From assembly GCA_918797485.1 (NCBI GenBank), contig CAKKNE010000002.1:1860001-1924000 (forward strand): a stretch of 64,000 nucleotides of DNA, given 5' to 3'. Both the position numbers and the translations under genes were made by a program. How positions within the stretch are numbered: position 1 is the first letter of the stretch; every line of letters starts with the position of its first letter. The notes below the pieces were generated by a model. That model was not told where the DNA came from. It saw only the letters and a program-made list of their open reading frames with translations, and did not search any database. This document shows positions 1 through 64,000 of this stretch, one piece after another. Source of the DNA: Pelagomonas calceolata. Its lineage: Eukaryota.

Positions 1-866
1 CGACGACGCAGTCGCCCCTGCACGACGTCAGCGAAATTAGTAGAAACCACGCGGCGGCGCCCGAACTGCGGTTGCCGACGATCCCGTCACCAGCAAAGCT
101 CGTCGAGGGCCTCAGCCGCGAGCAGACGGCGGGCGCGGTGTTTGCTGCGTTCGTCGCCGTGAAACTGGGCCTGGGCCCGGCCTTCGCGCAACTGACGTGC
201 GTCGCGCTGGGCCTGGCCGTCTTCCGCGTCGCGCGGAAAGTCGCCAATTTAGACGACGAGGGCGCGTTCCGGGCGGCCTTTTCTGCCTCACTATGTCTTG
301 CATTCGTTATCGCCTGCGTCGGGGTCACTGCCGCCGACGTCTGCGCTTTGTTAGCATTAGGAGCGGCGGCGACGAAGCCTCCACAATCATCTTTTACTGG
401 AGACGCTTTGAAGACTGTATTGAAGGCCGAGCGCAAGGCGACGCGAGGCCCGAAGCCGCGGGACTTCTGGGGCAAGCTGCAGCGGAAATTCACGAGCGCC
501 GTCGACGACTTCTTTGCGACTTTACAGGATAGAGCCGCGGACGTGCGCTTTTATGATTGTGATTTATTTATGGTCTGTAAAGTCACACCACCGGGCGCGG
601 ATCCCGTGTGGTTGGTGGGAGCGTTTTATCAATGGCACAACGCGAACGCGGTCGCGGTCTACGTCAACCGGTGGTTGGCGGACTTTGCTTCTGCGCACGC
701 CGCGGCAACTAGAAGGAGAGGTGCGGCCCAACAGATGCTCATCCGCGTGCCGCCCGGCGCGCGCGCGGGCCAGCGCTTCCGCGCGAACACGCCGCGGGGA
801 GACTCGATCGAGTTCGTCGTGCCGAACGGCGCGGCGGCGGGAGACGTGATCGTGGTCGCGTACTGA
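1..866 (+). CDS. Hypothetical membrane protein (5'-partial) with C-terminal V-x-V-P-x-G beta-domain
   Basis: The frame is open from the window start to TGA 864-866. It has several hydrophobic segments and a C-terminal IRVPPGARAGQ...FVVPNGAAAGDVIVVAY motif. Confidence 0.65.
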   Translation, partial: TTQSPLHDVSEISRNHAAAPELRLPTIPSPAKLVEGLSREQTAGAVFAAFVAVKLGLGPAFAQLTCVALGLAVFRVARKVANLDDEGAFRAAFSASLCLAFVIACVGVTAADVCALLALGAAATKPPQSSFTGDALKTVLKAERKATRGPKPRDFWGKLQRKFTSAVDDFFATLQDRAADVRFYDCDLFMVCKVTPPGADPVWLVGAFYQWHNANAVAVYVNRWLADFASAHAAATRRRGAAQQMLIRVPPGARAGQRFRANTPRGDSIEFVVPNGAAAGDVIVVAY

Positions 867-1025
867 TCTGATCCCCTCCTCGCGGCTCTTCGGCGAGGCG
901 CGCCAGAGCCCGCGCCCGAGCCCGAACCCGAGGCGCCCGCGGAACGACCGCCTTTGTGTGACTAATCTTATTTTGTGTATCGCCGAGAAAAGAAGTCACA
1001 CACTGCATGCTTAGGTCACACCGTC

Positions 1026-1919
1026 CTAGCCGGCCGGCGGCGGCCGCGGCACCGGCTTACGACGCGCTGGCGCCGGCGCCGGCGCGCCGAAGACCGCCCC
1101 AATGTAGTTCGCCGCCGCGGACAGCTTCTTGGACGCCATGTCGGACACGCTCGAGTACGCGCCGTCGCCCTTGGCCGCCTCGGCAGACGTGTAGGGCTGG
1201 CGCCGCCGCGCCGTGCGCGGGGCCGGCCGCGGGCGCGGCCGCGACGACGTCGTCGTCGTTGTCGGCGGCGGCGGCGGCGGCGAGTCGGCCTTGCGCGGTT
1301 CGGCCGTTGGCGGCGCGGGCGCCGGCGCCGGCACTGGCTCGGTGACGACGGGCGGCACGCTTGCGCTGCGGCGGCGCTGGGCGCGCTGGTCGGCGATGAG
1401 CTGCCGGCCCAGATTCGCGAGCTGCGCGGACGAGAGGCCGTCCGTCGGGATAGACTCCTGGGGCGGCGCCGACGAGCCGCGCCGCCGCGGCGGCCGGGTC
1501 GCGCGCGCCTCGTCCTTGAACTCCTCGGCGCCCTCTCCTCCTCGAGAGCTGCGCCGCCGCCGCCGGGACTCGCGCCACGGGACCTCGAAGTCGTCCGACG
1601 CGCCGCGCGACACGACGCGCGTCGGCGCCGCGCGGCCGCGGCGCACCTTGCCGTCCTTTCCTAAACGCCCTTCGCGCTTCATCTGCCTCCGCATCGTCGT
1701 CTTCTTCAGTACTAGACCGTCCCGCGCGGCGGCGCCCGTCGTGTTGTTGCGTCTCCGATGCCTCGACACGATGTCGTCATAATTATAATCGTCGGCGTTC
1801 TGGGGGCGGTTGCTGTCGGCGGACCGCTCGCTGCGCTTCGCGAGGTAGCCCTCGAGGGCGTCGTCCCTGGAATCGAAGCGGCTCTTGACTTTTGGTTTGC
1901 TCGTTAAGAGGGTGGACAT
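1026..1919 (-). CDS. Hypothetical low-complexity basic/Pro-rich protein
   Basis: 297-aa ATG ORF flanked by AT-richer intergenic sequence. No recognisable domain. Confidence 0.55.
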   Translation of the reverse strand: MSTLLTSKPKVKSRFDSRDDALEGYLAKRSERSADSNRPQNADDYNYDDIVSRHRRRNNTTGAAARDGLVLKKTTMRRQMKREGRLGKDGKVRRGRAAPTRVVSRGASDDFEVPWRESRRRRRSSRGGEGAEEFKDEARATRPPRRRGSSAPPQESIPTDGLSSAQLANLGRQLIADQRAQRRRSASVPPVVTEPVPAPAPAPPTAEPRKADSPPPPPPTTTTTSSRPRPRPAPRTARRRQPYTSAEAAKGDGAYSSVSDMASKKLSAAANYIGAVFGAPAPAPARRKPVPRPPPAG

Positions 1920-2121
1920 GGTGCTGGGCTTTTTGTCTCAGCGCGGCGGGGTGCCAACAATGGCTTGCTGGGCTGGGCAGCAGCTCCGCAGCGTCGGCGC
2001 GCGCTTTCGATGCCTGGCAGCGCCTGGGGGGCTGTGGAAGCCCTTGCAATGCCGCGGTAAAATTCCGGGTCGGCTGGTGCGCCGCAAAAAGCCGGTGAAA
2101 AGCAGGCTCTCAGCAAGCTCT

Positions 2122-2143
2122 CTAGTGTCTTTATGCCGCTAGC
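2122..2143 (+). promoter_or_regulatory. Recurrent upstream motif copy
   Basis: CTAGTGTCTTTATGCCGCTAGC between divergent gene starts (1919 and 2258). Confidence 0.6.
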
Positions 2144-2257
2144 AAGCACGGGGCTTGGCCAGTCAGTACGCCGTGAAGTGGCCGACAATCAAGCCGGTTG
2201 CGCGTTAAAAATCTCCAGTGCTCCTCAGTGCAGCGTCCGCCGAGCAAAAACGCACAG

Positions 2258-3115
2258 ATGATGCACGCCGCAGGAGTGTGTGTGCTGACAGCACTGCGTG
2301 CAGCGGCCCTCACGACGCCGCCGCCGCGCACCGCACCTCGGACGCGCCTCGCGGCAACCCCGCGCTACACCGCGGATTCTTTCCCGTCGGATTTGGCGGC
2401 GACGGACCGCGTGCAGCAGGCCTACGCAAGCGCGCCCGAGTCCGCGAGCTTGCTGCCGCCCGAGCTCGTGCAGTTCGGCACCGGCGCCCTCTTGGCCTAT
2501 GCCATCTACCTGGGCCCGGACTGGATCCTCGCACCACTCGGATGGGAGACGAATATACGACCGGGCCGGGCGGCGACGGACGTATTGGGCCAAGTCATCG
2601 CCCCGGACTCGGAGTTCGCCCGCGAGCGCCAGGCCGGCTTCGACGCGGCGGCGCCCGTGACGGTCCTCGGGGCCGCGGCGCTGCTGTTCCTCTGTTTAGG
2701 CTTCGGCGCCGAGGCGGCGCTGTGCGACGCGCTGGGGAGCTCGACGACGTTCGTCGGCGCGTGGGCGACGTGCGCATGCATCGCCGGCTCGGTCTACGAG
2801 GTCGGGCGGCCCGTAACGCTGAATAGGGAGGAGGCGATGGAGGAGGCGACGCTTGAGGAGGCGTTCGCCGACTTTGCCGAGCGGCGGTTCGAGCAGGCGC
2901 CCACGGCGGCGACGAACGTCATCGAGATCACGCGAGCCTTCCGGCGGTCCGCGCGCGGCAAGGCCTCGAAGTACCGCTCCGCCGAGGCGTCGGTCGCCGA
3001 CGTGCAGATCGAGAGGCTGGCGAAAAGATGGCTCCGCGAGCGCGGCGGCGTCGTCACGTCGAGCGGGTTCCTGAAGGGCGTGCGCCTCTCCGACGAGCCC
3101 GACGTGTTCCGGTAA
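2258..3115 (+). CDS. Putative plastid-targeted membrane protein of unknown function
   Basis: ATG at 2258. Signal peptide (MMHAAGVCVLTALRAAAL) then an R/P/T-rich transit-like stretch and about 3 hydrophobic helices. Confidence 0.7.
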   Translation: MMHAAGVCVLTALRAAALTTPPPRTAPRTRLAATPRYTADSFPSDLAATDRVQQAYASAPESASLLPPELVQFGTGALLAYAIYLGPDWILAPLGWETNIRPGRAATDVLGQVIAPDSEFARERQAGFDAAAPVTVLGAAALLFLCLGFGAEAALCDALGSSTTFVGAWATCACIAGSVYEVGRPVTLNREEAMEEATLEEAFADFAERRFEQAPTAATNVIEITRAFRRSARGKASKYRSAEASVADVQIERLAKRWLRERGGVVTSSGFLKGVRLSDEPDVFR

Positions 3116-3201
3116 CTTGTGCTGTTTTTTTATCACGCGGTATTGTTACGGTGCTGGGACTGTGGGCGGGCCCTGGGCGGGGAGACACCGCTGTTTTTTA
3201 A

Positions 3202-3227
3202 TTGCTAGTGTCTTTACATCCGCTATC
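3202..3227 (+). promoter_or_regulatory. Recurrent upstream motif copy
   Basis: TTGCTAGTGTCTTTACATCCGCTATC, about 170 nt upstream of the DOHH ATG. Confidence 0.6.
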
Positions 3228-3393
3228 GCCTAGTTTTATTAACCGGCAAAACGCAGCTGCAACGGAGCTAATCGCTCGCCAACTGGCGCCTGCTGCACAT
3301 CAGAAGCACGTCTTACAACGCACAGCTCGAGCTGCAAAGCTTGGACGCGCAGCTCTTGAGTGGTGCTCTCTCAAGCAGTGAGCTCTCCAAAAA

Positions 3394-4470
3394 ATGGCCA
3401 CATTCCAGCAACCACCCACAGAAGTATTAATCTGCAGCTTGGTGCCCGCTGCTGAACTGGAGGACGTCGGCATACAAACCAAATGCGCGTTCGCAACTCA
3501 AACACCGGGCGACCTGCCCGTCGCGCAGCGCATGCGCGCGGCCTACTGGCTCAAACACGCCTACGACAACGGTGACGACGAGGCGGAGAAACGGTCGGCA
3601 CGACGAGCGTTGGAACGAGCCGCCGCGCACGCGCCGCACGGATCGTTGCTCAGGCACGAGTGCGCGTACGTCTTGGGCCAGCTCAGGGACGCGCAGGCCG
3701 CCCCTGCGCTCCAGACGATCCTCTGCGACACGGCCGAGGACGCGATGCTGCGGCACGAGTGCGCCGAGGCGCTGGGCGCGATCGGCGAGGGCGACGCGGT
3801 GCTCGAGCGCTTGTCCAGGGACGCGAGCGAACCGTTCGAGGTGCGCCAGACCTGCGAGATCGCGCGCGACTTCTTGAAATGGAGACGAGCGGGTTCTGAA
3901 GGCGCGGCGCCCATCGCTTGTGCTTGTATGTTATCACCATTTAACTCACACGATCCCGCGCCGCCGGACCCAGCTCATGTCAATTGGAGTTGTGATCAAT
4001 TAGAAGATAAACTGCGGGATGCGTCCGCGGACATGTTCGAGCGGTATCGGTGCATGTTCTCGCTGCGGAATAGAGGTGGGGAGGACTGCGTGCGGGCGTT
4101 AGGAAGGACCCTATCTTGCGATCAGTCGTCTCCCTTGTTACGCCACGAGGTCGCGTTCGTCCTCGGGCAGCTTCAGCACCCGGCATCTCTCGAATACCTG
4201 GAGGCTTCGTTACGACGAAAAGGCGAGCACGCCATTGTGAGACACGAGGCCGCCGAAGCGGCAGGCGCGTTGGAGGGCTGCTGGGAGGCGTGCGAGAAAC
4301 TACTAGGAGAGTTTCGGAACGACGCCGACGTCGTCGTGGCGCAGTCCTGCGAGGTGGCGTTGGACGCGGCGGACTATTTTGGGCGGGCGTCGTTCGCGCA
4401 GGAGAAGGCCGGGCACTTCAACCTCGCCGGCGCGCTCGGCGACCTCGCCGTCGCCACGTCTGGGGACTAA
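3394..4470 (+). CDS. DOHH: Deoxyhypusine hydroxylase (HEAT-repeat di-iron monooxygenase)
   Basis: Four His-Glu motifs (RHECAYVLGQ, RHECAEALGAIG, RHEVAFVLGQ, RHEAAEAAGAL), plus DPAPP linker and RYRCMFSLRN. Confidence 0.93.
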   Translation: MATFQQPPTEVLICSLVPAAELEDVGIQTKCAFATQTPGDLPVAQRMRAAYWLKHAYDNGDDEAEKRSARRALERAAAHAPHGSLLRHECAYVLGQLRDAQAAPALQTILCDTAEDAMLRHECAEALGAIGEGDAVLERLSRDASEPFEVRQTCEIARDFLKWRRAGSEGAAPIACACMLSPFNSHDPAPPDPAHVNWSCDQLEDKLRDASADMFERYRCMFSLRNRGGEDCVRALGRTLSCDQSSPLLRHEVAFVLGQLQHPASLEYLEASLRRKGEHAIVRHEAAEAAGALEGCWEACEKLLGEFRNDADVVVAQSCEVALDAADYFGRASFAQEKAGHFNLAGALGDLAVATSGD

Positions 4471-4564
4471 TGTGTATTGTGTCATAGACGCCGTCGCCGC
4501 GCCCCACTCTACAAACTACGAGAACATGAACCTAGACTTGCGGGGGGAGAGGGGGATCGTACAT

Positions 4565-5557
4565 CTACTCATATTCGGGCGGCACCTTGCCGCCGCCGTC
4601 CTTGATCGCCTTGACGAGCGTCGCTTTTGCCTTGGCGCCGTACGCTCTGATTTCCGGGATCGGGACGTCCTCCTCGACCTTCTTGAGTTCCGGCAGCAGC
4701 TTGTCGACGAAGGGCTCGACGTCCTTCGCGTCGCAGACGAGCTTGCACATGTTGTCGACGACGACGCAGCACTTTCGCTTCGTCTGGACGTCGCGGTCGC
4801 GGAGACCCCTTCCAAGTACGGGCACAATAATAGCTAACGTCGGCCTGTCCACTTGCGACACGAAGGTCGTGCCCATCAACCGATCCAGAGCCGACACGTT
4901 CTCCTTGGGGTTCGCGTTCGCGCTAATCAACACGGGCACGATGGGCTGGACGTCGGGGTTGTGGATGACCGTGCAGCACTCGCCGAGGCAGGCCTTGGCG
5001 GCCTGCTTGACCTCGGGCTTCGTGTCCCACATGTTCTCGGTGACCTTGGGGACGACCTCGGGGAGGAGCTGGCCGATCTGGGTCGGCGCCGTGTGGGCCA
5101 AGGTACCTAACAGTTTCAGGCAGCCGACCTTGGTCTTCCAGGAGATCGTGCCCATGCCGGCGAAGAGGAAGGGGAGTAAGGTAGCGGCGGCGTAGGGGTT
5201 GACGGCCTGGACGAAGGCCGAGAGGCAGGCGTCGACGGCGTTCGCGACGGTCTTGACCTTGTCGTCGAATCTCTCAATGAGCGCGGGGAGGACGAGGAGC
5301 ATGTAGGGCTCGAAGTGGAGGCCGAGTTTCGTGTGGAGCGCGTGGCAGACGAGCACGGCGCCCTCGCGCGCGGCGACGTTCTTCGCTTCTCCTAAGGACG
5401 CCATGACCTTGGCGGGCAAAGCCATGGACATGATGCTCGCGACGCCCGCGGCCTCGACTCCAGAAGCGAGCTCGGCGGCGGCGGCGGAGCGCGCGTCCGA
5501 CGTCTCCTCGGACGTGGCCTTCGTGTAGAGCGCGGTGAGCGCTTCGAAGGCCGCCAT
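4565..5557 (-). CDS. HEAT-repeat protein resembling the isolated N-terminal domain of eEF3 (no ABC domains)
   Basis: WKTKVGCL, LPEVVPKVTENMWDTKPEVK, NPDVQPIVPVLI, TTFVSQVDRPTLAIIVPVLGRGL and KRKCCVVVDNMCKLV match eEF3/GCN1-type HEAT repeats. Stops after 330 aa. Confidence 0.8.
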   Translation of the reverse strand: MAAFEALTALYTKATSEETSDARSAAAAELASGVEAAGVASIMSMALPAKVMASLGEAKNVAAREGAVLVCHALHTKLGLHFEPYMLLVLPALIERFDDKVKTVANAVDACLSAFVQAVNPYAAATLLPFLFAGMGTISWKTKVGCLKLLGTLAHTAPTQIGQLLPEVVPKVTENMWDTKPEVKQAAKACLGECCTVIHNPDVQPIVPVLISANANPKENVSALDRLMGTTFVSQVDRPTLAIIVPVLGRGLRDRDVQTKRKCCVVVDNMCKLVCDAKDVEPFVDKLLPELKKVEEDVPIPEIRAYGAKAKATLVKAIKDGGGKVPPEYE

Positions 5558-6577
5558 TGTTTCGATGCCTGTGGGGGTTCGCGGTGATGCGGGCGACGTG
5601 TGGCGCGCGGCGATCGGATGCGGCGGTTTCGTGGGCGCGCGCGGCTGACCGGTTGCTGTGCACGTGTGTTACGAGTCGCGGTTGCTAGCCGCGCGCCGCG
5701 CGTGCGACGAACACAAATATTGGCGGGCGATGAAACTGCGCTGCAGCAAAAATGGATGCGCGAGCGCGCGCCGCTGCAACTGAGTTTTGTCGGCATTTAA
5801 GTACGCGTCTTGAGACCTGTTCGCGTGTGCTTAGACGCTGTTGCATTACGTTTGGCGTAGCGCGGCAGTCCGGCAAAAAGTCTATAGCCAAAATGAGTGC
5901 TGACACACGCGAGGCCCCAACGTATGTACTACAAATTGCCGATAAAGGTCCTCAAGAGACGACTGGACGCGTCCTGTGACCGATCCAGGCGGCCTTCGTG
6001 CAGATTGGCGACAGCTTGGTCGCAACGCGGCCCGCGGCGTCGTCGCGTGCCGAACTCACGGAGCGACTCCCGTCCAAGCGAAGCACCTTGCAACGGAGGG
6101 GGCGACCCGTAACCCAAGCGCCACGGGCACCGTCGCATCGTCCTCCTTGAAGTCGCGGCGTCGGGTCGTGTCGAGCCGCGCCGCGTCAAGTTGCGCGTTT
6201 CCACTCGTCCGATTTTTGCCATCGGCCACGCGCACCGCGTGGAGTCGCTCGTACGGGTCTCGCCGGGAGGCTGCCAACTGCCCGTCACATTTACGAGAGG
6301 CAGTGCATTAAGCGAAGAGGCTGTGCATCGAGGTCAAGTTGCAACCAGGGCCTCCGCAGTCACGCCGCAGAGGTATATTTCAGAGTTATCACCGCTGCGC
6401 AACGCGCGCGTGCAACGCCGCGCGACAAAAAGATTACGAGCGCTGCAACATCGCAGGCACAAGTGCAAAGCGGCGCGTCGGACCGCAGCGGTGCCGCGCG
6501 TGCGCCCGGCAATTGCTATACTGCTGCTCGTCGCCGCATTGATCCAAGTCAGCGCGGCGCGCGGCCTACGACCAAAA

Positions 6578-9500
6578 ATGTTCATCGCGAGAGCGGCGCG
6601 GCCCGCGCTGCAGCGGCCGGCGCGCCGCTGGCTCCGGGCGGCGGCCGCCGCGCGAAGCCGGAAAGGGCTCTTACAAAGGGGCGGCAGGAAGGCCGCGCTG
6701 GCGACGAGCGCCGACGTGCCGCCGGACCCCTCGACCTACGCGCGCGTCGCGCTGATCCTCGAGGACGGTTCCGTGTTTGAGGGCAAGTCCTTCGGCGCCG
6801 AGCCGCCGGCCGGGGGCACGTTTGCGGAGGTCGTCTTCCAGACCGGCATGGTCGGCTACGCCGAAGCGTTAACGGACCCGTCGTACCGCGGCCAGTCGCT
6901 CGCGATGACGTACCCCATGGTTGGGAATTATGGCGTGCCCAACAATAACGATAAAGATCCCCTCCAGCCGTTGTTGCCCCGTCGTAGCTTCGAGTCCGAT
7001 AGTATTCACGCGGCCGCGGTTATTTGCCAGGACTATTCCAATCACTTCTCGCACTGGGAGGCGACGCAGTCTCTCGGAAGATGGTTACATGATCAAAACG
7101 TGCCTGGGGTCTGTGGTATTGATACGAGAAGATTGACGAAGGTCCTGCGGGAGCGCGGCTCGATGCTCGGGCGGTTGGTGAAACTCGGTCCCGATGATGC
7201 CTTACCGACTTCCCATGGTACGGACGCCGAAGCGACTGCGTTGCGCGCTAGACATTTAGTCGACGAGGTGTCCATCACGGAGCCTATCACGTACAAGGCG
7301 CCGAACGAACGATTGTCGGTCGTAGCCGTCGACTGCGGCATGAAGGCCAACATGGTGCGCGAATTTAATGCCCGAGGCGTCACGGTGACGGCCGTGCCCT
7401 GGGACTATGATTTCTTGGACTTGCTGGACAAGTCCGACGGGTTATTTGTGTCGAATGGTCCCGGCGACCCGACGCAGTGCCAAGTGACCATCGACAACTT
7501 GAGGACGGCCCTGAACCGAGAAGGCGACGCCTTGCGCCCGATGTTCGGCATCTGCCTGGGGAACCAGTTGACCTCGTTGGCGTGCGGCGCGTCGACCGTG
7601 AAGATGCCGTTCGGGAATCGCGGCCAGAACCAGCCCGTCCTCGACGCCCTGCAGCCGGGCGCCTGCATGGTCACGTCGCAGAACCACGGCTACGCCGTCG
7701 ATCCCACGAACCTCCCGGACGGCTGGCAAGCTTTGTATACGAACGCCAACGACTTGACGAACGAAGGCCTGGTTCACACGTCAAAGCCCTTCTTCACGGC
7801 GCAGTTCCACCCGGAAGCCCACGGCGGCCCGACGGACGCCGCTTATCTCTTTGATGTCTTCGCCGATGCGTGTTCACGGTACAAAGCGGCGAGAGCGACT
7901 GGTTCTACAGTAGATCAAGCATTAATATGGCCCAAGACCATTAACGACTACACGCCGCCGGCCTACCCGAAGAAAGTCCTGTTACTTGGGTCAGGTGGCT
8001 TGTCCATCGGCCAAGCGGGCGAGTTTGATTACTCTGGTGCGCAGGCCATCAAAGCACTTAAAGAGGAAGGCGTCGAGGTCGTGCTGATGAACCCGAACAT
8101 CGCGTCGGTCCAGACGAACGTCGATCCGTCGCAGTCCCAGGAGGAGCGCTTGGCCGACAAGGGCGCCGCGGATCGGGTCTTCTTTTTACCCGTCACGCCG
8201 GACTACGTCGAAGCCGTCCTCGAGAAGGAGAAGCCCGACGCTATTTTAATAAGTATGGGCGGCCAGACTGCCTTAAATTGCGGTATCGAATTGGACGAGT
8301 CCGGCGTGCTCGCCAAGCACAACTGCCGCGTGCTCGGGACGTCGATCGAGACCGTGATAGCCACGGAAGATCGCGAAATCTTCAAGAACAAATGTTTAGA
8401 AATAGGGGAGCCCTGCGCCAATAGTATCGCGACGAACACCGTCGAGGAGGCCTTGGCCGCGGGCGAGAAAGTGGGCTACCCTCTGATGGCGCGCGCGGCC
8501 TTCGCTCTCGGCGGTCTAGGAAGCGGCATCTGCCAGGACGCGGACGAGTTAAGGACGCTCGCGACGAAGGCTTTAGCTGTTTCTCCCCAATTGCTCATCG
8601 AGAAGTCGATGCTCGGCTGGAAGGAGGTCGAATACGAGGTGCGGCGCGCGGCGTCCCTTTGACCTTCGACGCGACGCGTCTCCGTCTTCTGATGAAGGGG
8701 GTGGTCTCTTCTTCGATTTCGAGTACCGAGACACTGATATACAACACAGGTCGTCAGAGATCAACTCGACAACTGCATTACCGTGTGCAACATGGAGAAT
8801 TTTGATCCATTAGGCGTGCATACCGGCGATTCGATAGTCATAGCACCGTCGCAAACTTTGTCGAATGAGGAGTACCACATGCTTAGATCTGCCGCGTTAC
8901 GAGTCGTCCGACACTTGGGTATTGTCGGCGAGTGCAACATCCAGTACGCCTTGCATCCCGAATCGTTAGAATACTGCATTATTGAAGTCAACCCAAGACT
9001 CTCACGCTCTTCAGCCCTAGCTAGCAAAGCGACGGGCTACCCCCTAGCCTTCGTCGCGGCGAAACTGTCCATGGGCGTCACCCTGCCGGAACTCAGGAAC
9101 ACCGTGACCGGCGGCGCGACGATCATGGGCTTTGAACCTGCATTAGACTACTGCGTGACCAAGGTCCCGAGGTGGGACCTGGGGAAGTTCCAGGGGGCCA
9201 ACCGCGTGCTCGGTTCGGCCATGGCGTCCGTCGGCGAGGTCATGGCTATTGGCAGGACCTTCGAGGAGAGCTTCCAGAAAGCCTTGCGCATGGTCGACCC
9301 GTCGAATCCCGGCTTCGAGCCCATTGATGGGATGGAGTTACCCGACGACTCGCTCGAGAAGAAATTGGTTATTCCGACGGATCGACGCGTCTGGGGCATC
9401 GCCGAGGCGTTGTACAAGGGCCAGGGGTGGGATAAACACAGAGTCAGAGACCTGACCAAAATTGACGACTGGTTCCTCAGTCGCTTGGACAAGATCGCCG

Positions 9501-11494
9501 CGACCGGTAAAGATAAGGACAAGTGGGCCGCCTTGAAACCTCTTATTCAATCGCATGATGCGAAGGCTACCTCGTTACTCAGAGAAATAAAACAACTGGG
9601 CTTCACCGATGAACAGATTGCGAACTTCTGTGGTGGTTTATCTGATGACGACGTCCGTGCTTGTCGCAAAGCTTTAGGAGTGATACCTAGAGTGAAGCAG
9701 ATCGACACCTTGGCGGCCGAGTACGCGGCAGAAACAAATTACTTGTATACGACGTACCATGGGGACGATGATGACCAGTTAGCTGGCGACGCGAAGGGAG
9801 GCACGCTCGTATTAGGCTCGGGACCGTACAGGATCGGGAGTTCGGTAGAATTTGACTGGTGCGGGGTAAGTGCCATGCGCGCGTTGCGAGGCTCCGGCGC
9901 CAGAGGTGTCATGGTCAATTGTAACCCGGAAACGGTCTCCACGGACTATGACGAGTGCGACGCGTTGTACTTCGAGGAACTCAGCAAGGAACGAGTCTTA
10001 GACGTGTACGAGCGCGAAGGTATCGACACGGGGTGCGTCATTTCGATGGGGGGCCAGATTCCCCAGAACCTCGCCGGTCCCATCCACGCCGCCGGCGCGC
10101 GCGTCCTAGGCACGCACCCGGACATGATCGACGCGGCCGAGGACCGGTCGAAGTTCTCGGCTCTCATGGACGCGGCTGGAGTTGATCAGCCGAGGTGGGC
10201 CGAGTTATCTTCCCATCAACAAGCGGTGGACTTTGCGTCGGAGGTCGGCTATCCTGTTTTAGTAAGGCCTTCGTTCGTTTTGAGCGGTGCGGCCATGAAG
10301 GTCTGTAGGGACGAGGAAGGCTTGCGGGCGCACCTAGATATCGCCAAAGAAGTCAGCCAGGACTACCCCGTCGTGGTCTCGCAGTTCGTGCGCGGCGCTA
10401 GAGAGCTAGAGATGGACGGCGTCGCGAAGGATGGGGAGGTCGTCTGCTGCCAGGCGCATGAGCATGTGGAAGACGCCGGTGTTCACAGTGGTGATGCGTC
10501 TCTCTTGTTGCCTCCCCAGACTCTATCGGATTATGTCCTTAGACGTGCTAGAGAGGCCGTGCGGGAAATCGTGAAGCAATTGCAGATCTCTGGGCCGTTC
10601 AACATCCAGTTCTTGGTCGGTGGTCGTACTAGTGGTAGTAAAGATGAAGATGAATTAGATGGTTCGTTTGCGTCGATGAATGATGTGAGGGTCATTGAAT
10701 GTAACCTGAGAGCGTCTCGGAGCGTACCGTTCGTGTCCAAGGCGACTGGAGTCGACTTCGCGGACGTCGCGACTCGCGTGTTGGCCGGTTTGCCTTTACC
10801 GGATGAGGAAAAATTACCGCAACTCTTCCCGAGGGAGGGGCAAGCCCCGCAGAACTTTGTGGCGGTGAAAGCTCCCATGTTTTCATTTGCTCGGCTGCGG
10901 GGCGCCGATCCCGCGCTCGGCGTGGAGATGTCCTCGACGGGCGAGGTGGCCTGCTTCGGTCGCGACAAGGAGGAGGCCTTCCTGAAAGCGTTACTGTCGA
11001 CGACGATGAAGGTGCCCACGGCTGGCTCCGGTGACACCGTCCTTGTGTCGTTCGCGGCACCGCTCGCGCATCGCGCCCTAGGCCCGGCCTTCCAGTTGCA
11101 TGATCTAGGCTATGACTTAGTCGGCACGGAGGCCACGGCCTCGTACTTAAGGGGACGGGGCGTGCCGTGCAAGACGGTGGCCTTCCCCACGGACGACTCG
11201 ATGGTCGAGGACGCGACGGCGACCGCTCTGTTACGGGACAAGAAGATTAAGTTGGCGGTGAACTTACATGCGCCGGAATCCAAAAGATTGGAGGACAACT
11301 ACATGATCCGGCGGACGGCGGCGGACTTCGGCATCGCTTTGGTCACGAACCCGCAAGTGTTTGAGTTACTCGCGGCAGCTCTCACGCGGCACAAGAAGGG
11401 CGACATCCTCGCGGCGAACCCCTCGGACCTCTTCTCCTACTACGAGCGCGAGCCGTCGACGGACGCGTGGACGGGCGCGAACGAGTTCCACTAG
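6578..11494 (+). CDS. CPS: Carbamoyl-phosphate synthetase, fused GAT+synthetase, mitochondrial (urea-cycle CPS I/III type); exons 6578-8638 and 8750-11494, ~1601 aa
   Basis: Motifs SNGPGDP, GICLGNQ, QFHPE, GQAGEFDYSG and IEVNPRLSRSSALASKATGYPLA. Arg-rich mitochondrial presequence. Splicing restores EVEYE|VVRD. No DHOase/ATCase domains. Confidence 0.93.
8639..8749 (+). other. Spliceosomal intron (111 nt, GT-AG) in CPS
   Basis: GTGCGG donor, CTGAT branch-like site and ACACAG acceptor. Removal joins the two CPS ORFs in frame. Confidence 0.9.
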
Positions 11495-11634
11495 TCGTGC
11501 GCGCACCCCGCTCTCGAGCGGAACCCACACCTATCCATAAGCTCCCTCACGCGCGCCTAACGACAAAAAATCTATCTAGCACATTACGCGCGGCGGGCGG
11601 GGCCCCTTTTGGGCGGGGAATTGGGGGAGTCGCC

Positions 11635-12567
11635 TCAGCGCGCGCCGAAGGAGATGATCGGCTGGGACCGGTACCGCGAGTCGAGCATGCGGCCCATGGA
11701 GCCCTGGATCTGGTACTTCGGGCCCGGCCGCACCTCGAGCTTGTTGCCGCCCTCGCCGGCGTACGGCCGCTGCGCCGCCGTGCCGAACGTCGCGGAAGGA
11801 TAGCTCTTCTGGGAGGACAGGACGGGCTTCGCCTCGCCCTTCTCGTTGCGGCCCTCCTTGAGGGGGTCGATGTAGTGGCCGGGCCCCGGCTCCTGCGCGC
11901 GCGTCTTCGCGCCGATGTTGTGTCTCCCACCACCGATCGTCGAGATTTTTGAGCTACGGTACTTGGACTCGATCTGCCGCCCACAGCTCCCGTGGGAGTC
12001 GTACTGGCCCGGAGCAGGTCTAGATTTGTTCTCGCGTTCCGCGGCGTTGTTGTAGGTGCGGGGCCCTGTCATGAACTTGACGCCCGGGATGTTTCTACCG
12101 GTAGACAGCATGCGCTGGCCCTTCTCGATGGCCGCCGCATCGTAGGTTTGCGGCGACGGCTCGGCCATGCGGGTCTTCGTGCCGGGGCCGCTCGTCGCCA
12201 ATCTAGGTCCCGTGGAGAACTTCATGCGCGGCGCGCTCCGGATCTTGCTCTGCACTTGGATACCATACGTAATATTGTCCAATTGATACTTCGGGCCGGG
12301 GTTCGTCGAGGCGTTCCCCAATTGTTTCTCGATGGGCCTCCCGCAATCGTTGATCGCTTCGCGTCCAATGCAGGCCGACGGCTCGGACCTCGTTTTCGAC
12401 TCGACGGACTTGACCTCGCCGTTCTTGTTGCGTCCCAGCGTCAGAGGATTGATGTACTGGCCGGGGCCCGGCAGGTTCGGGTCCGCGCCCATCTGCTTGT
12501 CGACGACGGCCTTGCGCGCGGCGAGGCAGAGGCCGAAGGAGGCGAGGGACTGGCCCGTCTCCGTCAT
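11635..12567 (-). CDS. SHIPPO/ODF3-like (sperm-tail PG-rich repeat) axonemal protein
   Basis: Repeated PGPGQY/PGPKY/PAPGQY/PGPGHY motifs about 40 aa apart. Likely ATG at 12567. Confidence 0.8.
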   Translation of the reverse strand: MTETGQSLASFGLCLAARKAVVDKQMGADPNLPGPGQYINPLTLGRNKNGEVKSVESKTRSEPSACIGREAINDCGRPIEKQLGNASTNPGPKYQLDNITYGIQVQSKIRSAPRMKFSTGPRLATSGPGTKTRMAEPSPQTYDAAAIEKGQRMLSTGRNIPGVKFMTGPRTYNNAAERENKSRPAPGQYDSHGSCGRQIESKYRSSKISTIGGGRHNIGAKTRAQEPGPGHYIDPLKEGRNEKGEAKPVLSSQKSYPSATFGTAAQRPYAGEGGNKLEVRPGPKYQIQGSMGRMLDSRYRSQPIISFGAR

Positions 12568-12969
12568 GGTGGCGTTGCTCTTGCTGTTGCGTGTGCGCCT
12601 TACGGGGCCGCGCGGGGCGGTGTGGCGCTGTTTTGGCGCTCTCTGGCTGTTTTGCTTTACGCGCGCGCGGCGGGGCTGCGCTCGCGTTCCTTGGCCGCGC
12701 GGTATGTAGCGCGGGCTGGGCTTAGCTTGTCTTGGGGCAGCGTTGCCTCCTTTTAGCGTCAGAGACTCACAACTTATTCGATGAAGCGAGCGCTGTGGCG
12801 CTGTCCTCAAGGAACGTTGGGCTCTGGGGGAATTTGGGGTACGCCGCAGACGCGATGGCCGAGGCAGTTCCGCGTAGAAGGAGGTATGCTGTCGCGAAGG
12901 ACGCGACCCGCGCCCGCCGCCGACGACTCGGCGACGCGCCCGCGCCGCCCACGAGTCCTAGGAAGTCCC

Positions 12970-14772
12970 TTACTTCTTCCCCCCCTTCGAATCACCACCT
13001 TCAAGGCCCGCGATCAACTCCTCGAGGCGGTCGCAGTCGCCCTTGAGCTCCTTCATGAACGTCGCGAGGTGCGCCGTCTGCGTCCAGAGCGCCTGGAGCT
13101 CCGACCCGAGCGGCTCCGGGAATGTACTAGAGGCTTCACCCGAAGATGACACTTTCTCGGCCAACGACGCCGACGCCGCATCCAAGTCGGCGTCGTGCTC
13201 CTCCTCGGGCGCGAGGTCGGGCATCTGGTCGTCCGCGTTCTGGAAGTTCAGGACCTTGTCAGAGAACATGGTGATGACGAGCGGCGTGGCCACCGACGCG
13301 GGGGGCTGCGTCGCCGGGACCAATGTATACGATCCGGGTTCCAACCAGCAGGCGGCCCAGACCTGGCGCTTCGCGTCGAAAGCTCGCGTCCCGCCGACGA
13401 TCTCCGCAGCCTTGAACTTCGCCGCCCGCCGACCGCCCTTGACGTGCTGGATCGAAAACCCGATCCCGAACAAGTCCTCGCGCCCCAAGGGATCCGGCTT
13501 GTGGAACCTACTATCTTCCTGTGATAAGGTAGCGCAAAATCTAGTAGCTTCAGTAACATCAAACACGTACTGGGGATTCTGGGGCCAATCTCCATCCGTC
13601 GGCGGGCCGCCCGTGCCCGAATCTTGGGAACCGGGCAACCAGGTCCCTCGATAGGACATGAACGACCCGTCCTTCTCGTATTCCCTCGACACAAGTAAAG
13701 TGTCGAAGGCCCCGACGAAGTCGGTCCACTCCATCCAGAACTCGTGCGCGTCCTTCTCCCGTAGGATGGGCATGCCATCCTCACCCAACTCCAGTTTCTC
13801 CTTCATGCCGCACTGCTCCGCGATGGGCTGGTACTCGTTCCAGAGCGCATGCCCTTCGCACCAGCGACCTTTCCACTTCCCGAAGCGCCACGGCGTCGTG
13901 AGCTTGACCATGTGCTTCTCCATGTAGTCGTACTCCACCGTCGCGTCGGCCTCGCAGTGCTTGATCTCCAAGACCGTGTACATGTGCGCGTTCACGAGAC
14001 CGTCCGGCTCGAGGTAATCGGCGGTCAAGGGGTCGCCGGACCGGCGCGGCCCTACGCTCCGACAAACACCAACCAATCCTTCTCTGGCAAGGGCATCGAT
14101 CAGGTCGTTCCACAACGTCTCTGACGACGAGGGCATCGCGATCCGTTCTATCGCTCGGCCCGTGACGTCCTCCATCGCTTCATCCAAGGTACCCCCACCC
14201 AGCGCTTCGTAGCAGCCATGGAGCTTCGCGTAGGCCTTCTCGACGACCATGACCCACGTTTCCGACGGGTCGACGGACCGCGCGAAGTGCGGCGTGCCGT
14301 TCCGCCCGCAGGGAATGCGGTCGTCGACGTGGACGTAGCGCCACCGTCCGCTCTTGAAGAATTTCACCGTATATATGCCCTTGTCCGCGCATTCCGACGA
14401 GACCAGTACTCGTTTCACCTTTTCTGCCGTGTTTAACAGGCCGAGAGCTGATAGGAACCACCTGTCTCGTAAAGCGCCCTGGACCAGGCCGCCATGCACC
14501 TCATTTATTGGAATAGGTTCGATTACGCCCTTGATGGAACCCACCTCGGATATTCGCGGCCAATTGACCACGTCTGGAGGTATCCCGTACTTCGGCGGGT
14601 GCAGCGGATCATAATATAGAGAAGTGCCGTCCGCTTTGAAATGGGGATCCTCGAACTTCTCGTCGTCCTTTAAGCTATTTATGAGCTTCCTTTCGCCTAT
14701 GCGAGCCTTATCATCGGACTCGTAGCTGCAGTAGTGCTGGGCGAAGGCGCCGGCGTCGAGGGAGCGGGCCAT
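12970..14772 (-). CDS. Calpain-like protein (CysPc + domain III), probably catalytically inactive
   Basis: FEDPHF, VDDRIP, EKAYAKLHGCYEAL and FWMEWTDF. The catalytic QGxLGDCW motif reads QGALRDRW. Confidence 0.88.
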   Translation of the reverse strand: MARSLDAGAFAQHYCSYESDDKARIGERKLINSLKDDEKFEDPHFKADGTSLYYDPLHPPKYGIPPDVVNWPRISEVGSIKGVIEPIPINEVHGGLVQGALRDRWFLSALGLLNTAEKVKRVLVSSECADKGIYTVKFFKSGRWRYVHVDDRIPCGRNGTPHFARSVDPSETWVMVVEKAYAKLHGCYEALGGGTLDEAMEDVTGRAIERIAMPSSSETLWNDLIDALAREGLVGVCRSVGPRRSGDPLTADYLEPDGLVNAHMYTVLEIKHCEADATVEYDYMEKHMVKLTTPWRFGKWKGRWCEGHALWNEYQPIAEQCGMKEKLELGEDGMPILREKDAHEFWMEWTDFVGAFDTLLVSREYEKDGSFMSYRGTWLPGSQDSGTGGPPTDGDWPQNPQYVFDVTEATRFCATLSQEDSRFHKPDPLGREDLFGIGFSIQHVKGGRRAAKFKAAEIVGGTRAFDAKRQVWAACWLEPGSYTLVPATQPPASVATPLVITMFSDKVLNFQNADDQMPDLAPEEEHDADLDAASASLAEKVSSSGEASSTFPEPLGSELQALWTQTAHLATFMKELKGDCDRLEELIAGLEGGDSKGGKK

Positions 14773-15139
14773 GCGTGGAGAGGGCTGCCTTCTCCAAAAA
14801 CGTGCGCCGGCGCCGGCCTAAGCGCACGGCGGGCAGCCTTAATCCGCAGCGCTCCCTCTGTGTTTTTGAGTGCCGGGTTTCGCGGATGCGGCCCGGGACC
14901 CGTCCCCAGCGGTCCGAGGTCTCCCCCGGGCGGCTGGGACGCCGTGGTTGCTCCTTGTTCGTGGTCGCTCTGCGTCTGGCGCGAGAGCACAGCGCGACAC
15001 AGCGCTTTACGTACGCGAGGCATTTCAAGTCGCGTGAAGGCGCACAGGGCCGCGGCGGGCGGACTCGCAGCCGTCGGGCCTCCGCCATCGAGTTTGGGCT
15101 GCCCGGCCGCGCCGACGGCGCCGCCACTGGCCCAAAAGG

Positions 15140-16099
15140 ATGACCCTCCCGCCCATCACGCCGCACACCACGACGATGCAGCCCGCCATGCCCACCTTCG
15201 CGACGCACTTCCGCGAGCGCGTCGGCGGCGTCCACCGCAAGCGCAACAAGCTCGCCCGACGGCACCTCGGCGCGGCGCGGCTCGGCATCGCGAAGGAGCA
15301 CGCGCGCGACGTGAAATTGCGGCTCCGCGCGGACCGCGACGAGGTGTTGAGGCGGCGCCGCGCGGAGCTGAAAGATATGGAGCGACGGCGGAAGAAGATT
15401 GACGTACAGCGGAAGGAGATGGAGGAACGCACAAGGCACATGCGGTTGATGCGGCACAAGGTGGAGACGGCGGACCTGACGACGCGGTGGCACGGTGTTG
15501 GAGGCGCCGAGGTGCCGCGGCGGGATTTGCGGACGATGAGGCGCGCGCGTCGAGTACCAGAACATAATGCGTTCTCGACGGTGCTGGAGCGCGACCGCAT
15601 GGCCGAGGCCGCTTTGGCCGAGAAGAGCGCCGGCGTGTGCATGAACCGGCGCCTCTTCTCCATTCAACAAAGTGAAGAAATCGACAGGAGGACCGAGACG
15701 GCCTACCGGGACCATAGGCATCTCGTGGACGAGAATCAAAGTAGAGCTCGAGTCCACGTCAAGGCGCCCTGTCCCCGGTTTGAACAGAAAAGGGTGCTGG
15801 ACACAAATGACGAGATCGCCGTCACGTTGGAAGCGGAGAAGTGGCTCGCGGTGCACAAGAACCGGGACAAAATAATCGCCAAGCTTGAGAGGCGGGACCT
15901 GAAGAGTAGGTGCAAGGCGCGCGACGACATGGATCGGTTCTGGGATTCGACGAGCGAGCGCCTCGCGAAGCTGCCGCCACCGGTCAAGATTATACCGAAG
16001 GGCAGCGCGTGGCAGCGCCTGCCCCAGAACCGCCTGCCGGAGTGGTCTATAGATACGACGGTCTTCCTGGGGGCGCAGCCGCCTGTTACGAGCCTCTAG
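15140..16099 (+). CDS. Hypothetical charged coiled-coil protein
   Basis: 319-aa ATG ORF with coding-like codon use and R/E/K-rich helices. Confidence 0.6.
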   Translation: MTLPPITPHTTTMQPAMPTFATHFRERVGGVHRKRNKLARRHLGAARLGIAKEHARDVKLRLRADRDEVLRRRRAELKDMERRRKKIDVQRKEMEERTRHMRLMRHKVETADLTTRWHGVGGAEVPRRDLRTMRRARRVPEHNAFSTVLERDRMAEAALAEKSAGVCMNRRLFSIQQSEEIDRRTETAYRDHRHLVDENQSRARVHVKAPCPRFEQKRVLDTNDEIAVTLEAEKWLAVHKNRDKIIAKLERRDLKSRCKARDDMDRFWDSTSERLAKLPPPVKIIPKGSAWQRLPQNRLPEWSIDTTVFLGAQPPVTSL

Positions 16100-16255
16100 C
16101 TTTCCTTGTCGGAGCCGCCCGCTCGCGCCCGCGCCCCGCGTTCGCCTGTGGCGCCGCGCCGCTCGTGCCGCTGCCGACGCCGACGACCCCCGACGCCGTC
16201 GAGGCGACGCATGTATGTGTGTTAAGAAGAAAGACGATAGAAAATTAGACAGTTC

Positions 16256-17230
16256 CTAGGGCACGACCGCGGCCTTTTTTTTCGGCTTCTCGACGCGACC
16301 GGCTCGCTCGAGCGACCAGTCCTCCAACATAAAGGCCGGCTTGTACTCCTCATTTGATAGGAGCGCCGGGTTTCGTTTCGTCGATGAGACTGATCCTAGT
16401 GAAGTGTAGCCCTCGTCGTACAAGGAACAATAAGGCAGGTCGAACGTCCTCAAGAAGCTCCAAACATCACCGTAACTCCAGTCCAAAATAGGGTTCACGC
16501 GCATGAACGCCGGCATCCACTCCGACGACGGCTCGAAGGGCTTCTGGTCGCCGCAGTTCGGGTCGCCCTGGCGCGTGCCGAGCACAAACGCTAATGCTCG
16601 GGGCTTCGCGTCGCTCACGAGTTTTTTGAGACCATCGACATAGCCGACGTCCGGCGCCACGGGCTCCACGGCTAACTCATCAGCTAGCGCCTCGCAGGTA
16701 TCTCTCACAAAGGTGCGGACTTCCCCGAAGTCGTCGGACGCGTCGAAGTAAATACATTTCGGTTTTTCTCTATTCGAACTTTTGACGGCGTGGGCGTGTC
16801 TAGCTGCTCGTAATAAGTGCAAGATCACACAGGCGTCTTTCCCTCCGTTGAAGGACGCGTAGACCTGTGTGGAAATCAAATTTACGGCGCGGTCGTTCTC
16901 CACGCCATCGATGCGACGCCTGCTCGATGGCGTGGCGATGTCGGTTCTCACCGCTTCGTCGCCGAGCAATGACTTGTTGAAGAATTATCGGGTGCACCCG
17001 ACACACTGGTTGATTTCCACACAGGCGTAGACGGCATCGGGCCCAAACACCCGCAACGCGTCCTCGAGGATTTTTATCGAGTTGTCGATCTTGTGCCTTA
17101 ATGGCTCGTCGCTGTAGTCGACAAATCTAGCGTGGAGTGCCGCTGCGTCGCCCACATCTTGTGCGCGCAGCCGAGGCGTGGACACCATCGCTCCGGCCAA
17201 ACTGCTCATGATCAAGATCGCTCTAATCAT
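16256..17230 (-). CDS. FLAD1: FAD synthetase (PAPS-reductase family); exons 17230-17033 and 16864-16256
   Basis: Spliced sequence gives DAVYASFNGGKD, GTRQGDP, MRVNPILDWSYGDVWSFL, YCSLYDEGYTSLG and ERAGR. Confidence 0.9.
16865..17032 (-). mobile_element. Introner (TIR/TSD intron-generating element), 168-nt intron
   Basis: Perfect TIRs CTGTGTGGAAATCAA (16865) and TTGATTTCCACACAG (ends 17024). Perfect 8-bp TSD GCGTAGAC at 16857-16864 and 17025-17032. GT donor comes from the TSD and AG from the TIR. Confidence 0.93.
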
Positions 17231-17506
17231 CGCGCCGGCCGCATGGCGCAGTGGTGTGAGCTGTGCCGTGTGCCTTGTCTACGTCTGCGCCACTACTGAG
17301 CCTGGCTGGGCAAGCTGGCCGGCTCATTTTGGTGGCCTAGTGCCTCTCTTTGCCTAGCCGCGCCCGGTACCCGTAGGCCCGGAGCTTTCGGGACCGCCCG
17401 AAACGCGACGGCTCCGTGGCGAAGCATCCATTTTTTTTGCCCACGCGGCTTCAACAGTCTGTCCTCAAGTTTGCAGCCGCAGCCAAATGCGAGAGCGCCA
17501 CGCGCA

Positions 17507-18598
17507 ATGCCGCCCAGACGGAAAAAACGGGCGGCGGCGAGCGGCATTGATGCCAGTACGCGCGGGGGACCGGGAAATTCATCAATATCGACGCCTGCAG
17601 CGCCCGAGCCAACTGCAATTCAAGCTCCCTCAGCAAGCGTGCACGCAACCGCACCGGTGCAGCCCGCAGCCGTAAACGCGACGGCGCCGTCGCCTGTCAG
17701 CGCGCCGGCGCCCGCGGCACCGGCCGCGCCGCCCGCAGCTGTAAATGCACAAGCGCCGCCCGCGGCGCCGGCCGAGCGGCGCATGACCGACCTCGCGGCG
17801 GCCGCCGCCGAAGCGCCGAAGCCGGACCCGCCGAAGCGCAAGCGACCGAAGAAGGAGGGCGGCGCGGCGCGCAAGGGCAAGTGGACCGTCGAGGAGTACG
17901 AGTACACGACGCGCATCATCGAGCTGTTTAACGGTGGGCTGCTGGAACTGCCCGAGGGCGTGACGCTGCGGGCGCATCTGGCGCGGAAGCTGAGCTGCGA
18001 CCCGATGCGCATCACGAAGAAGTTTAGCGGAGCGTCGTGTCTTGGTAATAAAGTTTTCCACAGCGCGGGCGCGCGGCCGCGCGGCGACCGGCCGCGGCCG
18101 TCGCCCCAGCAGCTCGAGGAGGCGGCGCGCGAGTTGCAAGTTCTGGAGGGCCGGTTCCAGGACGCGTGCGTGCGGTCGTCCGAGTCGAAGGACGTGCGCA
18201 TGATCGACCTCGAGGCGCGGTTCCAGAATTCCGATCGGGTCGTGTCGACGCCGGCCATCGACGCCTTCATCATGCAGAGCTGCCAGCCGACGTGGGACCC
18301 CGACCACGTGGCCTCGGCGCCGCCGCCTCTAGCGGAGCCGCGGCCCCTCGCCCCAGCGCCTAGTGCGCCGGCGGCGTCGTTCCCCGTGCCGCAGATCACG
18401 CAGCTCCCCGCGCCCGCTGCGGCCGGACCGGCGCCGGCCTCGCCCCAGACGTCGAACGACCAGATCGCTGCTGGTCTACTGTTGGGCTTCGGCCGGGCCT
18501 GCTCCCAAAATAGTGGTGACAGCTCGGAGCTCGTCGGCTTCGTCGAGGACGTCACCAGCCGCGCGGCCGGGCCGCCGCCGCCGCCGCCTGAATCCTGA
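17507..18598 (+). CDS. Putative transcription factor with stramenopile-type Myb-like RKGKWT...CDPMRITKKF domain
   Basis: RKGKWTVEEYEY...GLLELPEGVTLRAHLARKLSCDPMRITKKFSG, NLS-like PKRKRPKK and Pro/Ala-rich flanks. Confidence 0.75.
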   Translation: MPPRRKKRAAASGIDASTRGGPGNSSISTPAAPEPTAIQAPSASVHATAPVQPAAVNATAPSPVSAPAPAAPAAPPAAVNAQAPPAAPAERRMTDLAAAAAEAPKPDPPKRKRPKKEGGAARKGKWTVEEYEYTTRIIELFNGGLLELPEGVTLRAHLARKLSCDPMRITKKFSGASCLGNKVFHSAGARPRGDRPRPSPQQLEEAARELQVLEGRFQDACVRSSESKDVRMIDLEARFQNSDRVVSTPAIDAFIMQSCQPTWDPDHVASAPPPLAEPRPLAPAPSAPAASFPVPQITQLPAPAAAGPAPASPQTSNDQIAAGLLLGFGRACSQNSGDSSELVGFVEDVTSRAAGPPPPPPES

Positions 18599-18667
18599 TC
18601 TCTCTCCTTTCTTTGCTTTGCTGGAGCTGAAATCTAGTCGTTGTGTAATGTTCGCTTTATCGTGTGC

Positions 18668-19855
18668 CTAGAAATCCCCAAGCAAGCACGGATCCCCCAC
18701 GCCTCCGCGCGTCCACCACCCGAGCGCCTCGAGCTCGCTCCGGCAGTTCGTCGAGTGCCGGTCGCGCACGGCGCCGTGCGCGAGGCCGTCGGGGTACCGC
18801 AGCTGCATAGTCTTCGGCGAGCAACCCCCCTGCGCGCAGGGCTTGAACGCGGGCTCGCCCGTCCGCTTCCGCCGCTTCGCCTCGCGGAAGAGCCAGCGCC
18901 GCCACGGGTGCGCGTAGACGGTCGCACGGGAGTACGCCGCATAGGCAGCAAAGAAGAGGTCGTCGACGAAGAAGCAGCTCGGCAGGCGGCCGCCCGGGAG
19001 TAGCTCGCGGCCCCACCTGCGCGGGAGCGAATCGCGTCGATGGCGTAATAGCGACGAATACAAGACGCCGGCCGCCGACCGCTCGAGCTCGCCGAAAAGT
19101 GACAAAGGCGCCGCGAGCATGTCGCCGGCCTGGGCGACGCAGACGGAGTCCTTGATGGGCCGGCCGCGCGGATAAAAGTAGGAGTAGTAGGTCCACACGG
19201 TCTTTGTGGCGTCGTAGCCTACAGGTTTAGACGACGAGAAGCCGACGTGCAGCAGCGTCGCCAGCGCGAACGGCTCCCACTCGTGGTCGTCATCGGCCGC
19301 CACGACGATCGCCTTTTCACGGTCGTCGCCAGCCTTCGCGAGCAAGGCCGGGTCGCTCCGCAGCGCCTCGACCGCGCCCACGAGCTTCGTCGCCGGGCCG
19401 TAGTCGTGCGCGGGATTCGCGACGACGACGCACGGCGCGCACGGCCCCTTTGTTGATCGCGCCGCGGCGTCAAGCTGCGCGAGCCACGCCGGCGGCTCGA
19501 TGCGCTTGCCGTTCCAGTGACTGCGGCGGTTGTTGTAGACGTCGGGGATGCTCACGACGATCAGCGCCGGCTGCGACTGGTTCAATAGGCTTCGCACGGC
19601 CGGCTCGACAGCGGCCACGCGCGTCGGAGTAGTCGTCAGCGCCACGACCACCGGATTGCGGACGGGCGGCTTCGCGAGCAGCGCGCCGGCGGCCTTGAGC
19701 GCCGGGTCCTCCGGGTACTGCGACCGGTGCACGTGGGCGCCTTTGACTGTTTTGAGGTGCGGTCGGCTGTCCAGGATGGCTTGCATCCAAAGCGGGACGT
19801 CTTTGCTGGCGCACGTGGTGACTAGGAGGGCTGTCAGGGCGAGATTGCGTCGCAT
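18668..19855 (-). CDS. Secretory GT-A fold glycosyltransferase-like protein
   Basis: Signal peptide from ATG 19855. Motifs VVALTTTPTRV, DYGPATKL, ADDD (DxD) and VDDLFF. Confidence 0.7.
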   Translation of the reverse strand: MRRNLALTALLVTTCASKDVPLWMQAILDSRPHLKTVKGAHVHRSQYPEDPALKAAGALLAKPPVRNPVVVALTTTPTRVAAVEPAVRSLLNQSQPALIVVSIPDVYNNRRSHWNGKRIEPPAWLAQLDAAARSTKGPCAPCVVVANPAHDYGPATKLVGAVEALRSDPALLAKAGDDREKAIVVAADDDHEWEPFALATLLHVGFSSSKPVGYDATKTVWTYYSYFYPRGRPIKDSVCVAQAGDMLAAPLSLFGELERSAAGVLYSSLLRHRRDSLPRRWGRELLPGGRLPSCFFVDDLFFAAYAAYSRATVYAHPWRRWLFREAKRRKRTGEPAFKPCAQGGCSPKTMQLRYPDGLAHGAVRDRHSTNCRSELEALGWWTRGGVGDPCLLGDF

Positions 19856-20159
19856 TTTTAAGGTGCGAAGCTGTGCAAATGGACCAGAGGTACAGGCGGA
19901 CTGCGGAGCAAGCGGTTTGGTCGCGTGTATGCGGTGGTGCTTGTTTTGCAGCGGCGTGCCAGCGCCCGACAGGATTTTCACCATCGAAACTGAGGTTGAG
20001 TCGGGGGCAAGTGGCGGATGGGTGAATCAAAACATAACATGCGCCCAGAGGAAATACGCGCCCCAGAGGACAGGATGGAGGGGGAATAACCAGCGAGCGT
20101 GCCGAGCGACGCGGGTCGGAACAGCCAAAAGAGAAAGGGCAGCCTCGTATGAAAAGGGT

Positions 20160-20175
20160 GGTTTTTGTAAAAACC
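20160..20175 (-). terminator. Histone mRNA 3' stem-loop (H2B)
   Basis: On the minus strand, ACCC-GGTTTT-TACA-AAAACC-ACCC forms a 6-bp stem with a 4-nt loop, identical to the copy after H2A. Confidence 0.8.
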
Positions 20176-20282
20176 GGGTAGAATTGGGGTGTCCAGGCGG
20201 CCGTGAAACACGTGAATGTTTCAACAAGGCGCTTTTCGCTCGCGAAGGAGCCGCGCCGTTGACCGCGGACGGTGCGAGCTGT

Positions 20283-20633
20283 TTAGCTCGACGAGAACTT
20301 GGTGACGGCCTTGGTGCCCTCGGACACGGCGTGCTTGGAGAGCTCGCCCGGGAGCATGAGGCGGACGGACGTCTGGATCTCGCGGGACGAGAGCGTCGCC
20401 TTCTTGGAGAAGCGGCACAGCTTGGAGGCCTCGAGGGCGATGCGCTCGAAGATGTCGTTGATGAACGAGTTCATGATCGACATGCCCTTCTTGGAGATGC
20501 CCGTGTCGGGGTGCACCTGCTTGAGCACGCGGTAGATGTACGTCGAGTACGATTCCGTGCGCGACTTCTTCTTCTTGGCGCCGCCGGCCTTCTTGGGGGC
20601 TTTCGCCGACTTCTTGGAGGGGGTCTTGGCCAT
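20283..20633 (-). CDS. H2B: Histone H2B
   Basis: [38 protein letters not shown]...[16 protein letters not shown] at 20633. Confidence 0.98.
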
Positions 20634-20650
20634 GTTGCTGGTGGTTGTGT

Positions 20651-20888
20651 GTTTGCTTTTCTTCCGATGTGTTGGTGTGGAGGGCAGCCCGCTGGAGCGC
20701 ACACATTTCCGGGGCGCGGGCGAGCCGCTAACTTTTGGCGACGAATGAAATTGTGACCCTAGTATCTTTTTCCCCTCTAGGGTCGCAAAATGATTCGTCG
20801 CCAAAAATTAGCGGCGCGCTGACGCCCCGGAAATGTGTGCGCTCCAGCGGGCTGCCCTCCACTCCAACACATCGGAAAAAAAACAAAC
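20651..20888. promoter_or_regulatory. Palindromic bidirectional H2B/H2A promoter (inverted repeat, ~112-bp arms, 14-nt spacer)
   Basis: 20651-20762 is the near reverse complement of 20777-20888, e.g. GGAGGGCAGCCCGCTGGAGCGCACACATTTCCGGGGCG / CGCCCCGGAAATGTGTGCGCTCCAGCGGGCTGCCCTCC. Confidence 0.85.
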
Positions 20889-20897
20889 TCTTACATC

Positions 20898-21287
20898 ATG
20901 TCTGGCAAAGGAAAAGGTGGCCGCGGCAAGGGCAAGGCCAAGTCCTCCGGCTCGTCGTCCTCGGCGTCCAAGGCTGGCCTCCAGTTCCCGGTGGCGCGCC
21001 TCAACCGCTACCTCCGCAAGGGCAAGTACGCCTCGCGCGTCGGCGTCGGTGCCGGTGTCTACATGGGCGCCGTCCTCGAGTACCTCTGCGCCGAGATCCT
21101 CGAGCTCGCGGGCAACGCCGCGCGCGACAACAAGAAGACGCGCATCGTGCCGCGCCACATCCAGCTCGCCGTCCGCAACGACGAGGAGCTCAACAAGCTC
21201 CTGGGCTCGGTCACGATCGCGTCCGGCGGTGTTCTCCCGAACATCCACGCCACGCTTCTCCCCAAGAAGTCGGCGTCCAAGAAGTAA
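20898..21287 (+). CDS. H2A: Histone H2A
   Basis: [53 protein letters not shown] and GGVLPNIH. Confidence 0.98.
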
Positions 21288-21343
21288 GCGCCTCGCTTGC
21301 TGACTTCGGCCGCTCCCACGAGCGCGCCAACATCATCTTACCC

Positions 21344-21359
21344 GGTTTTTACAAAAACC
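21344..21359 (+). terminator. Histone mRNA 3' stem-loop (H2A)
   Basis: ACCC-GGTTTT-TACA-AAAACC-ACCC, 57 nt after the stop codon. Confidence 0.8.
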
Positions 21360-21694
21360 ACCCTGGACACCCGAAGCAACCTTTGCACTTCCGCCGTCGG
21401 CCACCACCGAGGTTAATTTTTTTCCCCCTCCCGCCCCAGCCGTCCCGCGTCGCTCCCAGCTTTAGCCAGCGGCCCCGCGAAGCCCCCGACGTGTCCGCGT
21501 TTTTGCCCCGCACCTAATCTCTCCTCGCGCACGACATCGTCGTGATTTTTGTGGGCAGGGCAGCGGATTGCACGCATTACTTGCGTGTTGGCTGGAGAGC
21601 CGTCGCATTGCACGCATTACTTGAGTGGAGTTGGAGTTGGTTCGTGGGACGCACCCACCGGGCAGCCGCGGCCCACGCCCACTCCACTCCTCCC

Positions 21695-23019
21695 ATGGGG
21701 CTGCCACCATGCCGCGCGCTGCTCTACCTCACGACCGCGGCGACGGCGCAGAACCTGATCCACTACGCGGCGCCGGGCGGGAGCACCGGAATCACGAGGG
21801 AGAGCGGCCGCGCGCGCGTCAACATCGCCGTGTCGCCGCACCACGTCAGGCCCACCTTCCGCAAGCCCTTCTACCAGAAGCCGAAGACGGACCCGGCCTC
21901 GCTCAAGAAGGCTTGTAAAGCGTCCATCAAGGAGGCCTGGCGGCCCAAGACCCAGAAGGTCGGATATACCTACCACAAGAACGCCTGCTCTCGCGACGCG
22001 CGCGCGTCGCAACGGCGCACGTGGCAGCCCGCGAGATGTCCCCACGTCACGCCATCAACGGCTAAAAAGTGCCTCGCGAAGAAGAATATTACCAGAATCG
22101 TTTTGATCGGCGACTCGCTGACGATGCAGCTCTGGGGCTCGCTGCTGTGCCGCGAGGAGACGAAGTGGGGCTTCGGTGCGAAAGTTGATGGCCAGATACA
22201 ACATGAAAATGTGAACTACGACCAGCGGAGCCAGCGGGGGTTTTCGGTTGCCGATGCCACGGTGGGAGACGGTCTGACGTGGACCTATTTACGAGTAAGG
22301 GGCATGCAAAGAGCCGGGGCGTTGACGCGAGCTTTAGAAGTGGCGTTCGACCGGGGGATGTTGGATCAGAGGGCACTGTACGTCGTGAACGCGGGTTTGT
22401 GGCACCTGCTCTGCACCACCAATATAAATGAGTGCCTGGAGACGTACGAGAACGACGTAGACAAGTTCCTGAAGGTGCTCACCGCGCGCGCCGACGGCCC
22501 GGTCGTCTGGCGCTACACGACGGCCGTGCATCCGGCCCTGTTCCCGCGGCGCATGAGTCCCGTGGATCAGCGGAAGTTCCGGAGTTTCACGGACGAGAAC
22601 GTGCGCAGCTGTGTAGAAATCAACCAGTGAGTTATGTTATCGCCATCGAGCCGACGCGATCGCGGCGACAACGTCGCGTCGATGGCCTGAACTCCACGCC
22701 ATCGAGCAGACGCAGTTACGGAGACGACATCGCGTCGATGGCGTGGGGCGCCCGAAATTTGATTTTCACACAGGTGCGGCGCCTCAACAAGGTCGCAGAC
22801 ACCGTCATCAGGCGCGACTTCCGCGACAAAGTAACCGTCCGTCGCGACGCGTACAACTTCACGGTGAATCTCGAGGACGAGGCCTATCTTAGAGGAGACG
22901 CGCGGCACCCTGCGTCGGGAGCGCTCAAGTCCCTCGTCTCGTTGCTATTCGTCGAGGACGCGTGCGACTACGGGCGCCTCGCGCGCGGCCTCGTGGGTCG
23001 ATGGTGGCAGGACTGGTAG
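21695..23019 (+). CDS. Secreted SGNH/PC-esterase (TBL-like) family protein; exons 21695-22600 and 22774-23019
   Basis: Signal peptide, WQPARC, IVLIGDS and VNAGLWH. The DARHP (DxxH) motif lies in the exon after the Introner. The splice junction reads EN|VRRLN. Confidence 0.8.
22601..22773 (+). mobile_element. Introner, 173-nt intron
   Basis: TIRs CTGTGTAGAAATCAA (22609) and TTGATTTTCACACAG (ends 22773). Degenerate TSD GTGCGCAG/GTGCGGCG. Internal CGCGTCGATGGCGTGG motif. Confidence 0.9.
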
Positions 23020-23070
23020 TTAGTGCGCTTGTGTAAATGTATTATATTCACTCGCGTGGACTCGTTTGTA

Positions 23071-23095
23071 CTAGCGCATTGTGAGACACTAGCAA
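23071..23095 (-). promoter_or_regulatory. Recurrent upstream motif copy
   Basis: CTAGCGCATTGTGAGACACTAGCAA (motif in reverse orientation). Confidence 0.55.
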
Positions 23096-23285
23096 TCGAG
23101 CACAGGTCCTTTGCACCCGGTGACCCGCAGCCGCTACCGGCACCGGTATCCATCCGCAGACCACGCACATAGGTTAGCGGCAGCGCTTGCGCCAGAGGAA
23201 AAGCCGTGAAAACGAGTGCCACACATAAATAAGTGTGTGCCATAAATACTTGTGTGCCTGCTGCACGCTGCCACGCTCAGCATTT

Positions 23286-23546
23286 ATGCAAATAGACGCG
23301 CTCTGGTGCGCCTCCATCGCCGCGCTGCTGGCACCGTTCACGTCGCTGCTCGTCGCCCACCGCACGAAGACCGGGAACCCGCCGACGCCGCTCACGGAGC
23401 AACTCGTGGCCGCGATCTACCGGCGCGCGGGCGGCTACGGGTTAGCAGCACTTCCGTTCCTCACGATCACGACGGGCTACGTCTACGTGTCGTCGCTCGA
23501 CGCGTTCTTCAAAAGAGTGCGGCAACAATGGAGTCCGACAACCTGA
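23286..23546 (+). CDS. Small (86 aa) two-TM hypothetical protein overlapping the TBC start
   Basis: ATG at 23286, strong GC3 codon bias and two hydrophobic segments. Ends 19 nt inside the TBC ORF in another frame. Confidence 0.5.
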   Translation: MQIDALWCASIAALLAPFTSLLVAHRTKTGNPPTPLTEQLVAAIYRRAGGYGLAALPFLTITTGYVYVSSLDAFFKRVRQQWSPTT

Positions 23547-25171
23547 AGGCCTTCGCTGCGAAGGTCAGGCGATCGTGGGCGGCTAGCAAGCCAAAACGCG
23601 ACGCCGCGGCGCAGCGGCTGCGCCAGTCGGCCGAGGAGTTCTCGGTGATTGTCGCGGACAGCGCGTCGGCGGCCGCCGCGTCCGCCAAGCGCAGCTGGGC
23701 CGAGGGCGCGCCGGCGCGCGCCGAGGCGGCGGCGCAGCTCCGGCGCACGGCGAGCGAGACGGTCGTGGCGATGGAGCGCGGCGCGCAGCAGCTCGCGCGC
23801 GCGGCGCAGGCGGCGCGGGACGCGCGGCGGCGGGCGCGGAGCAGCCAGGTGCCGCCACGGCCGAGCGTCGCAGGGCGCCCCGCCGGCGCGGCGAAGACCG
23901 CGGCTGTTCTCAGGTTACGCCAGCGCAAGGGCGGCAACCGCCGCGGCGGCGGCGAGGCGCGGGGCGCGGACTACGCGCTGAACCTGTTAGCGTATGTCGG
24001 CACGTTCGAGGGCATTGCCTCCGCGCGGAGCGTCTGCCGCGGCTGGTACCGAATTCTGGCCGCCGACGCGCGGGCGCAGGACCTGCGGCGCTTCGTCGCG
24101 CGGCACGGTTCCGTGACGCCGAAAGCGCGGCGGGCCTTGTGGCTAGAGTCCTGCCGGCTGTCGCCTTGCAACGTGGTCGACGCGGGCCTGCGGGACGCCT
24201 ACGCCGACGCCGCGCGCCGCGGGCAGGAGGGCGAGTGGTGCGAGGCGATCGACACGGACGTGCCGCGGACGCCATTGGTGTTGTTGGCCGGTATCGAGCG
24301 CAGTACGCTCGCGTCGGTGCTGCGCGCTGTCGCGTTCCGGCGGCCCGACGTCGGCTATTGCCAGGGCATGGACTACGTCGCCGCCATCGTTTTAAGAGCA
24401 TTGCGCGAGGGCGGCGATTCCGAGGACGACGCGCCGCCGCGCGCGTTCGCCATGCTGGCGTGCCTGCTCGCGCGCGACGGCATGCTGCGCGGGCTGTACA
24501 CGCCAGGCTTTCCCGAGGTGCGGCGGCGGTCCTACGCGCTGTCGACGCTCCTCGCGGCGACGCGGCCCGAGCTCTCGGCGCACCTCGAGAGGATCGGCGC
24601 GTGCGTCGAGGTCGCGGCCTTTGCCCCGTGGCTCCAGACGGCGTTCGGCTACCACGCCGGCGAGGCCTGGCCGTATGAACTCGTTGCTCGAGCATGGGAC
24701 GTGTTCCTGGTCGAGCGGCACTGGAAGGTGTTTGCGCGCCTCGCGTTATATGTGGTGATCGTGCTGCCCGACGGCGGCCCGCTGGAAGAGGTGATGCCGC
24801 TCATGCAGCGCCTGGAGCACGTCAAGCTGGGGGCCGACGCTGATGCTGACGCGTCGCGGTTCGTGCTGGAGCGCGCGCTCGACCTCAAGGTCACGCGGGC
24901 GATGCTCGACGCGCTCGGCGACGAGTTCGAGGCGCTCACGGCGCCGGCCGCGCCCGCGTCGCCGCCGCCGTCCCAGCCATCCAGCCCGCCGCCGCCGCGA
25001 AGGGTCTCGAAGCCTCCGCTTCATGCTATCCCCGCCGCGCCGCAGTACTCCGTCCCGCCCCGCTCGAACCCGCCGCCGCGGACGGACGCGCCCGCGCGGC
25101 GAGACGTCCGGCGGCCGTCGCGGGCCCGAGCTTCGGGGCCGCCGTCGCCGCCGCCTTTCACTGATCTATGA
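23528..25171 (+). CDS. Rab-GAP TBC domain protein
   Basis: IDTDVPRT (IxxDxxR), GYCQGMDY (YxQ) and RAWDVFL, with a Pro-rich tail. Likely ATG at 23528. Confidence 0.88.
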   Translation: MESDNLKAFAAKVRRSWAASKPKRDAAAQRLRQSAEEFSVIVADSASAAAASAKRSWAEGAPARAEAAAQLRRTASETVVAMERGAQQLARAAQAARDARRRARSSQVPPRPSVAGRPAGAAKTAAVLRLRQRKGGNRRGGGEARGADYALNLLAYVGTFEGIASARSVCRGWYRILAADARAQDLRRFVARHGSVTPKARRALWLESCRLSPCNVVDAGLRDAYADAARRGQEGEWCEAIDTDVPRTPLVLLAGIERSTLASVLRAVAFRRPDVGYCQGMDYVAAIVLRALREGGDSEDDAPPRAFAMLACLLARDGMLRGLYTPGFPEVRRRSYALSTLLAATRPELSAHLERIGACVEVAAFAPWLQTAFGYHAGEAWPYELVARAWDVFLVERHWKVFARLALYVVIVLPDGGPLEEVMPLMQRLEHVKLGADADADASRFVLERALDLKVTRAMLDALGDEFEALTAPAAPASPPPSQPSSPPPPRRVSKPPLHAIPAAPQYSVPPRSNPPPRTDAPARRDVRRPSRARASGPPSPPPFTDL

Positions 25172-25400
25172 GTAAATTTGTGCCTATGAACTAAGAAACC
25201 CCCTCACAAAGCTCCTCGCGCCTCGAAACCCGTTTTGACTAAGATTTGCGCGGCGCGCGCCCGCGCGCGTGTTGGGCAGCCCAAACGCTATTTGGAGCGG
25301 ACTGGCGACACGTGTTTGACTGCCGAACAAATACTTTCACCGCGCTCTACGCTTGCGCCCGGAAGCTGGCCGTTCAAAGCATCGGGCAGCCTCTAACACC

Positions 25401-26519
25401 ATGAAGCCCGACGACGCGCCCGTCGACGATCTCCTCGCATTGATCCGAAATTGTCTCGGAGACGCTGCCCAGGGCTGCGCATCGGAGCTCAGGACTCAAG
25501 GCGTGCAAGGCGTCGATGACTGGTCGATCCTCGAGACCGCGGGCGAACAACACTGTCTTGACGTCCTCGCGGCTGTCGCCACGAAGCACTCGTTGAACGC
25601 CGTACAGGTCGCGCGCCTGCGCGTCGCACTGCGGGGGCAGGGGCAGCGGTTCGCCGCGCCGCGCTGCGACGCGGCACCGGTCAAGGACGGCCTCCGACTA
25701 CCCATCGGGCAGGCGTTCCGTCGGTTCACGCTCGGTAACCTGCTGGAGATGATGTTTCTCTTCAGCAATAGGCCGGGCTGGTACCGCGCCGTGTTCGACG
25801 CGCTGGACGGCTACCGCCTCCGGGAGGCCTACTTCGAGAGCTGCCAGATATTTATGTTGGTGTCGGCTCTTCTGATGGGCGGTAATTTGACCCTCATCAC
25901 CTACGATCTCGGTCGGGACCAGACGCGAGGGCCGCCATTGCACATCATCTGCCTCACGCTCAACCTCTTCGCCTTCTTTTGTGGCTTCTGCGCCGTCCTG
26001 TTCCAACTGTACGCGCTGCACGCGTACCTGCCCGTCCACGTCGACAATTTGCGGGACGTGTTGCGAGCGAGTCGCATGCTACCAATGACGGGAGGCCTCT
26101 ACTTCGGGCTGTCGGCATGGGGCATTTTCCTCGGTCTCGTGTGCGAGAGTATGCGCCCCCTTGAGGGCCTCAACTTCTGGCTGTTTAGGGTGAGGGACTT
26201 TGGGTGGGGCTGGCGCATCGTGCCTCTGCTGGCGATGGGTGTCTGCTTCGTTACGGTCCAGATCCCGTTCTTCATTCAAATATCCGGGGTGGATCGAATC
26301 ATCGCGCACTCCGGCGCACTTGGGGAGAGGCAAGTATTACCGAACGAGGCCGTCGCCTGGTCCGCGTCGACGACGAAGCGGTCTCTGGCGGCCGTCGCCC
26401 TGAGCGAACAGAACAGAGACCTTGAGGAGCTGTACGTGCGTCGCCGGCGCGCGCCGCCCGCCGGCGACGCGGCGCCATCGCCCAGGCGCGGCGCACGACT
26501 GATGCCCAAGGCCCGTTAA
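25401..26519 (+). CDS. Hypothetical multi-pass membrane protein
   Basis: ATG at 25401, about 4 hydrophobic helices and coding-like codon use. Confidence 0.7.
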   Translation: MKPDDAPVDDLLALIRNCLGDAAQGCASELRTQGVQGVDDWSILETAGEQHCLDVLAAVATKHSLNAVQVARLRVALRGQGQRFAAPRCDAAPVKDGLRLPIGQAFRRFTLGNLLEMMFLFSNRPGWYRAVFDALDGYRLREAYFESCQIFMLVSALLMGGNLTLITYDLGRDQTRGPPLHIICLTLNLFAFFCGFCAVLFQLYALHAYLPVHVDNLRDVLRASRMLPMTGGLYFGLSAWGIFLGLVCESMRPLEGLNFWLFRVRDFGWGWRIVPLLAMGVCFVTVQIPFFIQISGVDRIIAHSGALGERQVLPNEAVAWSASTTKRSLAAVALSEQNRDLEELYVRRRRAPPAGDAAPSPRRGARLMPKAR

Positions 26520-26533
26520 TGATCTTCAAAATC

Positions 26534-28507
26534 TTAGCACCTCCCTCTCGCCACCCGCCGCGTGGCCCGCATGAACTCGTTCATCTTCAGCTCGGCGGCC
26601 TTGCGGTCGCGGCGTCGCAGCTTTCGGCGCAGCGCGGCGCGCAGGATACAGCGCGTCAGGTGCGTCTCCGCGTCGCGATCGTCGACGGAGTCGCGCGCGA
26701 GCGCCTCTGTGACCGCGGCGACCGAGGGGCCCCGTCGCTGCGGCGCCGACGGCGGTTCGGCGGCCGGGGGCTCGGCGCGGCGCAGGGGCGATGTGGCCAC
26801 CTCGGCGCGGCGCGGCGACGGCGCGTGCTCGGCGCGGCGCGGCGGCGACCGCGGCGGCGACGCGGCCACCGGAGCGGCCACCGGAGCGGCGCGCGGCGGC
26901 ATCTCGGGCGGCGGGAGCGGCCGGGGCGGCGCGTCGGCGCCGCCCGCTCGAGCTCGGGCGCCGCCCAGGCCCGGCACGGTCGAGCGCGGGGACCAGGCCG
27001 CCACCGCCGTCGCGCGGGGCGGCGATGCCTCTCGCGCGGTCGGCCGCGGCGGCTCCGCACCGGCGGCCGGCGAGAGCTGCGGCGCCGGCCGCGGCGCCGG
27101 CGGCTCGCAGCCCGTGTCGGGCGCCATGGGCGGCCGCTCGGACGCGACGGCGTCGACGGCGCCGGCGGCGCGCGGCCGCGCCTCGAAGTCGCGCGCGAGC
27201 GCGTCGACGCGCGCCGCGAGCGCCTCGATCGCCGCCGAGTTTTGCTCCGGCACCGCTCGTTCTCTGCTCTCCGCGAAGGCGTCGATGCGGTCGGCCAGCG
27301 CGCGCAGGCCCGCCTCGACGGCGGCGCCGTCGAACGCCGCGGGCGCCGCGTCGCGCGCCGCGCTTCTGACGGCCGGGCCGCCCCCGGCCGCGTCCACCGC
27401 CGACCGCCGGGGCGCCGCGGGCGGCGGCCCCGCAGCGTCGCGAGCCCCGTCGGGCAGGGCGAGGGCGCTCAAAGGCGGCGGCCCCGCAGCGTCGGGGAGG
27501 ACGAGGGCGCTCTGCGCGTCGTCCCAGAAGGCTCGCGGGAACGTCGGCTCCGCGCGGCGGCGCCGCTCGGCGGCGTCGCAGTCGCGCTCGGCGCGCGTCC
27601 GCGCCGCGCGCGCGCCCGCGAGCGCCGCCTCGAGCCGCGCCGTCCCGGGCGAGGGGCCCCCGACCACAGGCAGGCGCGGCGGCGACGCGACCGTGGACGT
27701 CGCGTAGGACGACGGCCGCGTCACGTCCTGGTCGGTCGACGACGACGAGTCGGCACGCCCATCCCTCCGATCCAGCGCCGCGAAGAGCTCCCGCGACCGT
27801 TTTTCGGACTCGCGCAAGGCGTCGATCTTCCGCGCCAGCTCGTCGGCCGTCTCATCTAACGCGCGCCGCGCCGCCGCGGCGTCCTCGTCTTCTTCATTAT
27901 CGGACCGCGGCGGCGTCGCGTTTTGTGCGAGCGCTTGCACTGCGGTCCTCGCATTGTCGGAACAGCACAACAAACTGCTCAGCTGCGCGTCGCCTTCCAA
28001 CGTAAAGCGCACGTGGCGCTCCTTCGTCAGATCCAACGCAGAAGGGAGGTCCCACAAATGAAACTCGCCGGCCGAGGCGTCGGGCGTTCTGAGCGTCGCC
28101 AGGACTCGGTACGCGTCGCCGTCGCTTGACGCTTCGACCGTCGCTTGTACAGGCGCGTGGCCCGGCGCGCAGCGCCAGCCGACGCTCCTTACAAAATCGG
28201 CGCCGAACCCTAATCGAGGGGCGCCCGCCGCGCTGAGCCTCAGGGCCACGCGCGCCGCCTTCGCGCCGCGCCGCGCGCGCCACACGAGGTCCCGGCTCTC
28301 GTAGAGCAAGTTCTCGGCCTCGCAGCCCGCGGCCTCCGACGAGCACGCTATAATTCGTGCGCCGACGAAGGCCGACGCGAGGTTCGTCGAGCGGCCTTGT
28401 ACCGGCAGGGGGGACTGGGACGGCTCCGAACTGAGCACGGTCATTGGGTCGTAGCGCTGCGTGCCCGGCGTGACCGCGCTCGAGGCGAGACTGCTTCGGG
28501 CTCGCAT
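26534..28507 (-). CDS. Hypothetical protein: N-terminal galactose-binding-like beta-sandwich, coiled coil and Pro/Ala-rich region
   Basis: NLASAFVGARIIACSSE...AENLL...W pattern and a long ORF. The start codon is uncertain. Confidence 0.6.
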   Translation of the reverse strand: MRARSSLASSAVTPGTQRYDPMTVLSSEPSQSPLPVQGRSTNLASAFVGARIIACSSEAAGCEAENLLYESRDLVWRARRGAKAARVALRLSAAGAPRLGFGADFVRSVGWRCAPGHAPVQATVEASSDGDAYRVLATLRTPDASAGEFHLWDLPSALDLTKERHVRFTLEGDAQLSSLLCCSDNARTAVQALAQNATPPRSDNEEDEDAAAARRALDETADELARKIDALRESEKRSRELFAALDRRDGRADSSSSTDQDVTRPSSYATSTVASPPRLPVVGGPSPGTARLEAALAGARAARTRAERDCDAAERRRRAEPTFPRAFWDDAQSALVLPDAAGPPPLSALALPDGARDAAGPPPAAPRRSAVDAAGGGPAVRSAARDAAPAAFDGAAVEAGLRALADRIDAFAESRERAVPEQNSAAIEALAARVDALARDFEARPRAAGAVDAVASERPPMAPDTGCEPPAPRPAPQLSPAAGAEPPRPTAREASPPRATAVAAWSPRSTVPGLGGARARAGGADAPPRPLPPPEMPPRAAPVAAPVAASPPRSPPRRAEHAPSPRRAEVATSPLRRAEPPAAEPPSAPQRRGPSVAAVTEALARDSVDDRDAETHLTRCILRAALRRKLRRRDRKAAELKMNEFMRATRRVARGRC

Positions 28508-28845
28508 GTTTGTGTCCTTAGTAGTGATCGGCACGGCTTCTCTCGCGGATTGAGCCCTGCTCACAGGCTAAACCGGTCAGTGAGCTACCTTCTGACGATT
28601 TATGGGCAGCCACAATGACGGCTGTGGCGCGTAGCAGGCGAAAAAGCTGTGGGCAAACGTGCAAGAAACCCGTGCAAAGGCAGGAGTACACGACGAAAGA
28701 GTATGTGACACGGCGTTGTCCCGTCAGAAAACGAGCCGTCCCGCACGCCGTCGACGAGAAAATGAACTTGCACTTTTAGACAGGGGCGGCCACGCGCGGC
28801 TCCGGACGGAGGCGCGGGTGCGAGGGAAAACCGACCACGGGGCGT

Positions 28846-30409
<1,564 letters not shown>

Positions 30410-31202
30410 CTGTGTGGTGTTTTTGTTATTTGTGCGTGCGTGCGTCGTACGCGCGGCGCGTGGTCGCGGTGGGTCGTACGCTCGACGCGCGCGCAATTGC
30501 CCGCAGCGCGCCGCCCGTGGCGTCGGGTGCGCCGTCGGTGCAATTTTTTCGCGTCTTCTTTGTGTGATTGTCGCTTGCGTTGCAGCGCGCGCTGTTGCGA
30601 TGCAACGCGGCTGGAAGTTGCAACGCATGCGCACAGTAGTGCCTCTGCGTGCGTTGATTCGGCCGATAGGCGATGAATTTGCTTTTTGCCTTGCGCTCGT
30701 TGCATTAGCACGCGCGCGCCTCGGTCTGCAGTTTAAGGCGTCTTGTTACTCCACGCTGCTAAATGCCTGAGCCATGGTTGCAATGTAGTGTTAGTCCTGC
30801 GACAATTGGCAGACGACACGTCGAACTCACCGATGTCTGCCGACGGCCGCCTCCGCCCGTTTGCAGCCGTGGGCGCGCTCTTCAAGAGCCCTCCAGACCG
30901 ATAGGCCCAGTTCCAGGACATTTGTCTATTATCGCGCGGGTTTCTCGACCTGCGAAACCGATTTGGATTTCAGGCCCGTTCCAAGGCCGTGAGTGACCTT
31001 AGAACGCAGTGAACATCTTCCCGATACCTTCGGACAGCGCTCGAAACGAACCGAAGCCGACGCGCCGGTCAGCGCCGCAAAATCGACCTAGCCTCAGGCT
31101 GCCCGCACAGCCCGCGTTCACGCCGGACGCAAAAAACAGGAGCTGAACGCCCCCGCCGCAGCGCCTGCACAGCGCAAGCAAAAACAGGATCGAACGCAAA
31201 CT

Positions 31203-31724
31203 ATGGCCGCCGTCGTGAACCTCCGCCCCGTCAAGGACGACGCCCCCGTAGTACCTGTGCGCAAGGGCAGCGCGTCATTGGGCCACATCAAGGAGAAGCG
31301 CGCCGACGGGAGGGAACCGTGGGACCCGGCACCCGTCGAGATCGTGAAGAAGAGGCGCATCGCCTGGCCTGGCGGTAAAATATCCTCGAACAAGGACGAG
31401 GCGCTCCTGATGTACTTCAGCAAGAAGCTCGCGCGCGGCGAAACCCTGACCGACGCGCAGAAGACGGCATTCGCCCACGCGACCAAGGGCACGCGCTTCG
31501 AGGGTTTATCTGAAGAAGACGCGATGGCCCTCGCGGCGGCCGAGGCGCCCGCGCGTGAACCGGAGCCTGTTGAGGCGCCGCCGCCGAAGAAGGCCAAGAA
31601 GCAGCCGAAGGGCAAAGGTGGCAAGGGGGGCCGGGGCCGCGGGCGCGGCCGCGGAAAAGGTCGCGGGACGAGGCGCCCCGAGCTCACGGCGCGCATCGAC
31701 TCGGGCCTCTCCACCGGGCGGTGA
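31203..31724 (+). CDS. Small basic protein with GR-repeat tail (possible RNA-binding/nuclear)
   Basis: 173-aa ATG ORF with KKAKK and GRGRGRGRG. Confidence 0.6.
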   Translation: MAAVVNLRPVKDDAPVVPVRKGSASLGHIKEKRADGREPWDPAPVEIVKKRRIAWPGGKISSNKDEALLMYFSKKLARGETLTDAQKTAFAHATKGTRFEGLSEEDAMALAAAEAPAREPEPVEAPPPKKAKKQPKGKGGKGGRGRGRGRGKGRGTRRPELTARIDSGLSTGR

Positions 31725-31817
31725 TGTTTTTTAATCTTATTTCCTTGTCACACTCGGACGCGGCGGGGCGGGGGGGAATGCCTTCTTCTAGTCTTCTTAC
31801 ACGAGGACGCCGCGCGA

Positions 31818-32626
31818 CTACTTCTTCGGCGCGCCGACGCCGTACGTCGCCGGCTGAGCGATGCCGCGGATGTTGCCGTAGTACTTGGGCTGCGACACGG
31901 TGCCGGGCTTCTTCGCCTCGGCGGCGAGGCGCTCCTTCTCGGCGGCGGCCGCGGCCTTGGCGGCTTCCTTCGCGGCCTTGGCGGCCGCCTTCTCCGCGAG
32001 GATCCGCTCCTTCTCTTGGATGCCCCGGTCTTCGGCGTCCTTGTAGCCCTGCTGCTGGGCCTCGACGTCGAACTTCTTGCGTTCGGCGTCGAAGGCCTCG
32101 CGGAGGGCCTTCTGCGCTTCCGGCGTCTGATCCTTGGGCACGGGCTTGCCCTGCTTCTCCCAGTTCCACATGCCGAGGTAACCGTTCTTGGCCTGGAACG
32201 GTGCGCCGGGCACCAGGACCTCGCCGCCCGCCGGGAAGCCGATGCGCACGATGCCGTCCGTGCCGACGCCGACGCCCTTGTAGACGCCGCCCTCCGCGAC
32301 GGGCGGCGCCGTCAACGTCGACGCCGCGGCGAACAGCACGAGACCCGCCGCGCCGGCGGCGCCCACGGCCGGGAGCGCCGAGAGCGGGTTTTGTCGCGCC
32401 TCGGACACAAAGTCTATGGCCGCGATTTTCAGGTCCTTCGTCGACGGCAGCGCGGGCGCGGACCTGCGGGCGCGGCGCGCGATGAGTTTTCATTCACATT
32501 CAGATAATTGATTTGCGACGCTGGCGGCTGCGGGAGACTAAGCGAGACTTCTCCGACGCCCGGGAGCTGCAAGGCGGTAGCCGACGACGCGCCAAGAGCC
32601 AGCAAAATGTGGCGGCTGGAAGGCAT
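31818..32626 (-). CDS. Putative plastid-targeted single-TM protein; probable intron 32464-32519
   Basis: Signal peptide MPSSRHILLALGASSATALQ. A 56-nt GT..CAG intron joins the two ORFs in frame. TM segment then an A/K/E coiled coil. Confidence 0.65.
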
Positions 32627-32956
32627 TGTGTGTTTTGACGCTGTGCTTTTCGTCTCAGCACAATCTGATAAGCGAGGCGAGCACACGCGGGCTCAGGCGC
32701 ACTACCCAGCGATACTTTCAAGCTAATATCAACAAAAGCAGGTCTGCGTTGGCAGAGGACAAGGAGGCACTGAATAAGAAAAAAAGCAAGGGCACACGCC
32801 CCGCCCGACTCGGCGCTGTTGCGCGCATGACCCGTCTCTGAAAGGCCTCGCTCCGGGCTGAGAAGACGCATGGCTCGTCAAGTCCCGACGCATTTCTAGT
32901 CGCGCGGATCCGCAGTAGTGGAATATAATTACGCGCCGCTTTTTATCTCAAGCGCG

Positions 32957-33933
32957 CTACGTCGCCTTGTCGATGGCCGCCCAGACCTCGTCGAGGCCCT
33001 GGTTCGCGTCGACGCGCGCGACGCATGAAGAGTAGTGCTCGAGGATGGGCACGGTCTGGGCGTGGTAGCCCGCCAGCCGCGTCTTGAGCGCCTCTTCGGT
33101 GTCGTCGGCGCGCTGCATCAATGCTTCCCCCGTCTCGTCGTCCAACATCGTTTCTACGGACGGCGCGGCGCCGCCGAGGGATTTGGGCGGCGCGAATTTG
33201 GCGTGGTAGCTCCGCCCCGAAGCCTTGTGCACCCAGCGGCCGCAGATGCGCTCCGTGAGCACCGCGTCGGGCACTTCCAACGCGACGACGGCGTTCACGC
33301 ATTCTCCTTTTTCCGCGAGGCACCTGCGCGGCGATGGGGTCTCGGTGGAGTCCGGGCACCGGCCCGAGGCGTCGCATCGATGGCGTCGAGGGCGCGAGCG
33401 GTCGCCCTCGCCCCGACGCTCCGATGCCCCGACCGCCGGCGGCTCGAGGGCGCCCCGACGCCGCCGCCGCGACGTCCGGGCGGTGACTCTCACACCCGTA
33501 GCAGGTAAGCTGGACGCCGCGCAACAAACGCGTCCAGCATCTTGGCCTGGTCCACCGTGCGCGGGAAGCCGTCCAATATAAACCCCTTGGAGCAGTCGCT
33601 CTCCTCGATCCTATCTCTGATGATACCGACCACAATATCGTCTCCGACGAGCCCGCCGGCCTCCATGACGGCCTTCGCCTTCTGGCCCACCTCGCTGCCC
33701 GCGGCGACGGCCGCCCTTAACATGTCGCCCGTCGAGAGCTGGGGCGCGCCGAGCTTGTCCACGAGCTTCGGCGCGTGCGTCCCTTTGCCGCTGCCGGGCG
33801 GGCCGAAGAGGATGACGACCTGGCGCGCGTCGCCGCCGCCCGCACTTATCCGCGTCGGCGGCCGCAGGCCCTGGGGTGGCCGGCTGAAGGCCGTGATCGT
33901 CGTGGCAAGCAATGCAATGCTGGGGAGCTGCAT
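32957..33933 (-). CDS. ADK: Adenylate kinase, plastid-targeted; exons 33933-33530 and 33323-32957
   Basis: [38 protein letters not shown] and QRADD. Signal peptide ends TA-F. Confidence 0.93.
33324..33529 (-). other. 206-nt GT-AG intron in ADK, possibly a divergent Introner
   Basis: Removal restores MLDA|CLAEKG. Short imperfect inverted ends (TTGCGCGGCG / CGCCGCGCAG) and an internal ATCGATGGCGT motif. Confidence 0.8.
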
Positions 33934-35592
33934 GGTGTCACTGCTCCTTGTGCTGGGCTCTTTATGCTGCAACTGCAATGCGTCTGCAGCAAGGGATATT
34001 TGTAATCGCTGCAAATGCAATCTTTTGGCTCGATCCGCGACTGCTGCGTGTGATTTAGCTGCGTTTTTGCGTGTTGGAGATGGCATGCAAGCCACATGAG
34101 AGCTCAGGTCGACCGGCATAAACGTGTCTCGAACCGCGTCGGGAGGCCATGCAGCACTCGCAAGGGCGTTCTTCGCGTTGTCTGTGCAGGCTCGACCTCA
34201 GCTCCCCGCGCGGCAACGAAAAGCGGGGACCGCGATCTGAAGCGTGCCACGAGCCTATGACCTTGTTTGGAGCTGCTATCTTTGCTATTGGGCCAAGGTC
34301 GAAGAGCGCTTCACGAGCTCGCCCCGTGGCGGTATTAATGGGCACGCAGCGGCGCGATTTCGCAAACGAGCTCTGTCTAAGCAGTACACATTACCAACGC
34401 GCCGCGGAAACCGGCACAAGTATCGAAAAAACCGCGCGAGAGACGGCGACCGACTGAATCTCTTATAGAGCTGGATTCAGCTATCTCGCGGCGAACGCCA
34501 TGTCGGCGGCCGCGGCGCCGTTCAGCCTTCCAGCCGCCGTAGGCGCTGCGAACTGTAACGCCGGCGGAGCTCAAATGGACCCGCGCGCGCCGGCGTCCCG
34601 TCGTTGACGTCGTTTTCCGCGAGTTCACATGTTTGTCTAGGGGGTTGATTCGCCCGCAAAATGGCCTCACAGCTCACACCACCACAGGTTCCTCGCCGCC
34701 GCCGCATCGGACCTCAAGCGCACCTCGCCGTCGCCGCGCGTCGTCTCGTCGGAGTCGGACGACGACGTTCCTGAAGTGAGTTACCCGTCCCAGCCGAAGG
34801 TGGCGGTGCCGCGCGGCGACGTCGTCGAAGCTACTGGCGACGACCTGCGCGGCGTCCTCGAGGCCGAGGCCGGCGGCTTCGCGACCTTCGACGACGACCC
34901 CTCGGGTTTATTAGGCCTCCGCCGCATCGACACCGGCCCCGGGGACGCGCCCCGTGTTTTTTTTCAAAAGTGGAGCGAGAGGGGAGCTCCACAGGGGTCT
35001 CGTGGCCGCGTTTGCGTCGATTGCGCGTCGTCTCAAGCTGGATTAACGTCGCTGGCGGAAGCAGGCCAGCTAAGCTTGTTTTGACACAACTTTCGAGCTT
35101 CGTACGTTTAGTGATCGCGGTACCGACCGAGGGCGAACAAACGAGTGCGACAGTCCAAATCCCTGAAAGCGGCGCGTGATCGGCGTTTTGACCGGCGTTT
35201 GCACGCGCCGAGAGGCCAAGCAAAATCATGAGGTTGTCTTCGGCCCGGCGGCGCAATGAGCGCTCCAGCAGCCAGAGGAGCCCTCCTGAGCCCATTGGTT
35301 AGCGCGATAGGCGTCCCGAGATCGGCGGGAGACCTGGGGTCTGCGGCCGGCGGCGGTCCCGAGGCCGCCGCCCGGTCGCCGCGCGGTGGGCGACATACTG
35401 ATACCCCAAATTCAAAAACGAAAATATTATCGTTCAGAGACCAAATCTTCAAGGGCAGGGCCGAAATAACATACCCTCGCGGCTCAAGTCCGCGGCGCCA
35501 CTGCCCAATTCGCAGAGCGGAAATTAAGCTCTGAACTTCACTATTCGGGGGTCAGTCGGAGAGGTCTGTTTTCAAAAGCCATCCGCCTAGGC

Positions 35593-35650
35593 CTGTATAC
35601 ATGTACTATATGTATGATATACATACATAAATATAAATATAAATATATAT
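35593..35650. repeat. AT-rich low-complexity (TA/ATAAAT) tract
   Basis: TATACATGTACTATATGTATGATATACATACATAAATATAAATATAAATATATAT in an otherwise GC-rich window. Confidence 0.7.
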
Positions 35651-36998
35651 GGATTCCTAGTGTGTCGATACGCTAGATCACCAGGTCTTGCGGCTCCCCA
35701 AAATACACCAGCGATTGACGCCGCCATCTACCGTCCAATTGGTACATCATATCAACTCCAGCCCAGTTTTCATCCACAATCGACGGAACCGGAGCCGACG
35801 GCCCGCGCTCGGAGGGCGGGAGAAGAATTCTACTAGACAACTCTCGCGTTTATGTTCGTTTCCTTCCGTTTGTTAGTGGTAGAGTCCATCTAGGCCGATT
35901 GAACACGTACTTATCTATTTTAGATACTCCGTTAGAGCCGCGCGAAACTGCGATTCGGGAGCCCTACGTTTTTACAAAGACGGCCGCAAAACCTAGACCC
36001 GCGAGCATCAGCGACGACACCATCCAGGTGGACCATAACGCCGTTGTTCTATTCACAATCGACCGACTTGCCCGTTCTCCGCGGACGACGGTGCGTACGC
36101 GGGGCACTGAATTGGCCCCAGACCGGTGGTTTGTACAATAAATTTGCGTTTCAGGCGCTTCGGTTCCGGGACGGGGCAGATAATCGGCTTGATTGTATAC
36201 TACATTGCTCTGAGACCCAAAGATGCTCGGCGCGCCTCGTCGGACTCGCGACCACAGGATCTTGTGAAATCGGGGCACCAGACCCGGACCTGCGACCATC
36301 AGCCCGTGTACCATCACCATGGACCATAACGCGATCATTTGTTTCATGACCGACGGACTTGCGCGAGGTCCAGATCAAGATGTTCACGTCCCGAGCGTGG
36401 GCGGCCAAAAGTACCCTTCTCGTGGTGTAGATGTCATATATTTGTAATTGACTATCGGTGGGGTAGTATGGGGTCCGACAAGACCGCTACGGCGACTACT
36501 GGGGGCCCTCGGGTAATTGAAGTTTTTTGCGGGAACGGGACGCCATCGGGTCCAAATTGCAGACTTTTTTCGGGGGCAGAACGGTTCCTGGAGGTCTCTC
36601 GAGGTAGGTCTGTTAGTGGGTAGTCGCCTGCACCGCATACGCCGTCGATGCGGCAGCCTAGTGCTCTTCGAGAGCCCTGGAAGCAAGACCTGCCCTAAAG
36701 ATGCCTAAACGCAGTGGTCTGCTGAGAGAATTCGACCAAAAATGCTTGAAGCGCCGGCGCATGCGGTGTAGGCGCTTGCACGTGTATAGTACCGACCCTA
36801 GGCGACCCCAGGGAGACCTTTTGGGCAGGGATTGACAGGATTCAGCCGGCGCGGCCGCCATAGACCGTAGGGCGCCCTCGGCCGCGAATTAAAAATATTT
36901 AGTTTTTCGGCCCCCAGTACGTGTCCCATTGATCTCTTTGGACCATTAGCGAACCGAACGGTACTCAAACGGCTGCATGCCGCGATTCGTTTTTGCTG

Positions 36999-37022
36999 GC
37001 TAGTGTCTTACCGGCCGCTAGC
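36999..37022 (+). promoter_or_regulatory. Recurrent upstream motif copy
   Basis: GCTAGTGTCTTACCGGCCGCTAGC upstream of the GT8 gene. Confidence 0.65.
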
Positions 37023-37351
37023 TCGACTGCGGCGCGAGTCGACTCACAGCTTGCAATCGAGGTCACCAGCGATCGCCGCGGTTAATCGCAGGCATCGCTT
37101 CGACAGGGCAGTCACACACTTATTGGCTGGAGGCGCACCGGGCGCGCTGCATACAGTGCATAGACATCAGCTGTGCTGCAAGGCGGCCAAGCTCCAGCTC
37201 GGCCCACGGCTGCTCAAACAAGTTCGTTGGAACAAGAAACACCCGCTGCGGACGTGTTCTCACTGCACTAAAAGCTGCGGCAACCGCGGCCACACGTACA
37301 CGCCACACTCGCGCCGCGCTCTCAGAGAGGCGCGAAACCGCAGAGCACAGC

Positions 37352-38347
37352 ATGCAGGCCGCCGCACCACCACCCGCAAGCGACCCAGCGTCTACCAAAA
37401 AAACGCAGCGCGGCGCGTGACGAACGCACAAGCATTGGGAATCTCTCTGACTAAAAGTGAAGAGGAAGCTCTGTCATCCTTGTACCGACGCCGCATTCCT
37501 ATACGACGCCGTCGACGCCCACGCCACGAAGAGCACGCGCAAATCTAAAATCGCGCAGGCGCGCCAGGCCTACGTCACGCTCCTCACGTCCGACGGCTAC
37601 CTCCCGGGCGCCGAGTGCTTATTGCATTCCCTGCGCCAGAGCGGCACGCGGCGGCCCGTCGTGACGCTGGTCACGAGCGCCGTGTCACCGCGGGCCCGCG
37701 CCAAACTCGAGCAGCGCTGCGATCGAGTGATTGAGGTGCCCGCGGTGCCGAACCCGCATTCATCAAGACCAGACCAGGCCGACAAGTGCTGGACCGACGC
37801 GGGCTACACTAAATTGCAAATCTGGTCCTTGCATGACGATTACGACCTCCTTGTTTATATCGATGTGGATGCTATCGTAAGAACAAATATAGACGACCTG
37901 TTCGCGCTCGACGTCGATTTGGCGGCGGCGCCCGATGTCTTCCCTCCCGATAAATTTAATGCGGGCGTGCTCGTGGTACGGCCGTCGCCGGAGACGCACG
38001 CGCGGTTGTTGCAACTCGCGCCGACCGCCCCATCGTATGACGGAGGCGACACGGGCCTCCTCAACTTTTGTTTTCCGGGCTGGTTCGCCGGCCACGAGCG
38101 GTTGCAGCGGCTGCCCTTCGCCTACAACGCGCAGCGGACGATGCACTGGCTGACGCGGGCCGCGCCGGGGTACTGGCAGGCGATTGGTGAGATCCGCGTC
38201 CTGCACTTCTCGTCGGCGCCGAAGCCCTGGGAGGCGCCGGACCGCAAGGGTGATTTGGAGCTCGTGTGGTGGGAGGTGTTTTTATCATCCCAAGTTGCCG
38301 GGTTGGGCGTTGGCGTCGGCGCGGGTGGGACTTTTGGGGGGTTTTAG
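37352..38347 (+). CDS. Glycosyltransferase family 8 (glycogenin-like); probable short GC-AG intron 37413-37457
   Basis: AYVTLLTSDGYLPGA, YTKLQIWSL, YIDVD, FNAGVLV, YDGGDTGLLN and HFSSAPKPW. The N-terminal exon is inferred. Confidence 0.88.
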
Positions 38348-38589
38348 TTTGGTGTAAGTTGGATGTTTGTGCTTTCTTTCTTTCGATTGTCACGTGTGAT
38401 TTTTCACACTGGCTTCGCGAAGCTTCGCGTCGACGGCGTAAAAAACGGGTTTTCCAGGGCATTTTTGCTCCTTGCACTACTTTTGCGTCCTTGGCTTGTG
38501 TAGCCCTGGCTTGCGACTTGAGTGGCGTCGAGGAAAACCCTGCACGTCGGAGCGTCGGGAGCACCCGGCCACGCGCAAAAGCTTTCAGT

Positions 38590-38968
38590 TGAAACAAACA
38601 CTGGGTGCGCGTACTTGAGCGACCCCGACCTGTGGCACGACATGTCCTCGATCGAAGCCATGATTAGGGACATCAAAAACAAGAGCTTGGCCAAGTCTCC
38701 GTACTTTCTCGGACGCTCGCTGTGCGTGAGGAACGCCGGCACGATGACCAAGCCGCTCTCGCTCTTCTGTCCTCAGGCGTGCGGCTGCCATCGCGGTGAC
38801 CAGGATTGTCCGCTGTCGTGCCCGGAGCGGACCGCGCCCGATCCGCCTTGCCCGGCGTATCAGAAGGCAACGTACTGGCTAGACAACTCCACATGCCCGC
38901 GGCTGCCCGCGGCGCAGACCTTCGACGTCGGAGTCGTCAGCGACATCGCGGGCGTTGCTATCGGGTAA
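38590..38968 (+). pseudogene. Orphan C-terminal fragment of a Cys-rich protein (CPxACGC...CPxSCP)
   Basis: Coding-like KPLSLFCPQACGCHRGDQDCPLSCPERT. It lacks a convincing N-terminus and is preceded by non-coding-looking DNA. Confidence 0.45.
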
Positions 38969-39006
38969 TCCATCCTTGAAACAAACAAACTTAGAGTGGA
39001 AGCACA

Positions 39007-39072
39007 GGACCCCGCGGGTCGGCGCCGCCGGCACCAGTAGTTGGTGCCGGCCGCGCGTCATGGTGCGGGTCC
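39007..39072 (-). promoter_or_regulatory. Eukaryotic SECIS element candidate
   Basis: Minus strand reads GGACCCGC-ACC-ATGAC-GCGCGGCCGGCACC-AACTACT-GGTGCCGGCGGCGC-CGAC-CC-GCGGGGTCC, giving helix I, an AUGA/GA core, helix II and an apical AA. Confidence 0.8.
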
Positions 39073-39095
39073 GGAGCGCTTTCCAAAGCACGGCC

Positions 39096-40424
39096 CTAGG
39101 CCGTTGTCCCCTGTCAGGAGGATCCCATGCCGGCCGTGCAGCCGTAGCAGTGGTTGTCGAACTTTATCCGCGCGTCACGAACGTCTTCCGTAGAGGTCAG
39201 GTCGAACACCGATTTTCCCGACCCTAACGGCAGATCTAATTGCTGGTTAAAATCGCAGTCATAGACCCGGCCGTCCCAATTAACGCTTAGAGTGGTCCGG
39301 CACATGAGATTTGGTGCAGTCTCATGATTGAAATTCCTAACAAGTAGGTCCAGGTAGTCGCCGAGCTCCCCTCTACGCGACAGGAAGTCCGCGAACCGTT
39401 TAATGGGCATGTTCGTCATCGTAAACAACTCGTTGAACGACACGCCGAAGTGCTGCTGGAGCTCCTCGGCGTACTTGGTTTGTAAAGCGTCTTGAGGGGG
39501 TGGTAAAAACGCTCCGAGCGGGTTATATACAAGATCTAATTTCAGCTCGCGTCCGTAGCCTACTTCATTTAATCGTCGTAAGCCTTCGATGCTCCGCGCG
39601 AAGACGCCTCGGCCCCGCTGCATGTTCACGTTCTTGTCCGAATAGCAAGGCAGCGACGCGACGACGTGCACCGCATGATCGGCCAAAAAGTCGGCCAAGT
39701 CCTCCTGGCCCGGTTCCGCCAATACGGTCAGATTGCACCGATCAATAATATCGACGTCGGGCCGCAGTTCCCGACATCTTCGCACGATCCTCCTAAATTC
39801 AGGCTGCAGCTCGGGCGCGCCGCCCGTAATATCTAACGTCGTCACGGACGGCGAATTTACCAAAATATCGAGGCACTTGTCCGCGACGTCGCTGGACATG
39901 GCCTCGTGGCGCCGCGGACTGGACTCGACGTGGCAGTGGTTGCACGCCTGGTTGCAGTACAGGCCGATGTTTAACTGTAAAACCTCCGTCGCGAAGCGCG
40001 TGCCGTCGCAGCCGGCCTGTTGGAGTAAATGTTCCGTGAATTCGGGAGCGCCGAGCTCTTCCAAGCACCGCCGCCGCCGCTGCTTCTCCTCGAGCGTGAG
40101 CTTTCTTTGACCGGACTCGCGCAGCTTCTTGGCTGTGAGCTGGAAGTCCTTGTCGTTTTTCATGTCATTTAACGTGTCGTCGACCAACGAGCCCTCCGCG
40201 GCTAATCTAGCTCTTAAATCTTTCAGCCCCTGCCAGTCGCCGCGCGCGGGCTTGCGCTTGACGGGCTTCGGTCTACTGAGTTTTATTTTTGCAGTGTCGA
40301 CGGGCGTGTTGTAGTCGGGGAGTGATCGGGTCGAGAGCGCCGCTCTGGTGCCACCGGGCGGCGGCGCCGTCGCGAGCGGCGCGGCCCCGCGCCGGGCGAG
40401 GCGGCGCGCGGCGCGGAGTGCCAT
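39096..40424 (-). CDS. arsS: ArsS-like radical SAM/DUF3641 protein, predicted selenoprotein (Sec at TGA 39116-39114)
   Basis: CNQACNHCHVESSP, DITGGAPEL, DRCNLT, VASLPCY, YDCDFNQ and HCYGCTAGMGSS-TGA-QGTTA-TAG. Arg-rich presequence. Confidence 0.88.
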
Positions 40425-40768
40425 CTGCACTGGGTGTTTACCGGCTTCCGCGGTGCTCAACAAGGTTGGCTCGAACTACACCGGCGGGTTGGACCGGTGT
40501 GCAACTTGGGCCAGGCTGGAGTGCTACAACCCTGTGGGGCTTGAGCGGCCGGCGTCAAGTGATAAGTGGCACCGCCTGCTAAGAATGCTATTTCCAGAAC
40601 TCAATTCCTAAGGATGGCTCCAGCAGGCCGCTGGAGGCGGCCGCCAGTGTTGTCTCTTGGCATCGAAGCAGCCGCTTCAGCTTTGCTTGGGCTCAGCCGC
40701 AGCCGTTACCAGAAGCGTGACTCGCGGACCTACGACTCGTCCAATGGCATGAAGACCTGTCTGCTTGC

Positions 40769-40792
40769 TTGCTAGTGTCTTACAACCGCTAG
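40769..40792 (+). promoter_or_regulatory. Recurrent upstream motif copy
   Basis: TTGCTAGTGTCTTACAACCGCTAG between the divergent arsS-like and BRCT genes. Confidence 0.65.
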
Positions 40793-41006
40793 GTCGTTCG
40801 GCTTGGGGCCGCGGTTCGCGCTGGCAGGCCGCGCGCCGCGTGCAACGCGGTAAAAAGCGCTGTCGCAGTGCACCAGGCAGTTCAGCACTGCAGCGCTGCG
40901 GCACAAGACGCGGTACCTGCCGTGCGCAGCTCGGGGACGGAGATAACTGTGCACTGCGGTTTTTGAGCTCACGGCAGACAGCGGCGACCGGACAAAAAAG
41001 CAAACG

Positions 41007-43298
41007 ATGAGCCGCTCCCGCTCCAAAACCCCAAAACCCGCCAGCGACCAGCCGCGCATCTTCGTAGACGTCCGCCTCAGCGACGGCATGGACGGCGGGC
41101 TCATGGTGCGCGAGATCCTGGAGAAGCTCGGCGCGCGCGTCCTGCGGTCCTGGGCCGGGACCCGCGCGCGCGCGACGCACCTGGTCTGGAAGGACGGCGA
41201 CGCGCGGACGCAGGAGGAGGCGCGGAACTGCGGCGCCGCGGTCGTCGGCCTGTCCTGGGTGAACGCCTGCCGGGACGTCAACGGCATCGCGCCGACGCGG
41301 GGCCACGAGATCGCGCCGGCCGCGCGGTCGACGGCGCGCGCGTTCCTCATCCAGCGCGAGCTCGCGACGACGGCGCGCAAGCGGCGCCAGACGCCGCGCG
41401 CGCCCGACACGGCGCGGCTGCGCGCCGAGGACCTGCCCGGCAGCGACGACCCCCGCTTCCGCTCCACCACTTCCGGCGAGCGGACGCCGGCGATCGCGCC
41501 GACGGCGCCCTGGAGCGACGGCTCCGAGGGGGACCCCGCGCCGCGCACGGTCGGCGTCGTCGAGGGCACTCCAGCCGTCGAGGCGCCGCGCACGGCCATC
41601 CGCGAGGCCTGGTCCTTCACGCAGCGCGACCGGCGGTCGTCCGGCGCGGCGGCGCCGACGCAGGCCGTCTCGAGCGGCAGCGGAAAGCGGTCGTCCGCCG
41701 CCACGGACATCTACTCCCAGAGTGGCACCGAGGCCGCGCCGACGCAGCCGACGCAGCCCCAGCCGCCGCCCGGGACCCTCTTCTCGCCGCCGGCCGAGGC
41801 GCCCGCGCCCGCGCCGACGACGCGCGGCTCGCGGACGTCCGCCGCGGGCGGCGCCGCGAATTTACTATTGTCGGCGCGGGACCGCTACTGGGACGACGAG
41901 CCGTCGGCGCGCCGGCGCGCGCGCGGCCGCCGCGCGACGCGCGGCTCGCTCGCGCCGGACCCGACGCTGCGCCTCGACGCGCGCCTCGAGGCCGCGTCCC
42001 AGGAGTCGTCGCGGCCCCGGAGCGGCGCCACGGCGCGGTCGTCCCTGACGAGCCCGCCCGCGCCGGCCGCGCGCAAGCGCCGCCGCGCCGTCGGCGGCAC
42101 GCCGCCTGCCGCGCCCGAGACAACGCCGGCGCCGCCCGCCGCGCGGCCGGCGCCGGCCCAGCCGCGGCGCGGCGCGGCGCCGGCGGCGACGACAGCGAAC
42201 CCGTTGCACGCGCGCGCCTCGCCGAAGGCGGCCGCGCGGTCGCGCAAGCGGCGGCGCGTCATCCCCGAAGACCCTGCCGACGCCACGCCGGCGCCGCGCG
42301 ACGTCATCGTCATCGACGGCTCGCCCGAGGAGGCAAAAGCGGCGGCTCCGGCTCCGCCGCCGGCGCGGCGGCGGGGCGCGGCCGTGGCCGCGCCGCCGGA
42401 GGAGGCCACGACGAACCCGCTGCTGCGCGCGGCCGCGTCGCCGCCGCCGGCCGTGCCCGCGCCCGCACTCGCGCCTGCGCCGGCTGCACCGCCCCGCGCG
42501 GCGCCGGCCCAACCGCGGCGCGGCGCGGCGCCGGCGACTTCCAACCCGATGCATGCGCGCGACTCGCCGACGGCGAACCGCACGCGCCGGCGGTCGCGCG
42601 GCGCCGCCGCCATCGACGACGACGAGGCCGCGCGACCGGCCAAAAGGCCGCAGACTTTAGTCATATCCGCGTCCGGTGTTGATCCAGCGGGCCGCACGGC
42701 GCTGCGCGCGGCGGCCGCAGCCGTCGAGCGCGCGGGCGGCGGCAAAGCGCGCTTCGCCGACGACGAACTGCTCGCGAAACTCAAAGGGGTGCTGCCCGCG
42801 CGGGCGACACATTTGGTGGCCCAAGCCACGGATGAGGATGCGAAGCCACCCCGCACGCTCAAGGTTCTGTTCGCGCTCGCACGCGGCGGCTGTGCGATCG
42901 TGCGACCGTCTTGGGTCGAAGCTTCGCGGAGTGCGGGACGCTGGGCAGACGTCGACGACCACCTCGCTGGATATGGCCCGCCGCGGGCCGCAGGCGCCGG
43001 CCGGCGTATCCTCGACGGGCTGGCCGTGCACGTCGCTCCCTCGGCGCTCGGGCCCAAGGATCCTTCGTCGTCCGCGCTGACGGCGCTCGTCTCGGCGGCG
43101 GGCGGAAGGTCTGTCGCGTTGCGCCACGCGGCGGTCGCGCTCGTCGGCACGAACTGGAAGCCCTCGGACTGCCGCCAAGCGGGGTTGCGAGCACTGCACC
43201 GGAGCGGATGCGCACTACGCTTCCGATGGCTCTGCGAAGCCGTCGAGGCGGGCGACGCGGGCGCGGTGGCGCGGGAGTTGTACGCGACGAACCACTAA
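41007..43298 (+). CDS. Multi-BRCT protein with microcephalin (MCPH1)-like layout
   Basis: N-terminal BRCT (KLGARV...THLVWKDG...WVNAC), a long disordered middle and C-terminal tandem BRCT (THLV...RTLKVLFALARG...WVEAS; WLCEAV). Confidence 0.78.
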   Translation: MSRSRSKTPKPASDQPRIFVDVRLSDGMDGGLMVREILEKLGARVLRSWAGTRARATHLVWKDGDARTQEEARNCGAAVVGLSWVNACRDVNGIAPTRGHEIAPAARSTARAFLIQRELATTARKRRQTPRAPDTARLRAEDLPGSDDPRFRSTTSGERTPAIAPTAPWSDGSEGDPAPRTVGVVEGTPAVEAPRTAIREAWSFTQRDRRSSGAAAPTQAVSSGSGKRSSAATDIYSQSGTEAAPTQPTQPQPPPGTLFSPPAEAPAPAPTTRGSRTSAAGGAANLLLSARDRYWDDEPSARRRARGRRATRGSLAPDPTLRLDARLEAASQESSRPRSGATARSSLTSPPAPAARKRRRAVGGTPPAAPETTPAPPAARPAPAQPRRGAAPAATTANPLHARASPKAAARSRKRRRVIPEDPADATPAPRDVIVIDGSPEEAKAAAPAPPPARRRGAAVAAPPEEATTNPLLRAAASPPPAVPAPALAPAPAAPPRAAPAQPRRGAAPATSNPMHARDSPTANRTRRRSRGAAAIDDDEAARPAKRPQTLVISASGVDPAGRTALRAAAAAVERAGGGKARFADDELLAKLKGVLPARATHLVAQATDEDAKPPRTLKVLFALARGGCAIVRPSWVEASRSAGRWADVDDHLAGYGPPRAAGAGRRILDGLAVHVAPSALGPKDPSSSALTALVSAAGGRSVALRHAAVALVGTNWKPSDCRQAGLRALHRSGCALRFRWLCEAVEAGDAGAVARELYATNH

Positions 43299-43512
43299 GT
43301 ATAGATATAAGTCCGTGCTTCTTCTTACGTGTGCGAACGCCTTGTGCGCTCGGCTTGGGAGGGAATCTTCGTATGCGCGGCGCCTTGTGCGCGCGCGTCA
43401 AAAGGGCGAGCGCCTTCACCAATGGTAGCGGCGTGGAGGCAGCGAGCCGGGCGGGTGCCAGAACGCGAGAACCTTCGAGAAGACGTCGTCGGGCATCGAC
43501 CGCGAGTCAAAG

Positions 43513-43720
43513 ATGCGCGTTAGACTCACGCTCAAGATTAGGAAAAATTACGCGCGGGCGCTTTACAAGGACGACAACGCCACCCTCGATGATCTCCGCG
43601 AGGCCGTTAGGATGCTCGAGGATGCGGGACGGACCGCGCGGCGCGTGATGGGTAGCGCGCACCCTCTCACAGCGGCAACAGGACGATCTGCAAGCCGCGC
43701 GAGCCGCGCTCCGCGCCCGT
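43513..43720 (+). pseudogene. Fragment of a TPR/kinesin-light-chain-like repeat protein
   Basis: TLKIRKNYARALYKDDNATLDDLREAVRMLEDAGRTARRVMGSAHPLT is a C-terminal repeat with no upstream body. Confidence 0.55.
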
Positions 43721-43914
43721 ACCGAGTAACTACGAAATTCTCGGGAAACAAAAACGGGGTTAACCGCGTTCAAACGTACGACCTCGGACGTCAACACTAA
43801 AACAACGGACTGATTCACACAATATATATATGTTACAAGAGAAGCAAGTAAGCTTCGCAGTCTCGCCCGGCGGCGCGGACGTGGCACGAGACACGACCGC
43901 ACAGCATCAATAAG

Positions 43915-46900
43915 CTAAGGCGACTCGAAGTGCCGGCGGCGACGGCCTGACCCTGAGCCTGACCCTGAGCCTGATCCCGTGGCGCTGCGCGGCCGCCGCG
44001 GCCGGCCGTCGTCCCCCGCCTCACGGCGCTGGCGCCGTCGACGTCTGCGTCGTTCAGCGGGAGTCTCGTCGGCGAAGCCTTCGCCCTGGATCGGCGATTG
44101 GGCGTTTCCAAAGTACGCACCAAACAATCCGGCCGTGGCATCAGTCTCGAGGGGCGCGACGTCTCGTCGTCGGCGCCCGCTACGGCCTGTGAGCCTTCTC
44201 TTTTGCACCATGGTAGCATAGCCCAGTTGCACTGCTCTACAATCTTGAAACACTCCGTCCGGGAAGTGAGGTATGTCTGGTTTATCAAGTTCGGCGTGGG
44301 GATAGTCGGGTGAAATTTCGACGCCACAGCAATAGCAGAAGTCCGTGCGTTCGCGTGTACAAGGCATCACGTCCGTTGATTTGTGAGTCATATGATTGCA
44401 CGACTCGGGGTCATCCTTTTCTATCACTTTAAAACCTGTGTGGAATCAAAATTCGCGACGCGCTCGACTCCACGCCATCGCGACAGCTGCTCGACGGCGT
44501 GGAGGTGCCAGTTCCTCACCGCTCGACGGAGCCAGCACAGCCGTGAACCCGACGTACTGGTTGATTTCCACACAGCTTGAAACAACCGGGACAGCGCTGC
44601 GCGCCATGCTGTTCTCTCCACTCCTCCACCTCGACGTCGGCCCGCTCGCTACACTTGATATTCGGGTGCCACCTGCGTAGAATTCAACCGGTGAGTCAGG
44701 TTGCGTCGATGACGCAATGAAAATTGATTTCCGCCCAGGATCCACGGGCACTTGCAGCGGACGCACCATCTATAGGCGCAGTACGGGCACTGCACCATGG
44801 GGTCGCCGTCTCTAGGTAAGTTCACGAAGCTGCCGCACTTCAAACAATGTATACCTTCACCGAGCACGGATCTATCATAAAAATCGACGAACTTGCGGTA
44901 CTCCTTCCGCCCGAGCACGCGCCGCGCATGCAAATCAGATATATTTGTGGTGCAGCCGGCGTGATGCATCGGACAGCGAAGGGGAAACCTGTGTGGAAAT
45001 CAAATTTGGGCGCCCCGCTATCGACGCGACACATCCCGATGACATCCCGACGACTCCGTCTACTCGATGGCGTGGAACTGTTACGCCATAGACGCCACGT
45101 CGCCCATGTAATCGCGTCTGCTCGATGGCGTCGAGGTTCACGAAGTTCTCCCGCAATAACTCTCCGGATAAGCTAACTCAATGGGTGATTTCCACACAGG
45201 TAGAGACATCGAGATATCACCTAACGCAGCGTGGCAGTAGCTACGCATACAGCCGACGCAGACGTCGTGGTTGCACGACTGGAGATGTATAACAGCATTG
45301 TCCTCGGCGTAACAAATGCAACAGCTCCCCTTTTTCGTGAAGAGGCGGTTCTGGACCTCGTGGAAGAGCCGCCCGTAGTGCCTTGCGTGGTCCAGTTTGG
45401 GTGCAACGGCCGCGGCCTCGACCGCCCTTGGGGCCCACTGTTTTCTGCCGCGCGCGACGGCGATGCGCTGCCGCTTCCTCCTATCTTCCGCCGAGCCCCG
45501 GAAGACAATACCCCCGGAAACGCCCATGACCAGCGCGAGGAAGCCCCCAACCGCCAGCACGACGATGACCACCGTGGGCATCCTGTACTGTTTTTCTTTC
45601 ACAGGCTGGGACCCGTACAAGGGGTCGTCCCAGCAGAGCTCCCAGTACGGCCTACTTTCACGCGCGGGTCCCGCCGTCAAGCGCACATTTACAGTTGTGT
45701 TCTGGAGGTTCGTCCCGACGTTCACGTAGAGCCTCGTTAATACCCTGCCGCAGAAGATGCGTAAAGGTCGTAAAGTGCGTGTACAACACTCCGCGCCCGA
45801 GATTTTATCTCGACAGTCCTCGCACAGGAACACGAGCTGGCCCGCGGGCGTGTCGCCGCCGTAGACGGCGAAACTAATGCCCTGGCGCAGTTGGAGCGGC
45901 GCGTCGAAGGACACGTCCACATAAGTCACGGCTTCGGTCGCGGAGGCCGCCCAGCCGCAGTCGGGGTACGCCAATGTCGCGTTGCCCTGCCCCAGCGCCC
46001 AGGCCTTTGTCGTAGAAGACGTCGTGTACGTGAGCTCGTCGCTCGCGGAAGGGAGCGCGTACCGATGGCGTTCGAGCACGGCGGGCGCGTTGACCGTGCC
46101 GCAGTGGCGCTGGATATCCGTTTCCAGTGAAGCGCGGGGCGGTATCGCGGCGTGTCCGTCCACAAAGTCCACCTGCCGCTGCTGGACCACTTCCAACCGG
46201 TCGTCCATTCGCACCGAGAGAGACGTCTCCGGGGCGAGCTCGGCCCGCCACGCGGCCGTCAAACCTGTGTGGAAATCAACCAGTGAGTTAGGTCGTGAAC
46301 CTCTACACCAAGGAGCAGACGCAGTTACGGGGACAACGTCGCGTCGATGGCGTGGGGCGTGCGAAATTTGATTTCCACACATTGTCAAACGAGGCAGCGC
46401 CTTGCCCGCCGCAAGCCCGGGCCCCGCGATGTGCGCGTCCTCGGGCCCGTCTTCAGAAGCGGCGGCGAAGCCCTCGTCGGTCCCCGGCGTCTGGAGCAGG
46501 ACCTTGTCCGTTTCCGTGTTCGGCGCAGAGGCCACGAAGTAGTGCGCCAGGAAGCCCGTGCCCCAATCCAGGTCGTCGGAACCCTCTAACGTGGAATAGG
46601 CCACGCGGATCGCGCATCGGTCGGCATACGCCAATGACCCACAGGCCACGGATAAAGGTGGCGGCGGCGCGTCGCAGCCGCCTGCCCTACAGGAGAAGAG
46701 CACGGCGCCCGTGTCCGCTTGCGTCACGTTGAAGGACCCCGCATCACCTAAATCCAAGCGCGGGAACGCGACGACGACGCGCGTCGTCGCCGTGACCGGC
46801 GGCGCCAAGATCCACTCGCAGTCTTGCGAGGGCCGCGCGGCCGCGTCCGGCGCGGAGCCGTCGCTAAACAGGAACGACGACGCTCTTAACACAGAACGCT

Positions 46901-49397
46901 GCTGCGACGATGATGAGGCCCACCACTGTTGATCATCACCGGTCAGGGGCGCGAGGGGCACGAGGTGCGCGCCGCAGCCCTGCTGCGGCCGGTCCGAGAA
47001 GTAGGCCACGTCGAAGCCGCGGCCCGCTATTTCCGTAAAGGTCTGCAACCTCAAAATCATCTCGGGCCCGCTCGAGGCCAGCCACTTCGTGGAAGTACTA
47101 CCGCAGAACGTGTCCAGGATGGCGTCGTTGGACACGCTGCCGTCGTAGATTGTTAAAGATCCCTGGGCGCAGTCCGGTATGTCAATCGCGTTCGCCACGA
47201 GCAAGACGTTGGAACCGCCCCCTACGTCGACGTGCCAGTTGAGATCCAAACCCGACGCCAGCGTGTCCCCGACGTAGGGCGCGCGCACGGATGGTGCGGA
47301 GGCGGCGGCGAGCCGCATCTCGCCGTCGCCGACGCCTCTGCCTTCTGTGAAGGAGGCGTAGTAGCGTGCCTCGAACCCGAGGCCGTCGGGCTCCGCCTCC
47401 GTTTCCAACGTGACGTACAATGCATGTGATGAAGCGTGTAAGATGGGCGGGATCTCCTCGCAGCCCGCGCAGTCCCAGAGTAAGGTTGAGGTTGCATTTG
47501 CACCTCCATAGATCCGGAGCCGCCCGCCGCCCAGGTCGACGCGGTAGAACGCCAGGCTGATAGCTGAGACAATGGGTTCCGGTCGTACGAGCCACTCGCA
47601 CTGCAGCGAGGCGGCCATGGCGTCGGCCGGCGCCGAGCCGTCGCCGAAGACGAAGGAGGCCGCCGTGAGCACGCCGGGCTCGCGCACGTGGCCGCAGCGG
47701 TACTTTGGCGCGTCACTGTAGTACGCGAAGTCGACGGCGCCGCCCTCGGAAGTCGACTGGGAGAGTAATCGTAAAGTAATGCCATCAGAAGCAGGTGGCG
47801 CCGTGAAGGCGTCCGCGACCAACCAGGCCTGCAGGTCGGACGAGCAGTCCCACGTCTTGAGGAGTGGGGGCGACCCCGCCTCCTGATAAGCGAGGGCCCA
47901 CGTCGCCTCGTCGTCGCTCACCGCCCCGCCGTACGCCTCGACGACGTCGCCGCAATCGAGGGATAACGCGTTCCAGGCGATCGCCAAAAAGTCTATAGAA
48001 CCGCCAAACACTTTTGGATGTACGACCCACCTATAATCGAGACTCCCCTTCCAGTTATGCGGCGCTCGGATCGACGTCGCCGCGCCACCGACGAGCTCTA
48101 CTTTTTTAGAACCAGCACCGGCGTCCCAGTCCGTAGTTTCCGTCCAGTAGATGGCCTGCCAGCCCGTCCACTCGCTGGCCTCCTCGGTCACGGGGTCCGT
48201 GTAGTACGCGGAGCCGCTCCCGGACACGTATTCGACGTACAACGCGTCGCCCGACGCTTCTAAGGGAGGCGGCGCCGTGAACTGGCAGCCGGCGCAGGAC
48301 CAGAGGAGAGGAGCGTTTTCACCGTTCCCGTCGTAGACTTTCACACTACCTTCGTATTTTACGGACACGCGTTCGGCCACGAAGATTAAGGACGGCGTCC
48401 AGTCGCTGCGCGAGGGTGGCGGCCACGTTAGTGATTGTATTGAATGATCCAACAATGAAGGCGCGACCAGCCACTCGCACGCGTCGGGGCCGAGCATATT
48501 TCCTGTGGCGGAGGAACCATCTGTTAACAAGGCTGATGGTGCCGTAGCCAACGAAACCTCATCCAACGCCCCGTGCTCTCCACAACTACAATAACTCCCG
48601 ACGTGGCACGCGTCGGCGCCGGCCGCGACGTACCGCGCCCGAAATATGAAATCGGGTTCGTCCTCGGCACTGCCCGAAGCGCTACCCGGTGCTGAAAGTT
48701 GCACCATGACGTTGCCCCTTCGACCATAGACCCACTGCTCTGGAAAATCGGCGTGGGTCCACCGTGCCAGCAGGCCCTCGCCGTCGCTTACCGTGACGGT
48801 GTCGCCCTCGCGTAACGTGGCGGCCTCCACATAGACCGCCACGTCGCACTCCGTGCAATCTTTAGGATTGATCTTCCAATCATACAACAAGGGTCGGGGC
48901 GCTTTGCCGCTGGCCGTCTGCGGGGCTATCATGAGGCCTTGCGCCATCTTGAGCTCGACTTCGTAGGTCTCGCCGTCCGCCCGCTCGCCCATGTCGTCCG
49001 TGTGGGCCAGATACCTGATCTTGAAGCCGGAAGCGCCGCCTCTCGGGGCGCTAAAGGTGATAAGAGCAGCGGTCTTCGTTGTTAAGTAAAACGGCGGCGG
49101 CAGCACTTCCCCACAAGAAACACACCGCCACAGCTGCGCCTCGCTCACGCGCTCCTCGCCCTCGTACATGAAAATCTCGCAGCCGTCACATTGCAGTTCT
49201 TCGAAGACGAGCACGAGCGTCTGCATCGAACTGGAACTGCTCGGCTTGATGGCGTAGGTGCACTTGTCGCCCGGGTCGAGTCCTCCCTCGATATACGTCG
49301 CGAGGTTGAGGCGGCCCGTCAGTGCTGTGACCGTGGCGTCGTGGCAAATGGCCCAGGCGCCGGTGGCGAGCCAGAGGAGGGCCCAGAGGCGACGCAT
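43915..49397 (-). CDS. Signal peptide, ~7-8 CUB-like domains, TM and RBR (RING1-IBR-RING2) E3 ubiquitin ligase, ~1638 aa; exons 49397-46391, 46264-45208, 44988-44746, 44672-44584, 44435-43915
   Basis: Exons sum to 4917 nt (in frame). Repeated CxWxI...F..xDL...YDG...GF..xY CUB pattern. TM is VVIVVLAVGGFLALVMGVSGGIVF. RING1 is CCICY..CNHDVCVGC..RCPMHHAGC, IBR is CLKC..CPYCAYRWCVRCKCPWH...C and RING2 is RCPGC..IEK..SCNHM..FCYCCG. Confidence 0.87.
44436..44583 (-). mobile_element. Introner, 148-nt intron
   Basis: TIRs at 44436 and ending 44575. TSD TTTAAAAC/CTTGAAAC. Removal restores RCPG|CFKVIEK. Confidence 0.9.
44673..44745 (-). mobile_element. Degenerate, internally deleted Introner, 73-nt intron
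   Basis: Decayed TIRs CTGCGTAGAATTCAA / TTGATTTCCGCCCAG. Removal restores CKCP|WHPNIKC. Confidence 0.8.
44989..45207 (-). mobile_element. Introner, 219-nt intron
   Basis: TIRs at 44989 and ending 45199. Degenerate TSD GGGGAAAC/GTAGAGAC. Removal restores DISM|FPLRCP. Confidence 0.9.
46265..46390 (-). mobile_element. Introner, 126-nt in-frame stop-free intron
   Basis: TIRs at 46265 and ending 46382. TSD CGTCAAAC/TGTCAAAC. The ORF track reads through it. Confidence 0.88.
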
Positions 49398-49601
49398 GGT
49401 GGCTAGGTGTGAGCCGTCTGCGTCATCGGTCGCGCGGCATGGTTATTCCGTCCGGGGGCAGCCCGGCGGCGCGCTCAGGTCTAGGCACAGCGTCTGAGAG
49501 CGCCGCGCCGCGCTGCCGCTGAACCCGACCTTTTCTTGCATTTATTATGAGCCATCGTACGTTTGCTTCCACTTGTCCTAGGAGTCCTCGAACGAACCAG
49601 C

Positions 49602-49627
49602 GCTAGCGGCCTGTAAGACACTAGCAA
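49602..49627 (-). promoter_or_regulatory. Recurrent upstream motif copy
   Basis: GCTAGCGGCCTGTAAGACACTAGCAA between the divergent CUB-RBR and fibrillin genes. Confidence 0.65.
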
Positions 49628-49832
49628 ACATCAACCAAAGCAGGCTGAGGCAAACCTCGCGCTGTCGTGCCACATACGTTGATTGCGTTACGCGTGGCGT
49701 AGTCGAGAGACATCGTACGGCTGCTGCCACGACGAATAACAGATCGCACGCGGCTCGTCCGCCAAGGCTCAGAGGCACAGAGAGGTTTAGGGCTCTCCGA
49801 GAGCAATCCCGTCAGCAGCACCGAGCACAACA

Positions 49833-50612
49833 ATGCCACACACCGCAGCGCTCGTCGTGAGCCTCGTTGCCAGCGCTAGTGCTCTCTCCGCGCCGACGTC
49901 GGCGCCCAAGGCAGCGCTCTACAACGCAATCGATAAATTCAACGCCGCCACGGCAATCGACGGAACCGTACCCATAGACTTTGGCGTGAAAGGCGGCGAG
50001 CTCGACAAGAAGTCTCGCGCCCCGCGAAATTTATTTCCGGACGGCTTCGACGCCGTGTCAGAAAACGTGGGCACAGCGGCCAAGGGCGTCATGGCGGCCG
50101 TCGACGCACTCGCCGGCGAGGCGTCGTTGGCCGCCAATGCTGCGGACACCTGGAAGACGGCGGACTCGCCCCTCACGGGCGAGTGGAGCAACCTCTGGAC
50201 TACCGCTGCTGATGCCACGTTCGATTCCAAGAGCGAACGCGGCGCCGCCAAGGTTTCCAATGTGGTGGACGCGAGGAAGGGCCGCATCACGAACGTCATT
50301 AAATTTACGGATCCCGAGAGCAAGGCTGATGCGCTGAGAGTGAGACTCACAGCCAAGGCCGTCGGGGCGCGGCGCCTCGAGCTCACGTTCCGCTGGGTGT
50401 GCGTGACCTTCAAGAAGCGGCTCTTCGGCCTCTTCAAGAGCGTATACGTCCCGCTCGTGCCGGCGACGTTCCTGGCACGCCTGATCTTTTTGTTCCGACC
50501 CAAAATCAAGCCCGCGACGCCGTTCTTCGATTTGCTTTATTTGGATGACGAGCTCCGCGTGCAGAAGACGGGCGAGGGGAATGTGTTCGTGCAGAAGAGA
50601 CTAGTGCAGTAA
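49833..50612 (+). CDS. Plastid lipid-associated protein/fibrillin family
   Basis: Bipartite targeting sequence (ASASA-LSAP), LTGEWSNLWTT and FDLLYLDDELRVQKTGEGNVFV. Confidence 0.85.
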   Translation: MPHTAALVVSLVASASALSAPTSAPKAALYNAIDKFNAATAIDGTVPIDFGVKGGELDKKSRAPRNLFPDGFDAVSENVGTAAKGVMAAVDALAGEASLAANAADTWKTADSPLTGEWSNLWTTAADATFDSKSERGAAKVSNVVDARKGRITNVIKFTDPESKADALRVRLTAKAVGARRLELTFRWVCVTFKKRLFGLFKSVYVPLVPATFLARLIFLFRPKIKPATPFFDLLYLDDELRVQKTGEGNVFVQKRLVQ

Positions 50613-50832
50613 GGAATTGTTGTTTCTAGTGTGTTACAGGACGTAAGCCAAGCGTGGGTTAGGCCCGCTGCCCTCAACGCCACAATATTGCACCATAAGT
50701 GTGCAATTGTTGGCGAGCAGTCATTTTGGGACGTCCTGCCTCGAAAAATAGTGACGGCGCAATCGCTGCGCATCGCTGCGCGTAGTTCCTTAACTCTTGG
50801 AAGTGGCTGATTACGCAAAAATCGCCGTAGCG

Positions 50833-52641
50833 ATGGTGTCCGGCCGCGCAAAGCGCCACGCAGCAATAGCAGGCATCGCCATCGCGACCGGCGTATTCAT
50901 GGAGCTCCTAAAAAACGCGCCGACGCCGCGCCGCGGCAACCCTATTCGCGAGCTCCTCTATGACGTGAAGCTGGAACGGCTGGAGAACGAGTCGCACTTG
51001 GCAACTACATTCCTAAGATCGCAGCCGGATGCGGAACTCGCGGCCTTCCTCGCCGAGAGCGCCGCCGCGACGAACTCGACGTTGGGCAGGATGAGGGCGC
51101 TCGCAAAACGAAGATTATTTTGGGGCCTGCAGCGTTGGTTGGGATTGAGCCGCACGGACGCCTCGGGCTTGCTAAGCATGGCGACGCTCTACGTCGGCTC
51201 GCACCAGCAGTTCAAAGCGCTGGTCAACGGCACGGCGGCGTCGCTCTTAGACGTCGGAAGCGGCACGGGCACGGAAACACAAAAGTTGGCAAATGTGCTG
51301 GAATCCGACGACGTCGCCTGCCTCGAGAGCTCCAAGGCCATGCGCGTCACATTAAGGGGGATGGGCTTTCGCGCCGAGGCGACGCCGGACGAACTGGGCG
51401 ACGAGGCCTTCGCCGCCGCTTCACTACTAAACGTGCTGGACCGCTGCGACGAGCCCGGAGCGTTGCTGAACTTGGTGGCGGATCGAGTGGCCGACGGCGG
51501 TCTGGTTCTGATCGCTTCTGTTTTACCTTATAGTCCGATGGTGCATGAAGGACGCTTCTTATCCCCGTACGGCAAGGCCCAATCACGTCGAGCGAAGCGC
51601 CCGTTGCAGGTGAAGCCCGCGCGGACCTTCGAGGCGGGCGCGATCAACTTCGTGAACAGCGTGCAAGCGGCGCGGCCGGGACTCCAACTAGAAAGCTGGA
51701 CGCGGCTGCCCTACGTCAGTTCGGGCGACACGGGCCGGACGCATTATGTGTTGGACCAGGCGGTCTTCGCGTTCCGCAATGCCATGAAAGACGCGCCGCC
51801 CGCCGCGTGTGCCAAGCGCGGTGATGATCAAATTTACAAGTGGCTCGGGACGCACTTTGAAGAAGGAGGCGATATGTTAGATGCGGGCACGGGCTTCGGG
51901 TCGCTCTGCTGGCTGCTGCGGCGGTCCTACGACTCGCTGACGGCCGTCACCGCGACCAATGAAGGCATGTACGGCGCCAAACCATTACGGGAGATGACGC
52001 GGAACCGGAACGTGAGCGTCGTCATCGGGAACTGGCGGGACGATGGTTTCTTGAGCGATCAGACATATGATGTGGTCGTCGCGGACTACCTGTTCGGCGC
52101 GACGGAGCGGTACTGGGCCTACGGCGCGGACGAGCTGCTTGGTAGGTTGTTAGATAGGGTGCGGCCGGGCGGCACGTTGCTCATCGTGGGCCTCGAGCCC
52201 TACGAGCTCGTGCTCGATAGGAACGAGAAGGACGACAGGCTGGTTCTCGAGGTCGAGGCCATCGGCGACGCCGCGGCGACGGCGGCGTTCGAGCCGAACT
52301 ACCGCGAGCTGCCCGAGCGCTGGATTCGTGAACGGATCGCGCGGACGACCCAGTTCAATGTTGTGGCCACGGAGCGGTTCCCGATGCGCCTCACGGCGCG
52401 GTCGCTGCAGCGGCAGCTCGTCTTCGCGCGCGACTGCCTCGTGAAGATCGAGGACGACGGCCTCCGGGCCGCCTTCGAGGCGCGGGTCCGGGCCCTCGAC
52501 AAGGAGCTTAGCGTGTGGGCGCGCAAGGGCAAGTCCCACCGCCGCGCGCGCAACTACGCGATCGTCGTGCGCCGCGCCGCGCAAGAAGGGGAGGCTGCTC
52601 CGAAAGAGCGCAAGCGGCGCTTCTTCGGGAAGAAGAACTAA
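50833..52641 (+). CDS. METTL9/DREV-like His-methyltransferase fused to a second class I SAM-methyltransferase domain
   Basis: SRTDASGLLSMATLYVGSHQQF, LLDVGSGTG, SLLNVLDRCDEP and WTRLPY fit METTL9. The second domain has MLDAGTG, GNW, YDVVVADYL and GLEPY. N-terminal hydrophobic anchor. Confidence 0.8.
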   Translation: MVSGRAKRHAAIAGIAIATGVFMELLKNAPTPRRGNPIRELLYDVKLERLENESHLATTFLRSQPDAELAAFLAESAAATNSTLGRMRALAKRRLFWGLQRWLGLSRTDASGLLSMATLYVGSHQQFKALVNGTAASLLDVGSGTGTETQKLANVLESDDVACLESSKAMRVTLRGMGFRAEATPDELGDEAFAAASLLNVLDRCDEPGALLNLVADRVADGGLVLIASVLPYSPMVHEGRFLSPYGKAQSRRAKRPLQVKPARTFEAGAINFVNSVQAARPGLQLESWTRLPYVSSGDTGRTHYVLDQAVFAFRNAMKDAPPAACAKRGDDQIYKWLGTHFEEGGDMLDAGTGFGSLCWLLRRSYDSLTAVTATNEGMYGAKPLREMTRNRNVSVVIGNWRDDGFLSDQTYDVVVADYLFGATERYWAYGADELLGRLLDRVRPGGTLLIVGLEPYELVLDRNEKDDRLVLEVEAIGDAAATAAFEPNYRELPERWIRERIARTTQFNVVATERFPMRLTARSLQRQLVFARDCLVKIEDDGLRAAFEARVRALDKELSVWARKGKSHRRARNYAIVVRRAAQEGEAAPKERKRRFFGKKN

Positions 52642-52652
52642 AACAACTGTGT

Positions 52653-53573
52653 TTAGACCGGCGGCCGCGCGTACTGGACGCCGGGAACCACGCCCGTCGT
52701 CGCGTAGAAGTCGTATTCTACGGAGTAGCCGTTCGACGCGAGGTATTCCTGGCGGGCCAGCTGGTCGAGGGCGCACGGCCCGCACCAAAGCATACAACAG
52801 CAGTCGTCGCAACCCGCGCACCAACAACAGACGTCGAGCGACTCGAGGCCGTACGCGCATCTCGGCGACGGGATACCCCATTTGCGCCGAATGCGCCGTC
52901 GGAGCGACCACCCGATGCAGTAGAGGCCGAGGAGAAAAATTCCCGCGAGGACCGCGCCAACGGCAAGGGCCGAGGAGGCACATGCCCGGAGGAACGCCGA
53001 TAACACCAGCAACACGACGCTCGCGACGAAAAGCAGACCACAACACGTCGTGATGCAACGGTGTCTCCCGCGGTGCCCCTGCTTCTCCATGAGTTGGCCG
53101 CACATATGGCACGGACAGCAAAAGCTCGCGAGGCCGGTACCAAGGTAGTCACTGTGATTAAATGAGTCGCAAACGTCCGTCTGGAACTTTCGCTCGTGTT
53201 GGTCCGGCGCCATCGCCGTCGCGCCCATCCGTAATTCGTCCGCGGTCGTCCGCCCCGACGGCGGCTCGACTGTCACAACCACCGCCTCGGCCGGCGGCGC
53301 GGTGGGCGCCAGCGGCTGCTTATATGACATTATCTCTGAACTGAGACTCCGGTCTCTCGAGCTCGGTCGCACGTTGCGGCCACTGCGCGAGTTCACCTAA
53401 TTGTTTCGTAGATCAGAACCACGCGTCGTAGCGCTTGGTCATGCACGGCTCACCGGCAGGACTGCAGGACTTGTCTGACTCCTCCGGGAGATCACGACGC
53501 GGACGGCGGCGATGATAAAAATCGCGCTAAAGAAGATGAGACCGTAGAACCGGGCGAGGATGTCGGCGCTCAT
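52653..53573 (-). CDS. PLAC8 / plant-cadmium-resistance (PCR)-like Cys-rich membrane protein; probable exons 53573-53454 and 53396-52653
   Basis: FCCPC, LRRRIRRKWGI and DCCCMLWCGPCALDQLAR. A 57-nt GTGAG..TAG intron adds an in-frame hydrophobic first exon. An alternative ATG lies at 53330. Confidence 0.82.
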
Positions 53574-53921
53574 TTGGCCTGTGTGTGCGAAGGTGGGACA
53601 ACGAGGGAGCTCGTCATCCCACCTGGACCCACCATGCGCGCGTGCGTCGACGGCGAGCGAAGGCGGTCTCTCCTTTGGGCTCGCCGGGAGACGGTGAATG
53701 TGCCGGGTCCCGCTTGTGGGTTGCCTGGGCCAGGTGGCTCTTTGTTTGCTTGTATTAGTTGTAAGTTGTTCAGGGGGTTTACAACTAATTTTTGAAGGTT
53801 GGTAGTCAGAGCCAGTACCAACTCAACCGCGGCCGACACTTCAGCTCCCCCCGACTCTCTTTTACGCATTTTTTACGCCGGTCAACGCACCTGCCTCGTA
53901 ATTGGGCAAAAGACAAGCATG

Positions 53922-53948
53922 GCTAGCGGCCTTGTAAGACACTAGCAA
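53922..53948 (-). promoter_or_regulatory. Recurrent upstream motif copy
   Basis: GCTAGCGGCCTTGTAAGACACTAGCAA upstream of the PLAC8 gene. Confidence 0.65.
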
Positions 53949-54038
53949 GTATCGCTCGCAGAAGGTGCGTATATGTGACTACACGGCGGAACCCCGACAG
54001 AATAAATAAAACTTAGTAGTAAGGCAACGGGGAGCAAG

Positions 54039-55517
54039 TCAGTGGTTGTGCCCTGCGTGCGGGTCCTCGACCTCCTTGTCCCCGGAGCAGTGCGAGTGGT
54101 CGAGGAGCACGAGGCCGATCGCGACGGCTCCGATGATGAAGAGGACGGTGTTGAGGAGCTTGAGGCGCCACGTCGGGTTCTTGTGCACGAACGTCGCCGC
54201 GCACTCCGTCGCGGCGACGTAGACGTAGACGCCGCCGCTGAAGGCCAGCAGCATGCCGCGGTCGCCGTTGCCCGGCTCCAACCACAAAAACCACCAGGCC
54301 CCAATAACGACGGAGGCGCCACTCACCACATTCACGGCGAGCGCTTGTACCGTCGTGAGGCCGCCGCGCGTCACGAGCATGAAGAAGTCGCTCACTTCTT
54401 GGGCGAGCTCGTGGGCCACCGTCGACGACGCGACGGTCCAGCCCTTGGACTGCTGGCAGTCCAGAAACGCGTTGGCGATGAAGATGCCGTCCACAAAATT
54501 GTGCAGAAAGTCCGAAAGAAAAATCGCGAAGCAGAACGACGCGTCGACCTTCCTCGCGGGCCGTTCCGTGTTCACGGCGTCCGCCTTGATGATATCTGAA
54601 CTCTCGGGGCCGCCGCCGTCCTCGATCTGGCAGCACGGCTCCTCGCAGTCGTCCGCCACGTACAAATGCGACGGGTCCGCCGCCGCCGACACCATACCCA
54701 ACAAATAGCCCGCGAGCACACAAGTCCCGAAGCGCCAGTTCCCCTGCACCTCCGTCTGGTAGGAAACCGCCAACAAATGGCTCGCCTCGATCAGCAGAAG
54801 GTAGAAGGCCGTCGCCAATAAACAACCCACGGCGAAGGCCGCCACGCCCATCGTGAAGGGCTCGTTCTCCTCGAGCTTGCCCACGCCAAAGGCAAACCTC
54901 AATATCGCCCCGACGACCGTGCAGGCCAGGACCAAAAACGATGCGAGCGTCGCGTTGCGCCACGCGCGCGCGTCCTTTTTGTTTTGGTTCTTGTCGGACA
55001 ATGGTGCGGCGCACTCCGCGAGGCGCCGCCGGTGGTCGTGGCCCGCGTGGGGATCGACGCCTTCACCTAAAGTGCAGACGGGCTCCACATCAACACCGGC
55101 GGCGTCCTTGAGGTAGTGCGTCGAGACCTCGATCTCATCGAGCCCGTGCTCGAAGAAGAACGCGAAGAAGCCCGTCGCCTCTGCTAATCGCCGGCCGTGG
55201 TCGTGGCCCGCGTGCGGGTCCGTCGCCGCGGGCGTCGTTATTGTGGTCGCGCCGGCGACGAACAAGGCGCAGGCCGTGACCTCGAGATCATGCGGATTTG
55301 ACGCATTATTGTTGCACTTCGAGAGGCCGCTGGCTAATGTTTTTGCCTCGTCGAGAGCGTAATAATCCAGTGCGTCGAGGCCGACGCCGACGGCGAGCAC
55401 CTTGACGTCTATGGCTGTCGTGAAGATGTAGTTGGTCTCGGCATTGAGCTCGAAGACCGCTACACTCTCATACGCCGCCGCGCAGCCTACCAGGAGGGCT
55501 GCCCGCAGCGCGGCCAT
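54039..55517 (-). CDS. ZIP (SLC39, LIV-1-like) zinc transporter with His-rich N-terminal ectodomain
   Basis: Signal peptide, TM4 DFLHNFVDG and TM5 HELAQEVSDF. DPHAGHDH occurs twice and the C-terminus is DPHAGHNH. Confidence 0.92.
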   Translation of the reverse strand: MAALRAALLVGCAAAYESVAVFELNAETNYIFTTAIDVKVLAVGVGLDALDYYALDEAKTLASGLSKCNNNASNPHDLEVTACALFVAGATTITTPAATDPHAGHDHGRRLAEATGFFAFFFEHGLDEIEVSTHYLKDAAGVDVEPVCTLGEGVDPHAGHDHRRRLAECAAPLSDKNQNKKDARAWRNATLASFLVLACTVVGAILRFAFGVGKLEENEPFTMGVAAFAVGCLLATAFYLLLIEASHLLAVSYQTEVQGNWRFGTCVLAGYLLGMVSAAADPSHLYVADDCEEPCCQIEDGGGPESSDIIKADAVNTERPARKVDASFCFAIFLSDFLHNFVDGIFIANAFLDCQQSKGWTVASSTVAHELAQEVSDFFMLVTRGGLTTVQALAVNVVSGASVVIGAWWFLWLEPGNGDRGMLLAFSGGVYVYVAATECAATFVHKNPTWRLKLLNTVLFIIGAVAIGLVLLDHSHCSGDKEVEDPHAGHNH

Positions 55518-56005
55518 CGCGGTCGCCGTCGCTGGCAGGTGTCGACAGGCTGGGTTGCGTGCCGCACAGGTGGGGCAGCGGCTCAGGGGATGCCTGCAGG
55601 TACGCGCTCTGTGACGTGCAGCGCTTCGCGCAAGCCGGGCAGCTTTTTGCCCAAGCTCTTTGTTGGGGGTGTGGGAGCAAATACCCGAACCTTATCCCCC
55701 GCGCCGCCCCGGAGGAATCCGTGGCAGCCCGACGCCCTGCGGGCGGCGGGCGGGCAGCCCTCAGCCCACCCCCTACTTGACGCCACAACAGAAACTCGCT
55801 GTGTTAATTAGCCACTTGCACGGGAAGTACGCGAATAAGGTAACGGCCGGCGCCGTGGAGGCATTATAGCATGCGAGCGTCGCCGCGTCGTGGCTGCCCC
55901 GCGGAGCGCTTTCGCTCCTGTTGCAACAGCGACGCGCAACCGAGGCTGCCTCCCACCTGCCAGAACGTCCGCGACGCGCGCCAACGCCGCCGTCCCGCAG
56001 GCATT

Positions 56006-56686
56006 ATGTCGCTCCGCAGCCTCCTTTTCCTCGCGATCGCGGCGCCGGCCGCGGCGGAGTACGAATGGTACGGGGTGGTGAAGCTGGCGCACTCGTCGGA
56101 GTACACAATGACGATAAAGACGCTGACCGAGACCATGAACCTCTACATCGCGGAGATCAACGAAGGCGCGGCGCTCGACGTGGCAGCGCTGGACACCATC
56201 GCCGACGGCGCCGAGTCCTACATGAAGACGTACGAGGCAAGAGACGGCACCATCGCTGACGGGGACGAAATCGATGTCGGGGAACAGACGGTCGTGACGC
56301 TCACGATGGGCACCGGCGCCACAACGACGTACGAGCTCCACGTTGGGGCGCACTCCCACCGCCGCCGCCTCTCGGGCGACGACGTCTACTTCGCCATCTT
56401 CGCCGGGCACGGCATCGACGAATGGGAGGACTCGTCGGCTCACTTCCTCAAGTGCGGCGCGGGGGCAGCGTGCGGGGACGTCGCGGCCGGCGCCGACATC
56501 GAGCTGGAGTGCGTCGGTGACGTCGACCACGCGGGCCACGACCACGGCCGCCGCCTCTCGGGCGACCACGAGGAGGCCGCCCCAACGTGCGCCAAGCCGT
56601 CGTCGAGCGACGGCGCGTCGACGCCCGCGGCGGCGGTGGCGCTGGCCCTCGCCGGCCTCGCCGGCGGCCTCGCCCTCTTCCTTTAG
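56006..56686 (+). CDS. Secreted, probably GPI-anchored His-rich protein homologous to the ZIP ectodomain (226 aa)
   Basis: Signal peptide, then YEWYGVV, HSHRRRL, FAGHGIDEWE..HFLK and HAGHDHGRRL. C-terminal SSSDGAS is followed by a hydrophobic tail ending the ORF. Confidence 0.82.
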   Translation: MSLRSLLFLAIAAPAAAEYEWYGVVKLAHSSEYTMTIKTLTETMNLYIAEINEGAALDVAALDTIADGAESYMKTYEARDGTIADGDEIDVGEQTVVTLTMGTGATTTYELHVGAHSHRRRLSGDDVYFAIFAGHGIDEWEDSSAHFLKCGAGAACGDVAAGADIELECVGDVDHAGHDHGRRLSGDHEEAAPTCAKPSSSDGASTPAAAVALALAGLAGGLALFL

Positions 56687-56853
56687 GCCTACCCACCGTT
56701 CGGCTAGGTCCCCCGAGCACAAGAGTAAGACTCGACGCTGTGGGTCTCGGGGCGGCGTTTTCTGTTCAAGTTACGGTTCTTGGGTCTGCTAATTAGCTAT
56801 TAGAGAGGTTAGAGAATGAAGAGAAGAAATGCGTTTCGGAGCGCGAGTACGGG

Positions 56854-58272
56854 TTAGCATTCGGGTTCGAGTTCCTGTTCCAATTCGGGCGCCCAGCTCT
56901 GCGCCGGAGGCGGCCGCTCGGCGGCGAGGACGGCCTCGGCGGGTACCTCTTCCTCCTCGGCCGCGAAGGCCCCCGCGCCTTCGTACCCATACGGGACTTC
57001 CACTCGCACATCCGCTTTGGGTATGGGTACCAGGGGCGGCGGCGCATCGGCCTTTGAGTCCGCGGCGTGTTTGTGCCGGGCCTTGTACGCGGGGCAGCCC
57101 GCACACGCGAAGCAGCACAGCGCGACGCAGCACAAGATAAAGACGAGGGCGCCGCACGCGAGGCCGGCGACGAGGCTGACGTTTAGTTTGCAGCACGCGG
57201 ACGAAGACGAGGCACAGCAGGTGTCTTTTTGGCAGCCTATCTCTTCCATTCCCAAGACTGTCCAGTCTTTCCACCGCCCAGTCTCGAGCCAAAAAACACC
57301 GCAGTGACCGTCGTGGAGATCTTCGGCGGCGCAAGTGCCGCACCCCTGGATGTTCCTGAGTGTGTCGAGCGCCGCGACGGTGTGCGGGCAGTACCCGGGG
57401 CCCATGACGTCGGCGCTCCATTGGTAGAACCCTGGGATGCCCAGCTGAGTATTCTTCTCCGTGCAGCCGTCCTTGTCGACGAAGGAGACGCAGTCCCAAC
57501 CGGTCTGGTCCCCCTCCAGGGCTGGGTCGAGCTGGAGCGAGTACCGCGCGATGAAATCTTCCGGGCAGCAGCCGCCCGCCTGTACCTCCGCCAGGGTCGT
57601 GCCGCAGCCGTACTCGTTGTCGAATTTACTTCCGTAGACGCTGACGCAGCACTCGCCCTCGGCCGCCAAGTCCACGATGCCATCGCCGTCGTTATCCTTT
57701 GTGGCGTCGACGGCGCACTCGTTGTCGCCCGAGAGGCGGCGGCCGTGGTCGTGGCCCGAGTGGTCGACGTCACCGACGCACTCCAGCTCGATGTCGGCGC
57801 CGGGGAAGACGTCCCCGCACGCCGACGCGCCGCACTTGAGGAAGTGGACCGACGAGTCCTCCCACTCGTCGATGCCGTGCCCGGCGAAGATGGCGACGTA
57901 GACGTCGTCGCCCGAGAGGCGGCGGCGGTGGGCGTGCGCCCCGATGTGGAGCTCGTACGTCGACGTGGCGCCGGTGCCCATCGTGAGCTCCACGCATTTC
58001 TGGGTCGTGTCGATCTCGATTTCGGTGCCGTGCGCGGCCGTCGCTCCGTAACAGTACGTCTGCATGTAGGACTCGGCGCCGTCGACGATGGTGTCCAGCG
58101 CTGCCGCGTCGGGCGTCGCGCCGATTTCGGCGATGTAGAACCTCATGGTCTCGGTCAGCGTCCTTATCGTGAGGTCGTACTCCGACGAGTGCGCCAGCTT
58201 CACCACCCCGTACCACTCGTAGGCCGCGGCCGGCGCCGCGACCGCGAGGAGAAGGAGGCTGCGGAGTGCCAT
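56854..58272 (-). CDS. Type I membrane His-rich protein (472 aa): same ectodomain plus Cys-rich domain, TM and acidic tail
   Basis: The N-terminal ~180 aa are nearly identical to the 56006 gene. Cys-rich middle and TM LVAGLACGALVFILCCVALCCF. ATG at 58272. Confidence 0.82.
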   Translation of the reverse strand: MALRSLLLLAVAAPAAAYEWYGVVKLAHSSEYDLTIRTLTETMRFYIAEIGATPDAAALDTIVDGAESYMQTYCYGATAAHGTEIEIDTTQKCVELTMGTGATSTYELHIGAHAHRRRLSGDDVYVAIFAGHGIDEWEDSSVHFLKCGASACGDVFPGADIELECVGDVDHSGHDHGRRLSGDNECAVDATKDNDGDGIVDLAAEGECCVSVYGSKFDNEYGCGTTLAEVQAGGCCPEDFIARYSLQLDPALEGDQTGWDCVSFVDKDGCTEKNTQLGIPGFYQWSADVMGPGYCPHTVAALDTLRNIQGCGTCAAEDLHDGHCGVFWLETGRWKDWTVLGMEEIGCQKDTCCASSSSACCKLNVSLVAGLACGALVFILCCVALCCFACAGCPAYKARHKHAADSKADAPPPLVPIPKADVRVEVPYGYEGAGAFAAEEEEVPAEAVLAAERPPPAQSWAPELEQELEPEC

Positions 58273-58438
58273 ATTATGCACCAAGTGGGGCAGCCACAAG
58301 AGTGTGCCTCGCGCTGCGCCGGCGATTCCCAGCGGGCCAGCGCCAATTGATTCGATCCAATTAGCTGCCCCTGGCCCCAAACGCTGTCGGGTGGGCCAAG
58401 GGGGGCTAAGTTTGCCCCCCATGGCGGCGCCCGCGATT

Positions 58439-58463
58439 GCTAACGTCAGTAAGACACTAGCAA
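58439..58463 (-). promoter_or_regulatory. Recurrent upstream motif copy
   Basis: GCTAACGTCAGTAAGACACTAGCAA between divergent genes (58272 and 58688). Confidence 0.6.
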
Positions 58464-58687
58464 CCACGGCGGGCCGAGCTGCTGCTGAAACTGTTTGTGC
58501 GAGTGCTGTGACCGTACTTGTTAAAACGCGTCCTTGCAGCCCACCACCGCGCTACGGCAAGGCAACAGCAGCTAGTACTATATAGCCCTCCTCGCCACCT
58601 AGCACGCGCGCTGCCGCGGCGGAGCGGCGAGCGCGCAAAACAGACAGCCGCGGCGGAACGGCGGCGACGCGCAAAAAAAAAAAAAAG

Positions 58688-60037
58688 ATGGCCGCCTCCG
58701 TCGCCTCGGTCCTCGGCTTCGCCGAGGAGCCCGTGGCGGAAAGGAACCCCATCGCCGCGGCGTTCGGCTTCCCGGGCGCCTACTGGTGGGAGGCCGACTA
58801 TAACTTACAACAGCCGCACCGCTACGCGTCGTTTGACGCCGGGTCTGTCTCAGGAACGCCGGAGCGACGGCCCGACGCGCGGCGTTATAGCTCAACAGCA
58901 CCTGCCTGGTTTTCTGGCACTACTCCTCCCAAAAAAACTTTCACCGTGAAGCCGAAAACGCCTCCACTCACACACCTCGACTTTAGACCAAGGCGCCCTC
59001 TAGGCAAAGGCAAGTTCGGCGAGGTGTACCTGACGACGCACCAACCGTCTGGAAGATTATACGCCTTGAAAGTCTTACACAAGCGCTTATTGTACAACTC
59101 GAAGCTACGAGAACGGGCGAGGAACGAGAGACGCATCAACGGCGCGCTGGGGCCGCATCCCTTCATCATCCGGATGCAATACGCGTTCGCCACAGAACGA
59201 TGTCTTTGTTTAGTGTTGGATCTGGCGCCGTGCGGCGAGCTCTTCCAGTTAGTAAAAGTGGCCCACCCCTGGAAGAACGGCAAGACCAAGCCGGGCAAGT
59301 TCCCGGAACAGGCGGCTCGCTTCTACGTCGCCGAATGTTTATTAGCGCTCGAGTTTTTACATGAGCGACGTGTCTTATACCGTGATCTGAAGCCGGAGAA
59401 CGTCCTCATACAGCGCGACGGCCACGTCTGCATTTCTGATTTCGGTCTATCAAAACCAGGAGTGAACCATCCCCTGCGCGGCGCGCGGTCCATGTGCGGC
59501 ACGCCCGAGTACCTCGCGCCGGAGATTCTGAGAGGGTCCCACGAGCACGGGTTGGCTGTCGACTTCTGGTGTTTGGGGGCTTTATTCTACGAGTTACTCG
59601 ATGGCTATCCGCCTTGGTTCACCAAAGATAAGAAAAAGTTACTTGAAAGGGTCGCGCGGCGCGACTTGGAGCTGAAACTACCGCGAGGTCTGAAGCCGAA
59701 ATTATCAAAAGATGGGGAGCTGTGCTTAAGGGCATTGTTGCATCGGGACGCGACCGTCCGACTGGGAAGCGATGGCGACGCCCAGGCCGTCAAGGACCAC
59801 CCGTGCTTCGGCATGGTCGATTTTCAGGGTCTCGCGATGAGGCACGTCGACCCGCCCTTCCTGCCGACGCGTTTCGTGGCCGATTTGCGGAGTGACGAAG
59901 AAGTTTTATGGAGTGACGTCAAGGTCGATGCGGATCGGAAATTGCAGAGGATGGATATTAGTGATGACCGCTTCGACGAGATCTTCGCGAAGTTCGAGTA
60001 TCGGGGGGAGCGCGACGTGCTCCTCGAGGAGGCCTAA
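58688..60037 (+). CDS. AGC-family Ser/Thr protein kinase
   Basis: LGKGKFGEV, YALK, YRDLKPEN, DFG, CGTPEYLAPE and PPFLP. Confidence 0.93.
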   Translation: MAASVASVLGFAEEPVAERNPIAAAFGFPGAYWWEADYNLQQPHRYASFDAGSVSGTPERRPDARRYSSTAPAWFSGTTPPKKTFTVKPKTPPLTHLDFRPRRPLGKGKFGEVYLTTHQPSGRLYALKVLHKRLLYNSKLRERARNERRINGALGPHPFIIRMQYAFATERCLCLVLDLAPCGELFQLVKVAHPWKNGKTKPGKFPEQAARFYVAECLLALEFLHERRVLYRDLKPENVLIQRDGHVCISDFGLSKPGVNHPLRGARSMCGTPEYLAPEILRGSHEHGLAVDFWCLGALFYELLDGYPPWFTKDKKKLLERVARRDLELKLPRGLKPKLSKDGELCLRALLHRDATVRLGSDGDAQAVKDHPCFGMVDFQGLAMRHVDPPFLPTRFVADLRSDEEVLWSDVKVDADRKLQRMDISDDRFDEIFAKFEYRGERDVLLEEA

Positions 60038-61335
60038 TAAGTTCCAAACATATTACCGGACGCGTCGCAGGCTACCAATAGGCCTAGTGCGCGTCCGACA
60101 TATGCAAGGGCGATCCTTGAAAAGGGGTCGAGGGCTTTCCAGATTTCGTCGACGCGGCACGGCTCTTGCGAAACGGCGCCGAGCAACTGCGGCAGCACGG
60201 CCTGCAACTCTTCCCGCGCTTGTAATCCGCCGCGGTCGTCGCGCTCGACGTCGTCGCGGTCTTCGCCCGACCGTCTTCGTCTCACATAAACACCCCGGTC
60301 CGTGACACCCATGCCGTCGCGACCGGCCAGCGGCGCGTCCTGCGCGGCGCGGTGCGGCGCGAGGCGCTCCTTCCACGCGCCTATCACATCATTCGGCTCG
60401 ACGCCGACCACGCCGGCCAGCTTGTCGAGCTCCGCGACAGCCCGCTGCCAAGCTTTGGAACCATGCCCGTCGCACACGAGGGGCGGTGCCGCGCACCTTC
60501 TCCAGTACGTGTACTTCTCGAGGCGCGCGGCGATTTTCGCCGGCGTGCGGCCGAGCCAGCACTCCTCGGCCGCCGACGCGCACAGCTTCGCCCAGGTCCA
60601 GTCGTACGTCGCGACGGCGACGGTGGCGTGCAGCGACGGCTCCGCGCCGCAGGTCGCCGCGTGCACGAAGCCGCGGGGAACGTACAAGACGTCGCCCCGA
60701 TTTAATGTAGTTTCGACGGCCCGCGGCGCTTGAGATTCAAAGTCCGCGGGCAGCGCAAAGGCCTTGCCGGCTTGTTCGTCGTTGTTCGGGAACGAAACTG
60801 GCGGCACGGCGTACACAACCCAGGACTTCCGCCCTTCGAGCTGGACGACAAAAACATCTCGATCGTCGGCGTGCGCGTCGACGGCCTGGGCATGTGGTGG
60901 CGTGGCGTACAATTGAACATAGGCATGAGGCAGGTGCGTTCTCAGTGAAACCGAGAGCCGCCGGCACGCCTCGTCCACGCAATCCGCGCGGTTCACTATT
61001 AACGAGCATCCATCCAACCACGCGTGCGCCGCCGACGCGTAGTCGCGCGACGCGGCGCCGTCCCTCATGACGATGCCTTGGGCGGGTGGCGTTTAGGCTG
61101 CCGCAAAAATCGCGGACAGGTCGCGCCAGCGCGGCAGCGACGCTAGTATTGATGCGTCGCAGCTGCGTCTGTACAGTTCCGGCCGCTGCTCCCAGGACTC
61201 GCGGAAGAAGTACTTGGCGCTGCGGGGGCCGAGTAGCGCCTCGATGCCCAATCGTCGGCGGTTTTTCCGTTCTCTTGCGGCGGCGCGGCGCGCGCTGCGG
61301 CACCACTTTCGAGTTCTACGGCCAGCGATGGCCAT
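60034..61335 (-). CDS. JmjC/cupin-4 (ROX, NO66/MINA-like) 2-oxoglutarate oxygenase, with an in-frame TAA at 61095-61093
   Basis: FFRESWEQRP in the N-terminal part; HADDRDVFVVQLEGRKSW and GDVLYVPRGFVH in the rest. Both parts are in the same frame. Confidence 0.75.
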
Positions 61336-61554
61336 CGCTTGCTTTGGGGCTGTGCAGCCGCAAAAGCCAGCAATGCAGCCGCAAAAGCTTGCGCAGCGCA
61401 GCGCAGTATGTGCAGTGTGCTCACGTTGCTGTTCGCCGGCCCGAAAAGCAGCAGCACGCTGTCGCAGCGTAATGAGGTTTATAAATTAAAAGGTTTGATA
61501 GCCGAATAATGCAAAAGACAGCCAGCGCTGCACCAATTCAGCTGTAGCGCCGGC

Positions 61555-61579
61555 TTGCTAGTATCTTACTGCCGCTAGC
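61555..61579 (+). promoter_or_regulatory. Recurrent upstream motif copy
   Basis: TTGCTAGTATCTTACTGCCGCTAGC between the divergent JmjC and Rab genes. Confidence 0.65.
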
Positions 61580-61732
61580 ACACCGTACCGGCCATCGCTT
61601 TCCTTGCCGCCTGTACGGCGGTTACGACTCATACGACTGGCCCGCATTTCTTAGATTAACCCGGTGCGCTGCCCGCTGCTCCTGAACTGGTAATTTTGGC
61701 GCCTCGGGGGCCGCCACAAGCACCGAGGCACT

Positions 61733-62383
61733 ATGACAGCCATTTTCAACTCCGCGGCGGCCCCGAAGAGCTACGAGTTCAAGGTCGTGCTGTTAGGCGA
61801 CCGCGGCGTCGGCAAGACCTGTCTGGTACTACGATTCATCGAGGGCCTGTACAACGCGCGGCAGCAGTCGACGATCGGGGCGTTTTTCCTCACCAAAAAA
61901 ATAAAAACCGCAAGAGGCGACGACTGCAAGATCCAGATCTGGGACACGGCGGGCCAGGAGCGGTTTCGGGCCATGGCGCCCATGTACTACCGCAACGCGG
62001 CGGCGGCCGTGGTCTGCTTCGACGGGACGGACCAACGGACGTTCCAGACGATGCGGACCTGGGTCGAGGAGCTGCGCGCGAACGTCGACGATAAGAAGCT
62101 TGTCATTGCGATCGCGATCACGAAGAGTGATTTGGACGAGAATCGGGCCGAGACGCGACGAAAAGCCGAGGAGTTCGCTTCCAGCATAAACGACGCGTTG
62201 GTGCTGGAGACGTCGGCGAAGAACGATGTTGGGGTCAGAGAGCTCTTCGCGACCGTCGCGGAGCGCGTGATCGAGTTGCGGGGCGAGGAGCTCCTCGCGG
62301 CGTCCGACCGACAAAGGGGCCTGTCCCTGAAAACCGAGCGGGCGCCGGCGCGGGAGCCCGAGCCGTCCAATAGTTGCTGTTAA
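61733..62383 (+). CDS. Rab GTPase (Rab5/Rab22-related)
   Basis: GDRGVGKT, STIGAFF, WDTAGQERF, TKSD, ETSAK and C-terminal CC. Confidence 0.93.
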   Translation: MTAIFNSAAAPKSYEFKVVLLGDRGVGKTCLVLRFIEGLYNARQQSTIGAFFLTKKIKTARGDDCKIQIWDTAGQERFRAMAPMYYRNAAAAVVCFDGTDQRTFQTMRTWVEELRANVDDKKLVIAIAITKSDLDENRAETRRKAEEFASSINDALVLETSAKNDVGVRELFATVAERVIELRGEELLAASDRQRGLSLKTERAPAREPEPSNSCC

Positions 62384-62426
62384 AAATTATACACAAGTTA
62401 GTATGACTACCAGTGGCTCCCATCGT

Positions 62427-64000
62427 TCACGTCCGCGCCGCCGTCGCGGGGTATGTTAAAGACTCGTCGGTCTCCGAGAAGTTGCGCCGCGCCCAGGGCG
62501 CTTCCGAATTCTCGCGTTCGAAATCGCCAAGCTGGCTATCCAACACCTCCGAGAAGGAGCGGCTCGCCGCCGCGCTCGGCGGCTCACGCGGTAAAGGCCG
62601 CGCCACAGCGATCGAACGCACGCGACCCACGGCAGGAGACGCCAGCGGCGACGCCGCCGCCGTCAGCTTCCGGATGTACCTCCTTTCATGCTCCAGCGTC
62701 TCGAACCGATACGCCACCCGGATATCGGGCACGTTCGTCATGCGAATGTCGTTGCCGCCGGCCTCATCATAGCCCTCTCCCAGAAAATGGCGCTTGAACC
62801 TATCTTCCACGCCACTTTGTAGTACGGAATTCCTAGCGATCTCGCAGATGTCCGTCGACGACAGCTTCCAGACCTGGGCCGCTACCGAGTATTCTTCTAC
62901 CAGTGGGTCTTTGGTAAAATGTAACATGAGAGGATCATCGGTAGATAATGAGACATCTAAACCGCGCTTGAAGTACTTCGGGAAGGGGCTCTTCGAGAAG
63001 TCTAAGAATAACCTATTGTTGGATAACGGCGACATCGCGATGCCCATGCGCGCCAAGTAGTACAAGTACTGCAGCGGCGGACTCCTTCGCAGCTGGATGC
63101 CGTGGTTGATCTTCTTCGTGAGTAGAAAGGCCGCGGTTAGATGATCCACATCACCCGCTTCACCACCTGTGCGCAAACCAACCGATGAGTCGGGTGCACC
63201 CGAAAATTCTTCACGAAGTCCTTTCTCGGCGACAACGCGACCATGATGACTGAATCGAGTGGTGTAGGACCCACACCGCCGCGCCGTCGAGCTGGCGTCG
63301 CGTCGATGGCGTGGAGGCCATGATTGAGCCGTGGCGGAGACGCGCCGCGAGAATTTGATTTATGCACAGCTCACCGCAATGAGGTCGGAACTCGAACGTC
63401 GACAGGCCCCGCGACCGTCGTAACGCATTCAAACTTCGAATATTGGCATAGAGGTGGTACATCCAGTAGGCATAGCTCGGCTCGTCGGGCTGATTCCACT
63501 CTGACGGTGTAGCTATAGGGTACCTCGAATCAAGCTTGCGGTCGGGTTTACTCTCGTCATCGACACTATCAAAACCGACGAGAGCCTCCAAAAACGCGTG
63601 CAACTTCGGATGCGAGGCCGGGTCGAGCGAAGCCTCGAACAAGGGCCGGAAGACGTTATCCAAGACTTCCCCGAACGACTCCACCAGACCAGATTTGCGG
63701 TATATTGAATACAATCGGGGAATCTGTACGAGCCACCGGACGTTCGGCGACGACAATTCGTTGTCGACAATCCAAGCCGCTAATTTACTCCATTCATCCA
63801 ATTTCCGGCCATAGACACTGACCCGCCACTCCGCGATCTGGTACTTCGACTGCTCTAAATCGGCAATCACCTCTTTGGTGATTTCCGCGAGGTACCGGCC
63901 CTTCACGTGGTTATCGGTCTTCAGGAAGATTTCCCTCAGTCTCGATTGCCCAGCTGGATTGTACTTGAGGTTGAATCGGTCGAAGCGGTGGAACGTGTCG
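62427..64000 (-). CDS. AMPD: AMP deaminase (5'-partial); exons >64000-63378 and 63166-62427
   Basis: [45 protein letters not shown] and CEIARNSV. Confidence 0.95.
63167..63377 (-). mobile_element. Introner, 211-nt intron with GC donor
   Basis: Decayed TIRs CTGTGCGCAAACCAA / TTGATTTATGCACAG. TSD TTCACCAC/CTCACCGC. Internal CGCGTCGATGGCGTGG motif. Confidence 0.87.

What the first reader, a model, noticed from the sequence alone, without database searches (positions are those of the whole stretch)
2122..61579. A ~25-bp motif TTGCTAGTGTCTTAC(N1-3)GCCGCTAGC marks many promoter regions
Seen: clear copies at 2122, 3202, 23071, 36999, 40769, 49602, 53922, 58439 and 61555, and weaker ones near 17337, 35657 and 50624. 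All are intergenic, in either orientation, one per region. They usually lie ~100-350 nt upstream of an ATG, often centred between divergent genes, and I noticed none in CDS. The two CTAG half-sites have near-fixed spacing. Inference: a genome-wide binding site for a general regulator (bidirectional promoter/nucleosome-free-region or origin element), or a domesticated micro-transposon end. I do not know of it being described.
Basis: seen in the sequence. Interest (0 to 1): 0.8.

Follow-up and report, generated by a model that had tools for sequence, protein, structure and literature searches.

The report
Two-way promoter anchor of Pelagomonas
A 26-letter, two-part DNA word sits between genes of the ocean alga Pelagomonas, with RNAs starting a few dozen letters away on either side, and it is likely the landing site of a general protein that opens promoters and sets where reading begins in both directions.

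Summary
The motif is real. Ten window copies score over 20 bits (shuffles: 0.025 per window). The host is Pelagomonas calceolata. The two CTAG halves are 17-18 bp apart even when sites are found by one half alone. Stranded RNA-seq puts 6 of 8 expected outward transcript starts 6-48 nt from the motif edge, once where the ATG is about 500 nt away; one start maps farther and one strong site is silent. Between two Pelagomonas lineages the motif keeps 23 of 26 bases while flanks keep 45%. There is no target-site duplication, hairpin or RNA family. New: 10 of 152 sites carry a further ~35-bp element, only on one side, and 9 of 9 with a known neighbour face a gene's 3' end. Best reading: binding site of an unknown general factor that anchors bidirectional promoters at about a third of genes. 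Binding, chromatin opening and the protein are inferred, not shown. Not found in print in seven searches.

The parts
2119..2143 (+). motif copy, CTAG spacing 17, divergent gap (ATGs 1919 - and 2258 +)
   Evidence: 28.7-33.3 bits
3140..3191 (+). piece of a short dispersed repeat lying just left of the motif's long half, on the side facing the upstream gene's 3' end; also in L055 (beside two motif copies), L018, L036
   Evidence: 89% over 54 bp to L055
3202..3227 (+). motif copy, spacing 18, tandem gap upstream of a HEAT-repeat gene (ATG 3394; cluster-mates named deoxyhypusine monooxygenase)
20756..20781 (+). weak motif-like CTAG pair (spacing 18, 9.4 bits) forming the loop and inner ends of a 112-bp inverted repeat that is the shared H2B/H2A promoter
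23070..23095 (-). motif copy, spacing 18, tandem gap upstream of the TBC-domain gene
35654..35677 (+). borderline copy, spacing 16, at the edge of a dispersed repeat (35685-36558)
   Evidence: 14-19.5 bits
36997..37022 (+). motif copy, spacing 18, upstream of the GT8 glycosyltransferase gene
40769..40793 (+). motif copy, spacing 17, divergent gap (ATGs 40424 - and 41007 +)
49602..49627 (-). motif copy, spacing 18, divergent gap; + RNA 5' pile-up at 49667; - RNA edge only roughly at 49435-49488
50623..50648 (+). motif copy, spacing 18, 11 nt past the stop codon of the fibrillin gene; + RNA 5' pile-ups at 50658, 50663, 50673
53922..53948 (-). motif copy, spacing 19, 50-75 nt past the ZIP transporter's poly(A) end; no outward transcript seen; incoming RNAs from both sides end before it
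58439..58463 (-). motif copy, spacing 17, divergent gap; + RNA from about 58482-58492, - RNA from about 58391-58395
61555..61579 (+). motif copy, spacing 17, divergent gap; + RNA 5' pile-ups 61585-61614; - RNA from about 61527-61537, 460 nt upstream of its ATG (61068)

Best explanation
This two-part 26-bp element lies in the short untranscribed gap next to transcript starts of Pelagomonas genes and is likely the binding site of one abundant, still unknown sequence-specific factor that would keep the gap open and position RNA polymerase II starts about 20-55 nt from its centre on either side. Shown: the word, its 17-18 bp half-site spacing, exclusion from coding DNA and convergent gaps, indifference to orientation, RNA starts flanking it, conservation in one pair of diverged orthologous promoters. 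Inferred: that a protein binds it as double-stranded DNA with two modules on a slightly flexible linker; that binding clears nucleosomes and fixes the starts as yeast general regulatory factors do; that about 3,000-5,000 copies serve roughly a third of genes; that where one side faces another gene's 3' end the bound factor, sometimes with an accessory element, acts as a boundary. Guess only: a Myb- or AP2-type multi-domain protein, the families with many members in the published annotation.
For: Ten copies in 64 kb against 0.025 by chance. 0 of 152 sites in predicted CDS, which is 67% of bases; 1 of 77 two-sided sites in a convergent gap, p=3e-5 by gap length. Outward genes on both sides equally (84 and 84), ATG medians 196 and 204 nt; tandem sites 22 vs 18 by orientation. 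Of 20 non-seed sites found by the long half alone (over 16 bits; 1.2 expected), 16 have the second half at spacing 17-18, 1 at 24, 3 lack it. 6 of 8 expected outward RNA starts lie 6-48 nt from the edge. L006/L020 orthologous promoter: motif 23 of 26, flank 220 of 486, CDS third positions 65%. CG profiles of the two independent flanks mirror each other (r=0.65, 1 of 300 jitters as high). Served genes are unrelated in function. A weak copy is the symmetry axis of the mirror-image histone promoter.
Against: No binding, footprint or mutation data exist. Site 53922-53948 (39-41 bits) has zero outward RNA in four runs, and the - strand start at 49602 maps 114-167 nt away on coarse bins. The four runs are one sample of ordinary poly(A) RNA-seq, not cap-selected, and no motif-free promoter was laid as control. 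About 25 of 40 window gene starts, including EF3, CPS and SAH hydrolase, lack a strong copy. One homologous promoter (L031 vs L091) has lost it by decay. No nucleosome-scale CG period was found. In L006/L020, 6 of 487 other windows are as conserved, and in L005/L107 70 of 246. At least one genomic copy is inside a poly(A) RNA (loose ends). Gene calls in the loci come from my own codon model.
Confidence: 0.7

Rival explanations
1. Mainly a boundary: a tightly bound protein that blocks incoming polymerase and insulates neighbours in a very compact genome; nearness to starts follows because gaps are small.
For: At 53922-53948 RNAs arriving from both sides end before the motif and none starts; at 50623 it sits 11 nt past a stop codon. 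Half of two-sided sites are tandem. Yeast general factors do roadblock Pol II (PMC5052057, abstract) and insulate divergent pairs (PMC4551913, abstract).
Against: A terminator-type boundary should favour convergent gaps, but 1 of 57 has it. At 61555 both starts hug the motif inside a 665-nt ATG-to-ATG gap.
Confidence: 0.12
2. Neutral relics of a small mobile element (end or internal repeat) that inserted into promoters.
For: 10 of 152 sites share a ~35-bp extension in fixed orientation, with indels and, in L062, L070 and L019, a second motif copy behind it. A second short repeat abuts 3 strong sites on the other side.
Against: No target-site duplication at any boundary tested in 149 sites (best excess 0.05 for 2-mers). 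Information falls to background at -6 and +6. Motif outlasts its flanks between lineages. Decay in place, not a clean empty site, in L031. One transposase row in 14,639 annotation rows held. A non-neutral version (spread by a repeat, then kept as binding sites) is compatible with the best explanation; I give that history about 0.25.
Confidence: 0.06
3. A sequence-specified replication origin element that lies in promoters.
For: Long, information-rich, intergenic, either orientation. GC-rich promoter-linked origins are known from some yeasts (recalled, no call).
Against: One per 6-10 kb is denser than sequence-defined origins I recall; the tight coupling to RNA starts is not required of origins.
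Confidence: 0.05
4. Site of a condition-specific transcription factor controlling one large regulon.
For: One strong site is silent in all four runs, and depth at 50833 and 49397 differs several-fold in run X24.
Against: Flanking genes share no pathway (Rab, kinase, JmjC, CUB, fibrillin, methyltransferase, radical SAM); 15 of about 40 starts carry it.
Confidence: 0.05
5. An RFX X-box, because CTAGCAA resembles an RFX half-site (recalled), or a small structured RNA or DNA hairpin.
For: The CTAGCAA word ends the long half on the reverse strand; the two CTAGs are self-complementary.
Against: The base that RFX needs before TTGC is G in 10% of sites; no RFX or PF02257 row in 14,639 of 16,667 annotation rows. 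Folding z-scores 0.2, -1.2, 0.2; no Rfam hit in the window or 20 loci; the motif is untranscribed at the sites laid.
Confidence: 0.02

Closest known systems
Yeast general regulatory factor sites (Reb1, Abf1, Rap1, Cbf1, Tbf1)
   Same: Abundant promoter word at unrelated genes, either orientation; these factors fix start sites and nucleosome positions (10.1101/331793, abstract), roadblock Pol II (PMC5052057, abstract), and turn over between lineages (PMC2897762, passages). Abf1 and Rap1 sites are bipartite (recalled).
   Different: No sequence likeness; 26 bp with a spacer that varies by 1-3 bp; starts lie as close as 6-48 nt on both sides; factor unknown; nucleosome depletion untested.
Animal bidirectional-promoter motifs (ZNF143/SBS, NRF1, GABP; Drosophila DRE and Motif 1) - recalled, no call
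   Same: Long or palindromic words near start sites of housekeeping and divergent genes.
   Different: ZNF143-type reading needs a C2H2 array; PF00096 has 0 rows in the 14,639 annotation rows held. No sequence match that I recall.
CTCF and REST sites spread by repeats - recalled, no call
   Same: Two-part sites with variable spacer; a minority embedded in a longer repeat, as 10 of 152 are here.
   Different: Here tied to transcript starts, absent from convergent gaps, no zinc-finger array candidate.
SNAPc proximal sequence element - recalled, no call
   Same: Long element a few dozen bases upstream of a start; a SNAP43 subunit is annotated in P. calceolata (Pca_5p15610).
   Different: One-directional and at snRNA genes in animals and plants; here two-directional at protein genes, with no snRNA hit in 20 loci and 2 tRNA calls in 120 loci.
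Pelagophyte introner elements (Guerin 2022, PMC9481584 section 6)
   Same: Same genome, repeat-derived, thousands of short copies.
   Different: About 210 bp and intronic; this word is 26 bp, intergenic, without terminal repeats or duplicated target.

Membership tests
General regulatory factor site (yeast type) | Frequent in promoters of unrelated genes, either orientation, absent from coding DNA | tested here: met
General regulatory factor site (yeast type) | Fixed relation to transcription starts | tested here: met
   6 of 8 expected starts within 6-48 nt; one farther, one silent; small n, not cap-selected
General regulatory factor site (yeast type) | Conserved above flanks in orthologous promoters | tested here: met
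   L006/L020 23 of 26 vs 220 of 486; L005/L107 too close to tell; L031 decayed
General regulatory factor site (yeast type) | Nucleosome depletion and phased flanking nucleosomes in vivo | tested here: inconclusive
   no CG period at 150-200 bp; mirrored CG dip at 153 and 164 nt from the centre; MNase/ATAC not available
General regulatory factor site (yeast type) | Bound by an abundant sequence-specific protein whose loss shifts starts | not testable with these tools
   needs pull-down, ChIP, depletion
MITE / DNA transposon end | Target-site duplication flanking copies | tested here: not met
   149 sites, k=2-9, 64 boundary pairs
MITE / DNA transposon end | Homology continuing inward from the terminus in most copies; paired inverted ends | tested here: not met
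   only 10 of 152 share an extension, 3 a repeat on the other side
MITE / DNA transposon end | Clean empty sites in relatives | tested here: inconclusive
   one homologous promoter without it shows decay in place; three pairs only
Helitron 3' end (hairpin, then CTRR before T; recalled) | Conserved hairpin 10-20 nt before CTAG, host sequence after it | tested here: not met
   conserved bases follow the CTAG rather than precede it; a hairpin repeat precedes only 2 strong sites, 1 weak site and the RNA loose-end copy
RFX X-box | GTTGC half-site, palindromic, RFX gene present | tested here: not met
   G at that place in 10%; 0 RFX rows of 14,639 held, 12% of rows unseen
Telomere-like promoter box | Matches the species' telomere repeat | tested here: not met
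   telomere is TTAGGG
Structured non-coding RNA or tRNA-derived SINE | Rfam or tRNA match, stable fold, transcribed | tested here: not met
Replication origin element | ORC binding, initiation of synthesis | not testable with these tools
   no replication data on hand

The most novel reading that the evidence does not exclude
The word is the core promoter itself: one lineage-specific factor sits where the pre-initiation complex assembles and fires both ways, and a partner element placed on one fixed side shuts that side when it faces another gene's 3' end, the pair having been seeded through the genome by a repeat. That would be a two-component, hard-wired switch between bidirectional and unidirectional promoters.
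Probability: 0.17. Interest if true: 0.85.

Novelty: new variant of a known kind. Interest (0 to 1): 0.63.

Why it matters
Pelagomonas is among the most abundant small algae of the open ocean, and its genome paper does not mention promoters or motifs. A single, easily scored word that marks transcript starts for about a third of genes would give start-site annotation for this genus and its metagenomes, a ready bait to catch the general factor of a photosynthetic stramenopile, and a minimal two-way promoter for transgenes. The one-sided accessory element makes promoter directionality testable in a lineage far from yeast and animals.

Tried and rejected
Whole genome: none held, so genome-wide counts are extrapolated. 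Viral contigs: 0 matches. Prokaryote genomes: 5 matches in 596 Gb, about what uniform chance gives (about 13), all in marine bins with 56-68% GC and look-alike context; a follow-up found 5 sites in 4 of 5 bins; read as Pelagomonas contamination, not tested further and left out of the 152. L107 was dropped as a near-duplicate of L005 before counting. Flank self-BLAST in the window: nothing in register, best E 0.002. CG periodicity as a nucleosome proxy: strongest power at the edge of the range, equal for ATG anchoring, no period in autocorrelation; inconclusive. WW mirror symmetry not significant (p=0.14). No initiator-like word at a fixed distance; only T-rich 4-mers 20-39 nt out. Hairpin/cruciform, Rfam, tRNA, telomere box, RFX, CACTA end (conserved bases continue outside the would-be terminus), Helitron end and 'CTAG as duplicated target' rejected. 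Site 17337 not supported. Earlier scan findings: none. Huff and Zilberman 2014 and Huff 2016 were not held, so linker methylation in pelagophytes is recalled only. Other pelagophyte genera could not be tested.
Full report
Observation. A two-block weight matrix (long half around CTAGTGTCTTAC, short half GCCGCTAGC, CTAG-to-CTAG 16-20 bp) scores them 32-41 bits, 24-40 when each is left out of training, and adds 50626 at 23 bits; 40 local dinucleotide shuffles give 0.025 hits over 20 bits per window. With a matrix trained only on metagenome sites the same ten score 21.5-40.7, 35657 scores 19.5, 20759 9.4 and 17337 under 7.

Organism. The window is a gene-dense, 63.7% GC eukaryote with histones, EF3, CPS and Rab. 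Six window proteins are in NCBI on a 6.14-Mb contig and the H2A cluster holds proteins named Pelagomonas calceolata. No whole genome was held.

More copies. Of 10 locus proteins looked up, 2 are identical to named P. calceolata proteins and 3 more cluster with them at 90%; the other 5 showed no species name among members read. Nearest named outsiders for two proteins were Pelagophyceae sp. CCMP2097 and Aureococcus at 59-72%. So the known range is the genus Pelagomonas, several lineages and several chromosomes; other genera are untested. After dropping L107, 152 sites score over 20 bits (142 metagenome, 10 window); 126 match the strict pattern, so their spacing is constrained by the search. The unbiased test: of 20 non-seed sites found by the long half alone (1.2 expected), 16 have the short half at 17-18 bp when 12-26 was allowed, 1 at 24, 3 have none. 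Information content drops to background 6 bases outside either CTAG. Density is 1 per 6.4 kb in the window and about 1 per 10 kb in the loci, or roughly 3,000-5,000 copies in 32.4 Mb (Poisson range 2,400-9,300 from the window; genome size from PMC9481584 section 6).

Position. With a codon model trained on window genes, 0 of 152 sites fall in coding DNA, which is 67% of bases. Gaps over 60 bp holding a site: 38 of 66 divergent, 38 of 82 tandem, 1 of 57 convergent (p=3e-5 by length); these loci were selected by the motif, but the unselected window agrees (5 of 12, 5 of 19, 0 of 11). Outward genes lie on the two sides equally (84 and 84), with ATG medians 196 and 204 nt. GC and CG dip symmetrically, and detrended CG profiles of the two flanks correlate (r=0.65, p=0.003). 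About 15 of 40 window gene starts have a strong site.

RNA. Four stranded poly(A) runs of one sample were laid on 48800-54800 and 58250-61850; strand was read from known genes. At 61555-61579, + 5' ends pile up at 61585-61614 and - RNA runs up to about 61527-61537, although its ATG is 460 nt farther on. At 58439-58463 RNA begins near 58482-58492 (+) and 58391-58395 (-). At 50623-50648 + ends are at 50658-50673; at 49602-49627 at 49667. Bin-based edges assume even depth. That is 6 of 8 expected starts within 6-48 nt. Against: the - start at 49602 maps 114-167 nt away on 201-bp bins at low depth, and 53922-53948 has no outward RNA, while RNAs arriving from both sides end before it. Loose ends show another genomic copy inside a poly(A) RNA. 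These are not capped ends and no motif-free promoter served as control.

Conservation. L006 and L020 carry the same divergent gene pair in two lineages (CDS 81%, third positions 65%); the motif keeps 23 of 26 bases, the rest of the gap 220 of 486, with 6 of 487 other windows as conserved. L005/L107 are too close to inform. In L031, homologous to L091, the site has decayed in place, so it is dispensable or replaceable at some promoters.

Mobile-element test. No target-site duplication at any boundary, no in-register flank homology in the window, no significant fold, no Rfam or tRNA match in the window or Rfam match in 20 of 120 loci. But two longer companions exist. First, a ~35-bp element (for example L006:748-788, - strand) follows the short half by 4-57 nt, always in the same orientation, at 10 of 152 sites; the eleventh hit over 12 bits (L003) also sits beside a variant motif, and reversed sequence scores at most 9.7. 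All 9 with a known neighbour on that side face a gene's 3' end, against 19 of 103 other sites (Fisher p=1.3e-6, found post hoc). It lies where the start on that side would be. Second, an ~85-bp hairpin-ended repeat lies left of the long half at window 3205 and twice in L055, 3 of 3 again facing a 3' end (p=0.006). Either these are partner elements that silence the unused side, or repeats that survive only where they break no start site, or remnants of an element that spread the motif. The data do not separate these.

Mechanism. Most likely (0.7) a general factor binds both halves on double-stranded DNA, keeps the gap open and sets starts on either side; where no gene lies outward it acts as a boundary. 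Binding and chromatin opening are inferred by analogy with yeast factors, which fix start sites (10.1101/331793, abstract), block Pol II (PMC5052057, abstract), insulate divergent pairs (PMC4551913, abstract) and change between lineages (PMC2897762, passages). A CG-period proxy for nucleosome phasing was inconclusive. In the published annotation, of which 14,639 of 16,667 rows are held, RFX and PF00096 have 0 rows, Myb 42 and 15, AP2 17, SNAP43 1, transposase 1; a Myb- or AP2-type binder is a guess from these counts.

Novelty. The genome paper's main text has 0 hits for motif, promoter or intergenic (PMC9481584, passages); four of its five supplements were searched without a promoter motif, file 4 is cut and file 5 unreadable. 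Searches (sequence strings; 30 of 209 listings seen, none algal by title; 20 of 39 seen) found no description; the one Pelagomonas chromatin preprint has 0 hits for motif (10.1101/2025.04.21.649811, passages). Subscription journals are mostly outside the library. It works like a general regulatory factor site; membership is met on position, start coupling and conservation and untested on binding and nucleosome depletion. I rate it a new variant of a known kind, interest 0.63.

Noticed in passing
window 20651-20888: The shared H2B/H2A promoter is a mirror image: 112-bp arms, 89% complementary, 14-nt loop; a weak motif-like CTAG pair is its axis.
   Followed up: partly
window 52619-53412: Abundant + strand RNA, apparently a ~770-nt 3' extension of the methyltransferase mRNA, covers the PLAC8 ORF (52653-53330, - strand) in antisense; PLAC8 sense RNA is 0-10 deep and its motif-bearing promoter is silent.
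   Followed up: partly
window 35685-36558: Non-coding dispersed repeat shared with L017 (86% over 786 bp) and L063 (90% over 174 bp); AT-rich run and a borderline motif at its edge; similar variant motifs lie near repeats in L017 and L018.
   Followed up: partly
window 3140-3191; L055:2090-2216 and 4941-5016; L018:3138-3212; L036:2082-2146: Short repeat ending in a hairpin, usually just left of a motif in the same orientation; also seen in RNA loose ends from another genomic copy.
   Followed up: partly
5' flanks throughout, e.g. window 25380-25395, 20690-20700: A second common word, GGGCAGC, is enriched about 100 nt out from the motif and near many ATGs without it (36 vs 10 expected).
   Followed up: no
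window 16858-17033 and 43526-43720: Two more dispersed repeat families shared with several loci (L003, L017, L021, L042, L064; L001, L004, L014, L041).
   Followed up: no
L062:711-775, L071:526-553, L030:3870-4330, L007: Motif duplications: tandem at 64 bp with the accessory element between, overlapping head-to-head, an inward-facing pair 460 bp apart with no predicted CDS, and a copy with a 24-bp spacing.
   Followed up: partly
PMC9481584 supplementary file 4: Neither TBP (PF00352, IPR000814) nor TFIIB proper appears in the 14,639 of 16,667 rows held, though Brf1 and several TAFs do; they may lie in the unseen 12% or be too divergent.
   Followed up: no
window 54195-54228: A 32-nt skip with GC..TA ends in ZIP transporter reads of three runs, not a standard intron.
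   Followed up: no
L121-L130: Pelagomonas-like contigs carrying the motif sit in five prokaryote species bins; the word could flag such contamination.
   Followed up: partly

What the first reader, a model, noticed from the sequence alone, without database searches (positions are those of the whole stretch)
16857..63377. Seven Introner copies forming an age series, with scarless splice geometry
Seen: copies at 16865, 22601, 44436, 44673, 44989, 46265 and 63167 share a 15-bp TIR (CTGTGTGGAAATCAA), an internal (C)TCGATGGCGTGG motif and ~8-bp TSDs. TSD identity runs from 8/8 down to ~5/8. In every case the donor is the first GT/GC of the upstream TSD copy and the acceptor is the TIR-terminal CAG. 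Splicing therefore removes the element plus one TSD exactly, in either element orientation. Known: this mechanism is described for Aureococcus Introners. The 73-219-nt decay series shows conversion into ordinary introns.
Basis: partly seen in the sequence, partly recalled or inferred. Interest (0 to 1): 0.7.

Follow-up and report, generated by a model that had tools for sequence, protein, structure and literature searches.

The report
Intron-making transposons in Pelagomonas genes
Seven copies of a small jumping-DNA family sit inside four protein-coding genes of the marine alga Pelagomonas calceolata and are likely cut out of the RNA without a scar; this is a known kind of intron-making element, and copy length does not track copy age.

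Summary
The anatomy is real. Seven elements (66-211 bp) have 15-bp inverted ends and 8-bp target duplications (one copy 7 bp), and lie in coding exons of four P. calceolata genes, in both orientations. Removing element plus one duplication restores gap-free proteins at all seven sites; one result equals the annotated protein. Junction reads were not seen; read depth fits splicing of three of four copies laid. Among 120 metagenomic copies the geometry holds on the coding strand (65 of 72). Relatives likely differ in which sites are occupied. The 'age series' by length fails: short copies are internal deletions of two 203-bp masters, and length is unrelated to duplication identity or divergence. 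Introners are already reported in this species, and this scan has noted them in other genomes. Extra details: a hAT-like G-Y-N4-R-C target preference, and donors no stronger than random exonic GT, so the element's ends may set the donor position. No transposase was found.

The parts
16865..17024 (.). E1 element, 160 bp, subfamily B, perfect TIRs; TSD copies 16857-16864 and 17025-17032 (8/8)
16865..17032 (-). Predicted intron E1 (168 nt, GT..CAG, phase 0) in an FAD synthase gene (about 16256-17230, minus)
   Evidence: 96 of 107 spanning homologues gap-free and best score of 4 donors; transcript-derived P0148 continuous at 98.9% identity; Pfam PAPS_reduct
22609..22773 (.). E2 element, 165 bp, subfamily A; TSD copies 22601-22608 and 22774-22781 (6/8)
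22601..22773 (+). Predicted intron E2 (173 nt, GT..CAG, phase 0) in a 383-aa gene of no Pfam family (21695-23019)
   Evidence: spliced translation identical to the annotated P. calceolata protein P0125
44436..44583 (-). Predicted intron E3 (148 nt): element 44436-44575 (140 bp, subfamily B) plus TSD copy 44576-44583; exonic copy 44428-44435 (6/8)
44673..44745 (-). Predicted intron E4 (73 nt): element 44673-44738 (66 bp, subfamily A, eroded TIRs) plus a 7-nt TSD copy; exonic copy 44665-44672
   Evidence: read depth dip in two RNA runs
44989..45207 (-). Predicted intron E5 (219 nt): element 44989-45199 (211 bp, subfamily A) plus TSD copy 45200-45207; exonic copy 44981-44988 (5/8)
   Evidence: no read matching this copy at 45202
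46265..46390 (-). Predicted intron E6 (126 nt, in frame and stop-free): element 46265-46382 (118 bp, subfamily A) plus TSD copy 46383-46390; exonic copy 46257-46264 (7/8)
   Evidence: no interior read matching this copy at three listed sites
43915..49397 (-). Host gene of E3-E6: CUB domains, a hydrophobic stretch, then Cys/His-rich RING-IBR-like domains (likely a membrane RBR-type ubiquitin ligase)
   Evidence: Pfam CUB and weak RING; homologues carry PF00431 and PF01485; spliced ORF of 1653 residues
63167..63377 (-). Predicted intron E7 (211 nt, GC donor): element 63167-63369 (203 bp, B-like with variant TIRs) plus TSD copy 63370-63377; exonic copy 63159-63166 (6/8); splits the H-C-G-E motif of AMP deaminase (62427 to beyond 64000, minus)
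   Evidence: profile positions 457|458 contiguous; solved structures leave exactly one residue for the junction codon; variant ends recur in L053

Best explanation
The seven elements are short transposon-like repeats with 15-bp inverted ends and 8-bp target duplications inside coding exons, likely inserted by a cut-and-paste transposase encoded elsewhere and likely removed from the RNA as scarless spliceosomal introns. Shown: a 203-bp master (two subfamilies with shared ends) sits between two copies of an 8-bp target; both TIRs end in CAG when read outward, so either orientation offers an acceptor; the upstream target copy begins GT or GC on the coding strand. Inferred: the spliceosome cuts at that GT/GC and at the far CAG, removing element+8 nt (211 nt when full length) and leaving one target copy. 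Inferred: only insertions into GT/GC-starting targets survive in coding DNA, helped by a transposase preference for G-Y-N4-R-C. Inferred: after insertion, copies lose 0-150 bp of interior by independent deletions while keeping their ends, so length varies widely among copies of similar age. Least certain: the transposase is hAT-like (about 0.55).
For: TIR pairs far above chance. In 120 unique metagenomic copies flank identity peaks at 8 bp (0.73; 0.21-0.32 for other lengths; 35 perfect), and 35 of 35 perfect ones have the GT/GC..AG geometry. With strand called from flanking codons alone (72 of 104 callable), GT/GC at -8 is on the sense strand in 65 of 72 versus 26 of 72 antisense, AG end in 71 of 72. 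The predicted E3-E6 set scores best of 80 frame-keeping combinations against both homologues and is gap-free at all four junctions against P0002. E2 product equals annotated P0125. E1: transcript-derived P0148 is continuous. E7. Mobility: P0127 (96% identical) runs through the E2 site yet reads into a family TIR 54 residues further on, and P0144/P0146 read into one at a third site; 1619-1620-aa orthologues on contigs of 9-101 kb are continuous at all four E3-E6 sites (7 of 10 cluster members span all four). Deletions of 8 nt or more are mostly unique (113 of 126 in A, 50 of 55 in B). Far end of target AC/GC in 23 of 67 versus 9.5 expected after codon-phase matching.
Against: No exon-exon junction row for E3-E6 was among the 15 of 159 joint rows shown; reads from other copies swamped the table. 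In run X21, 5-6 reads match the E5 interior (45062-45082) against flanks of 11-29, versus 0-1 in X22: some retention or a cryptic acceptor is possible. Two DNA runs carry E3-E6 with no difference, so no empty site was seen as DNA; empty sites are inferred from proteins only. 26 of 117 copies have under 5/8 TSD identity, far more than one Poisson class allows and not rescued by an indel beyond chance, and divergence falls with TSD identity over all copies (rho -0.31, p 0.0006), so some real age spread or chimeric assembly exists. No transposase or long element was found.
Confidence: 0.88

Rival explanations
1. One reading: copies inserted at different times shrink steadily, so 219 to 73 nt records progressive conversion into ordinary introns.
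For: Short copies are internal deletions with mostly unique breakpoints. E4, the shortest, has the worst TSD and weakest TIR pairing (11 of 15). Low-TSD copies are somewhat more diverged. A 206-nt adenylate kinase intron shares a 24-28-nt core and may be an older relative. Decay of introner-like elements in sequence and length is described in fungi (PMC3609843, abstract start in listing).
Against: No length-TSD or length-divergence correlation; 53-54-bp copies with 8/8 TSDs exist; E5, the longest, has 5/8; E7 is full length and the most diverged from master B, and its ends belong to a recurring TIR variant; the 8/8-5/8 spread fits one Poisson class.
Confidence: 0.15
2. Short copies are mobile deletion derivatives that jumped at their present length, so deletions precede insertion.
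For: A few short copies have close relatives at other loci (72 bp L004/L032 at 93%, 78 bp L087/L015 at 92%). E1 has two deletions yet an 8/8 TSD and probable empty sites in 98%-identical relatives.
Against: About 90% of breakpoints are unique; the commonest repeated ones remove one 58-nt internal tandem unit, which can recur independently. Mean TSD mismatch (13%, two copies) is of the size expected if most of the 7.6% divergence arose after insertion.
Confidence: 0.3
3. Some copies are not removed precisely: E6 is retained as a 42-residue insert, or E7 uses the stronger GTGAGC donor 3 nt downstream and adds a glycine.
For: E6 is 126 nt, in frame and stop-free. E7's alternative donor matches the U1 consensus at 5 of 7 positions against 1 of 7 and keeps frame.
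Against: All plus-mate reads at three listed E6 interior sites carry other letters, though flank depth is only 1-8; retention lowers the alignment score (3010 versus 3062). 123 of 150 AMP deaminase homologues have PH-x-GE, none has only PH-x-x-GE, 27 have neither.
Confidence: 0.12

Closest known systems
Putative introner elements of Pelagomonas calceolata (Guerin et al. 2022, PMC9481584; passages, and the text of supplementary file 2)
   Same: Same species; 956 putative IEs with GT and GC donors, AG acceptors and conserved TIRs; intron length peak near 210 bp equals 203+8 here. Very probably the same family.
   Different: The TIR sequence is in Figure S3, a picture I could not read, so identity is not confirmed. 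'TSD' and 'transposase' do not occur in that supplement's text; the two masters, target preference and deletion pattern are not in what I could read.
Aureococcus anophagefferens Introners (Huff et al. 2016; paper not held, known here only through passages in PMC10228655, PMC7789003 and bioRxiv 10.1101/2020.10.14.339549)
   Same: One splice site carried by the element, the other recruited from the TSD, either orientation, TIRs and direct repeats of constant length.
   Different: Sequence homology of the TIRs was not testable. Exons between neighbouring copies here are 89, 243 and 1057 nt, too few to test nucleosome phasing.
Polarella glacialis ILE classes 6, 8 and 10 (bioRxiv 10.1101/2020.10.14.339549; passages)
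   Same: 8-nt TSD starting with the donor, element end as acceptor, both orientations.
   Different: Dinoflagellate; target GHN6 including GA donors; only GT and GC were scored here.
hAT MITEs, Ac group / Hermes (PMC4316626, PMC2803484; passages)
   Same: TIR within 5-27 bp, 8-bp TSD, T2/A7-type target bias (nTnnnnAn for Hermes); here A7 z 2.7 and C8 z 4.0 on the side that splicing does not select.
   Different: No transposase found; position 2/7 tolerates C/G. Other superfamilies also make 8-bp TSDs (recalled, not from a call).

Membership tests
TIR/TSD Introner (Aureococcus type) | Repeated family with terminal inverted repeats | tested here: met
   7 copies in the window, 120 unique copies in 120 metagenomic loci
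TIR/TSD Introner (Aureococcus type) | Target-site duplication of constant length | tested here: met
   identity peaks at 8 bp; 35 of 120 perfect; 29 of 120 under 5/8
TIR/TSD Introner (Aureococcus type) | Acceptor carried in the element, donor at the start of the TSD, on the coding strand | tested here: met
   65 of 72 sense versus 26 of 72 antisense; AG end 71 of 72; 7 of 7 in the window
TIR/TSD Introner (Aureococcus type) | Works in either orientation | tested here: met
   36:28 among 64 unambiguous copies; 4:3 in the window
TIR/TSD Introner (Aureococcus type) | Removal restores the protein without gain or loss | tested here: met
   (homology, one annotation, one transcript-derived protein)
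TIR/TSD Introner (Aureococcus type) | Junction reads at the predicted sites | tested here: inconclusive
TIR/TSD Introner (Aureococcus type) | Presence/absence among relatives | tested here: inconclusive
   protein-level evidence of empty and alternative sites; two DNA runs identical to the window
TIR/TSD Introner (Aureococcus type) | Insertion into nucleosome linkers | not testable with these tools
   no chromatin data
hAT superfamily | 8-bp TSD and short TIR (5-27 bp) | tested here: met
   criteria from PMC4316626
hAT superfamily | T2/A7 target bias (Ac group) | tested here: inconclusive
   A7 20 versus 11.7 expected and C8 31 versus 17.1 in 67 copies; G7 remains common
hAT superfamily | Autonomous partner with hAT transposase and the same TIR | tested here: inconclusive
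   none in 41 of 138 window ORFs scanned, in 120 loci or in viral contigs; no whole genome was held

The most novel reading that the evidence does not exclude
The element's ends, not U1 pairing strength, set the donor: the paired 15-nt TIRs (or a factor bound to them) act as a ruler that makes the spliceosome cut at any GT/GC lying 8 nt before the stem, even when a near-consensus donor lies 3 nt away (E7). With a transposase that prefers G-Y-N4-R-C targets, the family would be pre-adapted to make introns on both strands, and TIR decay would be limited by splicing. Basis: GT donors score 2.38 of 7 versus 2.43 for random exonic GT (p 0.67), and 50 of 65 copies have a better-scoring GT/GC nearby; the E1, E4 and E6 folds pair the TIRs. 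Against: no junction reads, E7's lowest-energy fold lacks the stem, the host U1 was not examined and the score is a crude count.
Probability: 0.3. Interest if true: 0.65.

Novelty: already known. Interest (0 to 1): 0.3.

Why it matters
As it stands it is a clean, ordinary example of transposon-driven intron gain in an abundant ocean alga, already reported at the level of counts. Its use is as a test bed: hundreds of copies put weak, essentially random donors at a fixed distance from one conserved end, which makes the question of how new introns are spliced accurately from day one testable with existing RNA-seq (E7 is a ready case). It also warns against reading intron length or 8-bp TSD identity as a clock.

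Tried and rejected
Whole genome: none held, so no genome-wide TIR or transposase search. Huff et al. 2016 and the Hermes nucleosome paper were not held. Viral contigs: 0 matches to the 19-mer. Long or autonomous elements: 39 unpaired ends were listed; 30 of them and the 2043-bp L042 pairing were re-examined; several resolved to short degenerate partners and none gave a long element with matching TSD. Transposase: none among 41 of 138 window ORFs. Branch-point test: the CTAAC-like motif 27 nt before the acceptor in subfamily A is kept equally in both orientations (9 of 16 versus 13 of 24, p 1.0), and the reverse-strand GTGAGT is not significantly purged (p 0.33), so no selection was shown. Orientation versus length: medians 164 versus 100 bp (p 0.008, n=64), weakening to p 0.045 with 88 copies, absent in the 24 added copies and not seen in the window's seven; post hoc, kept as a lead only. 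TIR mismatch count as an age proxy: rejected, E7's ends are a recurring variant. The first pairing script had a sorting bug and was replaced. The representative-protein search gave no near-identical AMP deaminase, so E7's real donor stays open. Paper searches: introner+Pelagomonas gave 3 records, 2 listed; GTNNNNAC+Hermes gave 0; a search on introner splice-site selection listed nothing specific among 12 of 315. The TIR string was absent from the Gozashti supplement as stored (cut). Supplements I could not see (Figure S3 and Table S3 of Guerin; the cut part of Gozashti's file; all of Huff) may already hold the TIR, the TSD logo or a mobilising element.
Full report
Observation. The 15-mer CTGTGTGGAAATCAA has 14 matches at up to 3 mismatches against a shuffle mean of 0.55. 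They form seven inward-facing pairs, E1-E7, of 160, 165, 140, 66, 211, 118 and 203 bp with ungapped 8-bp flank identities of 8, 6, 6, 3, 5, 7 and 6. A PWM scan and profile searches over nearly all of the window found no eighth full copy. The internal motif is in 6 of 7, not in E4. The two ends differ inside the TIR (AATTT versus ACCAGTGA), which gives each copy an orientation: four lie one way and three the other relative to their transcripts.

Host. A protein 100% identical to the exon before E2 is named Pelagomonas calceolata. The four host genes are an FAD synthase (E1), a 383-aa protein of no Pfam family (E2), a large CUB plus RING/IBR-like protein (E3-E6) and AMP deaminase (E7).

Splice geometry by homology. 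On the coding strand every upstream duplication copy begins GT or GC and every element ends CAG. E1: 96 of 107 homologues spanning the junction (of 120 listed) align without a gap, and the -8 donor scores best of four; a transcript-derived protein at 98.9% identity is continuous there. E2: the spliced product equals the annotated protein letter for letter; 18 of 24 homologues pass the gap test, one of them (P0132) by reading into the element. E3-E6: of 480 donor/acceptor combinations 80 keep a long frame, and the predicted one scores best against both homologues, with no gap at any junction against P0002 and a one-residue gap next to E6 against the distant P0003. E4's intron is element+7, read as a 1-nt deletion in the intronic copy. 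E7: the exons meet at profile positions 457 and 458 and leave exactly one residue against two solved structures.

RNA. Reads were laid on E3-E6 only. The gene is transcribed from the minus strand. The joint table showed 15 of 159 rows, all from other family copies, so no true junction was seen. Indirect signs: the bin that is 73% E4 intron has depth 16 and 10 against 40 and 30 in the next exon bin; at 45202, inside the predicted intronic duplication of E5, no read matches this copy (0 of 2, 0 of 1) while the exon beyond has 11-14; at three E6 interior sites every plus-mate read carries another letter, though flanks are shallow (1-8). Against: 5-6 reads match the E5 interior in X21 (0-1 in X22); possible cryptic acceptors would all break the protein. 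X21 and X22 are one sample.

Family. Flank identity peaks sharply at 8 bp; 35 are perfect and all 35 have the geometry; 108 of 120 have it overall; donors are GT 48 and GC 16 among 64 unambiguous copies, orientation 36:28. A codon model agreed with the geometric strand in 58 of 60. With strand called from flanks only, GT/GC at -8 is on the sense strand in 65 of 72 and antisense in 26 of 72 (104 had flanks, 72 were callable). Full-length copies define two 203-bp masters with shared ends and different interiors (built from 9 and 7 copies); 203+8 matches the reported intron peak near 210 bp in this species (PMC9481584, passages). Run X2 laid 2052 contigs on four copies, so the family is large (not a copy number).

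Mobility. Gene calls that read straight into a TIR show unspliced DNA. P0127 (96% identical) and P0187 are continuous at the E2 site but read into a TIR at residue 415, and P0144/P0146 do so near residue 329. At E1, 8 of 14 listed cluster members are continuous, one on a 14-kb contig, while 6 start at the junction. Orthologues of the E3-E6 gene at 72-73% identity on 9-101-kb contigs are continuous at all four sites (7 of 10 members). I did not see the DNA of these records, so empty sites are inferred. The two DNA runs laid carry E3-E6 unchanged.

Age series. Length does not track TSD identity (rho 0.13, p 0.17, n=120; 0.03 among 91 with 5/8 or better; -0.04 in the seven) or divergence from the master (rho 0.08, p 0.40, n=124 after dropping three pairings over 230 bp). 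Divergence is narrow (median 7.7%, 10-90% range 3.8-12.6%). TSD mismatch counts 35/30/17/9 fit a truncated Poisson of mean 1.08 (p 0.40). Deletions are mostly unique, which points to loss after insertion. Caveats: 26 of 117 copies have under 5/8 and were left out of that fit; divergence falls with TSD identity over all copies (rho -0.31); cheap gap extension may hide substitutions in short copies; the sample favours intact ends. So age differences exist, but the seven cannot be ranked by length or by 8 letters of TSD. E7's ends are a variant seen again in L053.

Mechanistic extras. The end of the target that splicing does not need is biased: AC/GC in 23 of 67 against 9.5 expected after matching donor type and codon phase (p about 1e-6), with A7 z 2.7 and C8 z 4.0. 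This reads as a palindromic G-Y-N4-R-C transposase preference, like nTnnnnAn of Hermes (PMC2803484, passages) and T2/A7 of Ac-group hATs (PMC4316626, passages). GT targets are favoured about 3:1 although GC is commoner in exons (867 versus 1491). Donors are weak: GT donors match the AG/GTRAGT consensus (recalled) no better than random exonic GT, and 50 of 65 have a better candidate within -12 to +30. E7 needs its GC donor (1 of 7) over an in-frame GTGAGC (5 of 7) 3 nt away, since 123 of 150 homologues have PH-x-GE and none only PH-x-x-GE. Predicted folds pair the TIRs in E1 (z -5.8), E6 (z -3.2) and E4 (z -1.6) but not in E7's lowest-energy fold. An end-guided donor choice is therefore plausible and untested.

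Comparison and verdict. The geometry is that described for Aureococcus and for Polarella classes 6, 8 and 10 (second-hand and direct passages; Gozashti et al. section 7; Huff et al. itself was not held). Guerin et al. report 956 putative IEs with TIRs and GT/GC donors in this species; their logo was unreadable here. Gozashti's table lists Pelagomonas MAG families of 80-186 nt with TSD and TIR marked unknown. Verdict: already known kind and very probably the already reported family; scarless geometry well supported by inference; age series not supported; interest 0.3, with a 0.3 chance of a more interesting splice-site rule.

Noticed in passing
window 33324-33529 (minus): A predicted 206-nt intron in an adenylate kinase gene (Pfam register 93-95 contiguous) shares a 24-28-nt core with the family (nhmmer E 0.05; 0 and 2 of 500 shuffles reach the best scores) and has imperfect 10-nt inverted ends but no clear TSD: a possible older or related introner. 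No second copy of its ends in the loci.
   Followed up: partly
window 20651-20888: A 112-nt, 89% inverted repeat fills the gap between a histone gene on the minus strand (Pfam Histone; H2B-like by eye) and a divergent gene starting near 20899 that looks like H2A by eye: a near-palindromic bidirectional promoter.
   Followed up: no
window 44575, loose ends: About 3,500 polyA reads per run continue from an element end into one dominant foreign flank (79-82% agreement): a family copy elsewhere in the genome is abundant in mRNA, by retention in a highly expressed gene or a UTR location.
   Followed up: no
window 45007-45082: 4-6 reads in run X21 match the E5 interior, with almost none at 45181-45202; possible cryptic acceptor or a few unspliced fragments.
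   Followed up: partly
L001-L120: Copies whose AATTT end lies 5' in the transcript are longer (median 164 versus 100 bp, p 0.008; p 0.045 with more copies). Post hoc and not seen in the window's seven.
   Followed up: partly
window 22601-22773 and proteins P0127, P0144, P0146, P0187: One 383-aa gene carries family insertions at three different sites in different relatives.
   Followed up: partly
window E2, E3, E6, E7 target copies: 6 of the 7 differences between intronic and exonic target copies are synonymous in the exon frame; E5's three are not.
   Followed up: partly
L057:701-1000: A 300-bp TIR pairing that contains a further variant TIR and an open-reading-like stretch; possibly nested or chimeric.
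   Followed up: no
window 43915-49397 (minus): The host of E3-E6 joins CUB domains, a likely membrane span and RING/IBR-like domains; only 2 homologues were found.
   Followed up: no
window about 8650-8750: A break between two carbamoyl-phosphate synthase ORFs ending in ACACAG, likely a short intron without a family TIR.
   Followed up: no

Follow-up and report, generated by a model that had tools for sequence, protein, structure and literature searches.

Within the 64,000-nt stretch of Pelagomonas calceolata DNA analysed here (the window), one gene encodes a protein of 1638 aa that joins a CUB-like ectodomain, a single transmembrane (TM) helix and a RING1-IBR-RING2 (RBR) module in one chain. 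This CUB-TM-RBR gene is expressed and spliced as one protein, is under purifying selection and belongs to a family conserved across five ochrophyte classes; judged by its sequence, the product is an RBR ubiquitin ligase, and proteins of this kind constitute a real family that is apparently undescribed. The gene consists of the following parts (window positions).

43915..49397, minus strand: coding sequence of the CUB-TM-RBR gene, 1638 aa in five exons
46391..49397, minus strand: exon 1 (aa 1-1002), encoding the predicted signal peptide and the first seven CUB-like units
46265..46390, minus strand: intron 1, Introner, 126 nt, GT-AG, with a target-site duplication matching at 7 of 8 bp
45208..46264, minus strand: exon 2, non-repeated segment, unit 8, TM helix, juxtamembrane linker and start of RING1
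44989..45207, minus strand: intron 2, Introner, 219 nt, GT-AG, within RING1
44673..44745, minus strand: intron 3, Introner, 73 nt, GT-AG
44436..44583, minus strand: intron 4, Introner, 148 nt, GT-AG

Pelagophyte Introners are multi-copy elements with terminal inverted repeats and an ~8-bp target-site duplication that supplies the 5' GT, while the 3' AG lies at the element end, and they show presence/absence polymorphism. Such repeats and target-site duplications are found here, and alleles that lack these Introners, or carry others at new sites, support their identity. Joining the five exons across the four GT..AG introns gives exactly 1638 aa from 49397 to 43915, as an earlier note on this DNA had proposed, and both spliced transcripts and intron-free alleles agree with that reconstruction. 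For example, ocean alleles nearly identical to the gene lack the introns entirely and form a single open frame (the allele L004 has 97% aa identity over residues 608-1638), and the intron-free orthologs L001 and L002 align over nearly the whole length at 71.5% aa identity, also in one open frame.

All four splice junctions are present in stranded poly-A raw reads from one sample (X21/X22/X23), with 2/1/4 reads for intron 1, 10/11/3 for intron 2, 41/22/19 for intron 3 and 61/42/39 for intron 4. In addition, single transcript contigs from two studies, X2 (5054 nt) and X6 (5099 nt), cover the entire coding sequence without a single difference, each of the four introns having been removed; transcript contigs extend from ~49445-49498 to ~43814-43837. 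The cDNA had been suggested as a possible point of failure if it terminated before the RBR exons, and both the reads and the full-length contigs run through them. Intron 1 is stop-free and a multiple of three nucleotides in length, which keeps the frame open when it is left unspliced, and retention of intron 2 would, on translation, yield a 1377-aa product that lacks the IBR and RING2.

These data bear on whether the gene is an artefact, either two adjacent genes joined through miscalled introns or a relic that is no longer active. Transcript contigs that cover intron 2 do exist, and ectodomain-only and RBR-only database entries mostly look like separate proteins, but the full-length contigs, the intron-free single frames and the dozens of full-length orthologs with invariant catalytic residues make this reading wholly improbable, and its two-gene form is refuted by X2 and X6. 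True ectodomain-only members were considered among the representative matches and dropped: many such entries end at one place, just past the last ectodomain Cys, so they probably reflect gene calls truncated at an intron that they have in common.

Proteins built in this way are present in pelagophytes, dictyochophytes, bolidophytes, raphidophytes and chrysophytes, and among the sequences analysed 53 proteins of at least 1300 aa contain the architecture in full (a redundant set that includes the gene under study). Among 110 proteins with the family RING1, an ectodomain match lies upstream in 69, 35 are too short upstream to judge, 6 show the end of unit 8 and a TM helix by eye, and none clearly lacks the ectodomain. 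Where groups are well supported, trees of the ectodomain (built with FastTree) and of the RBR agree, suggesting that the two parts were joined by one old fusion. Relative to L004, the only allele used for this comparison, dN/dS is ~0.10 in the ectodomain and ~0.02 in the RBR.

The ectodomain gives a Pfam CUB match (E 9e-21), and most of it lies in the following region.

46530..49346, minus strand: CUB-like units 1-7, from family HMM cross-matches, the AF2 model and Foldseek

Family HMMs resolve eight CUB-like units, in line with the seven or eight repeats counted earlier, plus one non-repeated segment of ~55-90 aa. Units 1-4 span aa 18-131, 140-258, 272-420 and 430-562, units 5-7 span aa 568-682, 692-802 and 808-956, and the divergent unit 8 (aa ~1057-1215) is encoded by exon 2 along with the non-repeated segment (aa ~1003-1089), in which a DG and a CG are invariant. 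The HMMs also indicate that odd and even units alternate as two subtypes, the odd ones with an invariant DGS motif in the family consensus. The AF2 model consists of beta-sandwich repeats at a mean pLDDT of 57, and its best Foldseek match is cubilin (E 4e-21). When compared with the ESM Atlas, the membrane-proximal part produced leads that all fell below 0.9 and were nearly all CUB, and a whole homolog used as query gave no usable match there. A homodimer prediction with two copies of aa 1004-1313 scored 0.00, with the alignment unused and the fold uncertain, an output that speaks neither for nor against dimerisation.

Cubilin is the best PDB match of the ectodomain by both sequence and fold, and shares with it a tandem CUB array, so one reading holds that the protein is a cubilin-like uptake receptor, whose CUB array catches proteins, particles or bacterial prey and whose self-ubiquitylation sends it to endosomes or food vacuoles. 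Named holders of the family include chrysophytes and dictyochophytes, which are described as phago-mixotrophs, and parmaleans, which are predicted to be so (PMC10328945). Diatoms, which have lost phagocytosis genes (PMC10328945), include no named match among the family's sequence matches, and CUB proteins number 0-1 in each of five diatom genomes as opposed to 2-6 in parmaleans (PMC10328945 Supplementary Data 3). However, diatoms have also lost IFT-A and the BBSome, so a role in the flagellum would explain the pattern just as well, and the cubilin match, at ~17% identity, reflects a shared CUB fold only. The Glu and Asp that we take to form the cubilin calcium site stand opposite Pro and Gly of unit 6 in P0001, the one unit aligned and a distant alignment. 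On this evidence, an uptake receptor of the cubilin type is unlikely. Cubilin itself is not known to carry a TM helix or an enzyme domain.

The path of the chain across the membrane is predicted from these features.

49350..49397, minus strand: predicted signal peptide, aa 1-16, from a basic-hydrophobic-AxA pattern only
45501..45575, minus strand: single TM helix, aa ~1233-1257 (hydropathy 2.72, next best 1.23)
45438-45497, minus strand: basic stretch after the TM helix
43915..44226, minus strand: cytosolic tail, aa 1536-1638, basic and of low complexity, with little conservation between classes

The hydropathy profile has one peak with a basic stretch next to it, which upholds the proposed TM helix and stop-transfer. 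This sole TM lies N-terminal to RING1, and the C-terminal tail is hydrophilic. As for the type I, receptor-like architecture that the earlier note described, the TM helix, the CUB array and an intact RBR are borne out, whereas the signal peptide is a matter of sequence pattern, although most full-length homologs also have a hydrophobic N-terminus. The linker between TM and RING1 measures 40-70 aa across 30 sequences. A YxxPhi endocytic motif falls in this linker in 26 of 29 sequences (29 of 34 were scored, the sum being made by hand) as against ~17 expected from shuffles, a count that is weak as evidence because the motif does not stay at a single place in the alignment and the sequences share ancestry. 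Two candidate family features were dropped: a strict GxxxG motif, present in 9 of the 30 TMs measured and so not conserved, and poly-Arg, since the runs of 6-7 Arg/Lys in pelagophyte tails are not kept in other classes.

Type I topology would suit any endomembrane, and those Arg-rich runs might accompany a released domain, so the protein could instead be a lumenal sensor for quality control in the ER or Golgi, or could be cleaved to free the RBR and its tail, for example to the nucleus. The restriction of the Arg runs to pelagophytes argues against this, as does an eight-CUB array with 3-19 N-glycosylation sequons, which resembles those of surface receptors, and we regard a role of this sort as very unlikely.

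The RBR follows on the cytosolic side, with matches to Pfam IBR (PF01485/PF22191) above cut-off.

44952..45323, minus strand: RING1, C1317-C1367, C3HC4, split by intron 2
44651..44846, minus strand: IBR, C1403-C1443, C6HC, split by intron 3, Pfam IBR
44239..44593, minus strand: RING2/Rcat, C1463-C1531, catalytic C1478 codon at 44400-44398

The zinc ligands of RING1 are C1317, C1320, C1333, H1335, C1338, C1341, C1360 and C1367, the sixth being Asp in many chrysophyte-type members, and all eight IBR ligands are kept without exception in an alignment of 29 sequences. E1471, C1478, H1480 and D1497 are each retained in all 29 as well, and the RING1-IBR-RING2 order with a catalytic-type Cys in SCNHM, as first noticed, is upheld for this gene. 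The RING2 series Glu-Cys-His-His-Asp is kept by 52 of the 53 full-length proteins, the exception being a gappy gene model, and the catalytic spacing agrees with C449/H451/E462/E444 of fly parkin (PMC3709501). RING2 ligand candidates are invariant, with the third zinc position occupied by His (H1483) where parkin has Cys; RING2 is modelled at pLDDT 40-50 and carries a family-specific, highly conserved C-terminal extension followed by a helix. A homolog model exceeds pLDDT 90 at RING1 and superposes on RBR RING1 structures with Z 9.7 and an rmsd of 2.5 A over 87 residues; its top matches are RBR ligases only, and the RBR profile, when searched against PDB sequences, recovered the HOIP IBR only.

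The protein thus shares with parkin, HHARI/ARIH1, HOIP, HOIL-1L and RNF216 the RING1-IBR-RING2 order, the zinc-ligand spacing of RING1 and IBR, the RING1-IBR fold and a catalytic Cys-x-His accompanied by an acidic residue two positions ahead of the fifth RING2 ligand. It differs from them in being a predicted type I membrane protein, with the RBR behind a ~1200-aa CUB ectodomain, in the RING2 His and extension, and in that none of their known accessory domains was detected. The soluble RBRs P0178 (Mucochytrium quahogii), P0171 and P0188 share this His and an HFP..G..C extension but lack a CUB ectodomain; P0178 shows a weak MBT-like match at its N-terminus and P0188 a C-terminal PLAC8 domain. 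These sister proteins may represent the RBR subfamily that was the source of the fusion.

Membrane tethering is also found in RNF144A/B, RNF19A/B and RNF217, but RNF144-type proteins comprise an RBR core together with a C-terminal TM with no ectodomain, whereas here the TM precedes the RBR and lies behind a predicted signal peptide and a large ectodomain; RNF19 and RNF217 have hydrophobic regions (PMC4021871). Conversely, RNF43/ZNRF3 and the PA-TM-RING proteins (GRAIL/RNF128, RNF13) have a signal peptide (here assigned by pattern), ectodomain, single TM and cytosolic E3 in one chain. Their ectodomain is a small PA domain and their E3 a RING-H2 with no thioester step (PMC4021871), which agrees with the earlier statement that known receptor-type ligases use simple RINGs, in contrast to the ~eight CUB domains and C3HC4 RING1 of what is predicted to be a thioester-type RBR here; no sequence relationship to either group was found. 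A further parallel lies in the MEGF8-MOSMO-MGRN1 and Attractin-MGRN1 systems, in which a CUB-containing ectodomain protein acts with a cytosolic E3 just under the membrane (bioRxiv 10.1101/2025.09.11.675358). Both designs couple a type I protein with a large ectodomain to a cytosolic E3, but theirs is a separate RING protein and their ectodomains also contain beta-propeller, PSI and EGF domains, while the protein studied here is a single CUB-only chain with an RBR, in which no propeller, PSI or EGF Pfam match was found and no MASRPF motif is visible in the cytosolic part. This likeness is likely convergent. No receptor-type RBR was found in literature on this architecture or its relatives, although supplementary domain-architecture tables beyond that search may list the fusion, and databases give the family automatic names only, so the suggestion that the architecture is undescribed stands.

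How such a protein might act can be framed by RBR biochemistry in the literature, in which RING1 binds E2~ubiquitin and ubiquitin forms a thioester on the RING2 cysteine (C1478 here) before reaching a substrate lysine. Autoinhibition and allosteric activation are typical of RBRs (PMC7458406), making an RBR a switchable output, a plain RING less so. Ligand binding or clustering of the CUB array could then free the autoinhibited RBR to ubiquitylate cytosolic effectors, much as a receptor kinase would but with an E3 output. The large ectodomain of fixed domain count is compatible with such gating, the conserved RING2 extension and helix could be a regulatory element, and RNF144A is regulated by TM self-association according to a title cited in PMC7458406. 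However, one TM helix and a linker of variable length allow clustering only as a signal route, strict GxxxG is confined to a minority of TMs, and no Ariadne, UBL or UBA autoinhibitory domain was detected in domain searches. We consider ligand gating, the view taken in the earlier note, somewhat unlikely.

Described receptor-type E3s remove receptors from the membrane (bioRxiv 10.1101/2025.09.11.675358), so an ectodomain that selects partners is at least as probable as one through which a ligand switches the enzyme on and off. By this analogy, we prefer a mode of receptor control in which the CUB array would select its ligands or substrates by binding partner proteins outside the cell or in the endosomal lumen, and the tethered RBR, probably at the plasma or endosomal membrane, would ubiquitylate their cytosolic tails or itself. 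Substrates would be membrane proteins that an RBR placed ~40-70 residues beneath the membrane could reach, and the outcome would be endocytosis, leading to internalisation and degradation. We hold this mechanism to be probable by a small measure. The RING2 His, the low RING2 pLDDT, the chrysophyte-type RING1 Asp and the weak YxxPhi signal are points against it.

The described receptor-type E3 ligases are animal proteins with plain RING domains (PMC4021871; bioRxiv 10.1101/2025.09.11.675358), and algae would have arrived at this design on their own by using another catalytic class, whose usual autoinhibition means that it could act as a true signal switch. It is possible, if doubtful, that the family represents an ancestral ochrophyte receptor with a switchable, thioester-forming RBR output in place of a kinase, in which the eight-CUB array, on binding prey, another cell as partner or a protein that has been secreted, would trigger ubiquitin signalling or uptake, and that flagellated, often phago-mixotrophic lineages retained it while diatoms lost it. 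If so, it would be the first receptor-RBR class and an independent, single-chain counterpart of animal Attractin/MEGF8-MGRN1. A trappable catalytic Cys in a conserved receptor offers a direct handle on substrates, its seeming loss from diatoms opens a connection with phagotrophy or the flagellum to testing, and an ectodomain, TM and RBR in one chain provide a model for RBR control across a membrane. Ochrophyte plankton, among them very abundant marine primary producers and grazers, sense their surroundings at the cell surface in ways that are poorly understood.

A minus-strand open frame that starts at 49397 enters a series of short repeated elements, each of which combines the Introner terminal motif with a flanking, imperfect 7-8 bp duplication starting with GT. 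Excision of four of these as introns yields a protein of exactly 1638 aa that ends at 43915:

46265-46390, minus strand, intron 1, GT-AG Introner
44989-45207, minus strand, intron 2, GT-AG Introner
44673-44745, minus strand, intron 3, GT-AG Introner
44436-44583, minus strand, intron 4, GT-AG Introner

In translation, keeping intron 2, 3 or 4 ends the protein early, with the catalytic cysteine region incomplete, and keeping intron 1 adds 42 aa with the frame preserved. The proposal in an earlier note that removing four introns fuses five exons into one frame of ~1638 aa was borne out by transcripts. All four joints are crossed, at the predicted positions, by stranded poly-A raw reads (three runs of one sample, ~6% of each run examined), with first mates on the plus strand, as expected for minus-strand RNA. 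In run X1, a single 2962-nt contig bridges the four joints. Two further studies contribute contigs of 5054 nt (X2) and 5099 nt (X6) that contain the whole coding sequence with the four introns out and 0 differences, and the same joints occur in X8 and metatranscriptome X14. The raw-read runs and X14 are recorded as RNA, and the RNA label of the X1, X2, X6 and X8 contig runs is a guess. Some contigs cover intron 2 (depth 4.3 versus 39.2 in X1, 35.4 versus 160.7 in X2); its retention would yield a 1377-aa receptor without IBR and RING2, which may act as a decoy, and these contigs could equally be pre-mRNA or DNA.

The introns are insertions into an older continuous gene, because alleles and orthologs among 18 metagenome loci read through without them: L004 covers aa 608-1638 in a single uninterrupted frame (97% identity), L003 covers aa 1208-1638 (98% identity), and L001/L002 encode nearly the whole protein (71.5% identity) with no introns (for Introner context, see PMC9481584). 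Introner presence or absence is heavily polymorphic in wild alleles (window 44239-45323 versus L003-L016). Insertions were found in 10 of the 18 loci at 11 different coding sites of the RBR-tail region; because the seeds that located these loci came from the RBR region, the ectodomain was barely sampled. Elements at one site can differ in length and sequence (~66/94/219 nt; 77/86/148 nt; 81/93 nt; 74/203 nt), which suggests parallel gains or post-insertion remodelling.

The L001 ortholog has the same neighbor genes on either side as in the window, where the surroundings include:

41007-43298, plus strand, BRCT protein, which also flanks the L001 ortholog
49833-50612, plus strand, PAP-fibrillin (a fibrillin-like gene flanks the L001 ortholog too)
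50833-52641, plus strand, DREV-type protein with two methyltransferase stretches
52653-53330, minus strand, PLAC8 protein
56005-58273, inverted duplication (85-93% across several hundred bases) that carries two copies, read divergently, of a gene for a secreted-looking protein
20651-20888, hairpin with 112-nt arms and a 14-nt loop, within a 1.26-kb stretch (20129-21390) bounded by 52-nt inverted arms

This last stretch is possibly a non-autonomous DNA element. A radical-SAM-looking gene (39114-40424, minus strand) also flanks the L001 ortholog, and a short frame fragment between the BRCT and CUB-TM-RBR genes (43507-43730, plus strand) presumably resembles a repeated pelagophyte helical-repeat protein family. 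No functional link to the CUB-TM-RBR gene is implied for the neighbors at 39114-53396.

An architecture of ~7-8 CUB-like repeats, a single TM and a complete RING1-IBR-RING2 had also been claimed, and HMM, Pfam and sequence evidence support it. The N-terminus resembles a signal peptide in sequence pattern, and three stretches score as CUB in Pfam. One HMM per repeat was made from the family alignment, and these HMMs cross-detect seven units of two alternating subtypes (aa 18-956) and a divergent eighth CUB-like unit (~1057-1215); no other part of the protein matches the segment near 1003-1089. Exon 1 as modelled by AlphaFold2 (5 sequences, mean pLDDT 57) contains repeated beta-sandwiches, and its Foldseek matches are CUB proteins, cubilin first (E 4e-21). 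In the one CUB unit aligned to cubilin, the calcium-site residues were not seen. One TM follows at ~1233-1257.

By sequence, the window protein is a predicted RBR ligase. RING1 and IBR have full ligand sets. In RING2, every one of the 29 aligned sequences keeps C1478, H1480, D1497 and E1471, which correspond, in a comparison by spacing, to fly parkin C449, H451, E462 and E444 (PMC3709501). All 29 also have His as the third RING2 zinc position, and RING2 is followed by a conserved extension. A model of the TM-RBR homolog P0048 (33 sequences) is confident over TM and RING1-IBR and low over RING2; only RBR ligases stand at the top of its structural matches (Z 9.7, rmsd 2.5 A, 87 residues). Many chrysophyte-type members carry a Cys-to-Asp change in RING1.

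Searches with the window's own frame found 4 full-length relatives and, with the RBR region, 28 proteins in the size range 890-2834 aa, each of which has a single TM N-terminal to its RBR; a full HMMER scan of 1.84 billion representatives with homolog P0025 added relatives (best 150 of 760), and 69 fragments turned up when shorter proteins were sought. The complete architecture is present in 53 of 295 collected proteins (a redundant set that includes the window protein), and none of 110 family RING1 proteins clearly lacks the ectodomain. Many entries (P0066, P0073, P0087, P0090, P0093, P0095, P0097, P0101 and others) stop just past the last ectodomain Cys or within the RING2 'DFC' motif, common end points that point to putative shared intron positions in chrysophyte-type genes.

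Holders span five ochrophyte classes. They include the pelagophytes Chrysophaeum taylorii and Pelagophyceae CCMP2097, Triparma species, Epipyxis, a 'Paraphy...' entry and Chrysophyte H1, and some full-length proteins show 100% identity to fragments that bear the names Heterosigma akashiwo and Florenciella parvula. The class placement of Triparma follows PMC10328945. The window protein falls inside the pelagophyte clade in the trees, which makes a pelagophyte the most likely host. For 24 chosen full-length sequences, the starred groups of the FastTree ectodomain tree are also those of the RBR tree, and the one difference is where Heterosigma sits, a placement with weak support; as midpoint-rooted trees, they fit a single fusion that would predate the ochrophyte radiation. 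Sister RBRs without the ectodomain, one from Mucochytrium, share the RING2 His and extension. Other fusions occur in this sister group, to which P0171 also belongs: P0188 has a C-terminal PLAC8 domain, and P0178 (Mucochytrium) an N-terminal domain with weak resemblance to MBT.

Among the matches that carry a name there is no diatom, brown alga or oomycete; most matches carry none, and some clades (P0092, P0111) have no taxon. Counts for two domain entries in PMC10328945 Supplementary Data 3 for eight parmaleans versus five diatoms (28 versus 1 proteins for CUB, IPR000859; 35 versus 0 for IPR035914) independently suggest loss in diatoms. The same paper describes chrysophytes and dictyochophytes as phago-mixotrophs and predicts this for parmaleans. 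This distribution suggests a putative cubilin-like role in uptake, which we consider improbable; a flagellar role suits it as well, because diatoms have lost IFT-A and the BBSome in addition to phagocytosis genes (PMC10328945).

Per 50-residue block, family members are 37-66% identical in the RBR versus 14-39% in the ectodomain; invariant Cys, Trp and Gly residues occur along the whole alignment. Against L004, dN/dS is ~0.10 for the ectodomain and ~0.02 for the RBR, the latter approximate because the RBR is near silent-site saturation. Among synonymous-capable codons with an identical residue, silent changes relative to L004 are far more frequent in the RBR (100 of 210) than in the ectodomain (98 of 588; Fisher p 1e-17), although the proteins are 98% identical. 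The zone of raised silent divergence coincides with the Introner-rich zone; candidate causes are old balanced haplotypes, recombination or insertion-linked mutagenesis.

In RBR chemistry, RING1 binds E2~Ub and a thioester forms on the RING2 Cys before transfer to substrate, with autoinhibition usual (PMC7458406). As described, membrane-spanning E3s carry RING domains on type I proteins and, by ubiquitylating receptors, remove them from the surface (bioRxiv 10.1101/2025.09.11.675358). By analogy, the simplest reading, which we modestly favor, is that the CUB array would select a partner and the membrane-held RBR would tag that partner or itself, the RBR lying 40-70 residues from the membrane (30 sequences measured; 6 of 36 skipped by pattern). 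The low-confidence RING2 fold, the RING1 Cys-to-Asp change, endocytic motifs that are only weakly enriched (26 of 29 sequences versus ~17 expected) and the calcium-site residues absent from the aligned unit do not support this receptor control. Ligand-gated activation of the RBR is attractive in that RBRs are switchable; as a hypothetical step it seems rather unlikely. The cell-surface location proposed in the earlier note is likewise putative, and that note's interpretation is supported in part.

Membership in known groups was rejected for PA-TM-RING, which has a PA domain and RING-H2 (PMC4021871), for the RNF144 type, which has a C-terminal TM only, and for Attractin/MEGF8-MGRN1, where the ligase is a separate RING subunit; in action, the CUB-TM-RBR family may be most like PA-TM-RING and Attractin/MEGF8-MGRN1. 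Literature on RBR/IBR, CUB, transmembrane or receptor proteins and algal taxa yielded no CUB-TM-RBR protein (subscription journals lie mostly outside this coverage, and a brief mention is possible), passages of PMC4327156 do not describe one, and database names are automatic only, such as 'RBR-type E3 ubiquitin transferase', so the apparent novelty claimed for the architecture stands. The gene represents a conserved, expressed and seemingly undescribed family of receptor-type RBR ligases of ochrophytes, with a predicted receptor role.

Follow-up and report, generated by a model that had tools for sequence, protein, structure and literature searches.

In the window, that is, the 64,000-nucleotide stretch of Pelagomonas calceolata DNA that was analysed, profile comparisons show two predicted surface protein genes, here termed S1 and S2, to be stand-alone copies of the ectodomain of about 140 amino acids carried by the neighbouring ZIP transporter. 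We propose, with a probability of roughly 60%, that S1, as a copy of the ZIP ectodomain, acts as a surface collector of zinc (or cobalt or nickel) that would feed its parent ZIP.

Gene content of the locus

The five adjacent open reading frames at 50833..58272 are intact and were confirmed as genuine genes (Table 1), with transcript levels that differ by up to four orders of magnitude in the RNA evidence, which consists of four culture runs under one sample code. The preliminary description of the locus assigned all five genes to metal chemistry, which goes too far for the PLAC8 gene and for the second methyltransferase domain; it overlooked the inverted duplication of S1 and S2, their kinship with the ZIP ectodomain and the opposite-strand RNA across PLAC8. 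The HxH motifs that it reported in the ZIP and in both surface proteins are present (four in ZIP, two in S1, three in S2) and exceed the local background, since only four of the 24 other long window ORFs have such a motif, one each. Four of these nine motifs have the small uncharged middle residue that METTL9 prefers. As for the label "His-rich", histidine is indeed present, but at a modest 3.2-4.4% and confined to short loops. Two further candidates were dismissed: a 44-codon ORF (53439-53573), absent from the related metagenome locus L002 and with zero sense reads, and a repeated intergenic motif considered as a regulator of the cluster, whose nine matches are spread over the window. The locus genes were not found in the examined part of a published proteome file.

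Table 1. Features of the locus, in window positions
Feature	Position	Strand	Description
METTL9/DREV fusion	50833..52641	+	602 aa; PF05219 at aa 55-314 and second class I methyltransferase domain at about aa 342-453
Antisense RNA	52642..53408	+	covers the whole PLAC8 ORF; molecule ends at 53388-53408
PLAC8/PCR-like membrane protein	53330-52653	-	225 aa; CCPC at aa 71-74
ZIP (SLC39)	55517-54039	-	492 aa; signal-like N terminus; ectodomain at aa ~14-170 (nt ~55008-55478)
Divergent promoter	55647..55802	.	155 bp separating the transcript starts of ZIP (5' ends at 55645-55649) and of S1 (55796-55811)
S1 5' UTR intron	55840..56000	+	161 nt, GT-AG; 293-850 spliced reads per run
S1	56006-56686	+	226 aa; signal peptide, ZIP-type ectodomain, His-RRL loops, GPI-like hydrophobic tail
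S2	58272-56854	-	472 aa; inverted duplicate of the S1 domain, with a stalk rich in Cys and Asp, a single membrane helix and an acidic tail

S1 and S2 probably derive from the ZIP lineage

The transporter was recognized by PF02535 (E 1e-16, 61.3 bits against 35.1) and has the metal-ligand motifs of TM4 and TM5 (His-Asn..Asp and His-Glu...Glu, as read from the sequence), one ectodomain copy, two His-RRL loops and a His-tipped C terminus, and presumably resembles the LIV-1 type. It has 52 homologs but no usable sequence match in the PDB, and its dN/dS is 0.05-0.08 in the membrane part and 0.23-0.27 in the ectodomain. No Pfam (at E 0.1) or NCBIfam family was found for S1 or S2, and a query of the Atlas returned nothing for S1. 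A profile of the S family aligned with residues 4-173 of the ZIP at an hhalign probability of 98.9 (E 2.7e-17), and an HMM built exclusively on the ectodomains of other ZIP-search matches (43 copies) recovered S1 (4e-8), S2 and 73 of the 78 S homologs. S1 and S2 form an inverted duplicate pair with arms 85-93% complementary, and their shared domain is 79% identical in amino acids with a dN/dS of 0.86; in the DNA contigs, from which copy number was taken, S1 and S2 each occur once, at the depth of the flanks.

Two sequence marks tie the S proteins to the ZIPs of the window type. A Cys following the last core motif occurs in 73/73 S and 6/6 window-type ZIPs, against 0/37 other ZIPs and 4/142 further carriers, and a Pro typical of the family is gone from S and window-type ZIPs and retained in 31 of the 37 other ZIPs and 135 of the 142 further carriers. 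S and window-type ZIPs formed one clade in a 35-row tree (support 97/88), and the sister grouping of S with the neighbouring ZIP fell to 87/79 once the His-RRL loop and the tail were removed, and did not resolve in a 75-row quick tree. Both S and the neighbouring ZIP are long branches. From these features we infer that S arose by duplication from the lineage of the window ZIP.

Distribution and predicted fold of the ectodomain

The ectodomain matched nothing in Pfam, in NCBIfam or, by sequence, in the PDB, and no published description of the domain or of the locus was found in the freely accessible literature searched. A model of a typical family member, from locus L015, is a beta-sandwich plus one helix with a pLDDT of 96, S1 itself reaching a pLDDT of 35 with a shallow family alignment. 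Foldseek against the PDB gave no match at E 0.001 (best 0.04), and VIA-align gave no Z >= 5, the best being 4.8 for assorted beta-sandwiches; neither result is proof of a new fold. In the Atlas, the ectodomain query returned only three unnamed clusters, under 0.9.

The domain is spread over 761 sequence clusters. Among 142 new cluster representatives, 55 had a Pfam family (39 ZIP, 14 ZnuA, one HMBD and one Hint), so that 54 of the 55 labelled carriers are ZIP, ZnuA or HMBD, the other 87 representatives being uninformative on carrier type. In all 18 prokaryotic (GTDB) loci the domain lies inside ZnuA (5) or COG0523 (13) proteins, often with adjoining znuBC-type genes; the scan pattern itself required the F/H/P/E core, and these assignments were upheld by HMM, reversed decoys giving zero matches. 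In another locus (L027) a domain-bearing ZIP stands head-to-head with a COG0523 gene.

These carriers suggest zinc as the bound metal. Their best NCBIfam matches, below cut-offs, are to AztC/ZigA-like zinc families, and locus L086 has the order Fur-COG0523-ZnuA, an arrangement typical of zinc starvation loci. Both points argue against the quite improbable alternative that the ZIP-S pair takes up nickel or cobalt, or buffers excess copper or cadmium at the surface, instead of importing zinc. This alternative draws on the very high level of S1 in the four culture runs and on a NikR-like regulator (below cut-off) that adjoins the archaeal carriers and makes nickel possible; COG0523 and cluster A-I binding proteins are also known to handle Co, Ni and Mn. 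Iron is disfavoured by a ZIP already published for P. calceolata, which carries the domain in tandem and was higher with iron than without, both in high light (22.7 vs 10.2) and in low light (7.2 vs 4.0), the meaning of the columns being inferred.

S1 is highly expressed from a promoter shared with ZIP

The locus accounts for 0.35-0.54% of RNA reads, and no other transcript in it comes near S1 in abundance. S1 depth reached up to 11,600-20,800 in the top bin and was 157-200 times that of ZIP (26-108) in the four runs, S2 being low (14-49). This ratio, near 200, is unlike simple co-regulation. Hidden paralogs were dismissed as the origin of the S1 reads, 95-96% of which fall in the 99+ class, S1 being single-copy in the DNA contigs. 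S1 depth collapses beyond 56570, upstream of the anchor codons, which we tentatively put down to the 88% GC of the region.

Proposed role of S1

The events that we propose begin with duplication of the ZIP ectodomain and its release as a separate S gene. S1, highly transcribed head-to-head with ZIP, would sit on the cell surface by a GPI anchor predicted from hydropathy alone. There it would bind scarce zinc (or cobalt or nickel) through its conserved core of His and Glu and through the His loops, and would hand the metal to ZIP, raising the supply. S1 may also be cut at its RRL sites, RRL being a cleavage motif of diatom wall proteins; no support for such cleavage was found in the literature searched.

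A wider reading, possible but doubtful when all its parts are taken jointly, holds that an undescribed zinc-binding domain of algal ZIPs, of bacterial and archaeal ZnuA and of COG0523 proteins was repeatedly freed as GPI-anchored collectors in marine algae. Here such a collector, at about half a percent of mRNA, would be cut at His-RRL and shed, serving high-affinity uptake and forming part of the dissolved zinc-ligand pool of the ocean, with an origin like that of the prion protein.

Since S evolves fast, with a dN/dS of about 0.8, a serious though unlikely rival sees S1 chiefly as a plentiful coat or decoy of the cell surface that changes rapidly under pressure from viruses or grazers, being derived from the ZIP ectodomain but with metal binding now minor. 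In the related locus L001, where ZIP, promoter and S are collinear, S has a dN/dS of 0.81 relative to S1, while the ZIP is 94% and the start-to-start region 89% identical. The S homologs fall into two deep sequence types with about 47% identity to each other, 4 of 78 look mosaic (possibly assembly chimeras), and the excess of S1 over ZIP also fits a coat. Two further points speak for the coat and against the collector reading: dN/dS values of 0.81-0.86 are near neutral, compared with 0.23-0.27 for the ZIP ectodomain, and S1 has lost the family Pro, the central Cys pair and an Asp present in 79% of eukaryotic copies. Against the coat stand a core of His, His, Glu, Asp and Glu that is invariant in 38 aligned S sequences, His-RRL loops retained in 72 of 73, the head-to-head pairing with ZIP that persists in L001, and the lack of any confirmed viral copy of the domain among the viral-contig candidates examined (0/38 and 0/34).

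The METTL9 and PLAC8 genes are probably bystanders

The methyltransferase gene was correctly identified as METTL9/DREV: PF05219 scored far above its cut-off (E 2e-28, 99.5 bits against 26), and all four PDB matches are METTL9/DREV, with METTL9 chains at E 1e-16. Seven of ten named active-site residues are retained, the SAM/His-pocket equivalents being E174=E165, N210=N200, D213=D203, Y295=Y294, D300=D299, Y306=Y305 and L308=L307, whereas N118, R123 and M126 of METTL9 are replaced by S111, M116 and L119. The algal protein shares motifs I, post-I and post-II and the His-binding residues with the METTL9/DREV histidine N1-methyltransferases, as described in passages of PMC12269839 and PMC13027442, and differs from them by its fusion to a second methyltransferase domain, a type of fusion not mentioned in the METTL9 review passages searched. 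The best matches of that second domain are weak (DSYB at E 0.001; a CpaM-like family at 26 bits against 180). The gene gives a single plus-strand transcript with no listed intron, at a depth of 24-185.

The PLAC8/PCR-like protein has the CCPC motif reported for it and shares with the plant PCR/CNR (PLAC8) proteins this motif, Cys richness and two hydrophobic helices, but it scores under the Pfam and NCBIfam cut-offs (PF04749, 31 bits against 34.4, E 5e-7; TIGR01571, 26.5 against 35.05, E 9e-6), its domain being split by an insertion, and is almost without sense RNA. PLAC8 proteins have several roles, of which metal efflux is just one. In the four runs the gene was nearly silent, with a sense depth of 0-6.6 against an antisense depth of 159-241, the antisense RNA being either an extended 3' UTR of the methyltransferase transcript or an RNA in its own right. 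The ortholog in L002 carries a GT-AG intron.

According to the preliminary description, the five genes form one module, in which capture proteins and an importer work together with PLAC8 as exporter and with METTL9, whose methylation tunes the affinity of the HxH loops; to this module we now give little credence. Its part on capture protein and importer is supported, more firmly than was argued there, by the common domain, by the head-to-head promoter and by the occurrence of the domain in ZnuA and COG0523 proteins. The four-function module as a whole is not, because ZIP stands without PLAC8 and METTL9 alongside in close relatives and PLAC8 is nearly silent. Three close metagenome loci were compared, two of which (L001 and L007) represent one lineage. 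The order METTL9-PLAC8-ZIP is kept in one of the three, L002 (dS ~0.38), and absent from L001 and L007, which are as diverged as L002 and have other genes downstream of ZIP. A tblastn search of 80 ZIP loci, mostly on short contigs, gave no METTL9-domain match and one for PLAC8. Linkage of S and ZIP itself appears to recur in a more distant relative, where in two cases the longest contigs of an S and of a ZIP are equal in length.

In favour of the module, the METTL9 domain is genuine, acceptable HxH motifs occur on S1, S2 and the ZIP tail, and a position of METTL9 two genes from ZIP would arise by chance at <1% (a rough, post hoc estimate). Passages of PMC13027442 report the lumenal HxH of SLC39A7 as a methylation target of human METTL9. 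METTL9-acceptable motifs, however, are found in fewer than half of the S homologs (37 of 78), and because they are missing from type-B S (0/17) and present in ZnuA-type carriers (10/14) they need no METTL9 explanation. Also against the module, methyltransferase depth varied 2.5-fold across runs and ZIP depth 1.3-fold, and the N terminus of the methyltransferase scored too low in hydropathy to count as a membrane anchor. METTL9 and PLAC8 are thus probably bystanders outside the ZIP-S core, and the METTL9 domain could methylate some of the HxH loops as it could any other substrate.

Relation to known systems and significance

The proposed collector has a counterpart in the fungal PRA1-ZRT1 and aspf2-zrfC pairs, in which, according to passages of PMC5751234, an extracellular zinc gatherer is encoded beside a ZIP gene, with synteny in many species. 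The algal partner gene likewise adjoins ZIP, a linkage found also in L001 and apparently present in one further relative, but S1 copies the ectodomain of the very ZIP beside it, is predicted to bear a lipid anchor and has no Pra1/Aspf2 family match. Pra1, for its part, is secreted and is not known to be related to ZIP. Co-induction by low zinc is established for the fungal pair, whereas the algal one is known from its sequence and from RNA of unspecified conditions. In diatoms, ZCRP-B is a membrane-tethered surface protein proposed, in passages of PMC9010474, to concentrate Zn/Co near ZIP transporters; it resembles NikA and has a membrane helix at its N terminus, unlike S1 and S2, which have no Pfam, NCBIfam or PDB sequence match and another predicted fold.

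In both the algal and the prion case a ZIP ectodomain was freed as its own gene. The domains differ, the one modelled here being a beta-sandwich and the prion fold helical, and the events are independent, with no homology. No PrP-like sequence was matched in Pfam or by PDB sequence, and prion chains were absent from the fold-search listings, which does not exclude a PrP-like fold. PMC2745754 traces the prion protein to the ectodomain of ZIP5/6/10 and devotes a section to its change from transmembrane to GPI attachment.

Zinc uptake by small ocean algae at picomolar levels is understood just partly, and S1, if zinc-responsive, would be an easy field marker. It would also be a second example, arisen independently, of a ZIP ectodomain turned into a lipid-anchored protein, with which the origin of the prion protein can be compared.

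Gene content of the locus

All five adjacent ORFs that the preliminary description had grouped as metal-related are intact. Pfam agreed with the ZIP and METTL9 assignments, the latter also borne out by the PDB matches (four of four were METTL9/DREV chains), and a PLAC8 match is present, but below the Pfam threshold. Seven of the ten METTL9-domain residues named in the accessible part of a review (PMC13027442) are kept and three are changed. Named relatives of the ZIP come from a pelagophyte (42%) and haptophytes; a protein clustering grouped it with unrelated PAPS-transporter-like proteins, probably an artefact. According to Pfam, the genes flanking the five ORFs encode PAP-fibrillin, CUB, kinase, JmjC and Rab proteins. 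A ~25-bp intergenic motif is present in nine copies in the window vs 0.04 expected, several of them in divergent promoters, and was not found in the ZIP-S1 promoter; it may be a promoter element or the remnant of a mobile element.

Features of the window, with strand and basis or remarks
Feature	Position	Strand	Basis or remarks
DREV/METTL9 + second methyltransferase domain	50833-52641	+	Pfam
Second methyltransferase domain	51850-52200		weak likeness to DSYB and CpaM
PLAC8	53330-52653	-	Pfam, sub-threshold
RNA antisense to PLAC8	52642-53408	+	abundant, covers whole ORF
ZIP	55517-54039	-	Pfam
S1	56006-56686	+	intact ORF, nothing in Pfam
S2	58272-56854	-	intact ORF, nothing in Pfam
1419-aa protein	45138-49397	-	signal peptide, repeated CUB domains, membrane helix, C-terminal RING-like stretch
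Motif with core TAAGACACTAGC	3202, 23082, 36997, 40769, 49614, 50623, 53935, 58450, 61555

A ZIP ectodomain as a separate, abundant protein

S1 and S2, an inverted duplicate pair, and their homologs (family S) correspond to the outer domain of the neighbouring ZIP. A profile of 38 S sequences matched ZIP aa 4-173 with a probability of 98.9, and an HMM built from the ectodomains of other ZIP-search matches (43 copies), with S and window-type sequences excluded, recovered S1, S2 and 73 of the 78 S homologs. The last core motif is followed by a Cys in S (73/73) and window-type ZIPs (6/6), in none of 37 other ZIPs and in four of 142 further carriers, and both S and the window-type ZIP lack the family's Pro. 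The two formed one group at 97/88 in a 35-row tree with the tail included (the 39-row set less four rows, three of these long branches), at 87/79 once loop and tail were removed, and at 82 in the 39-row quick tree; the 75-row quick tree, unresolved here, did not recover it. These sequence comparisons make it likely, short of proof, that S derived from the ZIP lineage of the window. S2 has one membrane helix, and S1, whose C terminus is a hydrophobic tail with nothing beyond, may carry a GPI anchor.

In four stranded poly(A) runs with one sample code (6-12% of each run sampled), read depth reached 11,600-20,800 in S1, 26-108 in ZIP, 14-49 in S2 and 24-185 in the methyltransferase gene, giving an S1/ZIP ratio of 157-200, and this 9-kb stretch accounted for 0.35-0.54% of reads. 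S1 and S2 each have one copy in the DNA contigs. Transcripts of ZIP and S1 start ~155 bp apart, with a 161-nt intron in the S1 5' UTR. S1 depth fell below 80 beyond 56570, at a stretch of 88% GC; a full-length S1 protein is recorded from a transcriptome source. The pairing of a ZIP with its own ectodomain, freed and very abundant, is real and has apparently not been described before: no published description of domain or locus was found in the literature accessible to our search, nor in the available parts of PMC4855317, PMC13368412, PMC11685980 and bioRxiv 10.1101/2021.10.25.465678.

A real rival, if an improbable one, is that S is a variable coat protein, given its fast evolution (by simple pairwise counts at high GC3, dN/dS is 0.81-0.86 for S, whereas the ectodomain of the ZIP has 0.23-0.27 and its membrane part 0.05-0.08), two deep S types beside near-identical promoters, four mosaic-looking sequences among 78, and the loss from S1 of residues that typical domain copies keep.

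Distribution of the domain

No match to the domain was found in Pfam (18 of 18 members, nothing under E 0.01), in NCBIfam or among PDB sequences. A typical copy is predicted to form a beta-sandwich with one helix (pLDDT 95.8), a fold for which searches gave no significant structural match. A profile search at E 0.001 placed the domain in 761 clusters, the best 150 of which held 142 new sequences: 39 ZIP, 14 ZnuA, one HMBD, one Hint and 87 of no family, many of them fragments. Among these 87, a strict rule assigned GPI-like tails to eight. In 22, the ectodomain is fused to a further unnamed domain, which is Cys-rich, repeated and marked by the motif His-His-Asp-x-Cys (proteins P0233, P0265, P0286, P0315, P0352, P0356 and P0359, for example); its members, including those of the diatom Proboscia and the green alga Prasinoderma, often have GPI-like tails. 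In several ZIPs the ectodomain is present as two or three tandem copies. One such P. calceolata ZIP was higher with iron than without, according to the accessible part of PMC13284251, an observation that speaks against a role of this paralog in iron uptake.

A GTDB pattern scan gave 167 matches, of which 18 were confirmed, all within ZnuA-type binding proteins (three euryarchaeal, two Kiritimatiellia) or COG0523 GTPases (13 Verrucomicrobia, with the domain between the two GTPase halves); ABC permease genes often adjoin them. In the COG0523 GTPases of loci L085-L098 (verrucomicrobial and one Kiritimatiellia) the domain is an insertion that separates the GTPase part from CobW_C, and in L081-L083 it lies in the His-rich loop of marine euryarchaeal ZnuA-type lipoproteins, where an adjoining NikR-like gene makes nickel a possible metal. 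The algal locus L027 has a domain-bearing ZIP gene (2-700, -) head-to-head with a COG0523 GTPase gene (1189-3004, +).

The eukaryote-built HMM matched prokaryotic copies at 6e-42 to 2e-5, with no match in reversed decoys, and an S-only profile reached only the three archaeal ones, weakly. P0231, one of the archaeal copies, forms a group with a GPI-like protein from a diatom (96/94), a hint that the domain may have passed between archaea and algae. From the company of zinc proteins and the conserved His/Glu core, we infer that the domain would bind metal.

Synteny and the five-gene proposal

Three of 80 metagenome ZIP loci (L001, L002 and L007) are close to the window, with 91-100% aa over the available part, and their ZIPs lie at nearly the same distance from the window's ZIP (dS 0.37-0.38). 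In L001 an S gene lies head-to-head with ZIP (promoter 89%) and the downstream gene is a short-chain dehydrogenase; L007 matches L001 over 665 nt and has no PLAC8 within 621 bases downstream. Two pairs from equal-sized longest contigs suggest S-ZIP linkage in a more distant relative. ZIP and S are a stable unit. ZIP genes of this type also occur in tail-to-tail pairs (L003, L004, L006 and L009).

The remaining linkage held in one of the three close loci: L002 keeps the order METTL9 (3' end)-PLAC8-ZIP (its ZIP has an in-frame stop at 856-858), but L001 and L007 lack PLAC8 downstream of ZIP, and none of the other ZIP loci, most of them short, matched PLAC8 or METTL9. Sense depth of PLAC8 was 0-6.6 vs 159-241 for plus-strand RNA. 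A five-gene module, at best partly real, is very unlikely. The antisense RNA is possibly a 770-nt 3' UTR of the METTL9 fusion gene that silences its neighbour. PLAC8 is a real gene, since its L002 ortholog contains a 95-nt GT-AG intron (L002:2300-2394) that the window's gene lacks.

HxH motifs, previously read as a sign of METTL9 tuning, do occur in ZIP (four), S1 (two) and S2 (three), and one apiece in four of 24 other long ORFs of the window. Human METTL9 favours a small uncharged x and poorly tolerates P, V, I or E beside the motif (PMC12269839, accessible part). Sites acceptable by this rule are present in S1, S2 and the ZIP tail and in 37 of 78 S homologs, yet in none of 17 S of type B, one of the two deep types, and in 10 of 14 ZnuA-type carriers. 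This patchiness indicates ordinary metal-binding loops; HxH motifs alone are no pointer to METTL9.

Probable metal capture at the cell surface

As described in the accessible parts of the sources, fungal Pra1-Zrt1 (PMC5751234) is alike in how S and ZIP would work together and diatom ZCRP-B (PMC9010474) in its proposed working model, S being outside both families; the prion protein (PMC2745754) offers a parallel origin with a different domain. Surface metal capture is our best reading, at a probability of about 0.6: S would capture metal at the surface of the P. calceolata cell for the ZIP.

Follow-up and report, generated by a model that had tools for sequence, protein, structure and literature searches.

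The 64,000-nucleotide stretch of Pelagomonas calceolata DNA analysed here (the window) carries a ZIP-family transporter gene head-to-head with a gene for a protein that resembles the transporter's own ectodomain, and this arrangement raises the question of what such a free-standing relative does beside the transporter. The two genes diverge exactly as the earlier note had placed them, with the ZIP gene on the minus strand (55517→54039), its neighbour on the plus strand (56006→56686) and the ATGs at 55517 and 56006 lying 488 bp apart. The ZIP open reading frame is intronless, encodes 492 aa and matches PF02535 with 61.3 bits (curated cut-off 35.1; E 1.2e-16). Its product is laid out as a signal-peptide-like start, an ectodomain, His tags, a membrane domain and a C-terminal HAGHNH; the membrane domain contains HNFVDG at 339 and HELAQE at 369, which correspond to the metal-site motifs of the ZIP core helices. 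The ectodomain (residues 16-150; 55068..55472, minus strand), a degenerate member of the uncatalogued domain described below, includes a HAGHDHGRRL loop (55185-55214, minus strand) and has a HAGHDH-RRRL tag on its 3' side, between Cys148 and Cys169 (55020..55049, minus strand), recognised from the sequence and from the signature count given below.

The free protein (226 aa) consists of a signal-peptide-like start, the same domain (residues 19-171; 56060..56518, plus strand), a HAGHDHGRRL tag between Cys169 and Cys195 (56528..56557, plus strand) that is evident from sequence and conservation, a linker and a GPI-like tail, and an HxH-RRRL loop is found within the domain at residues 116-122. The tail signal (56606..56683, plus strand) is made up of the small residues SDG, a spacer and a terminal 19-residue hydrophobic stretch (hydropathy 2.3) with nothing beyond it, and a hydrophobic C-terminal tail is present in 66 of the 92 free-family rows. 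Inspection of the sequence and its hydropathy thus agrees with the proposal of a GPI-type surface protein, and, by prediction, a GPI anchor likely tethers the free protein to the cell surface. It matched no Pfam or NCBIfam family, which bears out its supposed non-homology to the fungal Pra1 and Aspf2. A third gene, absent from the earlier note, lies on the minus strand (58272→56854) and encodes a 472-aa protein with a signal peptide, the same uncatalogued domain (57772-58221, minus strand; profile match), a Cys-rich module, one membrane helix (57118-57174, minus strand; located from sequence) and an acidic tail. This protein is 77% identical to the free protein over 192 aa, and the count of domain copies within the 64-kb window is three.

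The alignment first claimed between the ZIP N-terminus and the free protein holds in the C-terminal half, where BLASTP aligns 108 aa at 42% (E 4e-12), a match restricted to that half and driven partly by the HAGHDH/RRL tags; the proposed correspondence of YESVAVFEL with YEWYGVVKL is non-significant in pairwise comparison. With the tags trimmed off, the ZIP ectodomain and the free domain align end to end at 28-31% identity. Using a profile of 127 outside domains, from which every window-family row had been taken out but whose members were originally gathered by a profile containing window sequences, we obtained scores of 18.0-24.3 bits for the window proteins against 8.3 bits for the best shuffle (300 shuffles per window protein), and a chance likeness through the His tags could be ruled out on these scores. 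A 133-position profile matches all three window proteins over positions 1-132, and a domain of ~135 aa common to the ZIP and the free protein is confirmed at the level of sequence comparison. It belongs to an uncatalogued accessory domain of ZnuA, COG0523 and ZIP proteins, with a full-length profile match and the EW...H-x3-E-x-E...H core present in the window proteins. Pfam and NCBIfam hold no family for the domain of the three proteins, nor for 51 domain rows, and a PDB sequence search with the domain returned nothing below E 0.5. A recent duplication was ruled out by the 28-31% protein identity and by DNA matches that are short and confined to the tags; the stand-alone ectodomain copy postulated at the outset is therefore a paralogue of the ZIP ectodomain, but an old one rather than a fresh one.

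AlphaFold predicts for the free domain (153 aa; pLDDT 89.9) a beta-sandwich with one long helix, and for the ZIP ectodomain (pLDDT 80.0) the same order of strands and helix, the two models being built on overlapping alignments and hence not independent. Foldseek returned nothing at E ≤ 0.001 for the domain models, and the best matches of the VIA fold search (Z 4.6, rmsd 3.3, 89 aligned; Z 4.3, rmsd 3.6, 83 aligned) are generic carbohydrate-binding or GOLD-like sandwiches. CorA and MopE, both copper proteins, reached only Z 3.2-3.6 and were set aside as fold relatives. Atlas matches to the free domain were all <0.9 and serve as leads only, and no solved relative stands out in the PDB sequence, Foldseek and VIA searches. 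The N-terminal ectodomain of mammalian ZIP4 is helical and thought to aid zinc uptake, and it is not known to occur free-standing; by contrast, the models of the free domain and of the ZIP ectodomain are mostly beta.

In a tree of 56 rows, thinned by identity from 253 domains, the free family is sister to the ectodomain of this ZIP (100/95), followed by the ZIP P0156 (98/83); both the free family and this ZIP form long branches, yet each alone lands nearest P0156. A quick tree of 96 rows gave the same sister link (SH-aLRT 93), nested among the ZIP ectodomains P0156 (62) and P0338 (94). Independently of any tree, the signature Cys-HxGHxH-RRL-Cys follows the domain in 86/97 free-family proteins, in 5/5 ZIPs of this type and in 0/151 others. 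It is thus a new observation that the free form groups with the neighbouring ZIP's ectodomain and has its Cys-His-tag-RRL-Cys signature, and a common origin of the two is supported by these sequence data. Because of the nesting in the trees and the tree-independent signature, duplication out of a ZIP is the simpler reading. The AU test kept a free family outside the ZIPs as an alternative (p 0.546), so that of the original claim, an ectodomain duplicated out of the ZIP, the common origin stands and the direction from ZIP to free form is favoured. A single origin of all free surface forms (AU p 0.0125) and a single origin of all ZIP ectodomains (AU p 0.005) were rejected.

Four stranded polyA RNA runs from one sample, with most reads at ≥99% identity and the whole region covered, confirm that both head-to-head genes are transcribed. 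The RNA 5' ends lie at 55645-55649 for the ZIP and at 55796-55811 for the free gene, which has a 161-nt GT..AG intron in its 5' UTR (55840..56000, plus strand; 293-850 spliced reads per run). Of the ~490-bp region said to be shared by the two genes, the span between the divergent ATGs is correct but the untranscribed part is ~155 bp (55648..55801, from read 5' ends), and this gap is likely to be a shared promoter. Mean depth was 9,100-14,000 for the free gene, 47-64 for the ZIP (25-135 along the gene) and 25-33 for the third gene (12-46 along the gene). Although the RNAs start ~155 bp apart, the free gene is therefore read about 168-220 times more than the ZIP in 4/4 runs, which had not been noticed before, and 311-509 times more than the third gene. 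The 1.5-kb stretch with the free gene accounts for 0.33% and 0.51% of all reads examined in two runs, and contig depths from two other samples, a weak measure, point in the same direction. Simple co-regulation is argued against, as the free and ZIP RNA levels differ ~200-fold. Depth also falls ~200-fold after 56572, just 5' of the anchor signal; RNA structure offered no explanation for this drop (z -1.36), and either a library bias or an early 3' end may lie behind it. Full-length free-gene RNA does exist, since 55999-56742 is contained whole in one contig from run X10 and the tail is covered by a few reads.

The reading that we favour, with a probability of about 0.55, is that the free protein is an abundant, likely GPI-anchored collector of zinc or cobalt that feeds the scarce neighbouring ZIP. 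Judging from its end sequences, it would be exported and carried on the cell surface by a GPI anchor. Metal, for which zinc and cobalt are the candidates, would be bound by a His-x3-Glu-x-Glu...His site together with the flexible His tags, as conservation and the ZnuA, COG0523 and ZIP contexts suggest, and would then be handed off to the ZIP, raising the supply of the scarcer transporter. The free gene itself would descend from a duplicated part of a ZIP ancestral to this lineage's own.

The domain also occurs far beyond this locus. An exhaustive search found it in 877 clusters at E ≤ 0.001, from bacteria, archaea and algae; a rough sorting of the best 150 of the 877 gave 32 ZIP and 17 ZnuA clusters, 11 with a signal peptide and hydrophobic tail and 7 with a signal peptide and membrane helix, the other 83 being mostly fragment-like. 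Free forms with an anchor are also seen elsewhere among eukaryotes and in an archaeon, P0267 being a minimal example. Among 110 relatives found by a profile search of longer proteins, ZnuA (PF01297) is present in 61 and ZIP in 13, and at 59 prokaryotic loci found by a genome scan the host ORF matches the ZnuA C-lobe profile in 50. Pfam scanning of 30 prokaryotic hosts assigned 25 to ZnuA, 2 to COG0523 and 3 to neither; a near-identical relative of these last three bears choice-of-anchor M domains. The domain is internal in the ZnuA hosts, with His tracts alongside, and at least 3 His occur within the next 25 residues in 100/102 prokaryotic copies; in the COG0523 hosts (L058 and L059) the GTPase domain precedes it and the C-terminal domain follows. 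The link of the domain to metal uptake, proposed from the window alone, is borne out by these fusion partners. The motif YADPxM occurs in 98/102 prokaryotic copies, 15/97 free proteins and 0/5 ZIPs of this type and is absent from the three window proteins, which, to judge from their sequences, are a derived variant that has lost it. This loss was counted against the collector reading, as were the ~200-fold expression gap and the drop in depth after 56572.

Some of these contexts also bear on a different reading, which we hold to be rather unlikely, namely a surface binder of nickel, cobalt or manganese, or a surface metal store or buffer working independently of the ZIP next to it. Six plasmid records contain the domain: a 183-aa lipoprotein-like stand-alone copy lies 3' of ureF in a haloarchaeal urease operon (plasmid records), another plasmid copy is part of a membrane protein in a CDF/CsoR metal-efflux cluster, and because relatives occur in such settings the metal may not be zinc. 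Mn is a further cargo of ZnuA-family proteins, with NCBIfam matches to AztC and MntC, and the 200-fold distance between free-gene and ZIP expression fits a role apart from the transporter; against this stand the ZnuA-like character of most prokaryotic hosts, several of which adjoin FUR-family regulator or COG0523 genes, and the fact that both the nearest relative and the neighbour of the free protein is a ZIP. A related ZIP in a pelagophyte study is up with iron sufficiency, and in the available text its authors suggest intracellular roles (PMC13284251). That ZIP is a paralogue whose copies of the domain are canonical; the window motifs had no match in the available portion, about half, of the study's supplementary protein FASTA. 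The membrane part of the window's ZIP visibly resembles that of a Pelagomonas calceolata ZIP in the supplement, in keeping with a pelagophyte host of GC-rich DNA. We found no account of the algal ectodomain or of the free protein in the literature covered, which mostly excludes subscription journals, and the accessible parts of PMC13368412 and PMC10957091 contain nothing on the domain.

Eight metagenome loci were found, and all three with sufficient upstream DNA (L060, L061 and L067) keep the head-to-head pair, one of them at 57% protein identity; the adjacency of ZIP and free gene seen in the window is thus conserved, in the same order, at these three loci. L067 retains the entire gene order, with the third gene absent, and the pairing may be passive because all neighbours keep their order there.

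Over 51 diverse rows, the invariant columns are E20, H135, E141 and H146 (full-length numbering), and the 92 free-family rows retain H135 in 90, E139 in 91, and E141 and H146 in all 92. From this conservation His135, Glu139, Glu141 and His146 are the candidate ligands of the free domain. More than 60 positions of the free domain agree with the window in fewer than 60% of the 92 rows, and no segments of the family vary less than the His tags. The remaining surface probably varies because it lies exposed, with selection on it relaxed or diversifying. Free-form relatives are hypervariable and mosaic, with His135, Glu139, Glu141 and His146 fixed, which is likewise a new observation.

Such variability would suit a protein that is mainly a variable coat (a shield, adhesin or virus decoy), its metal site structural or vestigial and the domain an N-terminal cap, and we regard this as unlikely. 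The dN/dS of the free domain is 0.52-0.95 in comparisons with the window and 0.6-1.95 across 28 pairs of relatives, above that of the ZIP ectodomain (0.13-0.35), the ZIP membrane part (0.08-0.09) and the kinase (0.02-0.07), but these ratios are inflated by low dS (GC3 0.91) and some of the compared pairs may be paralogues. At L065 the kinase is 99% identical to the window and the gene in the free-gene position 71%, with dN of 0.012 and 0.17, respectively. Relatives are mosaic, P0037 and P0057 reciprocally so, and exchange C-terminal modules (FG-GAP repeats, Cys-rich, Pro-rich); this and the very high RNA level fit a coat, whereas some mosaics may be chimeric assemblies, conservation is highest at the candidate ligands and in the His tags, and viral contigs yielded no copy (0/32 candidates). 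Proteins that bind nutrients seldom show a dN/dS close to 1, and this counts against the collector reading.

The RRL behind the His tag, kept in 86-88 of the 92 free-family rows, is possibly an RXL processing site, RXL being described in the available text of PMC5647440 as a cleavage site of diatom secreted proteins whose role is called unproven. If it were cleaved, the ectodomain might be a zincophore displayed in bulk, shed at RRL and recaptured by the paralogous ectodomain of the ZIP, with a surface that diversifies from strain to strain in a contest with viruses or metal thieves around a fixed metal site, and the shed His-tagged ligand would then join the organic zinc-binding pool of seawater; we consider this combination decidedly doubtful. 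Most improbable is a plainly released zincophore whose His-tagged domain, shed by RRL cleavage, scavenges seawater metal and returns to the ZIP, for although the conserved RRL, the diatom cleavage site and the Pra1-Zrt1 precedent (PMC5751234) fit it, Cys169 and Cys195 flank RRL and might keep the cut parts joined, the ZIP has the same tag and by shedding would lose its own ectodomain, and release would presumably be costly for a tiny open-water cell.

For the tethered collector, precedents exist, and the best reading is of a system that may work like ZCRP-B or Pra1-Zrt1 but is unrelated to both. In the text available to us, Kellogg et al. 2022 proposed that the abundant tethered ligand ZCRP-B feeds scarcer diatom ZIPs, the hand-off not being shown (PMC9010474). 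ZCRP-B is an extracellular, membrane-tethered putative Zn/Co ligand that outnumbers ZIPs, and in Pelagomonas the excess is of RNA and the tether is predicted. ZCRP-B, however, belongs to the solute-binding proteins of NikA/CntA type and has its membrane helix at the N-terminus (PMC9010474), whereas the free protein has no NikA/CntA-type match in Pfam or NCBIfam, is modelled as a 153-aa beta-sandwich, ends in a C-terminal GPI-like tail and is paralogous to the ectodomain of the very ZIP beside whose gene it is encoded. With the fungal Pra1-Zrt1 and Aspf2-ZrfC pairs, for which low-zinc co-induction and docking on the ZIP are reported in the part available, it shares an exported His-rich protein whose gene adjoins a ZIP gene (PMC5751234); by contrast, the free protein is predicted to stay anchored instead of being released and is homologous to the transporter ectodomain. 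Phytotransferrin (ISIP2a) is similarly an abundant membrane-anchored surface protein concentrating a scarce metal but, as far as the accessible text goes, is iron-specific, endocytosed and unrelated in sequence (PMC9010474). In the available part of Barnett et al. 2012, an unnamed beta-rich insert of ~150 aa is described in cyanobacterial COG0523 branch 1a, with zinc-linked clusters and a WD40 gene (PMC3323870). In L058 and L059 the domain takes up the same position, and a WD40 gene is its neighbour in L059, the insert and the domain being matched by position and neighbour; the bacterial form is cytoplasmic, in contrast to the exported free or ZIP-fused form of the alga.

The locus bears on how open-ocean picoeukaryotes obtain zinc or cobalt at very low concentrations and on where the organic zinc ligands of seawater come from. 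It makes the tethered-collector model directly testable, as it offers a small well-folding protein, four candidate ligands, an adjoining ZIP and high expression, and the free gene may possibly serve as a field marker of metal stress. If the metal-collector model is true, the domain found in 877 clusters would gain its first function.

RNA depth along the free gene falls about 200-fold at window positions 56572-56745, directly upstream of the tail that encodes the anchor, and no large pile of loose ends was found at this drop; the transcript may end early at its 3' side, or the library may be biased. The 90% sequence cluster that holds the ZIP is composed mostly of unrelated PAPS-transporter sequences, and this dominance is a clustering error within the sequence collection. 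Elsewhere in the window are encoded a two-domain methyltransferase (50794-52641; a DREV-like domain together with a second class I domain), which is kept in the related metagenome locus L067, and a 1,400-aa protein (45138-49442) with multiple CUB domains and a weak RING-like match at its C-terminus.

The domain shared by the ZIP ectodomain and the free protein also caps surface proteins whose tails have been exchanged, namely the third gene of the window (56854-58272), the L065 gene at 197-1174, and those of L066 and L064, all three being related metagenome loci. Behind the cap are found a Cys-rich module with a membrane helix or a GPI-like tail, FG-GAP repeats, or Pro-rich linkers; in L065, the Cys-rich module is carried by the gene that occupies the free-gene position.

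In five other eukaryotic surface proteins (P0137, P0143, P0197, P0203 and P0211), the domain is joined to a second, unnamed Cys/His repeat of pattern HHDxC-x-HD...GFH-x2-E-x2-C, which has no Pfam match and is a candidate second metal-binding module. In eukaryotic P0219, the domain is fused to a fragment for which an NCBIfam match (E 5e-16) indicates likeness to ABC binding proteins of the siderophore/F420 type.

Among prokaryotes, records titled Poseidoniales and related archaea (L004-L040) encode ZnuA proteins of up to 800-1,080 aa that combine one or two domain copies with His tracts and EF-hands, and these copies show high identity to those of marine eukaryotes. On an Alicyclobacillus plasmid (L069), a membrane protein (3779-4690) that has the domain as an insert and carries an HSILPDHW motif is clustered with cation-efflux and metal-sensing repressor genes. 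A Natrinema plasmid (L068) carries a stand-alone, Tat/lipoprotein-like copy of 183 aa (3872-4423) immediately after ureF in a urease operon, which hints at nickel.
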